Shown here piece after piece: positions 1-64,000 of a stretch of DNA of 64,000 nucleotides. The number at the start of each line of letters is the position of its first letter. Positions within the stretch are counted from its first letter, which is position 1. The stretch is from Octopus bimaculoides (lineage: Eukaryota). The notes beneath the pieces were generated by a model, which saw only the letters and a list, made by a program, of their open reading frames with translations, did not search any database and had not been told where the DNA came from. A program made the translations under genes and the position numbers. The DNA is taken from contig NC_068988.1 in assembly GCF_001194135.2 (NCBI RefSeq), positions 44,088,260 to 44,152,259 on the forward strand. The letters are read 5' to 3'.

Positions 1-216
1 AAAGACACCATTTCGAGCGTGGCCGTTTTCGTGCGGGTGACACGTAAAAGCACCCACTACACTCTCTGAGTGGTTGGCGTTAGGAAGGGCATCCAGCTGT
101 AGAAACTCTGCCAAATCAGACTGGAGCCTGGTGTTGCCATCCGGTTTCACCAGTCCTCAGTCAAATCGTCCAACCCATGCTAGCATGGAAAGCGGACGTT
201 AAACGATGATGATGAT
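1..216 (+). mobile_element. RTE-type LINE 3'UTR/tail, cut by the window edge
   Basis: Identical by eye to 61960-62175. Confidence 0.85.
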
Positions 217-556
217 ATGTATATACACACACACACACAAAAATGTTTTTGAATAGGTCCAATGCCAATATTATATAGCAGGCTAAATAACTGACTATAA
301 CTACTTCAGTCTCTCACTAGTATAAAAAGGTCCTGGTATTTAAACGTTTCTTACAAATAGAAAAAAAATGAAGTCAACTCAACTTCAACTAGGAACTGAA
401 ACTGTGATTATAGACTTGGATCACAGAGAACTTATCTCTTGCTCCAAGGTACTTCATACTGTACATTACTCATCATGTACGAGGAACACACAGACAGGGA
501 TGGCCACAAACAAAATTAGCAAAATATAGACAAGAACAAAGTAAAAGGTAACAAAC

Positions 557-659
557 CTGTACGATGAGTTCCAAAGTATCAAGCGCTACCATGCTGACTT
601 CTGAAGCAAGGTTGCCTTCTACATGGGCATCGACTTCCACATCACGACTGAACTTTTGA
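557..659 (-). CDS. DOCK7: DOCK7-like exon: (S)QKFSRDVEVDAHVEGNLASEVSMVALDTLELIVQ
   Basis: Matches [25 protein letters not shown]; acceptor ctctaaccag, donor gtttgt; 103 nt, phase 2->0. Confidence 0.95.
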
Positions 660-964
660 CTGGTTAGAGAGATGAAACGGAAGAGAAAGAGATGAAATGT
701 TTAATAATGATAAACATCACTTAAGAGCAACATCATGTTTCATAACATCATACAACAAAAATATTTATCAGCTGTTTCCTCCTTTCTTAAAGACAATTGG
801 TATTGTTTGAAACCCCTTTTATCTTGGTTTTCAAAGTGAATATGGGTGGAATGGATGTACCTGCTCTGAAGGAAAATGGTACAGGTATGGCAATGTGGTT
901 AAGAAGCATGCTTTGCAACAATGTGTTTTTAAGTTCAGTCCACTCTGCAGCACTATCTACTGTA

Positions 965-1027
965 CCCCTAGTCTGATCAATTCCTTGTGTGTAAATTTGG
1001 CAGACAGAAACTGTGTGGAAGCTTGTC

Positions 1028-1058
<31 letters not shown>

Positions 1059-1064
1059 CGTGTA

Positions 1065-1121
<57 letters not shown>

Positions 1122-1395
1122 ATATGTATGTGTATGTGTGTATATATGTATGTGTATGTGTGTGTGTGTGTGTGTGTGTGCGCTTTTGTGATTGTGTTTG
1201 TCCCCCACCCTACTGCCTGGCAACTAGTGTTGGTTTGTTTATGTCCTCATAACTTAGCAGTTCAGCAAAAGAAATCAACATATTTCAGACTTAAGAAAAT
1301 AAGTACTGAGGTTAATTTGTTTGACTAAACCCTTCAAGTCTGTGCTTCAGCAAAGGCACAGTTCAAAGACTGAAATAAGCAAAGGATAACAGATA
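965..1395 (+). mobile_element. SINE family 4 with an internal (TG)n/(TA)n microsatellite
   Basis: ...ttggcagacagaaactg, microsatellite, tttgtccccc...tgtttatgtcctcataacttagcagttcagcaaaag...gactgaaataag; related pieces at 44045-44165, 46241-46313, 46855-47100, 47376-47446 and 63159-63290. Confidence 0.7.
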
Positions 1396-1533
1396 AAAAC
1401 AGCTGGAGTTCAAGTCTCACTAGGATTAACTTTCAATTAACCACACAAGTCTTATCATGCTAGTTGTGAATCACCTAGAAAGAGCTACAGAGTAGTACAA
1501 CTAATGTACTAAATCACAACTGGTTGTGAATCA

Positions 1534-1567
<34 letters not shown>

Positions 1568-2934
1568 AGTCACACGGGAAGAATAAAAACAAAAAATCAA
1601 GACTGGTAGGATTTGAACTTAAAATGTAAAATAACACAGGTTAATATCACAAGGTATTCATTTTATAGCTGTACTAGAAGAGAAAGTAAGGTAAAGCGGT
1701 TTCCTGTTGACTATGTCAAGCTTACGTGGACCTGAACTTGTACAGCAAACTAATGAAAAACATTAAATATAGAGTGTTTCCATTCATTACAGTAGTGATA
1801 AATATCTAGTTATAATATATCCACATACAACAGTGTGGACAAGGCTGTGTGGAGTGACAAGTACCTTGATCACAAACACATAGCTGTAGTGCTAACAGGA
1901 TGAGAACTATCAACTCTTCAATTCAAAACTTCGACACTGAAAATGTTTGAATTGCTTTGTTGTCAGGTAAACAAGTAGTTACAATAAGACTAATTGATTG
2001 AATTTGCAATCACACATAAAGTTATATACGGTTTTAAGGGGCAAAAATACACAAACAAATCAGAAATAAATATTAAGTGGTATTTATAAATGATTTTTGT
2101 TGTAATCTAAAAACATTATTTAAATTCGAAAAATTATTATTATTATCCTTCTTATAATAACAATATTCTGTATATATGTACTTATGTCATGACATTATGG
2201 CTCAACAGCATTTCACTGTGGACATGTGTCTATACATATACACAACAAACATAATCAGGGCTGGATTAAGACCCATTGAGGCCCTAAGTACTTAAAAGAT
2301 TTTATTTTCCCCATAAAAGATTATGTAATTCAAAATATAAACAATAACAAACCATAAAATAAAGTTTTATTTTTCAAAACAAGACAAAACAGTAAGAGGG
2401 AAAATAATGTTTATTTTTGTATAATTATATTTTATTTATATTTGAAAAGTTTCCTCCTACTTTTTTAAATCGCAAAGTCTTTGATCAGATCCTCAAAATT
2501 AATCTTAGGTAGCACATCTGTATCTATATAAAGGCATCCTGAATATTATTTTAGCAAGTTTAAATTGATTTCTTTTGTGCCATAAACCATTTACCATTTC
2601 TGTGGTGCCCACTCCTTCCCTTGATGCCCTAAGTATGTGCTTATTTTGCTTAATGGTTAATCCAGCGCTGGACACAATTATTGCTTGGCACACCAAGCAT
2701 AAATCATCAATACAGATAAAACATTGTGTATAACCATCTTTTGGTCAGTCACTTGCATAAAGGTTAAATAACAAAGTTTCATAAAAATGTTATTAAGACT
2801 TAAATCAACATTTCTGATTGTCATGAGATATTGCGTAACCTTCATTAGTTTCACATTCCATGATTTGAAGAGAAGCCAGTGATAATCCTACAAAACATAA
2901 AATGGTTTAGATTTCACCGGGATGCAGTACATAC

Positions 2935-3031
2935 CTTTCATAGTGCTCATGAGGCTGTTTCCATTGGAATTGGTCCTTCCGCCAGCGAAGACGACTTCCT
3001 TCCGAGCCCCCTGATGGAGGTGTACGGTCAC
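2935..3031 (-). CDS. DOCK7: DOCK7-like exon: (G)DRTPPSGGSEGSRLRWRKDQFQWKQPHEHYE
   Basis: Matches ERSPSG...NLRWRKDMTHWRQ; acceptor atttctcag, donor gtatgt; 97 nt, phase 1->2. Confidence 0.94.
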
Positions 3032-4592
3032 CTGAGAAATAAATTTGAATAGTTATGTCCCATACTAACTCAAATACTCATCACAGGAGAGAATTAACTG
3101 TTCAATAAACCCTTAACAACCATCTACAGCAAAATATCACCAACTCATAAAAGTATCACAGCATTATCAACAATATCTTTTTCTATGACAATGTTACCAT
3201 ATATTTACATGAAGGAGCCTGTACAGAGCTGCTTCACTCATAGGAAATAGCGACCAAATCTTCCTCAAATGACACCCTACCATCTAAAAACAGTAAGGGA
3301 TTATATAATTCTAGATACCATGCCTGAAAACAAAAAGATGAGAGTATCACCGCTTGAATGCCTTTGAGCAAAAGTCTGCTGGATCATGGTTGACTCAGAG
3401 TTAAACAATAATACAAACAAATAACTTTTAGAAGTTTAATTCATTCCTTCACTAGCTCCATCCCCATCTTTCTATACAGCTCATTTCCATCATTTCATTG
3501 ATGAAGCTTTTTCGAGTTATCTTTTTAAGACACTGTGTAACAGGTTCATTTTGATTTTTGCAAAACTAAGTTGGTGGGGAACAGATAATCTCCTAGTTTA
3601 TAATATTCTTCTTTGTTTTCCAAAAGACACTTGGTCTTTATTCTCTTGCTAAGCAAATAGAGACTATCCAAACATCAATATAACTCCTTCTGTAAATCTC
3701 CTTCAATAAACTTCCTATTACACAAATTCTGGAACAGTATACTCCACAGAAAAATAAAACATGATGGCCTAAGGATATTCACTTTGGTTATCATTCACTA
3801 CAAGGAGAAGGATGATGCCCTGAACTCTTACAAGACCAGTGAAGATTGCTGTGATTGTTATTCAACCTGAAGGTATGCAAATTGATGTTTGTAGGGTAAA
3901 CATGATAGGTATGGGGTGAGGAGGGAGAGAGAAAGACAAAGAGAGGAATCTCTAATCTAATACAAATTTGTGACTACTCATAAGTCTGTACTCCAATATA
4001 CATTATCTTCTCAATCGTTTTTACTTTACAGCAAAAATTAAACCAGACTTTTGAGGGTTCAGTATGTTGATCATAACAGAAAATATAGGGCCAGAATACA
4101 TCCTGCTTATTTTTCAGAGAATTGGTTAGTACCCAAACTAGAACAGCTGTTCCTTCACATTTTCAATAAATATGAGGAGGTGCTGCGATAAGTGTGTGAA
4201 TCTGAGAGGGAAATAATATTGAATAAAATCACAAGTGAATCTCCTGTATTTTCTTTTAGTCAAAGCCAGGAACTTTGTATTATTATTGATAATGCACCTG
4301 AGCACTGTATACAATAAGTTCATTATTATCCTCTAGCTTGGAAGGTATGGAGTATTCTGAATCTAGTCAAAAATAACTGACTCTCCATTACTCCCAAGAC
4401 AGTTGGTCAATTCAATTAATTAAGGCAAGAAACATTTGCATGGTCACATGACCTGTTAGAAACAACAGCCAAATCTCCCTTACATCAAAACCCTACAATC
4501 ACACCGGATGTAACTTAAAACAGGAGAAAACACTGCTTAACCTTATGCTAAACAAAACCAACAAAGTAAACTGTTTTAGTGCCATGAAATAC

Positions 4593-4740
4593 CTGAGTTA
4601 CTGAAGCTTGTTTGGCGTCGCCTTAGCATCATTTCTGTCCTGGCATTTGAATGGCCGAGAATTGCTTCTTCAAGACGTGTCTTCATGTCAACACTTCGCC
4701 GGAATGTCTGCTGGGAATACTGACTCATTGCTTTCTTACC
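4593..4740 (-). CDS. DOCK7: DOCK7-like exon: GKKAMSQYSQQTFRRSVDMKTRLEEAILGHSNARTEMMLRRRQTSFSNS
   Basis: Matches GKK...[23 protein letters not shown]; acceptor tcttgatgtcag, donor gtattt; 148 nt, phase 0->1. Confidence 0.95.
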
Positions 4741-5267
4741 CTGACATCAAGAGAAGACAGTAGACAAATATTATTACAACCATTAACTGTCAAACATCCA
4801 TGGTTGTTTTTTTTGTATTGTGTTTTTTGTTTAAACTATAACATTTAAGGTTTTCAAGTGGATTTCACTGAAATTATACATGAAAGAAAAACTGAAATAT
4901 TGAATAACAAGAAAAACTGAAATAAGAAAGTTTTGACTAAACTATAACCCATACATATTGTTTGAGAGAAATATATAACCTATGAATAAATTATGACAAA
5001 ATGGTTTTAACAACAATAACAATTATATTACTCATAGAAACACAAATATAAATTAAAATAATCTTTATGTATGCGTGTGACTGTTTATATCTATATGTGT
5101 GTGTGTGTACATCAAGACACACACATTTCCATATATGAATATGTATGTAAGAGTATAAATATTCTTTTTAGTTTGTGGATAACTAAAAAATAGAAGTGAG
5201 TTCATCCCATTAGCACATATTCATAAAAACAACAAAGAAATATTTAACTGTAAGCTATGCATATATC

Positions 5268-5314
<47 letters not shown>

Positions 5315-5760
5315 TATATACAAGCACACACACACACACACTATATAGTATTAGTAAGTTTGATGTAAGTAAAACAAAACAAACACAAAAACATAAAAAT
5401 GCAGTACCCCAGTATGGTCACAGCTCATTGTCTGAAACCAGTAAAAGAGTAAAAGGAACTAAGAAACTGGAATGCATCATGTTATGCTGATTACTTTGAA
5501 GAGTTTAGATAAAAGAATTAGGTAAATAAAATAAAGATGAAGCAGTATGAATTCTAAGTGATAATATAATATCAGTTATCATACGGAAGTGCAGATTTGT
5601 AACGGTAGGAATGGGTATTATAAAGGAAACATGGTTTGCGCTCAATATAATAACTACTAGAGAAAGGTAAAGTTGATATGTGAAGGGATCAAACATAGAA
5701 TAATAGAAGGCTGGATCAAAATACAGTCAGGCAATTTAGTTTAGAGCACTATTGTATTCC

Positions 5761-5982
5761 ATAATAATTCTTTCTACTAAAGGCACAAGGCCTGAAATTT
5801 TGTGGGAAAGGACAAGTCGATTACATCAACCCCAGTGTTTCACTGGTACTTATTTTATCGACCCCAAAAGGACGAAAGGCAAAGTCGACCATGGCAGAAT
5901 TTGAACTCAGAACATATGGACAGATAAAATGCCGCCAAGCATTTCGTCCAGCATGCTAACGATTCTGCTAGCTCACTGCCTT
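5761..5982 (-). mobile_element. tRNA-derived SINE, family 1 (Meta-domain-like core)
   Basis: Minus-strand head ggcagtgagctagcagaatcgttagc with B-box gagttcaaattc, core gtcgactttgcctttcgtccttttggggtcgataaaataagtacc; more than 10 in-window copies (about 6230, 6460, 14310, 19860, 22070, 23620, 25061, 27191, 27905, 28700, 38400, 46060). Confidence 0.8.
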
Positions 5983-8900
5983 ATTGTTTTCCATAATAAT
6001 GATATCATAAACTGGTGCAGGGTCATATACTGTAGGAGGCAGGGGTAATGCAGTCAATATAATCAATCAAAATACATGCCTAGTACTTAAGGATGGAGGC
6101 AAAGTTGAGCATGGTTGAAATGTAACACTAGATAGAACTAAAAGTAAGAAACCTTTTAATCAGGTACCCTGCCATCTACACCATTCTCTATCTTGTTTTC
6201 ATAATGTTAGTAATCTTTTTTAGATTAGGCAGATGGCCAGCAATTTGTTGCATGTATATGTTGGGGTAAGTTGATTTAATCAACTCTAGTACTTGGCTGG
6301 TAATTTATTTAACCAGCCATAAAAAAAGGATCAAAAGCAAAGTTGCCTTTACAGGAATTTGAACTATGAACATAAGGAGCTGGGACAAATACTGCAAGGC
6401 ATTTTGTCTGCTGCTCTAATAATTATGCCAATCTACCACTCTTAATAATTTTTGACAAAGTCAAAGCCAAAAATTTGGGCAGAGGAGAACAATTGATCTC
6501 AGTACTTGTGTGGGAAGATGAAAGGCAAAGCTAACATCAGTAAGATTTGAACACAGGATGTTAACAGCTAGAATAGATACTGCAAAGCATTTTGTCTGAT
6601 ACTGTAACAGTTCTGCCAATATTACAAATAAGGATTTAGGGTCAAGGCCTTAGATTTTAGAGCCGAAAATAGAACTAAATTAGCCTCAAAAGGCAGAATG
6701 ATATAGTTTAGCTTCAGTGGGGATTTGAATTAGAATGTAGTTAAATACTAAAGATGATTCTTCCTAACATGGGATTGTGTTTGCCAACCAATAATAAAAA
6801 TAAAAACAGTGGTTTCTTATACAGGCATGAAAACCTGGGACTTTTATAGAAGAGGAAAAATGTTGTAGCATTCATGTTTTATCCAAAGTCATTAATCAGG
6901 TAAATGATGCAGTTGGAATATTTGAAATCAGGCCAATAATATTAATTGGCTTTCAATTAAAACATAATTCCCTAAATTAATTGAGAGGGCGAGAAAGGAA
7001 ATATGTGATAAAATAATGCCCCATTATTATAAAATGCAACAATGTGTCTATTTGAAAAAGCAAAAATATACTTGTCTGGGAAGATCTTAGAGAAATCATG
7101 TGTCCAGCTTAGAGTTGGAAGATTAGGAATTCTGAAAGCATGCTTCCAATGGTTGACACTGGAATAATCCCAAACAAGAGGGAAAATGCATGCCAAAAAC
7201 ATACTGAATGTTGGCAAATTCTTTTATATATTTATTTTATGTTGTTACTGATGAACATTAATATTATTGCTTACAGATTCTCAGCAAGTCAATCCTTGAT
7301 TTGCGTTTTTTTCTGCTAGCAAGAATAACAAGGAACTGTCTGTGTAAATTGATGCAGACTTAGTTCAAAAGCACTAGTCTATCAGTTTTTCTTGCTAATG
7401 ATCTCATTTTTTGTCAATATATACCAACAAAAGATATACAGACACACACAACAGTCTTCGACAAAGTTACTGTCTATCAAATTCCATGTGTGAGGAGGCA
7501 TTGGTCAACCAGATGCTACATTAGAGAATAATTGCCCAAAATGCATAGGTAACCTGTATACCAAGAACACCTGATACACACATATCTCTTCCTCTCTTTA
7601 TCCCACCCAAAGCCTTTGCACAAATCACTTTCTTCCAATCCTCCTGCTACAAAATATCAACCTACAAGGATTTACTCCCCACTCATGTCTTTCTTGGCAA
7701 CAATCAACTCAGCAGATGTTTATGCTGAGCATCAACTCTCTTGCTCTCACCAATTTTGGAGGGCATGAAGAAGCCAGATATTGCCCCTTCTGCAGAAGCT
7801 ATATGTAAAATCCTCCATGCAATTCCTTTGACTTTTACAATCTTTGTCACCATATGTTGTAAGTAGCAAGTAAGTAAACCAGTTTGTAATGTCCTGCATC
7901 AAACTGTTTGTGAAGTTATTCCAACTTTCATGATGCTGTGGTTGGGAGATAATAACATTCGGCAGGTTAACAACATTAGTCTCTCACAGGTTTTTACCTG
8001 TGGTAAGATTTAAATTCATCAGTAAATACAGTTATTACTCCATTCCTAGTAATGTAAATAAAACAATAGTATTTCTGTTAAGAGATTGTCTATCTAATTA
8101 CAAATGTAGAGATGATGGTAAAGGTGGTTAGTTACATACCAATTAGTTTATAAGGACATTGAATGAAGTCCAAGTATTCACACAGAGAATTCAGTGAGAA
8201 ATAATACTGGAATGGTTTCCCATTATTCTCTCTAGGTCCACAAGAATACTTAGTACAATTTTACAACAATGAACTATATTACTCTGTAGTATTTACTTCA
8301 GACTAGGTAATGCCAGCAGGTAAATGTCTTAGCCAGGGACACAAAGTAGTACTGCTAACAGAAAATGTACTTCATAGATCTCTTGGATAGTTTAAAAAAC
8401 AAAAACAAAAAAAAAACCTATGAATGACTTTGGGAAGTAGAAGTAGCATCATGTCCTTTGTAGGTTATCACAGATTGATAGAACTGATGTGGCTAATGCC
8501 TGAAAGCATCTGCAGGTCTCTGTCTTCAGGAAACAACACTCAGGCAAGGAGAGAACTGAGTGAGGCTCTAGTTTGAATTCTTGCAGCTGAGTGAACTTTG
8601 CTAAAAGCACACAAAGATCATGTGGAAGTGCTAAAGTGGGAAAATAATTGAAACCAGTAGAAGAAAAAAACTTACAAGCTTTATCGCCCAGTTGTTCAAT
8701 ATTTTATCCTTGCCCTCAAGCAATCAAAAGAAAACATTTGTTATGCTAATTTCTCACCTGATATTTATGCACAAAAAAGATTATTTATTTACACAGTTGC
8801 TATGGAGATATAATTTAAATTTCTTTGATATAAAAAAAAAAAAAATCATGGAACAACATAATGCAAAATTTTCCAAGCCATGTGATGCAGAAATGAAGAA

Positions 8901-10507
8901 GTTGAAGTGTGCATTTTGTTAAAAGAAATCACACAGTTAAGAGTTAAGGTAGGAGTAATTAATTCTTGTTAATAGAGGCCGTTTTGTTAAGAGTAAAGCA
9001 CACACAACAAACCAGAATGTATTTCTCACTGTTGTAGCAGATGTGAGAGTATGTATGAAGAGAACAAGAATACATTAGGGTATCATGTGCATTGTTACAT
9101 ATAAAAAAAAGGTATGGATCTATTTTCTTAGATATTAAATATGGAAAAGCAATTCTGTTCAAAGAGGCAATGTTGATAGTTGCTCACTTAGAGCACTTAG
9201 AGACAATAGTTCCGTTATATGATCCTTGTAATCAAACACTTAAACAGTTAAAATGCTCATGACACAGTTTCATGAAGCAAATTATCACAGGGTCATTCCC
9301 AGCATTCAATAAAAACACTAAAATTGATCAAAAATGCATTTTCTTTAAAATCTAAAGAATCAGCTTCTACACCTGGCTCTGCTACCAAACTTATTAAAAC
9401 TTAAAATAAACAGCAGGGAAAAAGATGTCAGGCAAAAGATAGATCACTACGAGAGAGAACATATACAGACTCACAGAGATGATTCTAATTAAACAGGTGG
9501 TGGGCATCTAGAAAATATATCTTGTAATACCACTGACCATTATGACTGCAATCTGAACTAATAAGGGAATAACTATTGTTTCACCCAACCTGCTTGTTTT
9601 AACAGTTAAATTACCCTCAAATACTCTCTACAATCTTCAAACTAGGATCCACACGTAACAACCTTAAAATCGAATCCAGAATATGCCCGAAACATAAAAG
9701 AAAAGGGCTTCAGCAAGAATGCCAATCAAAGGATGTGAACCTGTTTATTAATTAGCAATCAATGGTATTAAAGGATTTCACCACATATCACAACAATATT
9801 TCGGTGTATATAACAGGAATAGTTATAATACCTAGAATCCATTGGGCAATAGCAGCATAACTGATAAATAGTTACTCTTCATGGAGTGTATCTAGAACAA
9901 GGCAAGTAGACAAAGTTCATTGCAAGGAAGAATTAAACTCTGTATTTCAAGCTATGACACAGATGAATTTTTTCAAGATGGCCTCTGAGAGGTTGCTTGG
10001 CCTATTATGCTTCTATTTAAAGTTTATTCAACTCAGTATTATCTGTCAGCATACTTCTTGGTTTTCCCCTTTCCTTTTGCTTTCTATTAAAAATTTCTGT
10101 AAATTATTTTATCTAAGTGTCCAAAATATTTTAGTTTTTTCTCTTTGATGGTGTCCATGCTTAGTTTTTGCCATTGTTAGTACTTCATCATTTGTTGTCT
10201 TCTGGATACTCCTCAAAAATTAACATCTGAATTGTGAGAGAATAGAGTCAAAGTCTGGGGGTCATTTCCAAAATTTATATCCTAATATCCTTTCCCCCAG
10301 GAATGCAATGCATAAATCAACATCTTATGAACTTTAAAATACCAGCTCAAAGCATAAACTTCATCATGCAACAATGTTATTCAACATACACTATTGATTT
10401 CTATATGAATGAATGTTTATCTGATACTTCTGAATCTTATAATTAAGTAAAAGCAGATTTGCTAAACTGAAATTGTGTTATTAACAGCATGATGCAACAA
10501 TCATTAC

Positions 10508-10573
10508 CCCAGCTTGCCAGTAAGACCAGGTCAGGATAACTGAGGTCAGCCGGATATCTATCTTTGAAATCTG
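10508..10573 (-). CDS. DOCK7: Candidate 63/66-nt cassette exon ((Q)ISKIDIRLTSVILTWSYWQAG)
   Basis: Long pyrimidine tract, NAGNAG acceptor (catcag/cag), donor GGG|gtaatg; phase 0->0, open. Confidence 0.4.
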
Positions 10574-11344
10574 CTGATGAAGACCTTCACAGGAAAGCCG
10601 AGAAGCAAGAGAAATGAAAGACATCAAAACCACTGGATATTCATTTCCAGTGAGCAGGTGTCATCATACAACTATTGCAACAATATAAAGAAATTAGGTG
10701 ATAACAGACTGATATGCAGACATGTTACTGGTGCCTGTGTATCATCACAATACACATATTTTGATGTCCTTACCTAATTAATTGGATTCAAACATAAGTA
10801 GAATGACACATTTGGAGAATAGGAATAGTTAATTCTTATAGTTAATTAAAGCTTCATTACCAGATTGGTACTTTATTTTACTGACAGTTGAGGGATAAAA
10901 GATAGAGTGGATCTCAACAGGATTTTAATGCAGAGCATAGACGGAAGACATAACAGTCACAAGGTAAATTGTCTGATGCTCTGCTGATTTTGCTAATCCA
11001 CTGAATAGCCTATGGAATTAACAGTGACCAATGGAAGTAACAAGGAAATAGAGGGATAATAGCTAAATCAAACCTAATTCTCGCAAATGCTTTAAAATGT
11101 AGAAAACAGCATGTAGCATTTTTAAGAGTGGTTAGTAAAATTTTCTTGTAGCTGTTAAATTTTTTTTTCAAACAAAGCCAAAACTAAATAAATAAAAATC
11201 AAAATTTCAAAGTAAAAAACCAGAGAAACCAGTCCAAATACCAAGCGAACAAACCCAACACAGGCAATGCTCAAGGCACAAATTCTTTTTGGAAAAAGAA
11301 AAAAAGAAAATCTGCGCGTGCTAAACAAAATTTGATGACTTTAC

Positions 11345-11416
11345 CAAGAGCACATTCAAAGATGTCGCAGATGTTGGTCTTGGCGGGCGGAATGGTAAGA
11401 TGTTGTCAAGGGTTAT
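11345..11416 (-). CDS. DOCK7: Candidate 72-nt cassette exon (ITLDNILPFRPPRPTSATSLNVLL)
   Basis: aaactatag|ATA...TTG|gtaaag; phase 0->0, open, CpG-containing island. Confidence 0.5.
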
Positions 11417-11841
11417 CTATAGTTTAGACCCAACATGAGAGTAAAAAAACAAAAAAAACAAAAGATGAAATGATGGTATAAATCAAAGAAAATATAAGCA
11501 AAAATTTTTTTAATAATTTCAGAAAAAATTTCCAAATAATCCATAATATCCTGTGTACAAGGGACATAGTATACATGGATAAACATAATGCAAATCTACT
11601 AGAGGAGGGTACAATGCTGCAAAACCAATTTAAACATTGTCACTTGTTTGGGACTATGTAAAATGAAACTGGTGAATTGTCATGCAGACAAATTCTTTAA
11701 AATAAAATTCTACATACCTTGTTCTGACTATTGTAGAAATAAAGACAAATCAAATATTGAGGAAAGATTAGGTTTATGCCTATAGCTAATAAACTAGAGT
11801 TGTTAGTAGATAATTAGCTAGTATGTATGTATTGATGAAAA

Positions 11842-11904
<63 letters not shown>

Positions 11905-14219
11905 TTGGGATTTCAGGATATGAAGGATGTGGTATGTTGCTTTGTGAGGAATTGGAGGAAACAAGGAAATTTGATCTAATTAAATGTCTATGAAAGAGAG
12001 AGGGATGGAGGGAATGAAAGGCCTGAATTAGAAGGAAATACATGAGTTTCATACAGAGGTAAGAAATTTCTATATGAAGAATGTGGTTCAGTTAAGGTTT
12101 TATATCAAAATGGAATAACTACAGGAAAAGACAAACGAAAATTGGTTTTGTTTGCAAAAGAGGAAAATTTTAAATACTTCTAAATGTATATCAAATGCCC
12201 AAATTTTGATGTGAAAATAATGACAAGATTTTATATGATTTTTTTTTAGATGTAGAGCATAGTTGAGTCAACTCCAGAATATAACTAGTATTTAAAGGTC
12301 ATAAGTGAATTAATGCAGAATCAGTTCCCGATATGATTTAAAATCAGAATGCAAGTTAACAAAATTAGCTGTCATGCATCTAGTTTGGTGCTCTGCTTCA
12401 TTAGTCTTTATCGTTTATATTGGACATATAAATATATTGTAAAAACTCAAACTAACCAATTAATTTGAAATACTTTTTTAGATAAAGTATTTAATACAAA
12501 TACCTTTATTAACTTACAGGTTTCAGTCACTGAAATGTGATCATACCTTCAAATAGTTAGGTTGACCTCAATACATATTTCAGTCAGGTAATTATTTTTA
12601 TCAATATCTGTTTATTGAAGGCTAAGCTATTTATTTTAACATAAAAGAATCCAACTCAACACACCAACAAACATAAATACATACATACATAGATCTTATT
12701 CCCACACTAATTTTGTACTATTGAGTGTACACACTAGTGTATTTGAAGTAAGATAATGTTAAACTGTCATCTGTCATACATCAGAAAGGAGACTTAAAGG
12801 AAATTCTAAATGAAAAGTTTGAGCATGTTTCAGCAAGTGAAAATTAGCCAAACATTTCTATCTAGAAATTGGGATAGGACAGTGGATAATGTAAAGCATC
12901 ACTGAAAGGCAGAGTTTGCTTTCGATCCACTTTTAAATGTCTGTGCCTTATCAATATCAAACACTGCACATGGAATATAAGTGGCCTCTTCTTTATCTTT
13001 GATTTCTAAATTTCTTTTGAAAGTTTATATGGTACAGCCCACCATACAACAAATACGTAGGAAAAAAAAAACAAAAAAAAAACAGCAATTCAAAAACAAA
13101 TCCATTGTTATTTTAATGATCATCTTTACTTATTCTATGGATGAAATGGCTTTTGAAATTTCAAGTATTAGTATGTTGTTAGATCAAGCATGTTACAGCA
13201 CAATGTCTTTAATGCTAACAACTTAACCATAGAATGGGAGTGCAATCTGTTGTCAGTAATCAAAATGATGTACCCTTTCCAGGAACTCAACACATTTGCT
13301 GAAGTAATACTAAGATGTGAAATTATAACTGCATTAATTATTATAATTTTATTATCTTAACTTCTACTTTACATCAACTTTATTGTTTGGGATAGTTTCC
13401 ATTCCAAAATGTTTGTATATTTGTGTTGTTAATATTTTCATAAATATTATGTATTTTGTGGGAATTAGGATGGGGGAATAGTATAGAGAAAATAGCCATT
13501 AAAAAATTTTATCAATTAACTAATTTATATCAGTATCATTAAGAGAATGTGATATTACTGACAATAACAATATCCCGGAAAAATATTAGATTTTGCTAAA
13601 AGATTTCTTAGATATTTAAGATATTTAGATTTTAAAAAATGTCTTTGAATAATGCATTCCAGTGTTGCAAAGGTAAAAAAAAACAAAAATAAATTAAAAA
13701 AACAACTATAACTTTTACGTAAATGATGATAAACTGAAGCAGACAATGTAGGACTAAATGATTTTACATAAAAACATTAAACAAAGATAAGTTATTTGCA
13801 TAAACGTAATGGAGAGAGAAATTATTTGCATAACCAAATGACCACATTAAATTTTTTTTAAAACAAAAGAACAAAATTAAAACAATACTACATACATAAA
13901 TAATTAAGTTACACTTAAACACAAAATAAACAAAATGAATATTTTTAGATTCTGAACAAAATTATACAAGATTATCATTGTTTTTAAAATTTAATATTTT
14001 TTTAAGTATAACAATTAAATATTTTAAGATTAATATAAAAAAAAAACATAAACTAAAATTATAACAATAAAAAAAATAAAGCATTAAATAAATTATAACT
14101 ATGTAATATTTTTAAAAATACAATTAAAAACTCAATGCACCTATATATTTTAACAAAAATAGTGATTAAAATTCGAAAAATTTGTAATTTTTAGTAGGTA
14201 AGAAAAATGTAGACATAAC

Positions 14220-14252
<33 letters not shown>

Positions 14253-16225
14253 TGTATTACACACACTTCTTACATTGGAGGTTTCCAGTTACCAGTGATT
14301 AATTTAATATTCTAATTTTGGTATGAGGCCAGCAATTTTTCAGGGTGGGGAAGCATATTAGTTACTTCGACCTCAATACTTGACTGGTATTCTAATTCAT
14401 CAACCGGAAAAGGATGAAAGGCAAAGCTGACTTTGGTGAGAGCTGAACATAAAGAACTGGAAGAAATGCCGCAAAGCATTCCGACTGATACACTGACAAT
14501 TCTGCCAGTCCGCCAATTTAATATTAATAAACAGGTTGGTCAATTTCAATATTTCCATACTGGAGGAGCAGAGGATTTTTTTTTTATATTTGATATGCTA
14601 ACAATTTAACTGAGAGGTAGAGACTATTCTCCAATCTATTCTCCTTTACTTTTGTCTGATACCAAGATTTGATATTGACTTGATGGGTCTCCAACTGATA
14701 CTAGACATGTCTAGTACCAGATGGCTTGGTACTTTATGAGTTAGTATTTCAGTTATTAGTTTACTCTACAAGCAAATAAATGAGTTGCAATATTTTTTTT
14801 TACATTGAGCTTCAGGCCTAAACTTAGATATGGACACCCAACTTTTTTACTAGGAATGGTGACATGTAGCCACTGGACTACTATTTACTTTGCTCTAGTA
14901 CCTAGTATCAGCTATGGTATGTAAGTCAAGTAATGAGCTGGTTCTCTGCAAAATGCACACTGGCCAGAGCAGACAGCAGATTAATTTCAAATGCAGTTTA
15001 CCTCATTAATCAATATATTCAATAAACCACAAAAGACCTTTGGTAAATAGAAACCTCCAAAGCAAACATTTATAACAGGATATTTTTCTTTGGTTTTTAA
15101 TCCATAAATATACATCTTTTTTTTTGTATTTTTTTAAAAGATATTAACAAATGAATAAAGAGGAAACAGAATAGCACATCAAATAAGATTAGTTGAAACC
15201 ACTAATATAGGTTAGAATAAACCACTAATATGGTAAGCAAATGACAGCAGGAAAGGAAAATTAAGGAAGATGGTATGTAGTCAAGGACGAAGAATTAGTA
15301 CATCTGTAAATTATTTTAAAAATTCATTATAATTGATAGAAGTTTCCCTTAAACTGTCAGTGCCATTGAGAGCATTAGAACTCTTGATCCCAAATCGCAA
15401 AAACTAATCAAGTGAATTTCAGTTTTTGAGTTGTTTGGATCTCAAAAACTAAAGAAATTCAAATCAGAAGAAATTAAAGAAATTCAGATCTTAAGAAGTG
15501 AAGATAAAAATTCAAAGCATAATTTGAAGATTACAAAGAAAAAAGTTTTTAAAAAAAAATAAATAAAAGCTCAGAATTAGAGCTACATTAGAATACAGTT
15601 GTTGATATTGTTGTTAGTCAGCAACTTAACTTCAATTCCCTTGTAAGATTATCGGACTTCACTGAAAATGTCATGACATTTATGCCAATCCTTAGTGACC
15701 AAGCAATTTTTCATTGACCAATATAATTTTGTTACTAATTAGTCAAATTACAATCCCATAAAAAAAAAGAAATAATGAGCTTAGAATAATAATTACAACA
15801 CATCAATTTGTAAAATAAACATAAATTATCAGTGCTGTAATAAATTAATTCTTAAAGTTAATAAAATATAAAACAAATACACATATATTAATATAATATA
15901 TATTTGCAATAAGTTATAGTTTGGTTTTCTTCTTTAAATATTCATATTTATAAGTAAAGAAAATCCTGTAATGAGAATTTATAACAAAATATCCATTCAT
16001 ATGCAATCCATGTAAATAGATATTCTTTTTAATGCTTGAGTAGATTTTTAAACTTTATAAATAACCCTTTTATTTGAAATCTTAGAACTAATATTTTGCT
16101 ACATAATAAATGCATGCACAACTTAAATGTGAACAAAAGGCATTATTTGAGTAAAAATACTAGTAGTAAGAGACATCTGTTCCAAGACAAAATATCCCAA
16201 ATTGATATCTCAAATCTACTTTATA

Positions 16226-16273
<48 letters not shown>

Positions 16274-17302
16274 TGTATAAATATATATGTTATGTGTAGT
16301 TGTGTCACTTAGTTTAAAGTCATGAGTATACTGATCAAACTGATAATCATCTGTTTATTAATTTCATTTATGGCTCAAAATATATAATAAACATATTTTT
16401 TTAAAATTCTTTTAGACAATGTATGTTTAAATACAAATGTCTAATTAGCATAATGCAATTATTGACAGTGTTATTAAGCCACAAAGATAAACATCAATAA
16501 TTTAGAGAACCGGAACCTATTAGAAAGAAATCACTTGAATTCTAGTATATTATATTATAATCTAAATAAATCAAATAATTAATAATAACTATTTCTGTTT
16601 TCATAAGACCCCTTGTGATAGACAAATGAAAAAGCTGATCATCAGAGACACGATCAACAATTGTTTATCTGTATAAGCTGAAATGTACTTTTTGAGCCAT
16701 TGCTACTCATATATACTTGACATCAGGGCAACAGTAATAGGATACTGAATGAATGCACTAATGCATTTACTGATTGTTGATGATGGACAGGAAAAATGAC
16801 TGTCATCATTTTGAACAATGTTCAGATATCAAGTACAAAAAAAAAACAATTAAAGCAGTTTAGGCTTGTGAATGTGTTGTCTATGAAACAATATCTATTT
16901 TTCTTGAAAAACCACTGTATGTAAATTGAACTAACTCAGAAGTATTAGAAATGGTTCCTGACAGACTTGTAAAATATTTTGTGTTGAAGTTTAATTTGTT
17001 TGGGTTGGATAGCTATTCAGCATCATACAAGAGAAGAAATTCATCCCAAGTACATGAATTTGAAAACTAAACATTGTGGTAGCAATGTCAGGTGATACGA
17101 TTCATGAGACCAACAGCATCAATAAAAGTATAGCCAATCTGGAAATCTGGGTGAGGACAACACTTCAACATATCAAAAGTCATTTGGATCAGTCATTGAT
17201 TTTCATGACAATGAGTTGATGTATATACTACTAGAATAATCAAAGAGTTTTTCAAAAGTAAGAAAATCCAAGAGCAGCAGTTGGCTACACAAGTCTTACA
17301 TT

Positions 17303-17548
17303 TTAACCCTTTAACATTAAACCAACCATATCTGGTCCCAAAATTCTACCTTTTTGATGTCCAAACCAAGCAGATCTGGTTTTCCGCATCTACCCTACAA
17401 TATCCTTCTAAAAATAAACAACCACATCACTGAAATCTTGAGTTATGCATGATTAATTCAAAACAAGGTGAATAAATAAGCATTGCACTTGATTTGACAG
17501 AGTAATCTGGTATTCCATAATTTGGTAAGCTGAATGCTAAAAGGTGAA
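17303..17548 (-). mobile_element. piggyBac-type MITE, family A, opposite orientation
   Basis: Internal sequence is the reverse complement of 52075-52304. Confidence 0.65.
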
Positions 17549-17957
17549 ATCTGATAGAAAAATTATGGTAATTAATTGGCATGCACACTGACATGAATGA
17601 ATTGTATGATTATATCATGAAAAAAAAAGAAACAAGAAATTTCAGGTATAATGTGAACATCAAACCTGTAGATTCAATGTCTCATAAATATGATTCTGCC
17701 ACAAGATTTTATACGACTTGATTTTCAATTCACACACCCTGTTTTGATGAAAAAAAATCATCTACTTTAAATGTTTTTAAATTGAGTGACATTCATTTTT
17801 GTGGCATTATTAATACTGTCAATAATTGCATTAGGCAAATTTTAAAATGGTTGAGATTAAAATATCATTTAAATGAATAAAAACAAAACTAATTAAATTT
17901 AATCATTTGAATACTCAGCTTTATATTAAGTAATCACACATGTGTGTATGTGTGTGA

Positions 17958-17999
<42 letters not shown>

Positions 18000-18221
18000 N
18001 NNNNNNNNNNNNNNNNNNNNNNNNNNNNNNNNNNNNNNNNNNNNNNNNNNNNNNNNNNNNNNNNNNNNNNNNNNNNNNNNNNNNNNNNNNNNNNNNNNNN
18101 NNNNNNNNNNNNNNNNNNNNNNNNNNNNNNNNNNNNNNNNNNNNNNNNNNNNNNNNNNNNNNNNNNNNNNNNNNNNNNNNNNNNNNNNNNNNNNNNNNNN
18201 NNNNNNNNNNNNNNNNNNNNN
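18000..18221. other. Assembly gap (222 N); further gaps at 18464-18488 and 22908-22964
   Basis: N runs adjacent to (TA)n/(GA)n microsatellites. Confidence 0.99.
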
Positions 18222-18419
18222 AATAGATTTCAAAATTCTGAGGATTTTATGGAACAAAGTATGTTAACTGAAATGGACAGACATTTTCTTTTTCTCTTGC
18301 CATTTTAAATATATATAAACAAGTTGTTATACTTAAAATATCAAGGCCACTGAATATTCTTAAGCAGTCCAGTACCCTTGTTCTTATTAACATCATTAAT
18401 ATTTAACCTTCTAATTGCA

Positions 18420-18463
<44 letters not shown>

Positions 18464-20320
18464 NNNNNNNNNNNNNNNNNNNNNNNNNAGTTGTATTAGC
18501 ATTGTAGTGAGGTGGAATTGATTAGAATTATAGAATGGGTTGGAAAGAAATTTATTGGGTGTTGTGCTAGCGTTTTAGAGAAGTGGAAAACTTCTGGTAA
18601 GCTGAGGCCCAGGTTTGGGTTCAGATTCCCATCACCAGATATCATTGAAATACATGTGATGTTAACCAGGCAAGAGTCTTGATCCTCATGTAACAAAGCT
18701 GTCTCATTTTGCTTCCTCAGAATATCTTTTCAACATTATTTCTTCAATAAACAACAAGATGATTGTGACAAAGCAATTGAAGAATTTAGCAGTCTGAAAG
18801 AGCTAAACATCCATCACAAGTAACCAATGAAAGTAGAAGCCGGAGAAGCGATTTGATTGTTAACATTAACACTGTTGCATCACTGAGCACTAGGTTTCAC
18901 AGATTTTTCTACAACACATTTCTGACAATAATATCTGTTAATTACCCTGCCATATTTCTTTTGGCTGTAGCTAGGCCTCTCTACAGAGTAAAAACAGAGG
19001 TTATTTTTAATGCTAGAATAAAATATAAATATAACACAATGTTACTGCAAAGTGCCAAGTGTCTCAAATGACCAGAGAACAACTGATCAAGAAATACTAT
19101 AACAGAACTAAATGGCAAGCCCTGTACAATTGTACAATTCTGCTGGTATTATTCAACTTTTGGAATTAAAGCAGAAATCCTCAGTTTCATCACCCAGCCT
19201 GCAGGCAATTATAGCCAACCCCACCACAAATAACATGCTAAAGTCATAAAAAATGGAAGGTCACATTGAATAATACAGTTTTAGGTTTACAAAAACGTTA
19301 GCATGGTTGTGGATAGAAATCTTGATCAGGTCTGCTTGATCAGGGTTGATTTTTGGACTAAATGATAACAATAAAAGATGGAACATTCTCATTGAATTGT
19401 CCCATAAGTATGACTAACATAGATATGTATATGGAAAACATAGAGCTGATGTTGTTGTTAAGCCACAGGTAAATTTTAAAGCAGCAGATGTGTGATCAAA
19501 AGCATCCAAGCCAAAACTGCTGAATGTGTCCTTTCTTTTGTAAGACAACAGGGTGTAACTTGAGATAAAGAAAACAAGTTGAGGGACCATGGGATCACGA
19601 AATGATGGCTAACAGGTAATGCAATTCAATAACGTTTAGTGGGATCTGAAGCTCCAAAACTGACTATTCCAGGCGCTTCCTACTTCTCCAATACATCATT
19701 TGTACAATAATGGATGCTATAGAGTAGTGTTACAATTTGTCCCTAATCGTTGTAGGGTGGTAAGGAAAAAGGAGGAAGAGGAAGAAGCAGAAATCACATG
19801 ATTAATAAGCAGCAGTACTAATAAGATAGATGTCTGTAAAGAAAACAATATAATAATTTTTAACTTAGGCCCAAAGCCATAACTTTGGTGGAATGAAGGG
19901 TATAATCAATAATGTTAACCCCAGTACTAGACTGGTACTTATTTTATCAACCCCAGAAGGATGAAAGGCTAAGTTGACCTTGGCAAGAATAAACTCAAAA
20001 TGTAAAGGGTTGCAACTAAATACTACAATGCATTTTGTTCAACACTCTACTAATTTTGCTAATCCTTCATAATGATAAAAATAATAATTTAGCAAAGTTA
20101 GAATATAAATCAGACAACCATCCAACCAACCAGCAAAATATTAAAAAAAAAAATAGTAAAACAATGTACACCAGCAGGGAACTACCATTTTAGAGGTTAC
20201 TTAGGTTACGGCTGTAGTGGTGGTAGTGGTGGTGGTGGTGGCTGATACTAAAGGTGGTCAGTACATCATAAGACACAAGTTTGGAACAAATACAAATACA
20301 CACAAAGCAGTTCATAGTAC

Positions 20321-20563
20321 CTGCCCATATGACTCTTCTTTGCCGACACCACGCCCCAGGAATGTCCCCGTACCCCGAAACAGATCTTGAGACTTTCTCT
20401 GAATGCCTTCCCAGATTTGCTCATGAAATGATTGGGATTTGATCATGCCATTGCCTTTGTAAGTGGAGCCCCGTGGTGTTGGGCTATCCTGCCAGTCTTC
20501 CAGGGTTTCCTCGGAACCGGAAAACTGAGACAACATATCACAGTTCATCAGAACCCATTTTGC
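20321..20563 (-). CDS. DOCK7: Probable additional 243-nt exon: AKWVLMNCDMLSQFSGSEETLEDWQDSPTPRGSTYKGNGMIKSQSFHEQIWEGIQRKSQDLFRGTGTFLGRGVGKEESYGQ
   Basis: Very strong acceptor (ttttttcttcttcatctcctccctgttgtattctag), donor CAG|gtacta; phase 0->0 is the only frame open across it; markedly GC-richer than the surrounding intron. Confidence 0.72.
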
Positions 20564-20966
20564 CTAGAATACAACAGGGAGGAGATGAAGAAGAAAAAAA
20601 AAATAGAAGAGAGACTGGGGTAACGATAAGAGCTGCATCTACCTGGCTGCAGCCACTGACTCAGTTGTCTTGTTTTACAGCAGAAAACAGACAGCCATGT
20701 GAACACTAGCAACATTGCAGTGCATCAACTGCAAGATTTTGGAAGCAACAACACTTTACACATCATATATATTACATAAAGTTGAATGATCACACATTTC
20801 AATGAAAGAACAAACCCATGACAACAGAGAGAAAACAGACCCCCTCCCCGCAAAAAAAAAAATACAAAGCAAAAAATCTGGTGAAAATGTCAAGTTGGAA
20901 TTGACCATAAAGTCAATTTTAACTTGACTCTTTCAACAAGATAATTTTCAGATTAATTTCTAATCC

Positions 20967-21169
20967 TTAAACCCTCAAGCATTTAAACAGGCTGTATCCG
21001 ACCCAAATATTCTACCTGTTTTATGGTCAAACCAGCTAGATCATTCTAAAAATAAAACAGCCACATCATCAAAATCTTGAAGCTACAAGATAACACATGA
21101 TGAATTCAAATCAATGGAAATAAATATGCATCACATTTGACATACTAAATCAAAATGCTGAAGAGTTAA
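20967..21169 (-). mobile_element. piggyBac-type MITE, family A, opposite orientation
   Basis: Internal similarity and TTAA ends. Confidence 0.65.
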
Positions 21170-21477
21170 ACTAGGGGTCCACAACTACCAGACCAAGGAT
21201 CATTTGATACCAGGCCAGACAGAAGGAATATATATTCTAAAATATTATTTCCTTTTTATTGATTACTACAGTCTGCAGGGTGTTTTTATTTTTGTTTTTC
21301 ACATTATATATGTATTGCAAACGTAATATAAGTTGCTATATTTCATTCCATAATGGCTATCTCTGAAGAGTGCAGGGTTGCATAATCAGAATGCTACCTA
21401 ACACTCTGCTGAACCCCTAGTACAAAAATGATTGGTAACATCAGCTGTAATGGATATATCATACAGTACACTGCAAG

Positions 21478-21645
21478 GTGGTTGGTTTAGGAGGGGCATC
21501 TAGCCATAAAAACCATACCAAAGCAGTCAAAGAAGGGCATCCAGCCATAAAAACCATACCAAAGCAGTTCTGCCTGAACAGCTCTTGTCAAACTATCCAA
21601 CCCATGCCAGCATGGAAGGCAGACATTAAACAATGATGATGATGG
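21478..21645 (+). mobile_element. Older RTE 3' tail copy with an internal ~40-bp tandem duplication
   Basis: gggcatc.agccataaaaaccataccaaagcag occurs twice, then tccaacccatgccagcatggaa...(gat)n. Confidence 0.6.
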
Positions 21646-22791
21646 TGATTATATATATATGTAGTAATTATGCACATGATCCCCTGATCTGTGAAAAACT
21701 TTCTTGCATGAAACCAGTCCATTGGGCAAAAAAAAAAAAAAAGGTTAGGGACTGCTGCTTTAAATCTAATTAAAAATTGTCTAAAAATCTTTTTATGTGG
21801 ACATGTTTGTTATATAAACAAACTTAATTGTATTTTGTTTCATTTTCATTGATGATTTCCAGATACATGATCAACAGTTTTGAGAGAGAATATAAGAGCA
21901 TAATAAATTATGTATACCTTAGTTTTGGTTAGTATATAAAAGAATATAGTTAAATTCTCTAAGGCACTTGTGATTCTGCTACTCCTCTATTCTTAATAAT
22001 AATGACGATGGTAATTCATGGTAACGAGGTCGACAATTATAGAAATAGTAAAATAAATAAATTCATAAACAGGCACGAGATCAGAAAGTTGGAGCTGATT
22101 GAATCAACTCCATTTCCTGATTGGAAGGATGAAAGTGAAGTAAATTTTGGCGCGGTTTGAACTCAGAACATAAAGAACCAGAACAAATACTGCAACACAT
22201 TTTGTCCAACACTCTTATGATTCTGCCAACCCACTGCTCATAATAATAATAATGATGATGATGATGATGATGATTATAATCCTTTCTACCATAGATAATA
22301 TTAATTCTTTCTATTATTATTATTATGATGATGATGATGATGATGACTTCTTGGTGTTATTGCTTCAGGAAACAGCTTGCAGGAAGATGCAGAGCAAATG
22401 TCAGCTTGTTTAGACTGAGTCAGTTTTGTGTGTCTGTGTGTGTATGTACATATAAATATAAAAGAAATATGCATATTTATGTCTTAAAAAGAAATGTGGC
22501 TTCATTTTGTTACATGTTACAGCATGCCATAGACATTTAGCGAAAAGTAGGACAAAAGATGTTTTGGAATATGTTATTGTTTTTTTTTGTTTTTGTTTTT
22601 GAAGTCCAGTAGCCACACTCTTATATTACCAGGTTCCACAGCGAGGCAGCAACACTGGGTGAGAGGTGAAAGAAAGAAATTGGACTGCAGCATTAATGTA
22701 CTAAGCAGAAAATAAAAAAAGAATAATAATAAAAGAAACTCAAGATCATGCAAAGGCAAGAAGTTACACACATACACATCAATTATATATA

Positions 22792-22835
<44 letters not shown>

Positions 22836-23624
22836 AATATATATTTTATATATAAATATGTTATATATATATATACATATGTATGTATATGTACATATAT
22901 GCATATANNNNNNNNNNNNNNNNNNNNNNNNNNNNNNNNNNNNNNNNNNNNNNNNNNNNNNNNNATATATATGTATGTATGTAAAGAAAGTAAGGAGTAC
23001 AGGGAAAGACACAAATGAAAGGAGACAATCAGGAGAAAATATTCCGTTCAGTCAACCTGCAACACATACACATGTATGCATATATAAATGAATAAACATT
23101 TAAAATGCTTCAACCAAATCATTTGACCACAAGTGCAGCAAAAAAAAACAAAAAAACCCAAAAAGACACAGAGGATGGATGGGTTGAAGATAGACAAAGG
23201 ACATGTTGAAATCATGCCAGTATGGGGAAAAAGTGGATGTAAAACTATACTGTTTTATAGTGCAGGAAAACATGAAATAGTCAGAAGACAACACAACCTG
23301 ATGCCCCTCACTAAAATATAACCAACAAATAGAGTAAAAAAAAAGGGGAAAAATAAATCCCTATAGAATTATTTGATGTACTCTATTGAGCACTATGAAA
23401 TAAAAAGGATGTAGCTTTAAAAGGAAACAGAAACCTTCTAAAAAATAATTTTGTTGGTGAGTGGGAGTTACTGGGACCTTACACTGGCATGGAGCTCAAC
23501 AGAGAGGCATAATTAAATTAACCTCAGTATATGACTGGTATTTAATTCCTCAACTCCGGGATTGGAAGGTAGAGTTCTATTCTGGGGGAGATGAAGGAAC
23601 AAAATTAAATACTGGTTTCAAATT

Positions 23625-23931
23625 CTGGCACAAGGCCAGCAATTTTGGGGGCAGGGATAAGTTGATTACATCAACCCTAGTGCTCAAGTGATTTCTTATT
23701 TTATTGACCCCAAAAGGATGAAAGGCAAAGTTGACCTTGATGCAATATGAACTCAGAATGAACATATATGGATGAAATGCTACCAAACATTTTGCCTGGT
23801 ATGGTAAAGATTCTTATTTCTTTATTGCTCACAAGGGGTTAAACATAGAGGGAACAAACAAGGACAGACAAAGGGATTAAGTCGATTACATCAACCCCAG
23901 TGCGTGGTAAAGATTCTGCCAGTTCACTGCT
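23625..23931 (-). mobile_element. Family-1 SINE interrupted by a 90-bp truncated SINE tail (23815-23904) with a 13-bp TSD
   Basis: TGGTAAAGATTCT repeated at 23802-23814 and 23905-23917. Confidence 0.75.
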
Positions 23932-25016
23932 CTGAACAAAACTAAATATTGCAAAACATTTTTTTTGTGACCCTTCAAATTTTTGCTGGTCTATTTTATT
24001 GGGGACAGTGATAAATTCACGTGCATGTAAATGAGCAAGTGGTCAGATAACACTGTAGTGGACCAACATGTTGACAGTGTTGAAATATCCACTGTTATTT
24101 TAGCCTTTTGGTTAGATTCAATTGAGCAGACCTATGGTAAATGGCATTTCAGCTGTGAACATTTAGTTTTTTTTTCCCCCCAACTAAAATGTGTCTAAGG
24201 CTACATGATCCAATGTCTTCATTAAGACTATAGAATTATGATTTCATGGAAATTTGGTGCCATGTCTAACAGGTTAAACAACTCATAAAGATTCTTGACA
24301 GTGACACAAAACCTTAAAAAGGTAGGGGCGAAGTCAATTGAATCAAGCCCAGTACATAACTGGTGCTTGTATCATAGACAATGTCAAGACCATTACAAAT
24401 ATCAGCAAGATCTGAATTAGGGGGAAAAAAGAAAAATAGAGGGACAAAAAATTTAGAGCTGCATTTTCTTGGTTTGTTTTCCCCCTGGATTTAACACTAA
24501 ATATACATATCCAATGCCCAACTGATATACAGCAGGGATGTATATGACTCCGATATATTACAAATGAAAAACAAATAGCTATATTACTGAATAAATATGA
24601 TATAGGATTTTTAACTGGATATATAAATGTAACATTGTACTTTATGACATTTTAGCAGTGAACAAAATATAAAGTTTGTCTACTGATGTTTTTCATTTCC
24701 AACTAAAAAAAAGTATTATTATAGAATACTAATTGTATATCAAGTAGCATCTGGAGACATACATACCTGACCAGACACCATCAAATAAGTATGTGATAGT
24801 CTGTCTGCCCTTTTGCACACTAGAGGACACACACATGACACTGCCAGAAACAATACTCCACAAACAGGTAAGAAAAATTATACATACATACATAATTGAA
24901 AACATGATTTTATTTTATCAAATACTGATATGTTATAAATTAATTTATCATTATTACTCCATAAGGTATTGAATATTTTTTTGTGGATTTGTTGGAAGTG
25001 AGTGGGTCAAATGATG

Positions 25017-25060
<44 letters not shown>

Positions 25061-25063
<3 letters not shown>

Positions 25064-25262
25064 CCTTTCTACTACATGCATAAGGCCTGAATTTTTGCAG
25101 GGAGGGGGCCAGTCAATTAGATTGATCCAGTATGCAACTAATACTTAATTTATCAACCCCGAAAGGACGAAAAGCGAGGTTGACTTTGGCAGAATTTGAA
25201 CTCAGAACATAAAGACAGACGAAATGCCACTAAGCATTTTGCCCAGCGTGCTAACTGCCTTA
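25061..25262 (-). mobile_element. tRNA-derived SINE, family 1, flanked by (AAT)n tracts
   Basis: Same core; head partly deleted. Confidence 0.75.
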
Positions 25263-25279
25263 ATAATAATAATAATAAT

Positions 25280-25325
<46 letters not shown>

Positions 25326-27190
25326 GTAAGAAGAAGAAGAAAAATATAATTTTTCCAACCATCCATGTTAGAAAATAGTAATTATAATAATAGCAGGTCG
25401 ATAGCATCAAGTTTTCAATAAAATATGCTTCAATATATATATACATAAGTGTGTATGTTGTATCATGCTTTTTACATGCAAACAAAGCTAAAAGGTTAAT
25501 CCATGCCCAATAATAAATTTCAAAACAAATAATGACTTCAGTGTTGCAGCCATTTTTTTTTCTTGAAACCTTTATCAATTGATTGGTTGTATATGATATT
25601 GTTTCATATTTGTTATATTACAAACACAGGAGAAGGGAACAGAAAATAGAAAAAGTGCTTTTTGTTATGTCGAAGACTAGCTATATAATACAATATTGGA
25701 AATATTGGTTTTGTTTATTCCAGTAGGCATTTTTATATAATAATATACATGATATCTCTGTGTTTGTAATTGCTCAAGAATAAACTTTCGGCATAATAGA
25801 GAAATAATTAGAAAGAGAATGAATGAGTATGTGTGTGTGTGAAGTTATAAAAAGAAATAATCTTGCAAGTATGTTTTATATCAGCGACCTACAACATGAT
25901 CCAAGTCAACCACCAACTGTCCATAGCAAAGTTTTGGTGGTTCACATAGTTTTATATCCTACTGTATTGCATAATGCAATTAAAAATAAAATTTATTTCA
26001 AGAATTTGGCAATCCTTAAAGTTTTTTTCTCATGAATTTTGGGAATCTCCTTCTGAAAAAAGTCATGTATCACTATTTTATACTAAAAACTACATGATTT
26101 TTCTCTTGTTTCTAAATATTGACCCATGGCCACAGTTTTGAAGGAAGAGAATGTAATTGATTTAATTGCCCTCCAACAATTTAACTGCAATGAGATTATA
26201 ATTAAGCACATAAAGAGATGTAAATATAAACTGCAGGGCATTTTGTTTGGTATGCTATCAATTCTACCAAGCCATATAAAGACACACACACACACACAAA
26301 GACTTCCACATAGTTTCTGTCTCCAAAATTTCACTCAAGTCATTGATCAATCAGAAGCTATGGTAGACGACAATCACCCAAAATGCCATAGAATATCAAT
26401 TGAATTCAAACTGACATAGTTGTAATGTGAATGTATTAATAGTTATACTGTATTCGAGGAAGTATCTTCCTTTTTTAGATTCTTACACTGAAATATGTTT
26501 ATCTTGTGTTTGTAAAGCATCACCAGCATTGCATCATGTATACTGGTTTTAGAATATTCTCCTTAGCCCTTAGCAAAGGAGTGCATTTTGAAACAGGAGT
26601 TGACACTGATAGAAACATTACATTTAACTATGTATACATAGTGTAGCAAATAGGTTAAAGGAAAATGACCACATAATTCTGAATGAATGTACGTAACCAG
26701 AAAGAAATTTCCCATATAATTATATATATGAGATATGTTTGCGTGTGTGTGTGTGTGTGTGCGCACAAAATGAGAGAAGGAGATGAAGTGTACATGTTTT
26801 GTGTTATGCTTCAGGAGGAACTATCTTTAGAAATCTCCCACCAGTCTAACTTGATTAGCCTTAATGTGTAAGTACGAAACCTTTTGATAAAACCAGGAAG
26901 TATTTGAGAGGATTTCGAAATACCACAACAAGATTCACTTGGTGTGCAGATGTACAGCAAATGCCTCAAGTTGAAACAGGGTGTTAAGAGTCATGCTTGA
27001 AGACTGACAGAATAACCACCCGGCCTGATGTCACCCATGAAAATACAAATCTGATTAATCACAAACATCATCAGTCTATACACAAAGACAATACAAAATC
27101 TATCAACAATAAACTACACAGAATCACCACAGCAGAGTTGCTAGTCTTGTTTGTATTGCAGTCATTAAGTCATTGTTTATAATCATAATA

Positions 27191-27402
27191 ATCTTCTCTA
27201 CTCTAGGTACAAGGCCTGGAATTTGAAGGGAGTGGGGTAGTCTATCACGTCAACCCCAGTACCTAACTGGTACTCAATTTATCAACCCCGAAAGGATGAA
27301 AGGCAAAGTTAACCTCAGTGGGATTTGAACTCTGAACACGGAGACAAGAAATGCCACTAAGCATTTGGTCCATCATGCTAATGGTCCTGCCAGCTTGCCA
27401 CC

Positions 27403-27404
<2 letters not shown>
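27191..27404 (-). mobile_element. tRNA-derived SINE, family 1
   Basis: Same layout as 5761-5982; adjacent (AAT)n at 27404-27482. Confidence 0.8.
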
Positions 27405-27460
<56 letters not shown>

Positions 27461-27904
27461 TAATAATAATAATAATAATAATCTGTACTGCTAATAATAA
27501 TTTCTAAGATAGGTGCTAAGCCATCAATTTAGAGGAGAGATTTGTGAATAAAATCAATGTAGTTCTTGGGTGATAATTTATTTTATTGATTACAAAACAA
27601 AAGGATGAAAAATAAAGTAAACTTTAACATGATTTGCATTTTTGAGTCCTTTTGATACTGACCCACTTGAAACTGCTCCTGGTTCTACGATTCAAATTCC
27701 TAGTTTTAAAATGATCTTAAAAACTTCCATCAGAATTTCATATTACTTTATGTTCAAACTCCAGCTTAATAACGACAAAGTCATTTTCATATAAACTCTG
27801 TTAGTTTCAAAATTAATTGAAACAACAAACGCTGTGGTATTTCAACAGAAATATTGTAACAAAAAAAAAAGTGAAATGTATGTAGCTAAATAATTAATGG
27901 CTTA

Positions 27905-28115
27905 AAATTTTGGCACAAGGCCAGCAACTTCAGGCAGGAATCAATTACACTGATTCCAGTAGTCAACTGGTACTTATTTTATTGACCCCCCACCCCCACA
28001 AAAGGATGAAAGGTAAAGTTGACCTTGGTGGAATTTGAACTCAGTATGTAAAGACAGACCAAATGCTGTTAAGCATTTTGCCTGGCATGGTAATGATTCT
28101 GGCAGCTCACCACCT
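27905..28115 (-). mobile_element. tRNA-derived SINE, family 1
   Basis: Same layout as 5761-5982. Confidence 0.8.
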
Positions 28116-28145
28116 TTATATAACAAAATATTACGTGTTTTGGGT

Positions 28146-28461
28146 GAAGGCACATGGCTCAGTTGTTAGAGCAACAGGCTCACAATCATGAGGTAGTGAG
28201 TTCAATTCCCAGACCGGGTTGTGTATTGTGTTCCTGAGAAAGACACTTTACTTTACGTTGCTCTAGTTCATTCATCTGTAGAAATGAGGTACGATGTCGC
28301 TGATGCCAAGCTGTATTGGCCTTTGCCTTTCCCATTGGTGGTGTGGAGAGGGGAGGTTGGTATGCTGGTCTTCCATAAACAACCTTGCCTGGACTTGTAC
28401 CTCGGAGGGGAAACTTTCTAGGTGCAATCCTATGGTCATTCATGACCGAAGGAGGTCTTTA
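28146..28461 (+). mobile_element. tRNA-derived CORE-like SINE, family 3
   Basis: tggctcagttgttagagc, gagttcaattcc, core; 3' end ggtcattcatgaccgaagg shared with the antisense copy at 56444-56778. Confidence 0.75.
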
Positions 28462-29581
28462 TTTAGGAGTGGGGTGGGGTGGAAGTGACAAAAACATTAC
28501 AGTAACTTAATGACATTAATACATGGACAGCAACAACATTAAGAAACAAGAAAGACACAAACTATAAAGTCACAAAATACACATAACACCCATCCACCCA
28601 CCCACACCCCAAATTATTTAGTAAAAAATAGTTTATAAAAACGGAGACAACGATGATGATGATGATGATTACGATGATAATTACAATGGTTTCTTACACA
28701 GCAAGGCCACAAATTTTGAGGGAGGGGTACAGGTGATTTAATCAACATTAATATTTTGATTAGTATTTCTTTTATTAACAAAGGGAAAGATGGAAATAAA
28801 TTAACCTTGACAGGATTTGAACTTAAAATGTAAACTAAACACTGCAAGGCCTATTTTCTCCATCTTTCCCTGGAAGTTCACCATTAATGAATAATAGTTA
28901 ATTATAGTCACAATAATAATAATAAAAGAAAACAAACAAGAAATGAATTATATATATATATAACAAAAACTAAAATAGAAAAAAAGGTTTAATGTTATCA
29001 GTAAAAAAAAAACAAAAAAAAATTCTTTATAAAAATAGATTTTGTTAATTATGAATTCAAATGAATTAAAGCAAACATGCAAAAGAAGTATTTAAAAGAA
29101 AAAGAATGAGCAGCTCTAATGTTAGTGGTGACTTGTCTCTATGTTTATCAAGAAGCCTGTTGAGTCAATTGAAAAATTAGGTTAGTAAAGAAGAGCGATA
29201 CTGAAGATGCTTGACAAACAGAAGACATTGAAACAAAAGAGACAGAGAGAAAGATTGAGGGCAAGGGAGAGAGAGAGAGTAGTAGTAGTAGTAGTAGTAG
29301 TAGTATACAGATGAAAAAAAAAAAACATCGAAACAAATAATAAGTAAACGAGACAGAATTTCTTAGAATAAAAGCAGAACAAACAACTGAGAAAGCATTA
29401 GCATCACTGTCATGGTAGTTGACAAAGATGGTGACAAAGAAATTAAATATACAAATAAATAAAAAAAAGACACTACAGTTTGGAATAGCTTTGCACATAG
29501 AACAGGCTTGCAATGTCAAGAAAAATGAAATATTTATGCAAATTATTTTCAAGCATGCACTTCCATACATGCACATATATG

Positions 29582-29620
<39 letters not shown>

Positions 29621-29623
<3 letters not shown>

Positions 29624-29784
29624 TATTTAAAATTATAATACAGGGTATCTAAGAGATACCGCCACACTGAAAAATAGCAGTCAAATCTTGACTCTAAAAC
29701 CACAATAAATGTCCACATGGCATAAGGAGTGAAGACGAAGATAGGGTATCTCTTAGATACCCTGTATTATAATTTTAAATAATT
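29621..29784. repeat. Perfect 40-bp inverted repeat with an 84-nt spacer
   Basis: 29621-29660 is the exact reverse complement of 29745-29784. Confidence 0.9.
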
Positions 29785-30079
29785 ATTACCTTTGATGGTT
29801 TTTATTCCCATGCTGGCCACTTGATAAGATCAATATTTTAAATATCGATCTTATTCTTATTTATATATAGATATATATATACACACTTTCATATGCTTTT
29901 GTATAATTGGCAACTAGTACATAAAATAAGCAAAATTTAGCAGACAAGTAACTTAGTCTTATATATATGAGCTATGTTGAAATTGTCTTAAAATCCACAT
30001 GATAAATGTAATGAAAACTTATTAAAAAAAAAAAAGATAGATACTTGAATGACCATGGTTCAAAACCAAGTTTTAGCCA

Positions 30080-30122
<43 letters not shown>

Positions 30123-30267
30123 AATTAAACAATGGATTATGATGTTGATTTCAAAAGAAAATGCATAATAAACAATAAATAATATTATCACGAATAAAAA
30201 ATATATATGATGTATATCTTTATATCCTACTTAACATGGATTTACTGTTAGAATGCCGTATTACTAG

Positions 30268-30361
30268 GTATTTGCCTTGAGAGATCCTCTCATATAAACA
30301 TGTAGTTCTAAAAAGTACAAGCACTATACATTTATATAGGAAGATCTCTCAAGGCAAATAC
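30268..30361. repeat. 31-bp imperfect inverted repeat with a 32-nt loop
   Basis: GTATTTGCCTTGAGAGATC / GATCTCTCAAGGCAAATAC perfect for 19 bp, then extends imperfectly. Confidence 0.8.
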
Positions 30362-30395
30362 TGCAGTATTATTGTGTCTTAACAATACATTCATG

Positions 30396-30623
30396 TTAAC
30401 CCTTTTGATACCAGCCCCGCAGAAACTGCCTCTGGCTCTGTAGTACAAATGTCTTGTTTTCAAAAGTTCTGAATTAGAATCTTCCACCAAACCTTAGTCA
30501 CAATTTATGTTCCTAACACTAACATAATGATAACTAAATCATTTTATTGAATTCTTTGTTATGCTTAAAATTAATTGAAAAAAATAGAGCATCTCAACAG
30601 AAATATGGTAACAAAAGGGTTAA
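30396..30623 (+). mobile_element. piggyBac-type MITE, family B
   Basis: TTAACCCTTTTGATACC...GGTAACAAAAGGGTTAA (16/17 inverted match); diverged copies at about 55860-56123 and 27650-27865. Confidence 0.75.
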
Positions 30624-30724
30624 GTAGAGTATAAAGATTACCATTCAGTATTAATACTGCTTCTATGTATATATAGCTGAAAAACACCATGCTAAAGCAG
30701 ACCACACTAGTGCAGGTACCACAT

Positions 30725-30893
30725 AAGAGGCACCCAGTCTGCTCTGTAAAGTAGTGGGCATTAGGAAGGGCATCCAGAAATAAAAAAAACCAAAACACAC
30801 AGTGGAACCTGGTGCAGTACTCTGGCTTACCAGCTTCAGTCATACCATCCAACTCAAGCCAGCATAGAAGAAGGCTGTTAAATGATGATGATA
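30725..30893 (+). mobile_element. Older RTE 3' tail copy
   Basis: ttaggaagggcatccag...ccatccaactcaagccagcatagaa...aatgatgatgat. Confidence 0.6.
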
Positions 30894-31023
30894 CATGTGT
30901 GCTTGTTTTTACATAGAGTTACAGCAAAAACAATTGCACATTAGACTGAAGGATTACTCAATACTTTTTGTAGAGTACAAATTTATAAATATTACTTAAC
31001 AAGAATAATATTGATAGTGACTT

Positions 31024-31088
31024 TGAAGTTTCAGCCAGCTAAGCCATCATTGGCCTGTCCAATGATGGCTTAACTGGTTGAAATTTCA
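31024..31088. repeat. 30-bp hairpin with a 5-nt loop
   Basis: 27/30 complementary arms. Confidence 0.85.
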
Positions 31089-33463
31089 TTAATAATATAT
31101 ATATATATATACATGTAGTTTAATTTTAATGTCAGTCAGTGTTAAAGAATTAGGAAATATAACATATCCATTCTAAATTATGTGCAAGTGTGTAACTATA
31201 TCACACACACACACACAACCACACAAATATCATGTGAGCAATTGACAAGCACTTGTTACTGAAAAAGCTAGCAGTTTTACATCATTGAAGTTTAGAAGAG
31301 AACCTATTTGTATGATACTGTGTTACAGAAGAACTTTCTGGCAATGTCATTCATGTGATGCAAAACTGATGTTAGCAAGATTACAGAGAGTGAAATTAGG
31401 GGTCATTAGTAGTAAAGGTCCTTAAATTGTAAGAAGATTAAGCAGAACCCTCAGACAGGAATAAAACTCTGAGTGAAACACCTAATCAAGAACTGGTGAG
31501 ACCTCCTGTAGTTGATGATGTCCAGCTAGTGGCAATGTATATGAATGCACGTGGGGGGGGGGGGTTTCCTGTTGGTTGAGCTGCAAACACAAAGCAATTA
31601 CCACATGCAGCCCTTTATCAAAACCTGGATCAGTAACTAATGGCAAAACAGGCCAGGATAATTAGGAGACTCTCATCCAAAATGAATCTCATATGTATTC
31701 CTACACACACACACGAGAGAGAAAGAGAGAGGTTATGACTGTCTGTGTCTATGGTCTGCACAGAAATGATAACAATAGTGGATATGGAGTAATGAGCAGG
31801 TAGTTCAATACTTTATCCAGTAAGTGATTGTGCCCTACAAGTATAGATGAGATACTGATCATACAATTATTTCTTCAAACATAAGGAGTAACTGTAGCAA
31901 ACCTTTAAATATATCTGAATATATTATACGAGTTGCTGAGTCATCACAAATGATTTTTATCTTCTTTCTTTTTTTTTAATGAAAGACTAAGAAAGGCATT
32001 TAGAGTTATCAGAAGAGGACAATTTTTTGATAGAACCTCCAAGACTAGTGTAGAGAAAATTAAGAAAAGATAGAATGCAGACTAGAGAACTGGCCCTAAT
32101 ATTTGAAACAAAGGGGATTTCACTAAGGCACTCACTGAAAGGTGGTTGTGGTAGTGTTAAATCAGGAGAAAGATTAAATATTTGGCCCAAGAACAGGTGC
32201 AATTTAGTTGCTGAAATACCATGTGGTTTCTATCAACTCAATGTTACTCATGAAGTCTGAAATGATCCAAGATATGGTCGGAGACACCTTCCTAAGGTGT
32301 CACAGAATGGGACAGAACATAGAATCACCAAATTATGAGGTAAACTTCTTAAGGTGTTGCACACTGGGATCAAACCTGGAACCAAGCATATAACTGCAAA
32401 GGAAACCTCTTAAGCATATGGAAGTGATTCAGAAGTGATATGACTCAAATAGGATATGGAACCTTTATCACAGGATCTGCTTACATAATGCACACAAATA
32501 TGAGTACACATACACACCAATGAAACCACAGCAATAAATCAGGTTGTAAATAAATGCTTTACTAAAACTACAATATGTCCATCATGCTTTCTTTCTCTCT
32601 CTCTCTCTCTCATACACACACACACACACACAGAGTCCATCATAACTACAAGGAGGGATGAAAAAAGAAAGACTGGCTTGGGTTAGTAACATAGAGGGGA
32701 ACAATGGGAAAGACTACAAAGTTGGCAATTGACTAGAAAACTACAAAACATTATCAATACACTAAAGAAACAACTAACAAGAGACAGACTAACTAACAAC
32801 ATTATTCTATAGTAAGTACCAACTCTATATTATCAACATACACTAATTAGTTCTAGCTGCTTTCATATATATATTTTGTTCTTGCTCACTTTGCCTTCCA
32901 AATCCATATCTAAACCAAACCAACAAAATATGATAACCACAGAACTTGCAGACAATTTGGGTTTATACTTTGGAACTTATGATTACAATGGAACTTATAG
33001 ATGATCAATGCTTGCATTTTTGAATAATACTTTGAGACAATATTTGTAAGATCAAAATACAAGATTATTTTGTATTTTGACAATGAAACCATAAAAAAAC
33101 AAAAAAAAAACGCACTATAATGTAATCAGTAAGCTATTACCCATCACCAAAGACAAAAAATATGGCAAAAAAAAAAAAACTGATTCGGTTTAAATAGCAG
33201 AATGGCTTTTAAATATAATGTTATATTTTGTACATTTTTAGTATACCTGTCTGCTTTATATTGATTGCAAACATAATAAATATTTAAATTAGATACGACT
33301 TAATGATAGCATAATCATTTATCAATTTAACAATGAAAGCAGGCAGAATTAAAAAAAAAAAAGCTAATAGTCATAATAATAATAATTTCTTTTATTAAAA
33401 AATAAATAATAATATATTGATCTAGCATAATCTTAGCAGCAGACATTTGTACTTAATGCTTAC

Positions 33464-33475
33464 CTCATTGGGAGT
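33464..33475 (-). CDS. DOCK7: Candidate 12-nt microexon (TPNE)
   Basis: Long pyrimidine tract ending ttccatctttgcag|ACTCCCAATGAG|gtaagc; phase 0->0. Confidence 0.5.
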
Positions 33476-34215
33476 CTGCAAAGATGGAATTTTGAAGAAC
33501 AATGAGAATAGATAAGACTGACACATCTAAATTATGTTATGCAGATACTTGTGTGTGTGCGTGTGTATGTGCATGCATGTGTGTGTGTGTTTCGGTCTTT
33601 TTGGTGACTGATTCTGCAAACAGACTCTCACTAAAATGATTTAATACAATATTAAATTTTAAATAGTGTTCTACTAATTTCTTTCTTTTTCTTTAGATAC
33701 ATACATACCACTGACATATATGCATGCTGTTTTAGTGGAGTAGAAAGGGGCAAGTGGAATAGGGTGCTTTGGCAAACAGTGTGGCATATATGTGTTACCT
33801 GAGGGTCAAAATATATCTATATCCACTTCAAAATATATCTATAAACCCTATTTTGGGGGGATTGAGTATTTTTTATTGTGTTTGTAAACACAAAATGTTT
33901 TTATGTGTGTGCATGTGTAAGGGAGATTTTGCTGCTACTTCTACCAAGTTGAATGACCACACAGAGGTTTTCTAATTGATTGTGATATATCATTTAAATC
34001 AATACTGCATAGTATTAACATGTCTTGCCATAGTTGTTTCACTTTTTGTCTTCTCTAACTAATTCTATCCAGTTAGATATAGCTCTGTTGGAGTCCTGCT
34101 TTATTTAATCCATTTCTAAATGAAGATATTACTTTTAAACAATATTATAACTCTATAATATTTAAATTACGATAAAGGTAAGCAAAATTTTGCTTTTAGA
34201 AGCACTTAGATATAT

Positions 34216-34634
34216 TGAAAGGTACAGATAAGGAAATAATTTATTCTCAAATGCAGCATAATGCTGATAGAATAGCAAGAACAGGATAAAATATCCATAT
34301 TTGGTGGAAAAATTTTGTCAGCAGCCAGCCATGACACTCAAACTCACATCCCTGAGTACCAGTCAAGTGCTTTACCATTAAGCTAAATGGCCCACTGACA
34401 AATTAATCTGCAATTTTTGAACTTATAAATCTAGCTCTATAAGACACTGTATGTTAAATTCAAATTATGATAAATGCAAACAAAGTTTGCTTTTAGAAGT
34501 GCTGAGATGTATTGAAAGATACAGATAAAGAAATGATTTATTCTCAAATGTAGAATAATGCTGATAGAACAGTAGGGACAGGATAAAATATCCATATTTT
34601 GCAGAAAAAATTGTCCGTGATTAGTGGTCAAGTG

Positions 34635-34665
<31 letters not shown>

Positions 34666-35059
34666 CTACAAAATATGAATATTTTATACTGTTCCTGCTG
34701 TTCTGTCAGCATTATTCTATGTCCAAGAATAAATCATTTCTTTATCTGTATCTTTCAATACATCTCAGTGCTTCTAAAAGCAAACTTTGCTTGTTTACAT
34801 TTATCATAATTTGAATTTAACATACAGCATCTTATAAAACTAGATTTATAATTTTAAAAATTGCAGATTAATTTGTCAGTGGGCAGTTCAGCTTAGTGGT
34901 AAAACACTTGACCAGTAATCACAGGGATATGAGTTCGAATCTCATGGTAGGCCGCTGACAAATCTTCCTGCAAAATATGGATATTTTATCCTGTTCCTGC
35001 TGTTCTATCAGCATTATTCTATGTTCGAGAATAGATTATTTCCTTATCTGTATCTTTCA
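34216..35059. repeat. ~840-bp imperfect palindrome (arms 34216-34604 and 34666-35059) around a spacer with a T30 run
   Basis: Arms read as reverse complements (roughly 85-90% by eye); built from a ~297-bp tandem unit. Confidence 0.85.
34880..34953 (+). pseudogene. tRNA-like (Thr-like) degenerate sequence inside the palindrome arm
   Basis: A-box AGCTTAGTGGTAAAAC, loop CC-AGT-AA, B-box GAGTTCGAATCTC; mirror copy at 34322-34394 (-) has stem CTTGA/TCAGG with loop CT-GGT-AC. Confidence 0.45.
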
Positions 35060-35554
35060 CTATAATATTTCTAAAGGTGAGGAGAGGAAAGGACAACAAT
35101 TTCAGGATTAGTGTTTGTGTTTTTATAGTGAACTTCAAGAATCTGCATTACATAATGGATTTGTTAAGAATTATTTTACTAAATAAATGTGTATGAAAAT
35201 ATGTAATTCTACAATTTAACTTTCAGGTTTTCATTAAACAGTTTTGAAATGGACCAAAACTTTGGTTCTGAAATGGAATTTTAAAACACTTGATTGTCTT
35301 GGAAATAAAGATGAAAATATGATTATGTTTAAAGATTTATATTTTTCATAACCATGAAATAATGATTCTAAACACATTGCAAATGATCAAAGCTATTCCA
35401 AACAGTAGCATGCAGGGTGTTCCTGTTTCTATCTGAGAAACACAAGAGATCAGATACCATGAGAGAGAGAAAGAGAGAGAGAAAGAAAGAGAGATCAAAA
35501 TGTAGCAGAGGTGATGGTGGACTACATTCAGGTTTTGTAGAGAGAGAGAAAGAG

Positions 35555-35585
<31 letters not shown>

Positions 35586-35602
35586 TTGAGTGAGACACAA
35601 AC

Positions 35603-35641
35603 CTTGAGAGGAGTGGTAGCCTGCTCGAGAATGAAGCTTCC
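35603..35641 (-). CDS. DOCK7: Candidate 39-nt cassette exon (GSFILEQATTPLK)
   Basis: ctaatactttccag|GGA...AAG|gtttgt; phase 0->0, GC-rich island, branch-like ctaat. Confidence 0.4.
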
Positions 35642-35795
35642 CTGGAAAGTATTAGGTCAATGTTTAAATCAGACCGTAATGTATAGTCACAATGGAACAA
35701 CAAGATAACGAGAAGATGGTCTAAGACAAGCAGTGAACCAAATGTTCCAACAATAACCAATCTTTTCTTCCTCAGATATAATTGATTCTGCCTAC

Positions 35796-35828
35796 CTCAT
35801 ACAGAATTTTAACATGCAATGCAGAAAT
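35796..35828 (-). CDS. DOCK7: Candidate 33-nt cassette exon (ISALHVKILYE)
   Basis: ggttttcatag|...GAG|gtaggc; phase 0->0, no stop. Confidence 0.25.
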
Positions 35829-36945
35829 CTATGAAAACCACACACATAGACATACCTAGAGACAGAGGCACACATACATACTCAATAAAAGTTCTTTAAA
35901 CATCTTTAAAACTGAACAGAAAAAATCCTTGCAGGAGTGAATACCATAACCAGTTATCTGAAGCATGAAAGAACATGCTTGTGCGTAACCGGAACAGTGG
36001 TCTGTATGTAACTTTTTACTATCATTCAATGATCAGTATTAACTTGGATGGAAATGTTCCATTTGTCAAAACTTAACATTTGAATATTGTTCTGATGTTA
36101 CAGTAAGAGCTGTTGTTCTTGCTATTGCGTAGTTCCAAGGTGCACTCCATATCTGACGGACATGTCATCAAATAAATTCTAGTTTTGACCATGCTGTCTT
36201 CAGTTAGATAAAAGTATATCTATGACTGCATTATCCAAAGTAGTTTACCTTTTTATTTTTAAGATGGCAAGGCCTGATACCAAATGAGATTTGAATGATA
36301 TCAACTATAAAATCTCTGAATGTAAGTAAATGGACAGCAAAAGAAGTAATGTGTGTGATATCATGATGGTTTCACTGTAGCAGTTGTTGGTTAGCCCCTG
36401 ATCAGCTCGGATCAAGCAAACTTATGATCAAAGCAGTGACCATACTGTCTTTTTCAGCTTTTTTAAACACGTGTAACAAGGACATTACCCAATGTGTCCT
36501 TCCAAAATGCTTAAAGACAGCATGATGTGATTTCAGTGAGATTTAGCTGCTATCTCTAGGTGGTTGGGTCATCACATAGAGACTCTGACATTAGTGTATT
36601 ACAACTATGCTTTTCTTTTTTAAATGCTTCCAACAGGTGATCTTTTTATAGCTGGATGCTGTTTTAATTGCATGGAAAGTGGCAGGTAGAATATCATGCT
36701 TTGTCTATAGGAGGTGACAGTGCAATGGGTGTAGCAAGATTTAAGCAATCACCAGGTAGACAGCAATTTATGAATTTGATTTCAAAAGCATTACAGTTCC
36801 AATTGCATTTAAATAAGCAAATATATAATGATGATAAGGATTGTGATAACATATAAAACATATGAAAGACTTGTGTATATATGTGGAGAATGTGTGCCAT
36901 ATGCAGAAGACATACATATATGTCATCCTCCGTCTCCTTGTTGGT

Positions 36946-37259
36946 GAAGGTGTGTGGCATAGTGGTTGGGGTATTCAGCTCACGATTGTATGGTTGTGAG
37001 TTCAATTCCCGGTGACACGTTATGTCCTTGAGCAAGACACTTTATTTCACATTGCTCCAGTCCACTCAGCTGGGAAAAATGATTAGTACCCGTATTTCAA
37101 AAGGCCAGCTGTGTCACATTCTGTGTCATGCTGAATCTCTCTAAGAACCACATTAAGGGTACATGTGTCTGTCGAGTGCCATATTCATGTTAATTTCACA
37201 AGCAGGCTGTTCCATTCATCGGATCAGCTGGAACCCTCATCGTAACTGATAGGGTGCCA
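36946..37259 (+). mobile_element. tRNA-derived CORE-like SINE, family 2
   Basis: A-box tggcatagtgg, B-box gagttcaattcc, core tgtccttgagcaagacactttatttcac; antisense copy at 62275-62543. Confidence 0.8.
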
Positions 37260-37403
37260 GTTACTTCTTGTCATCATCACTATTTTCTCCATTTCTCCAT
37301 GCTGGGATGCATGAATTGTATAGTTCTATTTCAGTACTGGAACAAGATTTCAGTTCTGGTCATAGTCTTTCAATACGAAAATATGTATACAGGTTATCTT
37401 TTG

Positions 37404-37408
<5 letters not shown>

Positions 37409-37461
<53 letters not shown>
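37409..37461. repeat. (CT)n microsatellite, representative of many (TA)n, (TG)n, (GA)n, (AAT)n and (GAT)n tracts
   Basis: Direct reading; others at about 1030-1180, 5270-5340, 11843-11900, 16228-16268, 25015-25062, 47078-47141. Confidence 0.95.
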
Positions 37462-37484
<23 letters not shown>

Positions 37485-37671
37485 GTTTCATCTAATGTAA
37501 GTCCTATGTGAGCAATTCTTGGAAATGCATGTCACAGACAGATGTATCTAAAAGGAAGATTGTAAAATAGACAAGTTGCAACATTCAGGCTGTTCCTATT
37601 TAACTGAAATCGTCTGAACTAAGAGTATGAAAGCCGGTTTATGGCTTTAAATCATCAAGGACTTTACTTAC

Positions 37672-37683
37672 CAGTGACATAAT
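37672..37683 (-). CDS. DOCK7: Candidate 12-nt microexon (IMSL)
   Basis: tacttttatag|ATTATGTCACTG|gtaagt; phase 0->0, open frame, consensus donor. Confidence 0.4.
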
Positions 37684-40600
37684 CTATAAAAGTACTTCAA
37701 ATTTCTTTACTAATCTTCTAAGAAGCATAAGTAATTATCCAAACATTGCATGAATGACACCAACAGAGACTCTTCAAGACACAAAACAACTATAGAATGA
37801 TTTGAGGCCCATAACTTTTCTAAAACACTATTTAAACACTATTAAGGAGTTGAGATGGAGGGTGAGGAAAAGACCTTAAAAGAAAAACCCAAACAAATGA
37901 AAAACACCTTAAAATTTACATTCTGGCAGATAAAAATGGTGCATGCCTAGAAAACATCAATATCCAGGACATCATACCTTAGAACAGTTTTGAGAGATTG
38001 AAGAACTCGAAATGTCAATACTGCAGAAAATACTGCTAATAATTTTGCACCTAATCACAAGGTCATTTATGGTAAGAAAGAGGGGTGTGATTGACTTTTA
38101 ATTGCAGTATATCACTGGTACGTTTTTTAACCTTTTAGGCAGGAGAGGAAGCAGTGCCCATGGATCTAACAGAGCCTCTAAGACCAGTAAGAGAAAAGAT
38201 ACTCAGTCAGGAGACATGGTCCAAATGCTTGTAACAGAGTGGATTCCGCTAAAGGCACCAAAGACAACATGTGATGGTTTTAAACTGGGAAGATGGAATA
38301 AGACTACCACCCAGATGGGGTAAAGTGAGATTTGAGCTCAGAAAGCCATGAGCCAGAAGAAATACTGAGAAGCATCAAGTTTGACACTTTTCAAGTTCTG
38401 CTAATCCACTACTCTGGATTGGTCTTTTTTTAACCTTGAAAGGATGAAAGACAAAGTTGACCTCAGTGGGATTTGAACTCAGGATATAGAAAGTTGGAAC
38501 AAATACAGGAAGATATTCTGTCCAATGCTCTAATAACTCTGCTAATTCATGTTTATTGAGCCCAATTGATAAAAGTTAAATTTCATGACAGGATATTTAA
38601 ATTTGGAACCAAGTGGGACAGGACAGAATATTGCAATGTATTTAGTCAAGCACTTGGTGAAATATCAAAATATTAGTACCAGTGATATACTTGGAGTTTT
38701 GTTTCAATCAGCTTACACTGCCCTAATAAATATTTGTCTTAGACAAAAACAAATGAAAAAGTCTAGATTCTAACAGAAGAGTGAAGAAAACTTGTTTGTG
38801 GGTACTTAAATGAAAATCCTTGCCTGCAGTAGAGAAAATCTATAAAATATTGGTATCTCATCAGATATTAAAAGAGTGAGAGGAATCTCAAACAAAAAAC
38901 CGAAAGCAAAATGAGAACAAGAGAAAGAAAGATGCATGAGTGGGGTGTGAGAAAAAACTAGAGAAGATACAAATAATTACTCAATGGAAAATAAATGAGA
39001 AAAGGGTTTCCAATAATTTAACAACACTTTCAGTAGACAAAAAACACAATAAGCCAACTTTTGCTTAACAACAAACTGACTGAATGAATGACTTTGCCAC
39101 AATATTTCTTCTAACAGTGAAAGCAACATAGAGAAAAACACAGCCGATATTTTGACAGTACACAGACATACTGATAAACAGCAGAGGTGATAGAGAGTCA
39201 GAAGGATTTAATATTTGAATTTTTTTAATTGAAAATCAAAAGTATTGGGAAAAGTAAATTAAGCAAAAGTAACCAAAATTAAACAAAACAGCAAAGCAAT
39301 CTATATTTGGAAATCATAAAATTAAAAAAAAAAATAATAATTAAAAAAAAAACACAACAAAACAAGTCAAATGTGTAAATGTAAAGATGAAAATGAGGTT
39401 AGTGATGTAAAATAACGTCAAAGGTGTAAAATGAGTCAGTTTCCTAAGTAGAAAAATACACAAAGTCTAGTTAAATTTATTGACTAGTTTGAGCCAAGAA
39501 CAAATCCTCATGAACAGTAAAATAAAACGGTTGCTGCATGGATGATAGAGGGAACAAATATATTACAAAAGGGACCAAAAGAAACCAAACTTTTTTCCTT
39601 GCTGGGAGGAATGATACCAAACTCAGTGATTCCCAGTCACAGTTGAATGGAGTGTCCCACAGTACAAGATATCTGAAAAATATCACAAACACCATATATT
39701 TGCATGTGTATGCATGCCTCTGTGTGTGTGTTAACTTTCTGGAACCCAAGGTTCCATGCTGATGGAAATCAGCATGTATTCAACCATATTCCAATAGAAA
39801 GTATTACTCAATAGGTTTTGCAGTACTGACTATTTGTTCTTTTCATCTCTATAGCTCAAACCTGAAGTAGTTTTGAATATTAAATTTGTACTTAAAGACT
39901 GCTCAATATAGTTAATCCTGTAAGGACTAAAAGAGAATGAAATACAAAACATATCATGGTATCAAGTCTTACACTTCACTGCCTCAGTTAAAATCTTACT
40001 GAGAGTGATCCTGCCTTGAGAGTACCATTTCAATTAAACATATCCCTTCTAAAAGTTAACTTCATGTTTAATTAAGCAAAAAAGGGCAGTAAAGCAAGGG
40101 TAAAGTTTACCACAAGCTAAGACCATGATATGTTTAATTCTTATTGAGGCAATTCCACTTAACTGCTTTATTTAATGCTATTGGGAAAGGTATGAATGAA
40201 ATAATTTGCATTATACTCCCTTTAAAATATAGGGCTCTTCTATCCTATCAAAGAAATATTAGAATTCTGTATGAAGTTAAATTTTTCTAATATAAACTGA
40301 AAGACCATTCTACACCTTGGAGAACTACTAATGATGTAGTATAAAATGAAAAAATGAAAGAAAGAAAATAAAAGAAAGAAAATAAAAGAAAGAAAAACTA
40401 CCAAGAAATTTATGTGTCCTGTATTACATACGGATACACATAAAGTAAAAACGCATACACACACAAAGAAACACAAACACACACAGAAGTATACTTAAGT
40501 TAATTCATTCTTTATAAAAATATATTAGAAGATATTTCAATAAGATGCTGTGGGACCAAGAACTGTCATAAAGTGTAACATTTAATCTTCAGTGATTCCA

Positions 40601-43600
40601 ATCGGTGAATCGTAATATCTGCTTCAGGTTAAAGAGTGTTTCTAAAATGTGAGTTACAAAGATCAAGAGACACTGAGGATTGCAGGAGGTGAATAGCTGA
40701 GAGGGAAGAAGGTATAGCTAGAATTGAAATAAAAATGCTTCATATGGGAGCAATATAAATTTTAAAAGGTGAGGGCTAACGTAGAGGATTGCTTAAACAG
40801 ATCATTTCTTTCTTCATTAAGTGTATTCTTCAGAACTTGTATAATCTACGTGAGTGGATATCAACAATTTTTTACTTCTAAAATGCATGGGTTATAGCAA
40901 ACAGGAATTTTAGAAACACAGGTCTTTTTTTTTGGGGGGGGGGTGTATCAGGAAGGTCTTTAACACAGCTAACTCTGCTATTGATATGAAATGTGCCACT
41001 TTCTATAACAGTTCTTGTCCCATCTAGAACATTTTACTGAAAGAAAAATTCCCCAATTACTAAAAACAAAGCTTAATAACATGTGAGAGAAAAATTCATA
41101 AGAAATTAAGAAAATAATGCAGAAGAATTAGTTAACTTAATTTCAAGATTTAAAGAAAGAAGAGAAAATGGTTGAATCCAAATCAAACAAATGTTAAACT
41201 TTCTCTACACAAACACACATTTATCATTAATAGCTAAATTGAAATTAAAAAGACTTTAAGATCAGCAAAGAATGTTTATGACAGATCAATGCTCTGGCTA
41301 TCAGTAGGTATTACTAAGTTCATAGATTGATTAAATGATTACAATTAAAGAAGAAAAAGAAAAAGAAGAAGAGCAACACAAACTAGACTAAGTTGAAGCC
41401 ACAATTTCAAATACATGCAATGTAAGGCTACAGTTGTTTCAATAGTTACAAAAATATAAATAGATAAATCTCTGAAAATGAAATTCTCAGGTTAATCAAA
41501 TATATTAGCAGACATAATTAGATCAAATTAACATTTAATATTCATAATAGATATATATTGATAGATGGATGGGAGAATATACACTTCTACATTGCTATGT
41601 ATATATGTTTTTGAAAACGAGTTTTACTTTTTAAGTTACAAATTAAAATAATTTCAGTTTAGAAATTTGTGTCATCACCATATAAGCTTCTCAGAGCATC
41701 AAATCCATAACTTTACTTAAATTCCAGATTGGTATTGGGATGTTGTTTTAAGTGCCCAGGATATCAATGAATTCAGAAAGGGAGCCAGGAGAGAGTAGGG
41801 CCTTTGAAATTTGGCCTACTATTATTCAATTACTTGAAGACAAAAGTTTTCATTGGTATTTCAATAATTTGCATTAGAGAAAAAAATTTTCCTTTTAGCT
41901 GAAAGGTCAGAACCAAAACAATATGAAACACTAGTTTCAATAAATTCTATTATAATTCAACTGGACTCACATACTCACAAATCATGAGTTCAAATCCACA
42001 TCTGGTGGTTTGGTATTTCTGCATAGACAGAAAATATGGGAAAGCCTGATAAAGGTCTGCACTGTGATCACAATGGCCACTCTTGTCACACAAAGTTACA
42101 CTGAATCTGCTTGAGGATTTCATTAAGGATACATGTGCCTAACTTACAAGACTAGAATATATGTGCATAACTTATGAGGCTAGAATACAGCCAGTCTGTA
42201 GAATTGATAAAAGAACATCACTTGTATTTGAAAAGATTAGTGGTGGTCAGTATGTTATCAATCTAAAGTTCAGAAAATGTTCTTTATGGGGAGAAAATGT
42301 AAAATTTTCTTTTCTTCTTCCTCACAAGTCACCAGCAGACTTCACTTTACACATACTCTTCAATGATGTAAGCCACCACTTGTGTCTTCAATTCTAGTAA
42401 CTTATTTTAATGCTGTAAAGTACTAATTTATCAGTAAAACATAACTACTTCCTTCTCTTTATGGTGTACCAAATTCATTTTTAAGAAACAAGCTAACATG
42501 ATGCTATATGAAGCAACACATTCCTCTAATCACTTGTGGGTAGACATGCTGTCTCAATACATTGCATCATCTAATCCTTCTGCAGTAACCTCAACTTCTC
42601 AGAGATAGCTGGTCTGTTGCTACCTTCACTCAGACTCATCCAGCAAACTGAGCTCTCTTATATTATGTCCAATGTCCCAGGCCCTGCATTAACTACCACA
42701 ACCAATCTTTCCTTCCCAAAATGTCAGCCCTCTGGAATATCCTCATGGCCCATGGTTCTCCTGTAGTCACTAAATTTCAGTCGTTCAAAAGGAACATTAA
42801 CTGCACAGGCCTCACCAATCTGTGGAGGATTGTAAAAGCCATTGTCATAACCCCTTGTTTCAGATCAAACTATGAAAAAAACAAAAAACAAAAAAAAAAA
42901 ACAACACAGCAATGTAGAAGGTACTTAAACTTTCAAGTAACATGTGCCACAATAGAACTTAAGTTATAATATAGAATATATTAATCATCCATAACTTGAA
43001 CAGAATTCTAAAGGAAAACTAAAACATTCATGTGTATACTATAAGTAACTAAAAAAGAATTTCAATATTTAAGATGACTGTGAATATAGTAAGATTAACT
43101 AACAATAGTGGAAATCTAAACTAAGATAAGATCATTCATGTGTACAATAGAAAGTAATAGAGAAAAGAATGACTAATTACTAATAAATACAGAAACACAA
43201 ACGGGTTAACAAACAGTTGTATTCAAAACCTTGACTGGAAATATTTCTTCAACTAATCTGACTTCTCTGAGAGAAAAAGTTTCTGGTTTTGTAAGATTTA
43301 AGTCCACAGGATTATTGCATGTATTGGATATTTTAGTGAAGATAGTGGGGGGGGGGGGGGGGGGCTTTTGAATAAATCTTTAACCAAAGACATATATACA
43401 TAATAAGCAAAACTATATTCAGGACTGAATACAGATAACCATAACAACTGGTTAACAAATGGCTCACAGCTGTTTATCAGGACTGGATTAGAAATAATCT
43501 GAAATGGACTGTTGTTATTATTGTTATTGTTTATCCTTGAACAGTCCTGATTGAGATGACTAATGGTTGAGAATGATCTGGGAGTAATTACACAAATGGT

Positions 43601-44524
43601 ATTAATGGGGTTCTTTTTAATTAATTCTACTACTGCCATATGATTGTGTGTGTGAATGTGTGTATCCTTGTCTCTCTCTTGATACTGCATGATAATTGTA
43701 AATGAGAGTCACTGTCATCCAAGCAGAGTTGCAGTATGATTCATTTCCAATATTCTACAAATTTAGTATATTGATAATACCCAGAAATTTATGATTTGTA
43801 GTACCAACTAATATCACAGGTATTAATATAAACTCTAACCCACTTATTGTGTGAACTTTTGTCTAAAGTCCTCAACAGAAAACGTATCACATGTTTATAT
43901 GAATATATCTATGTTTGTGTATAATCATTATAATTATATAAAAAGGATAATACGAGCTGCTGCAATAATAATACCTTCTTAACACATGTAATACGTATGT
44001 ACCTATGGGTATGTTTGTACGTATATATATATATATATATAAGACAGGCTTCTTTCAGTTTCCATCAACCAAATCCACTCACAAAGCTTTGCTCAGCCAG
44101 AGACTATAATGGAAGACACTTGCCTAAGGTGCCATGCATTGGGACTGAATCACACACACCTTGTAGCTATTCCATCAACCGGATTCATTATTCTAGCTAT
44201 TATAAGTATCAGAAAAAGAAAAGTTTACAGAAAAGATTTCCAGTCAAGAAGTTATCTAATATTAAAAATAAATTAAGACGAAACGAGATTGGAAAAAAAA
44301 AAAATTAACAAAAATAATTAATGTACTTAATGCAAAATCTTTAAAATCTAATTGCACAGTAAGAAACTAAATTACAGATAACTACTTTCAACAATTTGCT
44401 AATTATTATTCACAAAATGCAGACTACTTAGAATAAAAAGTTACTTGAAGATAAATTTGAAACTAATAATAAGAAGAAGAGTAAAAATAATATGCAAAAC
44501 AACTAAAGAGAAAAAAAAATTTAC

Positions 44525-44701
44525 CTTGTATTCAAAATTAGAAACCACAAAATAAATAATCTCCACAATACGACTAAGGCGTGTAAGTGGTAGCTCTGAC
44601 CACCAGCTTTTCAAAACAGCATAATCTGCATTTTTAAGTACCCACACAAAACAGATCAGGAGGTTGTGAGTGGCATCAGCATTCAGCATACATTTTCTGG
44701 T
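44525..44701 (-). CDS. DOCK7: DOCK7-like exon: TRKCMLNADATHNLLICFVWVLKNADYAVLKSWWSELPLTRLSRIVEIIYFVVSNFEYK
   Basis: Matches [21 protein letters not shown]...CVSCFEYK; acceptor aatttcag, donor gtaaat; 177 nt, phase 0->0. Confidence 0.96.
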
Positions 44702-44904
44702 CTGAAATTTAGACAGGATTCAAAAGAGAAACAGTGAGGAAATTGTAAAGAGATATTGTCTGAGAAGTTATAGATAAGTATATATCTGTGGTAGACTTTT
44801 AGATTTGAAGAAACAATAAATAGACTGTCCCTTAAAACCCAAGTAGTCTTTGATGATAATGATGGAATGATAATGATGGAATGATAATGATCATTAACAC
44901 TGAT

Positions 44905-46068
44905 TTCAGGTCATTAAGAATGAAATGTCCGATTTTGAACTGAAAGCTTATTTTACTTTATCTCAACAAAAAGCAATGCAGTTAATCAAAGTATGCACCT
45001 AAATTATCAACACAATTCTGCCATTTTATCAGTAGCTTATTTATGCCGGCAGCGAAGAATTCTGGAGAGCAAAGGTGACGAAATCATGAAAGGCTGTTTT
45101 TGCATCTTCTTCAGATTTGAAGTTTTTTTCCTTGCAAAGAGTTGTCTAATGCCTGGAAAACGTAATAGTCAGTTGGGGCAAGGTCTGGTGAATATGGTGG
45201 ATGACAAAGTACTTCCAAGTTCAGTTCTTGTAACTTGAGTAGCATTCTTTGTGCAACATGTGGTTGAACATTGTCTTGCAAGAGAATTTGCCTGTCTCTA
45301 TTGACCAATCTCGGTTGTTTAATTGCAAGTTCATTCATCATTTCATCCAGCTGGTTGATGTACACATCTGCTGTAATTGACTTATCAGGTCTCATGAAGC
45401 TGTAGTGGATGACACCAGTGCTGGACTACCAAACACACACCATTAGCTTTTTTGGTGAATATTCTTTTTTGGATTGTGTTTTGGTACTTCATTTCTATCC
45501 AGCTACTGTGCAGAACAATACAGTGCAAAAATAGTTCGCTTTTATGCTGTGACAGCAAAGAACAGCAAGTATCAAGACAATATGTCATTTGATGCTCATT
45601 CAGTTTGTGTGGTACCCACTTGTCCAGCTTCTTTACCTTGCCAATTTGTTGCAGATGGTCCAATACAGTTGGAATTGAAACATCAAACCTTGCTGCTAAC
45701 TCATGCATAGTTTGAGATGTATCCACTTCCACTACAGTTTCCAGCTAATCATTGGTCTCAGGTCTACCATGGGGCTGATTTTCAAGAGTAAAGTCACCAT
45801 GTTTTGAGCTGTCTGGGATATGTTGGTTCCACAATGGAACTCATATTCATAAACAACAAAAAATTTTTATCTATTCATAGGTTCACAAAAATTGATTTAT
45901 AAGAGAAAACTCACAATATAATCAGACACCATGAACTGCATTTCAAAAGTGATGATGTAACTCTTCAATGTTGTAAAACAAAGAATTGTCAGGATAAAAC
46001 ATTAGAGTTAATGACTGTCAAACTTGGTGTATAAAAAAATCGGACATTTCATTCTTAATGACCAGATA
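44905..46068 (-). mobile_element. Decayed Tc1/mariner (mariner-type) DNA transposon
   Basis: 28-bp identical inverted termini GGTCATTAAGAATGAAATGTCCGATTTT (44909-44936 / 46036-46063). Frameshifted transposase ORFs 45385-45732 (GKVKKLDKWVPHKL) and 45111-45395 (LLQDN..PH, HPPYSPDLAPTDY) carry mariner signature motifs. Confidence 0.93.
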
Positions 46069-46434
46069 CAAGGCCCCAAATTTGAAAGAGGGGTATAGTT
46101 GATTACATAAATTCTTAGCATTTTGCTAGTCCTTTGTTTTATCAACCACATAAAGTTGAAAGAAAATTTGCTCCTTCCACCTCTCATAAGATTTGAACTC
46201 AGAATGTAAAGCAATGTAATTAAGCACCATAAGCATGGTTGAGAAGTTTGTATTGTAACCATGTGGTTTCAGGTTCAGTTTCACTGCGGGACACCTCGGG
46301 TAAGTGTCTTCTATGATGATGGGTGTGGTGGTGATGGGCAGTGATCAGGATGACAGCTGTGATAGCAGTCTTAATGACAGTGGTACTAATTAGTTATGAT
46401 GATATTAATGTTGAGAATAACAACTAGCACTTAC

Positions 46435-46744
46435 TTTTACTTCAGTCTCCTGGACACTGTAATTCATATTCGACACTCTTTCACAAACACTCGAACCGGC
46501 AATCGCCATAGCAACATGTTGATTGATTCGGTCACCTTCTTCGTCTTGGTAAGAGTTACGAGAACGGCTGGTCAGGTTTGGGTCATACAGTTGAGGCAGT
46601 CCATCAATGACAATGCCAATTAAGGGCAGATAGAGGGCAGCCAGGCGAGCTTTGATTTCTGGGTTTGAATAACGAATGTCTAGGTCATGGTTGTAGAGGA
46701 GGTTACGTATGACATTGATGGCTTTGTAGTGGATTGTTGTGAAG
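46435..46744 (-). CDS. DOCK7: DOCK7-like exon: (N)FTTIHYKAINVIRNLLYNHDLDIRY...KARLAALYLPLIGI...INQHVAMAIAGSS...ETEVK
   Basis: Matches KARVAMLYLPLIGII and ISQTVAMAIAGTS; acceptor tcttgcag, donor gtaagt (an alternative in-frame donor gtaaaa would end the exon at 46441); 310 nt, phase 2->0. Confidence 0.95.
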
Positions 46745-47073
46745 CTGCAAGACATTATATTATAATAGTAAACACAAGGTAGGATAAAACATAAGGAAAT
46801 AAACCAAATATTGATTATTCAAGCATTGATGAAGTTGAATACCTCTATTTTTTGCATTTTACTTGTTTCAGTCATTAGACTGTGGCCATATTGAGGCACC
46901 ACCTTGAAGAATTTTTAGTCGAAAGAATTGACTGTAATACTTATATTCTTTTTTTGTTGAGCCTGGTACTTGTTCTGTTAGTCACTTTTTACTGAACTGC
47001 TAAATTACGGGGATGTAAACACACCAACATCTGTTGTCAAGCAGTGGTAGGGGACAAACACAAACATGCATAC

Positions 47074-47145
<72 letters not shown>

Positions 47146-47446
47146 GAAATTTATAGAAAACCAAAAGACGAAGACAGGTGTATGAACAACAAGCAGGTGT
47201 ATTAGTTTGATGCTTGGGAAAGTGAAAAAGTCTTTTACATTTTGAGCCTATGTTCTTCAACAGAAAGGAATAAGTGACAATAAACAGAGAGAGAGTAAAA
47301 AAAAAACTTGTGGATTTAGCAGTCAAGCATGGTGACTGATTAGAAAAAAAGTTTCAAAGAGGAAGTTGAAAAAAGGGGAGGGCTTCTTTCAGTTTCCGTC
47401 TACCAAATCCACTCACAAGGCTTTGGTTGGCCTGAGGCTATAATAG

Positions 47447-48015
47447 AAAATTTGTGAGTGTTTAAGAACAATGCGTTATTTTAACCAAATTTTGACAAAG
47501 CCTTTAAATCTCTAATATTTGAGCCATATCCAGCTCAAATATTCTGTTTTACATTCAGATTGACTAGATCTGGCCTCTCAAACCCACCCTATAATGTCCT
47601 TCTAAAAATAAACAATCACATCTTTGAAATCTCAAAGCATGCTTAAGGGTAAAAACAAGCCTCAAATGATCTCTAATTCAAACTGCTATCAATTCACAGA
47701 GTCCAGCAATTCTACTCTTGCAAATCTAAGCAGACTTTTTCTACACTTATAACATACAATTTCTGATTTAATGATTATACAACATTAGGAAGCAAGAAGT
47801 AATTTTTTTCACATGTTGAAATAAAATTTTGCACCTCTCACTTAAGAATCACTTATATAAAAGTTCACTGACTGCCTTGTAGTCTTTTGGAAGCAAGAAA
47901 CACAAAGCATGATGAACTGAATTCAAAACTGGTCTTCTTTTTGATATTAGATATTTAAAGGCTTTGTCAAAATTTGGTTAAAATAACGCATTGTTCTTAA
48001 ACACTCCCAAATTTT
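47447..48015. repeat. 72-bp inverted repeat pair (47447-47518 / 47944-48015, 70/72 match)
   Basis: Direct reverse-complement comparison. Confidence 0.9.
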
Positions 48016-48028
48016 AAATGATACTCAC

Positions 48029-48336
48029 TTTGTTTCTAGAGCTGTGGCTAAATCAGACAGGACCAACCCAGAAAGGAAATGCTGCTGCCGAAACTCAGTT
48101 GTGAGGTCAAAGAAAATTCCTTTATCGGTCAGAGTGTTTGTTGAGGCATAAGACATCTGTGAGTTTGTACTAGTGACGCTAGGAGATGGACTGCATGGAG
48201 CTGATGGTGTAAGCGGAGTTCCAAATGGCAGATTTAATGGGAAATAATGCTCATGGCTGCAGATGATGTGCAAAAAGTCAAGACGCAACCTCATTAGAAT
48301 AGTTGCATCAACTTGACAAGCCATTTGGCTAGAAAT
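48029..48336 (-). CDS. DOCK7: DOCK7-like exon: ISSQMACQ...[21 protein letters not shown]...FRQQHFLSGLVLSDLATALET
   Basis: Matches [21 protein letters not shown] and FRQQHYLAGLVL; acceptor tattttcag, donor gtgagt; 308 nt, phase 0->2. Confidence 0.97.
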
Positions 48337-48527
48337 CTGAAAATAAAATTCCATAAATATTAATTTGAAGTACTGAAACTTAGATACTTAGTACTTAACT
48401 TCAAACCTTAGACTAACTAAATATTACTGAATTGGAAACTTTAACTCATTGTACCCAGTTTAAGTTAACTAAATGATATGTTGTATGATGATACCATTGA
48501 TTTATTCAGATTAACAGGGTTGATATA

Positions 48528-48561
<34 letters not shown>

Positions 48562-49862
48562 CAGGCACAAAGTCTCAGAAGTAAAAACATAGGAAGATAG
48601 TGTAAAGATAAGCTGTGATGTTGATGCATCCTTCCAAATGCAACAGAAATGATTTTAACAGTGAAGCAAAACCAAAATTACCAAGAATTAATTGTTGCAC
48701 TACATGAGTTAAATTAGATTTGGTAAAGAAGATGGTCAAAATAACAGGCTGTTGTCCTCACTGCTTTAGATACTTCAATGCTCTGAGATCAAAATGCCAT
48801 CAGAATAAATAAGTACCAGTAATATATACAAGGAAAGTTGCAACTGGTTGAGTTGTTAGGATAACAACATATCAACAAATGGGTCATAACCACAGACTGA
48901 CACTCTGCTGCACTCAGAGTTAAAGCACTTCTGGTCAAGTCCATTTAACTGTTGACTGGTATTATGACAAGGTACCATTATCAAGGTACCATATCACATG
49001 TAGAGATCTATTAACTAGAGAATTGTGAATCCATATCTCCCTTTATCTGGTTCTGATCTACATTCTGACCGAGAATGTGCCTGGCTAATACAATACCAAG
49101 TCATTAGCAGTTCATACCTGCTTAACATAGTTGTTGGTGTGGCTTACACTGAACAAACCTACAATCAAAGGTATTCCAAATGTGACCATCATGACTTTTA
49201 TTATGTTCAAGGAACCTAGAAGCACATTATTCGTTGTGACCTTTCTTATGATGGTAAAATGTGAGTTGAATGTGATTTAACTGCTGTTTCTGGCAGATTG
49301 CTTTACCAGCAGCTCTTTTGTTGGTTTTATTACCAGCATGTCTTTCTGTAGTTAGACAGTTTTCAAATGGCCCAGTTCAACTGACTGACTAGTGACAACT
49401 TAATGAGTGCTTCCTTCATAAGCTTCAAATCAGCAATATCTCCTTGAGTATGTATTGAAGATGGTAGTCTTTGTTTGGCTGATTTAGCCTACACATAAAG
49501 ATAAAATTCTCAAGCAGTTTACTAACACTCCAATGTATAACAGGAGTGGCAATACAATAGAATTAATATACTGATTACATTTTATTCCCCAAAATTTACC
49601 TTGCAGCCTTTGGAAAATTGTTTTTTTTTAAATACAATGTAAAATTAATTATAATTAATGAATTTTCTATAGGCATCACAGGGAGTAATAGTAATGCTTT
49701 TTAAAGCATTTCTCCTGGAAATTCTATAGGTGTTTCAACTACAGGAACAGCAAAAGTTCCTTACAACTCAGTGGTTATTAAATTTAGAAACAAAACAAGA
49801 AAAAAACACAGCAAGAAACAACATTACATCATAGTGGTGAGAAAAATAAATAAGAGACTCAC

Positions 49863-49976
49863 CGCTCGCCAATAGTCATTGATCAAGGTGAACACCACTC
49901 CTCGATCCATCAGAGAAAGCAGATCAAACAGGAAGAATGCTAAACTTGAATTGAGTGAACGAATGAGAGATTGGTC
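49863..49976 (-). CDS. DOCK7: DOCK7-like exon: DQSLIRSLNSSLAFFLFDLLSLMDRGVVFTLINDYWRA
   Basis: Matches [22 protein letters not shown]; acceptor cattttcag, donor gtgagt; 114 nt. Confidence 0.96.
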
Positions 49977-51379
49977 CTGAAAATGTGCAAAAAAATTAAA
50001 ACTCAGTGTTGATTATTAGTTTTTTTATTTTTTGTTTTATATTTTCTGCTATTCATCCAGTAGCACCACTTTCTATGCATATAAAACTGCACTGAAGACT
50101 ATAAGATATATATTTAGAACAGGTATTTCCAAAAAGAAATCTTTCAACCTTCTTCTCTTAGTATAATCACTCACCCTGCACTAATGTAATATACAGTGTG
50201 AATACAGAGCTTATTCATCAACTGATATTACATTTACTTAACTCACAGTCTGTAACAAAATGGCCTGTCCTACTGACAAATGACAAGCGCAATGAAGGAA
50301 GGGCAAAGATTCTACAACCTCTATTATAATCCATAGTCATTTTCTATTGTTGCACATTAAGATGGCAGTTTGAGAGTATGACTTGCTTGAACCTAATGAT
50401 GGCTCATTAGACAGGACTAAGTAGTTAAGAAGTTCACTTCCCAACCACAAGCCCTTCTTGTTGCCAACCCTTACCTGTTTCCAAGTCAAGTTTTATTTTC
50501 CCATGGCCAGACATACTTTTCATGAAAGACTGTAAGCAAAGAACATCACCTGTATGACAGTGATGTTGCTACTGGTACCATGTGACATAGTATGACTTAT
50601 TTCGTGGTCAGGGGTCAATGACTAAACTGGCTCCTCCACCCGGCTTGCTAGGTGAGGAGGGTGTAGTGTACACTCTGCAAGGCTAAAAACAAGACCTGTC
50701 AAAGGACAGATGAGCTCGTTGTGAGACAACAGCCATCCACAAGAGTAGTGCCTCATAAAAGCATCATGCACAAGAGTTGGCAAATTATGCACCTAGTCCA
50801 AGACCACAGCCTTACATTGCTCTTGAGTTGGAGTCAACGTCCATGAATGATGTGGTATAGAGCAAAAAGACAGGTCTTGTCCCCATCCATTTTCTTACTT
50901 GGCTTAGTGGTCGGGGCATTAGACTCATGATCGAAAGATTGTGGTTTTGATTCCTGGACTGAGGAATGCATTGTGTTCTTGAGCAAAATATTTCATTTCA
51001 CATTGCTCCAGTCCATTTGGTGGGCAAAAATGAGTAACCCTGCAATGGACTGGCATCCCATCCAGGTGGAGAATTTATCGGCCATGGAAACTGGGAAACT
51101 GGCCCCTCATGAGTTGGCATGGCTTGAGAAAGTAACTTTACATTTACCCAGTACTTGTTTTGGGCTTTATTTGATTTTACATTTATGGTACTATCTGGCT
51201 GCTGTACTCACCTGAGAGCAGAATCAGCACATATTACACCCCATCCCCTCCTTAAAGTCCTTCCAGACACCTCATCATCTCTGTCCAGACTATTTCAACC
51301 AATCACATTCTCACCTCACCATTTGTGCCTTCAGCCACTGCTCCCCCACCCCTGCTATACTCCATTCTAAACATCCAGC

Positions 51380-51483
51380 CATAGAAACCATGCCAAAGAT
51401 GACATTAGATCCTGACACATCTCTGCAGCTTGCCAGTTACCTGTCAAACCATCCAACCCATGCCACCATGGAAAGGGATGTTA

Positions 51484-51526
<43 letters not shown>
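51380..51526 (+). mobile_element. Older RTE 3' tail copy
   Basis: catccagccatagaaacc...ccatccaacccatgccaccatggaa...(gat)n. Confidence 0.6.
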
Positions 51527-51674
51527 TATAACAGTTGTGAAAGTAAGGTTAATTTGAACTCAGTACTGCAATTAATATTCCAGCACCTTGACCTTCCAGG
51601 TATAAAATATATCAGAACTCTGGAGATAACTGTACAAGAATAAGAAACATTTGAGAAATATGAAAATAACAAAC

Positions 51675-51815
51675 CTTCATGAAACGTAAAACAATTTCTC
51701 TGATAAGGTTGCGCACCAGTTGGCAGACATCTTCTATGAAGTGATCACTGAAGCGTAAACTGCGATGTATACTGAGTTTATCAGTCTTGTCAAGATGTTC
51801 TGCCATTCCTTTTAC
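51675..51815 (-). CDS. DOCK7: DOCK7-like exon: VKGMAEHLDKTDKLSIHRSLRFSDHFIEDVCQLVRNLIREIVLRFMK
   Basis: Matches VKSMVHHL...RFPERFMDDI; acceptor ttgttatag, donor gtttgt; 141 nt. Confidence 0.93.
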
Positions 51816-52074
51816 CTATAACAAGAGGATAATGATCAGTGTTGATCTGTGTATATCACATTAATAAAACAGCCGGAACTGCGAGGCTGTATCAGTTTAC
51901 ACCAGCTACACACACAATCCACACTTAAAAGCTAGTCATGAGAGCAAAACCAGATTTAGGCATAAGCTATAGATTAAGGTTTCGCAGTCCAAAGAAGCCA
52001 CTCAAAATTTTAATTTTATTTTATTTACATTCTTTACTTCACTTTATTTGTTAGCACTTTATTGTAATTTATAT

Positions 52075-52304
52075 ATAACCCTTTAGCATTCAGATTATTC
52101 TGCGAAATATAATGTTTATTTATTCACATTGTTTTGAGTTAGTCATACAGTATCTCATAGCTTCAAGATTTTGATAAGTGATTGCATATTTTTCTTAGAA
52201 TGACATTGTAGGTTAAGTGTGAGAAGCTGGATCAGATCAAATTGAACATAAAACAGATAAAATATTCTGGCTGGATCTGGCCGGTTTAAATGCTAAAGGG
52301 TTAA
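52075..52304 (+). mobile_element. piggyBac-type MITE, family A
   Basis: (T/A)TAA-CCCTTTAGCATT...AATGCTAAAGGG-TTAA termini; copies at 54618-54838, 17303-17548 and 20967-21169. Confidence 0.75.
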
Positions 52305-53725
52305 GTAATGATTTAAACCAATTCATCTAATTAACAATCAAAAAAAAAAATCATTATTTACACAAGTTTGTATTAGATTTTTAAAAAAAATATTTTAGTT
52401 GGGAAGGAAGGCAGTGTTCTTGACCCTTTATAGGGCCTCTGAGATAGGTGGGAGGGAGAGAGGGAGGTATCCTCAAACCAGAGAACTGGGCTAAATACTT
52501 GCAGCAGAGTAAACCCTACTAAAAGCATTCAAAAAACCAAGTGGTGGTGTGAAATTAAGTTGCAGATTTTGTTGTTATATAATTATATTTAAATACCAAT
52601 TCAAGATTAGATTGAATTCTACTCTTTTTTGTAACTTACTTGGGATCTTTGACATATTCTTATATTCTGTGCTGGAGCACTGTCTCTAAAGATTCAACCA
52701 ATCATTTCAATTCTAGTCTCTATGCAAAAACCACTTGTTTATGGATAAATACAAGACCATAGCCATGAAAATTCCAATGAAAGACATACAGTGCTCTCAA
52801 GATGGTGTCAATGTGAATGAGTTATATGGCACAGAGCGAGACAACAGGCCCTGTCCTCCACCCATTTTCATCCCTCCCCCATCTATGGTACTACTTGGCT
52901 GCTATACTCACCTTGAAGCAGAATCGATACATCCCCTCCCTAATGATCTCCCACACTCCTCATCATCCCTGCCCACACTATTTCAACCCCACCATCCCCA
53001 GGCCATCTGTACCTCCAGCCACTGCTCTCTCTTCTCTCTGCTAAACACATATGCATGGTTTCCATCGATCAAATTCATTCACAAGGCATTGGTCAATCTA
53101 AGGTTATAGTAATGGCATGGTTTTTTTACAAAGCTATGAGGCAAAACCATTTTCCATAGTTAACTGTAATAAAATTTTAAGTACAGCTGTGTCTTCGTTT
53201 TCCCTATATAAAAAAATTCCTTTCCTGTATGTCCTAATTTGTTGTGATTTTAAAAAGTATTTGAACAATTTTTTCATACAGTTAATTATTTCAAAGAAAT
53301 TAAAACACTTATCTGCATATTTTGGAGAATTTCATTTTTGTTGCTTTTGTTATGAAGCATATGATAAAAGACCACAATAAGTGGTGAGATCTGCCTAACC
53401 CTTGCTATAATAGAAATAAATGTAGCTGATGGTGTATATGTAAGATTTATTTCAAAGAAAGTACCTAAATACCTCCTTTTACATTTTCAGTGATAATCTT
53501 TATTTAAACAAACGAAGCAAAGCTCGCTCGCTAACAACATATTATAGGATTTCGCCTTAAATTTGACACTGGTATGAAGGATCAACCCAAACTCATAAAC
53601 ACTCTCTTTACACTCAATAAAAGAATCTTGTTTATTAATTTAACAAAAAATAAGAAGAAATATCCAAAAACTTTTACACAGTCAAACAAAAAACAAAAAT
53701 CTTTGTTTGAAGTCATGGTACGTAC

Positions 53726-53821
53726 AATAAGATTTAAGAAGAACCAAGCGTTCGCAAGAGTTGCTTCTTTGATAGAACCACTTGCCATTACCCATTGCAC
53801 TGCCAGTTCTTCATGGACAAG
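53726..53821 (-). CDS. DOCK7: DOCK7-like exon: LVHEELAVQWVMASGSIKEATLANAWFFLNLI
   Basis: Matches [32 protein letters not shown]; acceptor cttttacag, donor gtacgt; 96 nt. Confidence 0.96.
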
Positions 53822-54256
53822 CTGTAAAAGAGAAAGAGAAACAAAAGACAATATAAGGAAATATGAAAGAGGTGAAGCAGATAAATCAAAAAGTCGATTT
53901 ATATGGTTATAAACAATTACAAGTAAGTTCTCCACCATCAATTCACTGTGAAGAAAGTTCACCATGAGGAAAGTTTACTGAGAAAATATATCCATAGTAT
54001 CTCACCATTAATAGTCAAAAACTATTTTATTAACTTATCGGACATGGTTATAAACTGTTTAGGAAATATCAAATAGCTAATGGAACATTGATAATATTTT
54101 GGGGTAATAACCAAGCAATGTGTGTTGTGCTCGTACATGATCTGGACTGTTTTAAATTTTACTTTATGCCTCTTTGGTTTACACATGTTAACGCTGAACA
54201 ACAATCAAATCTTTAACTATTGGTAAGCAAATATGAACCCGGTCTTTGATACTTAC

Positions 54257-54345
54257 TTTTTTACCTCTGATCTTAGGGAATGTTGAAATTCCATACTCAG
54301 ATCCTTTCATGCTGCCAGTTCGATCAAGAGGACCGCCTTTGGTAA
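54257..54345 (-). CDS. DOCK7: DOCK7-like exon: (F)TKGGPLDRTGSMKGSEYGISTFPKIRGKK
   Basis: Acceptor ctcccttaccag, donor gtaagt; 89 nt, phase 1->0; links in frame to the LVHEEL exon, as in vertebrate ...TKK|LFHEEL. Confidence 0.88.
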
Positions 54346-54480
54346 CTGGTAAGGGAGAAAGACAAAAACAAAATATGACAGATATATAAAAAGAAGCTTT
54401 AAAAACGAGACAGGTTTTGTGAGAAATGCAGGAAACTACAATAAAAGTAAGGTACTTGATGGTACATTAATATATTTAAC

Positions 54481-54543
54481 TCCTTGCAGACGGATTTAGT
54501 ACTGGCAGTCTATGCTGTGTACCGGTATTAGGCAATTCAGTAA
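54481..54543 (-). CDS. DOCK7: Candidate cassette exon: (F)TELPNTGTQHRLPVLNPSAR
   Basis: 63 nt, phase 1->1, open in the DOCK7 frame; acceptor ctatgcag (weak pyrimidine tract), donor gttaaa; GC-richer than flanks. Confidence 0.35.
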
Positions 54544-54617
54544 CTGCATAGTTTTTCATACAAGGAATTTTACACATCTATATCTGAAAGTAAGGTGTAG
54601 TCATGTCAAAAAAGACT

Positions 54618-54838
54618 TTAACCCTTTAACATTCAGATTTCTCTGTCAAATGTAATGCTTTTTTATTCACACTGATATGAATTAGCTATGCATTACCTTG
54701 TAGCCTTGAGACTTGACATGATTATTTGTTTTAGAATAATATTGTAGGATAAGTGTGAGAGGCCAGATCTGGTTAGTTTGAAGATAAAACAGAGCTTATT
54801 TTGGCTAGATATGGCCAATTTAAATGCTCAAGGGTTAA
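54618..54838 (+). mobile_element. piggyBac-type MITE, family A
   Basis: TTAA-CCCTTTAACATT...AATGCTCAAGGG-TTAA. Confidence 0.75.
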
Positions 54839-55142
54839 TCATATCTATTCAACCAAAACATTGGTCCTGAACACTAAAACTAATTCATAAGGTTGCAAAA
54901 TAAAATCTGATTTAACCAGACTAATAGAATATAATTAGCAGACAGACAAAAAAAAAAAAAAAGAAAGCAAACAGTGACAACTGAGAAGAAAACAGAGAGA
55001 AAATAATAAAGGGAAGAGAAGACAAGCAAGAAGACAATGAACAATGAAGGAATGATTAGAATAAGAAAATGGAAGGGAGCTGAAAAAGGAAAGAAAATTC
55101 AAATATAGTTAATGAATGATAATATAGTAAGATGTAACTTAC

Positions 55143-55301
55143 AGTTCATTATATGAATAACTTCTGCATCTGGTGTTGTTGGTGTGCTGCCTGATAGGTC
55201 GGGATCACTGCTGCTACGTTGATAACCTGGTTTGTTAACTGGCAGCGATGATGGACGACCCAAAGTAGGATATTGGCCAGTTGGGCTACCCAGGCAAGAG
55301 A
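55143..55301 (-). CDS. DOCK7: DOCK7-like exon: (V)SCLGSPTGQYPTLGRPSSLPVNKPGYQRSSSDPDLSGSTPTTPDAEVIHIMN
   Basis: Matches YATMARSAVRPASL...SNSNPDISGTPTSPDDEV; acceptor cctttag, donor gtaagt; 159 nt, phase 1->1. Confidence 0.9.
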
Positions 55302-56443
55302 CTAAAGGTGATATAGAAAGATGTAATGTGAAAAGACACTGAGAAAAAAAGGGCTGACAATTTCAATAAACAGCTAAAAATATAAGAACACTTTTTTTTC
55401 TTTATATACGTAAGAAAAACTCTAAACCTTTTAGATACTAGTAAAATATTCAAAATACTAATTTAATATACTTGAATAAAAGTGTTACATTCAATACCCA
55501 TTTTGAACATTGTCCTTGCTCAAAATCCAAATTCCCCTTTTTGCATTTTATATCTCCATCTTTCATTTACAAGGATTCACCTCCTCTCTTTTTTCCCTAT
55601 TTTCATTCACTTCTTTATCATTTCTGGCAGCCAATCAAGATTATGCTGATTCTTTTCAGTCATAACAGTGCTGCTGCATCAATTAGAATTTTAAAGAAAT
55701 GAAAGAAATACCACTCACACATAGCAAATCAAAGTATTTTGACATTTCTTTTTCCCCCCCCCATTTCCCTGTCTTATTTCCCTATTTCATAAGTTTTAAT
55801 CTTTCTTCAAAAATTAGGAAAAGAATGCACTGGACAATATAGAGCTAAATATGAAATTAACTCTTCTGATACAAACCTGTTCAAAACTGCCCTTTCTTCT
55901 AAGTAACAAATTCTATTTTAATGTGATCAAAGTTAAAACCGTCCTTCAAAATTTCATGTCGATTTACGTTTAAACAAAAGCTTAATAATGACAAAGTTAC
56001 AAACACACGCCTTCTTTATTAGTCAGCTGGTTAATATCTAACTAACTAATGATTCAACATTTTTAAAATTAAATGAAACACAAGCAATATATTTCAACAA
56101 AAATATGGTAACAAAAGGGTTAAATATATATAGAATTAACTTGGAACTTTCCACCCCACCCCACCCTGGGGAACTACTGCTGTAAACTATGAATTAGCCA
56201 GTATTTGTAAAAACAAATATAATAGTATAAATGTTGAGACTCAAACAGATTAAAGGAAGAATTACATTGTAGAAGAGTCATGTTATACATTTTAAATCTC
56301 ACATATACTTATTAAAGAGTTCACTCTTCCTTTGTATTTTTTGATAGTACTCTGTACTTTATATGTCAAAAAGTTTAGTAGCACTTTTGTAACTTGGTCA
56401 AAGAACACAACTCCAGTGCACTGAACTGTGTCAGTAACCACAA

Positions 56444-56778
56444 TGCTGTCCTTGGTCATGAATGACCATGGGATTGCATCTAGAAAGTTCCCCTCTGTGG
56501 CACAAGTCTGGACCATGTTGTTTACGGAAGACCAGCAGTTGCCCATGCATACTAGCCTTTCCCTCTCCATGCCACTGATGTTATCCAAGGGAACGGCAAA
56601 GGCAAGGGCCGATACAGCTTGGTACCAGTGACGTTGCAACTCATTTCAACAGCTGAGTGAACTGGAGCAATGTGAAATAAAGTGTCTTGCTCAAGAACAC
56701 AACACACAGCCTGGTTCGGGAATCAAACTCACAACCCCATGATTGTGAGAGCCTGACGTTCAAACCACTGAGCCATGC
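56444..56778 (-). mobile_element. tRNA-derived CORE-like SINE, family 3
   Basis: Reverse complement of the 28146-28461 family. Confidence 0.75.
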
Positions 56779-57024
56779 AGCAGCGTTTCTCCTAGCACCA
56801 TGTCTATTCATGAATATAGAATTCTAGAGAATATTTCAGAATATTAAAAGCATCGTAATGTACATGAAGTGATGATGTATAAACAATGTTTGTTTATATA
56901 CTGGACTTCAGTTTTAAATGTGTATATATAATTGAGTACATAGTAAGATAACATAATATATAAATATACTTAGTGTACAAATTCTACAGCATAGACAATA
57001 TGTATACTAAAGTATTCTTCTAAC

Positions 57025-57180
57025 CTGCATTAATATCAGGATGTGGTAATGTACAGCTGTAATGAATGTATGAAGCCAACACGGAGTTGACCCCATGATG
57101 GTCGTTTTGGTCTTCTAGAAGATTGTGTATTCGCCCAACAATGACTGATATAGTTTCAAAACAGTTCTGGCAAACACTTA
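57025..57180 (-). CDS. DOCK7: DOCK7-like exon: (I)SVCQNCFETISVIVGRIHNLLEDQNDHHGVNSVLASYIHYSCTLPHPDINA
   Basis: Matches SFEAM...DQHGRNSLLASYIHY; acceptor gtcttttcag, donor gttaga; 156 nt, phase 1->1. Confidence 0.93.
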
Positions 57181-58491
57181 CTGAAAAGACAAGAAATATA
57201 ATTACATCAATACATCTCTCTTATAAAAACAGAAATTACTTTAGAAAGGCAGTGTTAACAACAAACCAATAGAGTTTAACATGTGAATGTGTGCATGCAT
57301 GTAGATGTGTTAAGCATATATGTAGATATATTTCAATATGAGTATAGATGTATGTATGTATATGTGTAGATGTGCATGAGTATATATTTGTAATTGTGAG
57401 TGAAGCTTGGTGGAATCTTTTAAAATACACAGAAAGGAAGTGAATTATAAGTTATAACTCACTGAGCAGATCTCAGCAAGCTGGTTATTTCATGTGAAGG
57501 TTTTGATGTGTCTACAAACTGACCTTCACCTTCAGCAACTTAACTTTATTTACACATGTCTTTTGGTCACTGAAAAATTTCTTAGATATCCCTAATCTAT
57601 TTTGTTTCATGTCTCACTAGACTTGTTATCGTCCCAATGTTTACATTAATCACTACTCCATTATCGCCCCACTTTTCTTCAACACCCACTTGGAACTTTC
57701 CACCCCACCCTGGGGAACTACTGCTGTAAACTATGAATTAGCCAGTATTTGTAAAAACAAATATAATAGTATAAATGTTGAGACTCAAACAGATTAAAGG
57801 AAGAATTACATTGTAGAAGAGTCATGTTATACATTTTAAATCTCACATATACTTATTAAAGAGTTCACTCTTCCTTTGTATTTTTTGATAGTACTCTGTA
57901 CTTTATATGTCAAAAAGTTTAGTAGCACTTTTGTAACTTGGTCAAAGAACACAACTCCAGTGCACTGAACTGTGTCAGTAACCACAACTACCGCTGCTTC
58001 AACTATCATTATTTAACGTCAGCATTCCATAATGGCATGGATTGGATAGTCTGACAGGGTCCGATGGGTCCAAGGACAGCATTGTGTTTCAGTGTCTGCT
58101 TTGGCATAATTTCTATGGCTGAATGAGTTTTCTAACCCCAACTGCTTTACAGCATGTACTGGATGTGCATTTTTTATCACCAGCATAAAAAAACTTTTGA
58201 CACTTAAGAGTATACAAAGCTATCATGGAGTAAAAAGAAAATGCATTTAACAGAAATGTATATTTTTAAACGAATATGATGACTCTTCCACAGGGAATGT
58301 TGCAGTTTTAAAACACTCTCAGATCAGGTCACTTACCAAACGAACTTTAAAAGGTTTAAAAGTAATTTCAGATCAAAAAGTTGACTATGAAGGAATATGA
58401 AAAATTTCTAACAGGAACAGTTGCAGAATTCTAACTGAAATGAAGATTTGATCATTAAATCAAGAATAACTTGCAAAGTTCCAATACTCAC

Positions 58492-58708
58492 TTGTTTGGT
58501 CTGAAATAACAGGTGGTCGAACCATCAATAAAATAAGTTTGTCTAAAATCAGAGTCAAGAATTTCACCAGACTTTCACCATTAGCTTTGGCAAGATCCAT
58601 GACAGAGCGCTGCAACTCATTTTCAAAACCGGTTTCATTGGTCCGAGGCATCAGTTTCTGTTCTTGAGCCATATGGCATAAATGTAAGAAATGATTCAAA
58701 TTTTCATC
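58492..58708 (-). CDS. DOCK7: DOCK7-like exon: DENLNHFLHL...KFLTLILDKLILLMVRPPVISDQT
   Basis: Matches [23 protein letters not shown]; acceptor ctttcag, donor gtgagt; 217 nt, phase 0->1. Confidence 0.95.
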
Positions 58709-59610
58709 CTGAAAGAATTTTATGAAAAGAACAACAGATGAATGTGAGAGAAATGGTTTAGACAGGTGGATAGACATATTGTACTACGACTACTTTATTA
58801 AAGTCTCCCTCATTTTCAAAGATAATAAGGTGTAGTTTGAGTTTAGCTACTGTTTCTAGCAGGTCAAGTGAAGAGCCTGTAAATGGCTCTGTTGCTAGCT
58901 TGTGAAGTGAAATAGCGTTACAAACTGATTTACTAATCTTTCTTGTTTCAGTCTGTTTGTTCTTCAGTTTGAAAAATAGACTAAGCCTAGTAGAAGCTTC
59001 AGTACAATATGTCTGAAAAAGTTATATATTACACTAAGTATCATATAACATTCTTTATTACACACCCAATTTGGTTGTGATGATTGCTCTGGATAAAGAT
59101 ACATGTTAATGAGAACAAATTGATATATTTATTATAAATTTAGACCTGAAGAGTTTCTAAGGAAACTTTGAAGTATGATATTCTTGATCCCAATCCCATA
59201 TTTTAAAATCTAATCTGAAATAAACTTCACTGACTTTTATTGTGTTTAACTTTGACATAAAAACTGTCTCCCAGAACAACAGATTAAAGGTGAAGAGTAC
59301 TGAAATTCAGTTAGATATGAGTTTGAAATTGAAAACTTAAACAAGAGATATAAATCCAATCAAGAGTACAATAATTTAAGCAAAAGAATAAATATCGTTT
59401 GGTCATTTTGTTTAGCATCTGTTTTCCATGCTAGCAGAGTTTAGTCAGCAGGTAACTGAGCAGAATTTTCAGTCAGGAGCTCTTCCTGTGGCCAACTATA
59501 ACAGGTTTACAAGGAGTTTTCTCTTCCAGAGAAATCTGAAAAGCAGGGCTAGCAGATATTACTGCTCGTAGCTGAGGTTCAGAGTAGATACACACACACA
59601 CATAATATCT

Positions 59611-59643
<33 letters not shown>

Positions 59644-60365
59644 GATATATACATTAAATGTATGACAGGCTTCTTTCAGCTGTGTTTATCAAATACCTTT
59701 ACAAGGCATTAATCAATTGGGTCTATTGCCAGAGTACTGCACAGTAATAGTGAACTTAAAGCTGTACGCTTGAAAAGTAAACTTAATCACTGGTCTGATG
59801 GATCCAGTTTTACTTGGGTCTAAACCAGTGGTTCTCAACCAGGGCCCATATAAGATTTTGGCCCATATAAGAAAATAGTAAATTGAGGAGCCACAATAAT
59901 ATTTTAAAGGGTCCTGAAAAAATTTTATTTTAGATGTATGTATTGGTGTATATTGCAAGAACCAGCTCAGTTTCTTTCTTTAACATTTTACATAGTTCAA
60001 CCTACACAAGTGAATGTGTGAAAAACAAAATAGGAATTTTGAAAGAAGTTTCTATGAAGCTAGCTTTTAAACACTGAATGGCCATGGGGGTCCACTAGAA
60101 TAACATAGTATTTCTGAAGGGTCAATAGATAAAAAAAATGGTTGAGAATCTCTGGTCTAAACAGTAACAGCTGGTAGGAAGCAAAAATTATTCTCAAATA
60201 TCAGAGGCAAATATTAGAGTATTAAAATGTACATGGTTTACTCATACAACACAACTGTAACAAAGTTTCATATCATTGTCATGTGGTCAGTTGTCTAGCA
60301 TAAGTGACTGTGCTGCCATATGATTGGTTAAAATATATATATAGTGCTTGACAGTAGGTACATAC

Positions 60366-60446
60366 CTGCGTGTGTATTGAAGATGCACAATAAAGATTGA
60401 CTGTGAATAATGGTTTACGATTATCCATCCACTTTATATTCTGTGA
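60366..60446 (-). CDS. DOCK7: DOCK7-like exon: SQNIKWMDNRKPLFTVNLYCASSIHTQ
   Basis: Homologous to [24 protein letters not shown]; acceptor tatttcag, donor gtatgt; 81 nt, phase 0->0. Confidence 0.93.
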
Positions 60447-60544
60447 CTGAAATAAATAAATATATATATAAATTATATAAATGCATACATACACACACAA
60501 TTATATATTTATATCCATACACACACACATAAACTATATCGTCA

Positions 60545-60780
60545 TCATGTATTGTATGCCTACAGTGCACTGATGACACTACAATGTAAGTCTTCCTGAT
60601 TAAGCACGAGTTCTCCAGCTGGTTTACCACTCTTGTCCAACCTGCTCAAGATATTGTCCATCCATTGCATTCTTTGCCTGCCTTTACATCTAGTACCCTC
60701 TACTCTGTTCAGGAGTTGTTGTCTTTCACCTATTCGTTGTAACACCCATTCGTTTGTCTGATTGTTATGAGCCTCTTACA
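60545..60780 (-). mobile_element. Degenerate RTE/BovB-like LINE C-terminal fragment
   Basis: ORF 60560-60745 contains VEGTRCKGRQRMQWMDNI, similar to the BovB-type IEGRRRRGRQRMRWLDGI motif. Confidence 0.6.
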
Positions 60781-60807
60781 AGGACAAAATGCACAAATAG
60801 ATATAAA

Positions 60808-61093
60808 CATCATCATCATCATCATCGTTTAACGTCCGCTTTCCATGCTAGCATGGGTTGGACGATTTGACTGAGGACTGGTGAAACCCGATGGCTACAC
60901 CAGGCTCCAATCTGATTTGGCAGAGTTTCTACAGCTGGATGCCCTTCCTAACATCAACCACTCCGAGAGTGTAGTAGGTGCTTTTACATGCCACCGGCAC
61001 AAAGGCCAGTGAGGCAGTACTGGCAACGGCCATGCTCAAAATGGTGCATTTTACGTGCCACCTGCACAGGAGCCAGTCCGGCGGCACTGGCAT
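60808..61093 (-). mobile_element. RTE-type LINE 3'UTR copy, antisense
   Basis: Starts with (CAT)n and is the reverse complement of the same 3'UTR, with a few substitutions. Confidence 0.85.
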
Positions 61094-61708
61094 ACAGACA
61101 ACAAAACAGTATAGATGTAGTGTGTAAGAGAGACAACTTCATTCCTAAAGAAAAATGGGGTTTCTTGCAGGTTGAGAGACCATGGAACGGATCCCTTGGT
61201 TGTCTCAGTAACCAATACAAGTAATAGGTGAATATTACTGTCAATGTAAAACTTACATGTAACACATTTGATAGAATACACTATATAATCTCTAAAGCAT
61301 TTAGTCAGCATTCCTAATTAGGCAGTTTGCCAACAGAATACATATTCTTAGGGAATGTTCTGAATATATGAGATGTATGACGAGCCTTTCTCCTCAAAAA
61401 ATGGATCAAATCACATCTGAGACAAATTCATTATATGAGGATATAATTGGGTGTAATGTTCTAAAAGTTACTCTTTTTTAAATAGCAAATTTCTTCCACT
61501 GTTGTACTGTTCAGTTCATACAAAACATACACACATGTTACAAAGTAAGATCACGTTTATTTCTTGATTGTGCCATAAGATATCGCAGATGTCTGATTCC
61601 ATGCAATGAACATTTACTACCTTAACCAGTGACAAGATTTGGACTATTGATTTCTTAGCTGGTTGTCTTGTGTTTGACTGATTCAACTATCCACATTAAT
61701 ATATTTTG

Positions 61709-62187
61709 CCTCACCACATTGGGCCTCACCGAGGCGATGACTACGGACCGAGACCTTTGGAAATGGGCTGTGCGTGAGAAGACCCGGCAAGCCAAGTAAG
61801 ATCGTTGCCAGTGCCCCTGGACTGGTTCTTGTGCGGGTGGCACATGAGATGCACCATTTTGAGCGTGGCCGTTGCCAGTACCGCCTGACTGGCTCCTGTA
61901 GGATTTTCGAGCGAGATCGTTGCCAGTGCCCCTGGACTGGCTTGTGCGGGTGGCACATAAAAGACACCATTTCGAGCGTGGCCGTTTTCGTGCGGGTGAC
62001 ACGTAAAAGCACCCACTACACTCTCTGAGTGGTTGGCGTTAGGAAGGGCATCCAGCTGTAGAAACTCTGCCAAATCAGACTGGAGCCTGGTGTTGCCATC
62101 CGGTTTCACCAGTCCTCAGTCAAATCGTCCAACCCATGCTAGCATGGAAAGCGGACGTTAAACGATGATGATGATGATGATGATGAT
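61709..62187 (+). mobile_element. 5'-truncated RTE-type LINE: end of ORF plus 3'UTR with (GAT)8 tail
   Basis: 61710-61799 encodes LTTLGLTEAMTTDRDLWKWAVREKTRQAK*, resembling RTE C-termini; 3'UTR with internal repeats and a short tandem tail; several in-window copies. Confidence 0.8.
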
Positions 62188-62274
62188 ATACTGATTACCA
62201 CAAATTACTGAGAAGTATGACAAAGGTATATGTAAAACACACACAAAACATATTTGACATATTTGCATATAAAC

Positions 62275-62543
62275 TGGCATTCCATTGGTTATGATGATGT
62301 GGCTTCCAGTCGATCCAATCAGCTGAACAGCCTGTTTGTGAAATTAACACGCACACTCTTAATGTAATTCACAAGGAGATTCAGCGTGATGCAGAGTGTG
62401 ACAAAGCTGGCCCTTTGAATTTCAGGTACAACCTATTTTTGCCAGCTGAGTGGACTGGAACAGCATGAAATTAAGTGTCTTGCTCAAGGACATAACATGC
62501 CACTGGTAATCAAACTCACAACTTTACAATTGTGAGCCGAATA
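62275..62543 (-). mobile_element. tRNA-derived CORE-like SINE, family 2
   Basis: Reverse complement of 36946-37259, diverged. Confidence 0.75.
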
Positions 62544-62663
62544 CACATCCCTTAAAAAAAAAAAACTGATTTAATCAGGAACACATTATAGCCACAAATA
62601 GAATTACGTACACACACACGTACACAGAAAAGCAATAAAATGATCCTAGAATTTGGTACTTAC

Positions 62664-62762
62664 ATCTGAATGCATGGAATATCGAGGAGGAAGTTTCTCC
62701 ATTGAAACTGGAAGCTGAAAATCTCCAATAGATAGTTGATTATCATTAAGCAGGGGCAGCCA
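62664..62762 (-). CDS. DOCK7: DOCK7-like exon: WLPLLNDNQLSIGDFQLPVSMEKLPPRYSMHSD
   Basis: Homologous to [29 protein letters not shown]; acceptor tattgtag, donor gtaagt; 99 nt, phase 0->0. Confidence 0.93.
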
Positions 62763-63457
62763 CTACAATAAAGGAGAAATCATCATAATAATAATTATTA
62801 TTGATTTTGTTTGTTGTGGGAGGTGGTTTCTTGTACAACCACTACACACACACACACATGTAATTTGTTTCCTTATTTTACGTCCATTTTTTCCACAGTA
62901 GCGAATGTTAAATAAATATATTACTGAAGCAGTTTACAGTTGGATGCCTTTCTCATTGCTAACACATACCAGTTTTTCAAATAAGGGATATCGTATTTCA
63001 CACATCTTCAGCTGTGGAAAGCCAGCAGACAACACATTCACAGAAAAATGATAGCAACATCACTGCCAGATGCTGAGTGATTTTTGGAGAGTGCAAACAC
63101 ACACACAAACATGCATGTTCACACTTACATATACACATGCACACATATAAAGATAAATAGCTTCTTTCAGTTTCCATTAACCAAATCCACTTACAACACT
63201 TCAGTCTATAGCAGTCAAGGTGCTCTACAATGGAACTGAACTCAAAATCACATGATTAGGAAATAAGCTTTTTAACCATAAAGCCATATCTGCACCCCCT
63301 CCAACACATATATAAATATGTATGTATATATGTTTGTATGTATAGAACATTTATTGATGACTGGATACTGGGTTCAAGGATGGCTGATAGTAGTGACATA
63401 AAGAAAATGCTATTCAGGTCAGTAACAAAAAAAAAAACAGTAAGATGTGTCCCTTAC

Positions 63458-63602
63458 AGTGTATCCAATAGGAATTTCCACCGGGGTAGGCTCATTCTTT
63501 TTGTTCTGGCAACTCACATGGTAAAATGAGAAGAGAAGATGATGAGATTTTGACACCTTTGCTGGCAGCTTGACCTTGATTTCTTCGTAAAACTGTGGAG
63601 AT
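63458..63602 (-). CDS. DOCK7: DOCK7-like exon (DHR-1/C2 domain): (R)[48 protein letters not shown]
   Basis: Matches DOCK7 motif [13 protein letters not shown]...HHLLFTFYHVSCQ...PVGYT; acceptor catttcag, donor gtaagg; 145 nt, phase 2->0. Confidence 0.95.
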
Positions 63603-64000
63603 CTGAAATGGTAAAAGATGAAATTATAATCAGTCTCAATGTGTAGCATTGTAAGTGATAGAAAGGTAATATTTCAATATCTGCAAAGATGTAGATTAAA
63701 ACAATTAATAAAGAGGATATCAGTTTAACATTAAACCTTTTTTAGTGTTAACAGAAACTATATATATATATTCAAATATGAATTAGAAGCAGCTCAAGGT
63801 ATGTAAACAAAATCGAACACTCATACACAATGTGTGTGTTGTTAGTTCGTGGGGCAGCTGCATCATTTTTAGGTGTAAGAGAATATATTCTCAATGCTCC
63901 TTGAAAGAAGGTCATAGACAAGTGGGACAACCCACATCAAGTCCTTTATATATTATAATGAATTTGATGAGTTAATAGAAATGGTTGAGTTATAACCTTT

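What the first reader, a model, noticed from the sequence alone, without database searches (positions are those of the whole stretch)
4741..44524. A 39.8-kb DOCK7 intron appears to hide an array of frame-preserving cassette exons and microexons at one junction
Seen: the homologous exons ...FEYK (44525) and GKK... (4740) are 39.8 kb apart, while every other intron here is under about 3 kb. Inside, on the gene strand, are many AG...GT-bounded islands with lengths divisible by 3 and open in phase 0: 12 (IMSL), 33, 39, 12 (TPNE), 243, 36, 72, 63/66, 39 and 39/48 nt. Known: vertebrate DOCK7 reads FEYKGKK contiguously as I recall it, and this lies in the ARM-like region between DHR-1 and DHR-2. Inference: a lineage-specific, combinatorially spliced insert of up to about 200 aa in a Rac/Cdc42 GEF, possibly neural. 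Caveat: I scanned by eye for such pairs, so some will be chance.
Basis: partly seen in the sequence, partly recalled or inferred. Interest (0 to 1): 0.8.

Follow-up and report, generated by a model that had tools for sequence, protein, structure and literature searches.

The report
Three annotated cassette exons in octopus DOCK7

Summary
The window carries residues 644-1561 of O. bimaculoides DOCK7 on the minus strand, matching RefSeq isoform X2 letter for letter. The exon ending ...FEYK (44525) and the exon starting GKK... (4740) are 39,784 nt apart. All other introns here are 0.4-2.3 kb.

The interval is four introns (8.9, 15.0, 8.9 and 6.6 kb) around three cassette exons:
- A: 35641-35603, 39 nt
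- B: 20563-20321, 243 nt
- C: 11416-11345, 72 nt

All three have AG/GT boundaries, are phase 0 and contain no stop codon. All eight on/off combinations occur among the 15 isoforms I could see from O. bimaculoides, O. sinensis and O. vulgaris. The largest insert is 118 aa, not about 200.

Exon B is not cephalopod-specific. It is an alternative insert at the same junction in gastropods, bivalves and a chiton. It is absent from the arthropod and vertebrate DOCK6/7 proteins examined.

The other seven islands have no support. The 12-nt TPNE island has the best splice sites but remains untested.

The assembly gaps are intronic and abut microsatellites.

Verdict: a real but ordinary feature that is already annotated.

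The parts
44525..44701 (-). Constitutive DOCK7 exon (177 nt), TRKCML...VVSNFEYK; its donor lies after 44525
   Evidence: Exact match to residues 1282-1340 of isoform X2. AF2 with an alignment models it as ARM helices at pLDDT about 90.
35642..44524 (-). Intron, 8,883 nt, between the FEYK exon and cassette exon A
   Evidence: Splice boundaries solved against the protein. Holds the unsupported IMSL island.
35603..35641 (-). Cassette exon A, 39 nt, GSFILEQATTPLK; ..ctttccag|GGA...AAG|gtttgt; phase 0-0
   Evidence: Present in O. bimaculoides X5 and X7, O. sinensis X5 and X6, and three O. vulgaris products; absent in others. GC 0.54 against 0.32 for the interval.
20564..35602 (-). Intron, 15,039 nt as assembled, between exons A and B; contains gap 22908-22964
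   Evidence: The gap abuts a (TA)n array. Holds the unsupported TPNE island and a tRNA-like repeat cluster.
20321..20563 (-). Cassette exon B, 243 nt, 81 aa, AKWVLMNCDML...GKEESYGQ; ..ttctag|GCA...CAG|gtacta; phase 0-0
   Evidence: Residues 1341-1421 of isoform X2. Included or skipped in Octopus isoforms and present in Argonauta. Homologous alternative insert in gastropods, bivalves and a chiton. phmmer against 1.84 billion representatives found only exon-B-like sequences. No Pfam family.
11417..20320 (-). Intron, 8,904 nt as assembled, between exons B and C; contains gaps 18000-18221 and 18464-18488
   Evidence: The gaps abut (AT)n and (AG)n arrays.
11345..11416 (-). Cassette exon C, 72 nt, 24 aa, ITLDNILPFRPPRPTSATSLNVLL; ..ctatag|ATA...TTG|gtaaag; phase 0-0; weak splice sites
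   Evidence: Residues 1422-1445 of isoform X2. Included or skipped independently of A and B. One substitution (T to A) in O. sinensis and O. vulgaris. PWM rank 797 of 1529.
4741..11344 (-). Intron, 6,604 nt, between exon C and the GKK exon
   Evidence: Rich in SINE-like repeats.
4593..4740 (-). Constitutive DOCK7 exon (148 nt), GKKAMSQYSQQTFRRSVDMKTRLEEAILG...
   Evidence: Residues 1446-1494 of isoform X2. Aligns to human DOCK6 residues about 1307-1349.
33464..33475 (-). Candidate 12-nt microexon TPNE (..ccatctttgcag|ACTCCCAATGAG|gtaagc). Unsupported.
   Evidence: Best combined splice-site score of all 1529 sense islands, with a TGC directly before the AG. Not in any of the 15 isoforms seen. 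One antisense island scores higher.
37672..37683 (-). Candidate 12-nt microexon IMSL (..acttttatag|ATTATGTCACTG|gtaagt). Unsupported.
   Evidence: Rank 14 of 1529; good donor, weak acceptor. Not in any isoform seen.
18000..18221 (.). Assembly gap (222 N), intronic
   Evidence: Preceded by (AT)20 at 17960-17999.
18464..18488 (.). Assembly gap (25 N), intronic
   Evidence: Preceded by (AG)20 at 18423-18463.
22908..22964 (.). Assembly gap (57 N), intronic
   Evidence: Embedded in a TA/TG-rich microsatellite at 22784-22900, with ATATAT... on the far side.

Best explanation
The interval 4741-44524 is not one intron. It is an alternative-splicing hotspot of the Octopus bimaculoides DOCK7 gene (minus strand), made of four long, repeat-filled introns around three cassette exons: A (39 nt), B (243 nt) and C (72 nt).

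Shown:
- Each exon is phase 0-0 and free of stop codons. Any subset can therefore be included without changing the downstream frame, adding 0-118 residues between ...SNFEYK and GKKAMSQ....
- Exon B is an old molluscan alternative exon.
- A and C were seen only in Octopus.

Inferred:
- The insert lands directly after a confidently modelled ARM-domain helix, at the start of a flexible segment. It is predicted to be mostly disordered. One short motif, HEQ(I/L)WEGIQRKSxD(F/L), is conserved and weakly helical.
- The exons most likely tune a regulatory or docking surface of the ARM domain, through phosphorylation, partner binding or oligomer equilibrium, rather than the catalytic DHR-2 domain.
- The model for this is the neighbouring disordered segment of human DOCK6, which carries the Akt site Ser1194.

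The remaining AG...GT islands, including the 12-nt IMSL and TPNE, are best read as chance until transcripts show otherwise.
For: Gene identity and exon structure:
- The window encodes residues 644-1561 of XP_052826042.1 (O. bimaculoides DOCK7 isoform X2) exactly, exon by exon, with GT-AG at every junction.

Inclusion and skipping:
- Fifteen isoforms from O. bimaculoides, O. sinensis, O. vulgaris and Argonauta hians show none, A, B, C, A+B, A+C, B+C and A+B+C at this junction, and nothing else.
- Within the window's part of the protein this is the only variable site.
- The alternative forms in the O. vulgaris models come from PASA updates using Iso-Seq and RNA-seq (PMC10700109). Those models contain A alone, B alone and C alone.

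Conservation of exon B:
- Long isoforms of Haliotis, Gigantopelta, Littorina, Aplysia, Biomphalaria, Physella, Bradybaena, Ruditapes, Mya, Sinanodonta, Crassostrea, Pinctada and the chiton Liolophura carry a homologous insert at the same junction. Motifs AKW, SEETLEDW and WEGIQRKSQDF are conserved.
- Short isoforms of related species read FEY(K/R)GKK.
- Exon B is as conserved as the whole protein: 96% against 95% between O. vulgaris and Argonauta (exon B is identical in O. bimaculoides and O. vulgaris); 58% against 65% between O. bimaculoides and Haliotis.

Composition and splice sites:
- Exons A, B and C have GC 0.47-0.54 against 0.32 for the interval.
- Their splice sites are weaker than those of the 15 constitutive exons, as expected for cassette exons.

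Structure:
- In the AF2 model built with a 31-sequence alignment, the FEYK helix has pLDDT about 90. Insert residues 101-205 fall below 50, apart from a low-confidence helix over HEQIWEGIQRKSQDL.
- Human DOCK6 residues 1185-1242, just upstream of the equivalent exon, are disordered. They carry Ser1194, whose phosphorylation shifts the dimer-tetramer equilibrium (PMC13503879).
Against: - I saw no read-level or long-read evidence. Inclusion rests on public gene models, and some RefSeq combinations may be model extrapolations.
- Only 15 of the 45 members of the isoform cluster could be listed, so further annotated exons cannot be excluded.
- The functional part (disordered regulatory insert) rests on a mediocre model (mean pLDDT 57.8) and on analogy with DOCK6. 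It is not tested.
- Tissue specificity is unknown.
- A and C have no support outside the genus Octopus. The one Argonauta isoform I saw has B only.
Confidence: 0.88

Rival explanations
1. Beyond A, B and C, the interval holds further unannotated cassette exons and neural microexons, such as TPNE (12 nt), IMSL (12 nt) and the 33-, 36- and 63/66-nt islands. This would give a larger combinatorial array.
For: - TPNE has the best combined acceptor and donor score of all 1529 sense islands. It has a pyrimidine-rich tract, a TGC directly before the AG and a GTAAGC donor.
- IMSL ranks 14th, next to the real exon A at 17th.
- Annotation pipelines often miss 12-nt exons (general knowledge).
- Vertebrate DOCK7 has a conserved 15-nt neural microexon (PMC7935315, PMC12626424).
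Against: - None of the 15 isoforms from four species contains anything but A, B and C at this junction.
- A search built to catch transcript fragments with these junctions found nothing.
- Islands of this kind are at chance frequency.
- With constitutive-grade splice scores there are 4 islands (3 distinct acceptors) on the sense strand and 1 on the antisense strand, and the antisense one outscores TPNE.
- Real exon C ranks 797 of 1529, so splice score does not discriminate in either direction.
- Several best candidates for the 63/66- and 39-nt islands lie inside SINE-like repeats at 6358-6637.
Confidence: 0.15
2. The interval is a plain long intron. The isoforms with inserts are annotation noise, meaning cryptic or TE-derived exons picked up from unspliced or aberrant transcripts and without function.
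For: - The introns are full of SINE-like repeats and microsatellites.
- Exon C has very poor splice sites.
- A and C are known only from one genus.
Against: - Exon B is conserved at the same junction across four molluscan classes, at a level similar to the rest of the protein.
- A is identical and C differs by one residue in three Octopus species annotated by two different pipelines.
- All three exons preserve the frame and are GC-rich islands.
- None of the three falls in any repeat family reported by the scan, which showed the 20 largest of 22 families.
Confidence: 0.04
3. The 39.8-kb distance is an assembly artefact. The gaps hide misjoins, so the exons on either side are not truly collinear in one gene.
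For: Three N runs lie in the interval. Gap lengths are only estimates.
Against: - The exon order across the gaps equals the order in proteins from independent assemblies of O. sinensis and O. vulgaris.
- The gaps sit in microsatellites.
- The orthologous genes are also very long: 244 kb in O. vulgaris and 161 kb in Argonauta hians.
Confidence: 0.02

Closest known systems
Annotated DOCK7 isoforms of Octopus bimaculoides (XP_052826042.1, XP_052826045.1, XP_052826047.1), O. sinensis (XP_029640058.1, XP_036361504.1, XP_036361506.1) and O. vulgaris (CAI9727155-CAI9727166)
   Same: These are the same exons. A, B and C map letter for letter to the window and are included or skipped in these models.
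   Different: Nothing differs. The finding rediscovers them from raw sequence. The seven additional islands are not in these models.
Long and short DOCK7-like isoforms of other molluscs (Haliotis rufescens X1, Aplysia californica X1, Crassostrea virginica X2, Ruditapes philippinarum X2, Liolophura sinensis X2 and others)
   Same: An alternative insert homologous to exon B sits at the identical FEY(K/R)|GKK junction, with conserved AKW, SEETLEDW and WEGIQRKSQDF motifs.
   Different: Insert length ranges from 58 to 129 aa, with variable Gly/Ser-rich middles. No counterpart of exon A or C was seen. Argopecten irradians X2 has an unrelated 13-aa insert at the same junction.
Vertebrate DOCK7 alternative exons: ESRP2-repressed exon 23 (PMC6788855) and the conserved 15-nt neural microexon HsaEX0020638 (PMC7935315, PMC12626424)
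   Same: Same gene family. These are frame-preserving alternative exons outside the catalytic core and are regulated by tissue-specific splicing factors.
   Different: I could not establish where these lie relative to the FEYK|GKK junction. All vertebrate DOCK6/7-like proteins examined read FEYKGKK with no insert, so they are not the same exons.
Disordered regulatory segment of human DOCK6 (residues 1185-1242, Akt site Ser1194; PMC13503879)
   Same: A flexible, Ser-rich segment of the ARM domain some 60-120 residues upstream of the same junction. It changes GEF activity through the oligomer equilibrium. It is the best available model for how a disordered ARM insert could act.
   Different: It is constitutive sequence, not an alternative exon, and is not homologous to A, B or C. 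No phosphorylation of the octopus insert is known.
Neural microexon in the DHR-2 domain of Drosophila spg and vertebrate DOCK3/4 (bioRxiv 10.64898/2026.09.05.749416)
   Same: A DOCK-family GEF with lineage-specific, recurrently evolved alternative exons. That study includes O. bimaculoides tissue RNA-seq.
   Different: It concerns a different DOCK subfamily, domain and exon size.

Membership tests
DOCK-C subfamily GEF gene (DOCK6/7/8, Zir) | DOCK_C-D_N domain, DOCK-C2 (DHR-1) domain and three-lobed DHR-2 domain, in that order | tested here: met
   Pfam on isoform X2 gives PF11878 at 50-157, PF14429 at 576-753, PF06920 at 1739-1898, PF20422 at 1962-2037 and PF20421 at 2073-2172. The window encodes residues 644-1561 of that protein exactly.
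DOCK-C subfamily GEF gene (DOCK6/7/8, Zir) | Orthology of the junction-flanking exons to vertebrate DOCK6/7 | tested here: met
   phmmer against PDB: human DOCK6 residues 1249-1349, E = 2e-26, FEYKGKK contiguous. 436 DOCK6/7 hits at E <= 1e-10.
Frame-preserving cassette exon | Canonical AG acceptor and GT donor | tested here: met
   A: ccag|...|gtttgt. B: ctag|...|gtacta. C: atag|...|gtaaag.
Frame-preserving cassette exon | Length divisible by 3, no in-frame stop, and same phase at both ends, so that skipping or inclusion keeps the frame | tested here: met
   39, 243 and 72 nt. The spliced translations equal the annotated proteins in every combination.
Frame-preserving cassette exon | Both inclusion and skipping forms exist in mRNA | tested here: met
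   Met at the level of public gene models: all 8 combinations among 15 isoforms. The O. vulgaris models are built with Iso-Seq and RNA-seq through PASA. Read-level counts cannot be obtained with these tools.
Frame-preserving cassette exon | Evolutionary conservation of the exon | tested here: met
   B is found in four molluscan classes. A and C are conserved among three Octopus species only. Conservation at the DNA level could not be tested.
Neural microexon (3-27 nt, SRRM3/4 eMIC-dependent), for the IMSL and TPNE islands | Inclusion in transcripts | tested here: not met
   Absent from the 15 isoforms listed. The fragment search found nothing. This is weak negative evidence, because 30 cluster members were not seen and no reads were available.
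Neural microexon (3-27 nt, SRRM3/4 eMIC-dependent), for the IMSL and TPNE islands | Length of 27 nt or less, a strong 5' splice site, and a UGC motif close to the 3' splice site | tested here: inconclusive
   TPNE: 12 nt...ctttgcag| with TGC at -5 to -3, donor gtaagc, rank 1 of 1529. IMSL: no TGC and a weak acceptor. One antisense island scores higher than TPNE.
Neural microexon (3-27 nt, SRRM3/4 eMIC-dependent), for the IMSL and TPNE islands | Neural-specific inclusion and cross-species conservation | not testable with these tools
   No RNA-seq was available.

The most novel reading that the evidence does not exclude
Two readings are not excluded.

1. The junction may be an even denser splicing module than annotated. 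At least one unannotated 12-nt microexon (TPNE at 33475-33464, which has the best splice sites in the interval and a TGC-AG acceptor of the kind used by SRRM3/4-dependent microexons) may be spliced in between A and B in neurons.
2. The mollusc-wide exon B may be a phospho-regulated switch on the ARM domain that shifts DOCK7 between auto-inhibited oligomers and active dimers, as Ser1194 does in human DOCK6.
Probability: 0.15. Interest if true: 0.4.

Novelty: already known. Interest (0 to 1): 0.2.

Why it matters
There is little here for genome biology. Cassette exons in a long, repeat-rich part of a large signalling gene are ordinary, and these three are already in RefSeq and ENA models.

Two modest points are worth keeping:
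1. The FEYK|GKK junction of DOCK-C GEFs is an alternative-splicing hotspot conserved across molluscs. It carries an 81-aa exon with a strongly conserved WEGIQRKSQDF motif of unknown function. I found no paper that mentions it. It sits close to the ARM-domain segment now known to control DOCK6 oligomerisation.
2. As a check on the first-stage method, a by-eye search for AG...GT open islands recovered all three real exons, but its stated criterion is at chance level. Such lists need homology or transcript support before they mean anything.

Tried and rejected
I then padded a plain-letter query by repeating the window's own exon translations, only to pass the length filter. Only residues 1-170, the junction, were scored.
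- Search with the insert region of O. sinensis X5: few hits because of the word index, but it added Littorina and the chiton.
- phmmer of exon B against 1.84 billion representatives: 14 hits. All but two were exon-B-like short genomic ORFs or a known mollusc DOCK7. No vertebrate or arthropod relative appeared.
- Search for transcript-sized fragments with a hypothetical all-inclusive junction (IMSL+A+TPNE+B+C): no hit.
- A second listing of the isoform cluster returned the same 15 members, so 30 remain unseen. I considered exact look-ups of hypothetical microexon-bearing isoforms and dropped the idea as low-yield.
- Orthologous loci for cross-species intron comparison: the O. vulgaris and Argonauta genes are on record but no DNA was returned, because their ranges are 244 kb and 161 kb.
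I therefore could not fetch the rest of the gene, enlarge the splice-site training set or count repeat copies in the genome.
- A splice-site PWM from 15 constitutive exons does not separate real from chance islands, since exon C ranks 797 of 1529.
- Single-sequence AF2 was uninformative, with mean pLDDT 40.6.
- Pfam on ten long intronic ORFs found no nested gene.
- Supplements of the octopus tissue-splicing preprint are not held.


Full report
**What the window is.**
- The minus strand carries part of a DOCK-C family gene.
- A protein search with the junction region returned XP_052826042.1, DOCK7 isoform X2 of Octopus bimaculoides, at 96% identity.
- Exact matching shows that the window encodes its residues 644-1561 letter for letter, in 16 constitutive exons plus two alternative ones, every junction being GT-AG.
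- The window is G000:C8:44088260-44152259 of a 2.34-Gb assembly.
- Pfam places DOCK-C2/DHR-1 at residues 576-753 and DHR-2 lobe A at 1739-1898.

**The observation.**
- The exon ...VVSNFEYK ends at 44525 (|gtaaat). The exon GKKAMSQ... begins at 4740 (tgtcag|). They are 39,784 nt apart.
- The other 14 introns of the window measure 435-2275 nt.
- Human DOCK6 (PDB 9vm2) reads ...AAFEYKGKKAFERINS... without interruption. So do about 75 vertebrate DOCK6/7-like proteins and many invertebrate ones.
- These parts of the observation are confirmed.

**What is inside.**
- Isoform X2 does not read FEYKGKK. It has 105 extra residues between the two exons.
- Listing the 90%-identity cluster gave 15 of its 45 members: O. 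bimaculoides X2, X5 and X7; O. sinensis X4, X5 and X6; eight O. vulgaris products; and one Argonauta hians isoform.
- At this junction they contain only three modules:

| Module | Sequence | Size | Window coordinates |
|---|---|---|---|
| A | GSFILEQATTPLK | 13 aa | 35641-35603 |
| B | AKWVLMNC...KEESYGQ | 81 aa | 20563-20321 |
| C | ITLDNILPFRPPRPTSATSLNVLL | 24 aa | 11416-11345 |

- The combinations seen are none, A, B, C, A+B, A+C, B+C and A+B+C, which is all eight.
- Each module has an AG acceptor and a GT donor, is phase 0 at both ends and has no stop codon.
- The "intron" is therefore four introns of 8,883, 15,039, 8,904 and 6,604 nt.
- Within the part of the protein encoded by the window, this junction is the only place where the 15 isoforms differ.
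- The alternative forms in the O. vulgaris annotation were added by PASA from Iso-Seq and RNA-seq. That annotation averages 1.36 transcripts per gene (PMC10700109), yet DOCK7 has at least 12 products, including A alone, B alone and C alone.

**Chance control.**
It gives 1529 islands of 9-300 nt on the gene strand of the interval, 1645 on the opposite strand and about 1290 ± 75 in first-order Markov simulations.
- Stop-free stretches of at least 75 codons number 62 in the interval, mostly low-complexity.
- The criterion has no discriminating power.
- I built a splice-site weight matrix from the 15 constitutive acceptors and donors of the window.
  - It scores the real cassette exons poorly. Acceptor/donor scores are 1.9/9.2 for A, 4.7/3.5 for B and -3.4/-0.2 for C, against 6.6-13.7 and 5.9-11.5 for constitutive sites.
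  - Ranks among the 1529 islands: TPNE (33475-33464) first, IMSL (37683-37672) 14th, A 17th, B 48th, C 797th.
  - At constitutive-grade thresholds there are 4 sense islands (3 distinct acceptors) and 1 antisense island. The antisense one, next to a (CT)n array, outscores TPNE.
- Splice-site quality therefore neither validates TPNE and IMSL nor would it have found exon C.
- What does separate A, B and C from background is homology, annotation and composition: GC 0.54, 0.50 and 0.47 against 0.32 for the interval.

**Assembly gaps.**
- The three N runs lie in the A-B intron (22908-22964) and the B-C intron (18000-18221 and 18464-18488).
- Each directly follows or sits within a microsatellite: (AT)20, (AG)20 or a TA-rich array.
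- No exon is split by a gap, so frame continuity across the gaps is not at issue.
- Collinearity across the gaps is supported by the same exon order in proteins from independent assemblies of O. sinensis and O. vulgaris.
- It is also supported by the great length of the orthologous genes: 244 kb in O. vulgaris and 161 kb in Argonauta hians.
- The intron lengths are estimates.

**How old the exons are.**
- Long isoforms in other molluscs carry a homologue of exon B at the same FEY(K/R)|GKK junction. Shorter isoforms of the same or related species lack it.
  - Gastropods: Haliotis, Gigantopelta, Littorina, Aplysia, Biomphalaria, Physella, Bradybaena, Plakobranchus.
  - Bivalves: Ruditapes, Mya, Sinanodonta, Crassostrea, Pinctada.
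  - Chiton: Liolophura.
- The alignment shows conserved AKW, S(E/D)ETLE(D/E)W, a basic Ser-rich stretch (RPKS-x-(T/S)LPKS in most species; RGSTYKGNGMIKSQS in octopus), (E/S)Q(L/I)WEGIQRKS-x-D(F/L) and a terminal Q.
- Exon B is about as conserved as the whole protein: 96% against 95% between O. vulgaris and Argonauta (exon B is identical in O. bimaculoides and O. vulgaris), and 58% against 65% between O. bimaculoides and Haliotis.
- phmmer of exon B against 1.84 billion representative proteins gave 14 hits. Eleven are short ORFs that read through an exon-B-like sequence into an apparent intron, and one is a known mollusc DOCK7. No vertebrate or arthropod relative was found.
- The listed tick, horseshoe-crab, crayfish, lobster and vertebrate proteins read FEYKGKK.
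- Exon B is therefore an old molluscan alternative exon, not a coleoid novelty.
- A and C were seen only in the three Octopus species. The one Argonauta isoform I could see has B only.
- Argopecten irradians X2 carries an unrelated 13-aa insert at the same junction, which suggests this junction tolerates insertions.

**How it probably works (inferred).**
- An AF2 model of a 425-residue fragment, built with a 31-sequence alignment, has mean pLDDT 57.8.
  - The helices of the FEYK exon reach pLDDT about 90, and the helix ends at FEYK.
  - The whole B+C insert (fragment residues 101-205) is below 50.
  - A low-confidence helix lies over HEQIWEGIQRKSQDL, the most conserved motif.
  - The following GKK exon is modelled as a moderate-confidence helix, followed by another low-confidence stretch before confident ARM repeats resume.
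- The single-sequence model was uninformative.
- The insert is hydrophilic and rich in Ser, Thr, Pro and Gly.
- In human DOCK6 the segment 1185-1242 lies just upstream of the equivalent of the FEYK exon. It is disordered, lies on the concave ARM surface and carries Ser1194. Phosphorylation of Ser1194 by Akt favours closed tetramers and lowers activity (PMC13503879).
- By analogy, the cassette exons most likely lengthen a flexible ARM-domain loop. They may add a short conserved binding or helix motif and phosphorylatable serines, tuning partner binding or oligomer equilibrium rather than catalysis.
- None of this was tested. Neural specificity could not be examined.

**What remains open.**
- TPNE and IMSL are formally possible microexons. 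TPNE has a pyrimidine tract, TGC-AG and GTAAGC.
- No isoform seen contains them, and a search aimed at transcript fragments found nothing.
- Vertebrate DOCK7 has a conserved 15-nt neural microexon and an ESRP2-regulated exon 23. I could not place either relative to this junction, and no vertebrate protein examined has an insert there.

**Verdict.**
- The structural observation is right.
- The statistical basis offered for it is not.
- Those three exons are already in public gene models and are of an ordinary kind, so interest is low.
- The mollusc-wide conservation of exon B and its position near a known regulatory segment of DOCK-C GEFs is a small, testable lead.

Noticed in passing
window 45114-45744 (minus strand), in the intron between exons 46744-46435 and 44701-44525: Decayed mariner-type transposase. 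Two adjacent ORFs in different frames; the second matches Pfam Transposase_1 (PF01359, E = 7e-9) and DDE_3. It sits on the same strand as DOCK7.
   Followed up: partly
window 56156-56443 and 57700-57987: A 288-nt direct repeat, 100% identical, 1544 nt apart, flanking the constitutive exon at 57180-57025. It could be a very recent local duplication or an assembly duplication. If real, it could promote deletion or duplication of that exon.
   Followed up: no
window 1-216, 61960-62175 and (inverted) 60801-61003: A 216-nt segment at the very start of the window is 100% identical to 61960-62175. An inverted copy at 94% lies 1 kb away. It is probably a young interspersed repeat. Its ORF has no Pfam match.
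   Followed up: partly
window 34185-35064, with 34326-34392 (minus strand): A cluster of roughly 130-nt direct and inverted repeats (84-90% identity) containing a tRNA-like sequence. It passes Rfam's tRNA threshold (33.2 bits) but ARAGORN does not call it. It is probably a nest of tRNA-derived SINE or MITE copies, about 0.5 kb downstream of exon A.
   Followed up: partly
window 5760-5982, 6358-6637, 14362-14526, 19895-19985, 22156-22247, 23608-23752, 25055-25277, 27184-27338, 27996-28116, 38331-38563: Many diverged copies (61-79% identity) of one or two SINE-like families, often next to (TAA)n or (ATA)n arrays, fill the four long introns. Repeat load is a likely reason these introns are 3-10 times longer than the others.
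   Followed up: partly
cassette exons A, B and C against the 15 constitutive exons of the window: The alternative exons have clearly weaker acceptors and donors than every constitutive exon of the same gene, yet higher GC (0.47-0.54 against 0.43).
   Followed up: yes
related protein P0008 (Argopecten irradians DOCK7-like X2): The scallop has a different 13-aa insert (KKQVKVYSVHSAK) at the same FEYK|GKK junction. It is not homologous to A, B or C. This points to recurrent use of the junction for alternative exons.
   Followed up: no
isoforms P0121-P0133, outside the window: The other variable sites of octopus DOCK7 are two or three alternative N-terminal first exons, an insert of about 10 aa near residue 425 (O. 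sinensis) and an alternative C-terminal end.
   Followed up: no

Follow-up and report, generated by a model that had tools for sequence, protein, structure and literature searches.

The locus examined here raises the question of whether an 81-codon open stretch, lying alone in a large intron, is a coding exon of the surrounding DOCK gene and, if so, how that gene uses it. The window, by which we mean the whole 64,000-nucleotide stretch of Octopus bimaculoides DNA that was analysed, carries the stretch on its minus strand. An earlier note, made from the letters alone, had described a 243-nt interval of coding-like composition, open only in phase 0, and had given no strand.

20321..20563, minus strand: DOCK-C exon, 243 nt, 81 codons, frame-preserving, encoding AKWVLMNCDMLSQFSGSEETLEDWQDSPTPRGSTYKGNGMIKSQSFHEQIWEGIQRKSQDLFRGTGTFLGRGVGKEESYGQ

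Read from 20563 to 20321, frame 1 of the minus strand contains 81 codons and no stops (AKWVLMNCDM...KEESYGQ); frames 2 and 3 of that strand contain three stops each, and the plus-strand translation is interrupted by stops. The single open phase was thus confirmed and the strand could be added. The exon is 49.8% GC against 33.6% for the window and forms a sharp island about 300–400 nt wide, in keeping with the composition proposed for it.

Minus-strand open stretches throughout the window match DOCK-C proteins. The gastropod protein GFN96684.1 (P0018 among our homologues) gave 14 ordered, colinear HSPs when compared with the window by tblastn (43–74% identity), and tick and fish DOCK-C fragments also gave ordered HSPs. 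Judged by these matches, the host is a guanine-nucleotide-exchange-factor (GEF) gene of the DOCK-C subfamily (DOCK6/7/8-type) and is DOCK7-like. The DOCK-type C2 domain (DHR-1) lies partly in the window: 63458–63619 and 62670–62744 align to residues 125–209 of GFN96684.1, inside its PF14429 DOCK-C2 match (66–244). The window stops at about residue 1090 of the same protein, and DHR-2, which starts at residue 1268, would fall past window coordinate 1. ORFs for DHR-2 lobe A lie downstream in three related loci, L003, L004 and L007. The intron that holds the open stretch is bounded as follows (here and below, a slash marks an exon–intron boundary).

44525..44701, minus strand: upstream canonical exon, ...LNADATHNLLICFVWVLKNADYAVLKSWWSELPLTRLSRIVEIIYFVVSNFEYK, C-terminus ...VVSNFEYK, phase-0 end at TAC AAG/gtaaat
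4741..44524, minus strand: host intron, 39,784 nt, phase 0 at both ends
4593..4740, minus strand: downstream canonical exon, GKKAMSQYSQQTFRRSVDMKTRLEEAILGHSNARTEMMLRRRQTSFSNS, phase-0 start at tgtcag/GGT AAG AAA (GKK)
18000..18221, 18464..18488 and 22908..22964: assembly gaps (N runs) in the host intron, 222, 25 and 57 nt

The exon divides the intron into an upstream part of 23,961 nt and a downstream part of 15,580 nt. Because the intron is in phase 0 at both ends, inclusion of the 243 nt preserves the reading frame, and the agreement of phase between exon and host intron that had been claimed from the letters was borne out by both flanking exons. The 222- and 25-nt N runs lie about 2 kb downstream of the exon on the gene strand.

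The splice signals at the two ends of the exon differ greatly in quality.

20564..20620, minus strand: acceptor region, AG at 20565-20564
20315..20320, minus strand: intron bases of the donor, gtacta, after an exon that ends in CAG

The acceptor reads ...ctctcttctattttttttttcttcttcatctcctccctgttgtattctag/GCAAAATGG. A 45-nt stretch before the exon (20576–20620) is at least 90% pyrimidine and rich in CUCU/UCUU, and pyrimidine content at positions −43 to −3 is 88%, a value equalled by 0.09% of the 3321 AG dinucleotides on the same strand. By the same measure, four canonical acceptor regions in the host gene have pyrimidine fractions of 0.57–0.72. The tract had been called exceptionally long, and these two comparisons justify the term. 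We speculate that its CUCU/UCUU-rich sequence could serve as a platform for a PTB-type repressor. The donor, also read correctly at the outset as CAG/gtacta, is GGGCAG/gtactatg in full; it matches 6 of the 9 consensus positions, lacks the +4A and +5G, and ties with the lowest of the 13 canonical donors read (range 6–8), most host-gene donors being gtaagt or gtgagt.

Structure of this kind is not in itself beyond chance, because 19 regions on the gene strand are bounded by AG...GT and free of stops for at least 240 nt, transposon ORFs and microsatellites among them. This lends some initial credit to the reading that the interval is a chance open frame, or transposon-derived or otherwise unrelated intronic sequence, as does the presence of repeats some 300 nt away on either side.

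19850..20063 and 20970..21092: repeat-family members flanking the exon, within about 300–400 nt on both sides

The exon is single-copy, with no second copy of its interval within the 64-kb window, and its peptide has no Pfam relative at E≤1 and no transposable-element domain, so that the claim of no recognisable transposon motif stood. The same reading must also account for eight independent sequences that carry significant homologues at this position of the intron and show dN/dS near 0.1 (see below), and is effectively refuted. What establishes the exon as real is mainly the homology, together with the pyrimidine tract and the GC island.

Several other elements were seen in the window. Members of a repeat family (71–85% identity) occur at 19850–20063, 5761–5912, 14370–14436, 23695–23760, 25142–25241, 27238–27315, 27956–28053 and 38440–38546; the first of these is found about 260 nt beyond the exon donor in the direction of the gene, and the exon is not a member of the family. 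Between the DOCK exons at 46.4 kb and 44.5 kb, 45114–45744 (minus strand) holds a mariner/Tc1-type transposase remnant in two adjacent frames, ...HPPYSPDLAPTDYYVF..., which matches PF01359 Transposase_1 (E=7e-9) and, more weakly, DDE_3. An ORF-bearing element, GLVKPDGNTRLQSDLAEFLQLDALPNANHSESVVGAFTCHPHENGHARNGVF..., is present in both orientations (1–156, minus; 60875–61009, plus; 61744–62115, minus), and a near-identical intronic segment is duplicated about 1.5 kb apart at 56041–56645 and 57600–58012 (minus strand), its ORFs ...VVTDTVQCTGVVFFDQVTKVLLNFLTYKVQSTIKKYKGRVNSLISICEI and FIVYSSSSPGWGG... each occurring twice; neither the element nor these ORFs match Pfam.

Homologues of the peptide were found by an exhaustive phmmer scan of the 81 residues against 1.84 billion representative proteins, one per 50%-identity cluster, which returned 14 matches at E≤1e-3, five of them at E≤1e-10. 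One of them was GFN96684.1, a 'dedicator of cytokinesis protein 7-like' product of the sacoglossan sea slug Plakobranchus ocellatus (Gastropoda) that has DOCK-C2 plus DHR-2 lobes A, B and C by Pfam. Its residues 912–965 match window 20321–20482 (tblastn, E=4.7e-10) between the FEYK and GKK exons, and the homologous insert sits exactly at the FEYK/G(K/R)(K/R) junction, reading ...LSVSNFEYK-AKWATPSV...WSEDTLEEW...RPKSHTLPKSQSLHEQLWEGIQRKSVDLLRG...SKEDSPAQQ-GRRAAAQCSQQTLKKSVDMKSRLEEAILG or, more widely, ...LSVSNFEYK-AKWATPSVVKQWRRTWSEDTLEEW...RPKSHTLPKSQSLHEQLWEGIQRKSVDLLRGGSNLLTRTNSKEDSPAQQ-GRRAAAQCSQQTLKKSVDMKSRLEEAILG. The exon is annotated in Plakobranchus, and the comparison with mollusc DOCK7 that the earlier note had pointed to gives a clear match. 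The P. ocellatus gene models combined ab initio predictors with Trinity/Exonerate evidence and hints from RNA-seq junctions (PMC8079154). The gastropod insert (approximately residues 841–965) resembles that of the window in its NFEYK/insert/G(K/R)(K/R)A junction, its AKW start and Q end, and its S-E-[ED]-T-L-E-E/D-W and HEQLWEGIQRKS.DLLRG blocks; it differs in its length, about 125 residues, in a long expansion rich in Gly, Ala and Ser within the variable middle, and in retaining RPKSHTLPKS, a motif that the window copy has lost.

The homologues other than GFN96684.1 are exon-sized ORFs called on genomic contigs rather than spliced products. Many of them start with (Q)AKW, that is cag/GCN AAR TGG, and end with Q/V, that is CAG/gt. 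A profile search of a 5.8-billion-sequence set gave 22 matches, all unnamed exon-sized ORFs, and missed GFN96684.1; no spliced transcript or named protein with the exon peptide was among them. A word-indexed search with the exon peptide alone gave no match, a false negative since P0008 shares an identical 13-residue stretch with the query, and because of that miss the negatives of this search were treated as weak. When the query comprised the exon with its flanks, the same search gave seven matches, none over the exon, which established the canonical FEYK–GKK junction. No protein containing the window's own peptide was found in the databases searched, negatives that are likewise weak, and an exact look-up of the ORF product (M6 to stop, by prokaryote-style calling) found it not on record. 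A profile search of the PDB yielded no relative (best E=0.61). The methodological lesson is that word-indexed searching was blind to a peptide with clear homologues, which the exhaustive scan alone recovered.

Two candidate relationships were rejected. The large repeat proteins P0016 and P0021 were judged spurious homologues, their short matches being multiplied by internal repeats and falling on the lineage-specific part of the peptide. Within that part, residues 28–46 (window 20425–20481, minus strand; SPTPRGSTYKGNGMIKSQS) matched the repeat unit ...GNGTLTPRGITYQGQGMIKNQTA... of the 2105-residue P0016 in five stretches (E=2e-7), which is probably chance inflated by the repeats. An origin of the exon by ancient tandem duplication of the GKK exon was likewise rejected (hhalign probability 1.4%).

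To place the exon in its genomic setting in other species, eight loci were taken from six ENA assemblies; seven of them, from five assemblies, carry the exon (L001, L002 and L004–L008). The ENA analyses behind the loci are ERZ26859072, ERZ25071447, ERZ25073280, ERZ26273219, ERZ25069866 and ERZ25069865. In these seven the order of exons is FEYK/R, cassette, GKK, RWRKDQ and VEGNLAAEV. The cassettes measure 243, 258, 237, 237, 237, 264 and 264 nt, all divisible by 3, and every copy starts AG/GCN AA(A/C) TGG and ends CAG/gt. The donors read gtaccg, gtcggt, gtactg, gtactt (twice) and gtatat (twice), with +5G in none. Nei–Gojobori dN/dS was 0.10 for L004/L007 (dN 0.064, dS 0.635) and 0.16 for L004/L005; against the window copy, synonymous differences are saturated (pS approximately 0.79) with pN of 0.28–0.39. 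Nucleotide similarity among L004, L005 and L007 extends from about 10–18 nt upstream of the exon to about 3 nt downstream. Low dN/dS together with conservation that ends at the exon edges marks a coding exon under purifying selection, and the unsaturated locus pairs show such selection in these other lineages.

The comparison fixes the existence, position, boundaries, frame and conservation of the exon, along with its inclusion in one gastropod gene model. The central claim of the earlier note, a real DOCK coding exon, is thus strongly upheld by a homologous insert in GFN96684.1 and in seven loci at dN/dS of 0.10–0.16. We consider it very probable that 20321–20563 (minus strand) is a genuine, evolutionarily old DOCK-C coding exon, and prefer to read it as a regulated cassette that carries a disordered regulatory insert; we infer that it is spliced in O. 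bimaculoides.

The eighth locus, L003 (ENA ERZ25069865), was reached via P0007, and its VEG exon is the closest to that of the window. No cassette was found in L003 positions 1–8525, the 8.5 kb upstream of its GKK exon, at word size 2 and E≤10. The canonical exons of L003 are close to those of L004 and L007, and L004, L007 and L008 carry the cassette 1–2.9 kb upstream; either L003 has lost the exon or its intron is much longer.

Two observations concern the neighbouring gene structure. GKK and RWRKDQ form a single exon in L003 (8526–8813), L004 (11889–12164), L007 (11192–11461) and also L008, and are separated by an intron in the window (GKK exon 4593–4740, RWRKDQ exon approximately 2934–3050), L001, L002 and L005/L006; the split is a difference in intron presence or absence among lineages. 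P0001, a transcript-like Logan contig of 421 aa, has six DOCK exons spliced and then reads through the donor after ...NFEYR into VYFYIY..., and the intron of L004 (compare 3062–3150) begins VYSYIY.... This may reflect late removal of the long intron with the cassette, or an alternative transcript end inside that intron.

Alignment of the window peptide with its 20 other homologues revealed 28 columns that are at least 90% conserved among those homologues, grouped in three blocks: S17-x-x-T20-L-E-x-W24; R34-x-K36-S37-x-x-L40-P41-K42-S43-x-S45; and L50-W-E-G-x-Q-x-K-S-x-D-x-L-x-G64, followed by ...R71...K75-x-D77...Q81. The window copy retains 20 of the 28, and with them both the terminal CAG and all of the WEGIQRKSQD core. 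Of its eight deviations, four lie in the second block, whose sequence here is T-Y-K-G-N-G-M-I-K-S, and these near-invariant residues are lost in the window copy only. The motifs singled out from the letters fared unevenly: SEETLEDW and KSQS.HEQ are conserved, whereas SPTPRGS is lineage-specific and takes the place of a motif conserved everywhere else. The lineage-specific residues 28–46 replace the conserved R-x-K-S-x-x-L-P-K-S block. The 14-3-3 mode-1 pattern is [RK]-S-x-pS/T-x-P. In other species the second block would fit both a basophilic-kinase context and this pattern.

The peptide as a whole is most likely intrinsically disordered over much of its length, as its composition and predicted structure suggest. 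About 69% of its residues are S, T, G, P, Q, E, K, D, R or N, and AlphaFold2, run with a 21-sequence alignment, gave a mean pLDDT of 60 and mostly low-confidence coil. The sole element predicted with moderate confidence is a helix at residues 46–63 (FHEQIWEGIQRKSQDLFR; 10-residue block means 74–78), which covers the most conserved stretch, HEQ[LI]WEGIQRKSQDL. A disordered, phospho-regulated linker, as the earlier note had supposed, is plausible given the low AlphaFold2 confidence, the Ser-rich composition and the conserved S/T positions. Another Ser/Pro-rich linker was seen in the upstream canonical exon at 55147–55293 (minus strand), ...LGRPSSLPVNKPGYQRSSSDPDLSGSTPTTPDAE..., which is 69% identical to the gastropod protein; it is probably phosphorylated, and its R-P-S-S-L-P motif recalls the cassette's K-S-x-[ST]-L-P block.

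The loss of four near-invariant residues from R-x-K-S-x-x-L-P in the window copy alone could reflect relaxed constraint here. Taken further, the exon might be functional in other invertebrates and, in this lineage, unspliced or disappearing, surviving as an open frame; such a relic would also fit the lack of any protein with the window's peptide in the databases searched, and the suggestion from L003 that the exon is absent or far displaced in some lineages. It is nevertheless improbable: despite a 34%-GC background rich in stops, the 81 codons have stayed open; neither splice site is damaged, and the acceptor is exceptional; the GC island remains sharp, and some seven in ten of the highly conserved positions are kept.

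If the exon is real, the choice between regulated and constitutive inclusion is closer, and we lean, by somewhat more than an even judgement, towards a regulated cassette. This reading is favoured because a very strong acceptor is paired with a conserved weak donor, the exon is symmetric in phase, and its length stays a multiple of 3 despite indels; skipping would preserve the frame at each of the lengths found (237, 243, 258 and 264 nt), with phase 0 on both sides. That the DOCK-C protein of these lineages always has the segment, with no splicing regulation, is quite possible, if short of probable; what would then matter is its presence in gene models. The exon is included in the sole full-length named model over the locus (GFN96684.1) and occurs in seven of the eight related loci, its acceptor is very strong, and inter-locus conservation scarcely enters the introns. 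Conservation that short in the flanks is seen more typically with constitutive exons than with alternative exons under tight regulation. A constitutive exon is harder to reconcile with a donor that is off consensus in all eight copies, with a symmetry (phase 0-0, length divisible by 3) that every lineage maintains despite indels, so that skipping stays possible, with an exon standing by itself midway through a 40-kb intron, and with tick and fish DOCK-C proteins that work without it.

These last proteins define the canonical arrangement of DOCK-C (DOCK6/7/8; Drosophila Zir). The tick protein P0003 and the fish proteins P0002, P0004 and P0005 have the same flanking exons, ...CFEYK then GKK...(K/R)LE(E/D)AILG...RWRK...VEGNLATE, and join FEYK directly to GKK, with nothing like the cassette between. 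The earlier note had recognised no vertebrate counterpart. The three fish and the tick agree with this, and the exhaustive phmmer scan contained no vertebrate match, DOCK or other; the absence is unproven to the extent that the scan covered one representative per 50%-identity cluster and clustering could hide isoforms.

A cassette is known in the same linker of human DOCK7. Exon 23 of that gene, 93 nt long and frame-preserving, falls within the linker between DHR-1 and DHR-2, close to the FQYM–GKR junction. Its position is after GKRYIAR, where it aligns to a portion of the canonical GKK exon instead of preceding that exon. The human sequence '...DRKSQTLPVS...' resembles 'RPKSHTLPKS' and would align better with the canonical SQQT(M/L)KKS of the GKK exon. 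The human and octopus exons would be of the same kind, regulated cassettes of DOCK-C genes, the human one being an alternative cassette repressed by ESRP2 (PMC6788855). No sequence relationship between the two emerged, the exhaustive scan having recovered no vertebrate DOCK. A literature search found no paper that describes the octopus exon.

According to the regulated-cassette model, splicing of the exon, which lies about 24 kb into the approximately 40-kb phase-0 intron, would add 81 residues between ...SNFEYK and GKKAMSQ..., placing the insert between DHR-1/C2 and the catalytic DHR-2 domain with the frame unchanged. The insert would bring three conserved elements: an acidic S/T cluster that ends in an invariant Trp, S-x-[ED]-T-L-E-[DE]-W; a basic R-x-K-S-x-[ST]-L-P-K-S, found in nearly all other species and degenerated here to T-Y-K-G-N-G-M-I-K-S; and a putative amphipathic helix, HEQ[LI]WEGIQRKSQD[LF][LF]RG. 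A disordered insert with phosphorylatable motifs and a helix would add or mask an interaction surface, and inclusion of the exon would supply a module for phosphorylation or partner binding by which GEF localisation or activity would be tuned.

A bolder version would make the insert an ancient, invertebrate-specific phospho-switch of DOCK-C factors, missing in vertebrates and in the tick model, in which a CK2-type acidic S/T–Trp cluster, a 14-3-3-like site and the helix are included in a tissue-specific manner and have been rewired here. We regard this as unlikely. In it, K-S-x-[ST]-L-P would be the basophilic-kinase or 14-3-3 mode-1-like site and would act on GEF localisation or autoinhibition; if true, the window lineage would have dropped the 14-3-3-like site yet kept the helix, a rewired switch.

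The find is sound at the level of annotation and is not a new kind of biology; nor is the exon itself unseen, since a publicly available gene model of a gastropod already contains it. It is a segment that is old and under purifying selection, and it comes without a described function, a Pfam family or a solved structure. For those who study DOCK-C factors it offers a candidate regulatory element, as well as a marker exon with which gain and loss can be traced across invertebrates. For the octopus gene the model is corrected or confirmed: its DOCK7-like protein can carry 81 extra residues in the linker that joins the membrane-targeting DHR-1 to the catalytic DHR-2.
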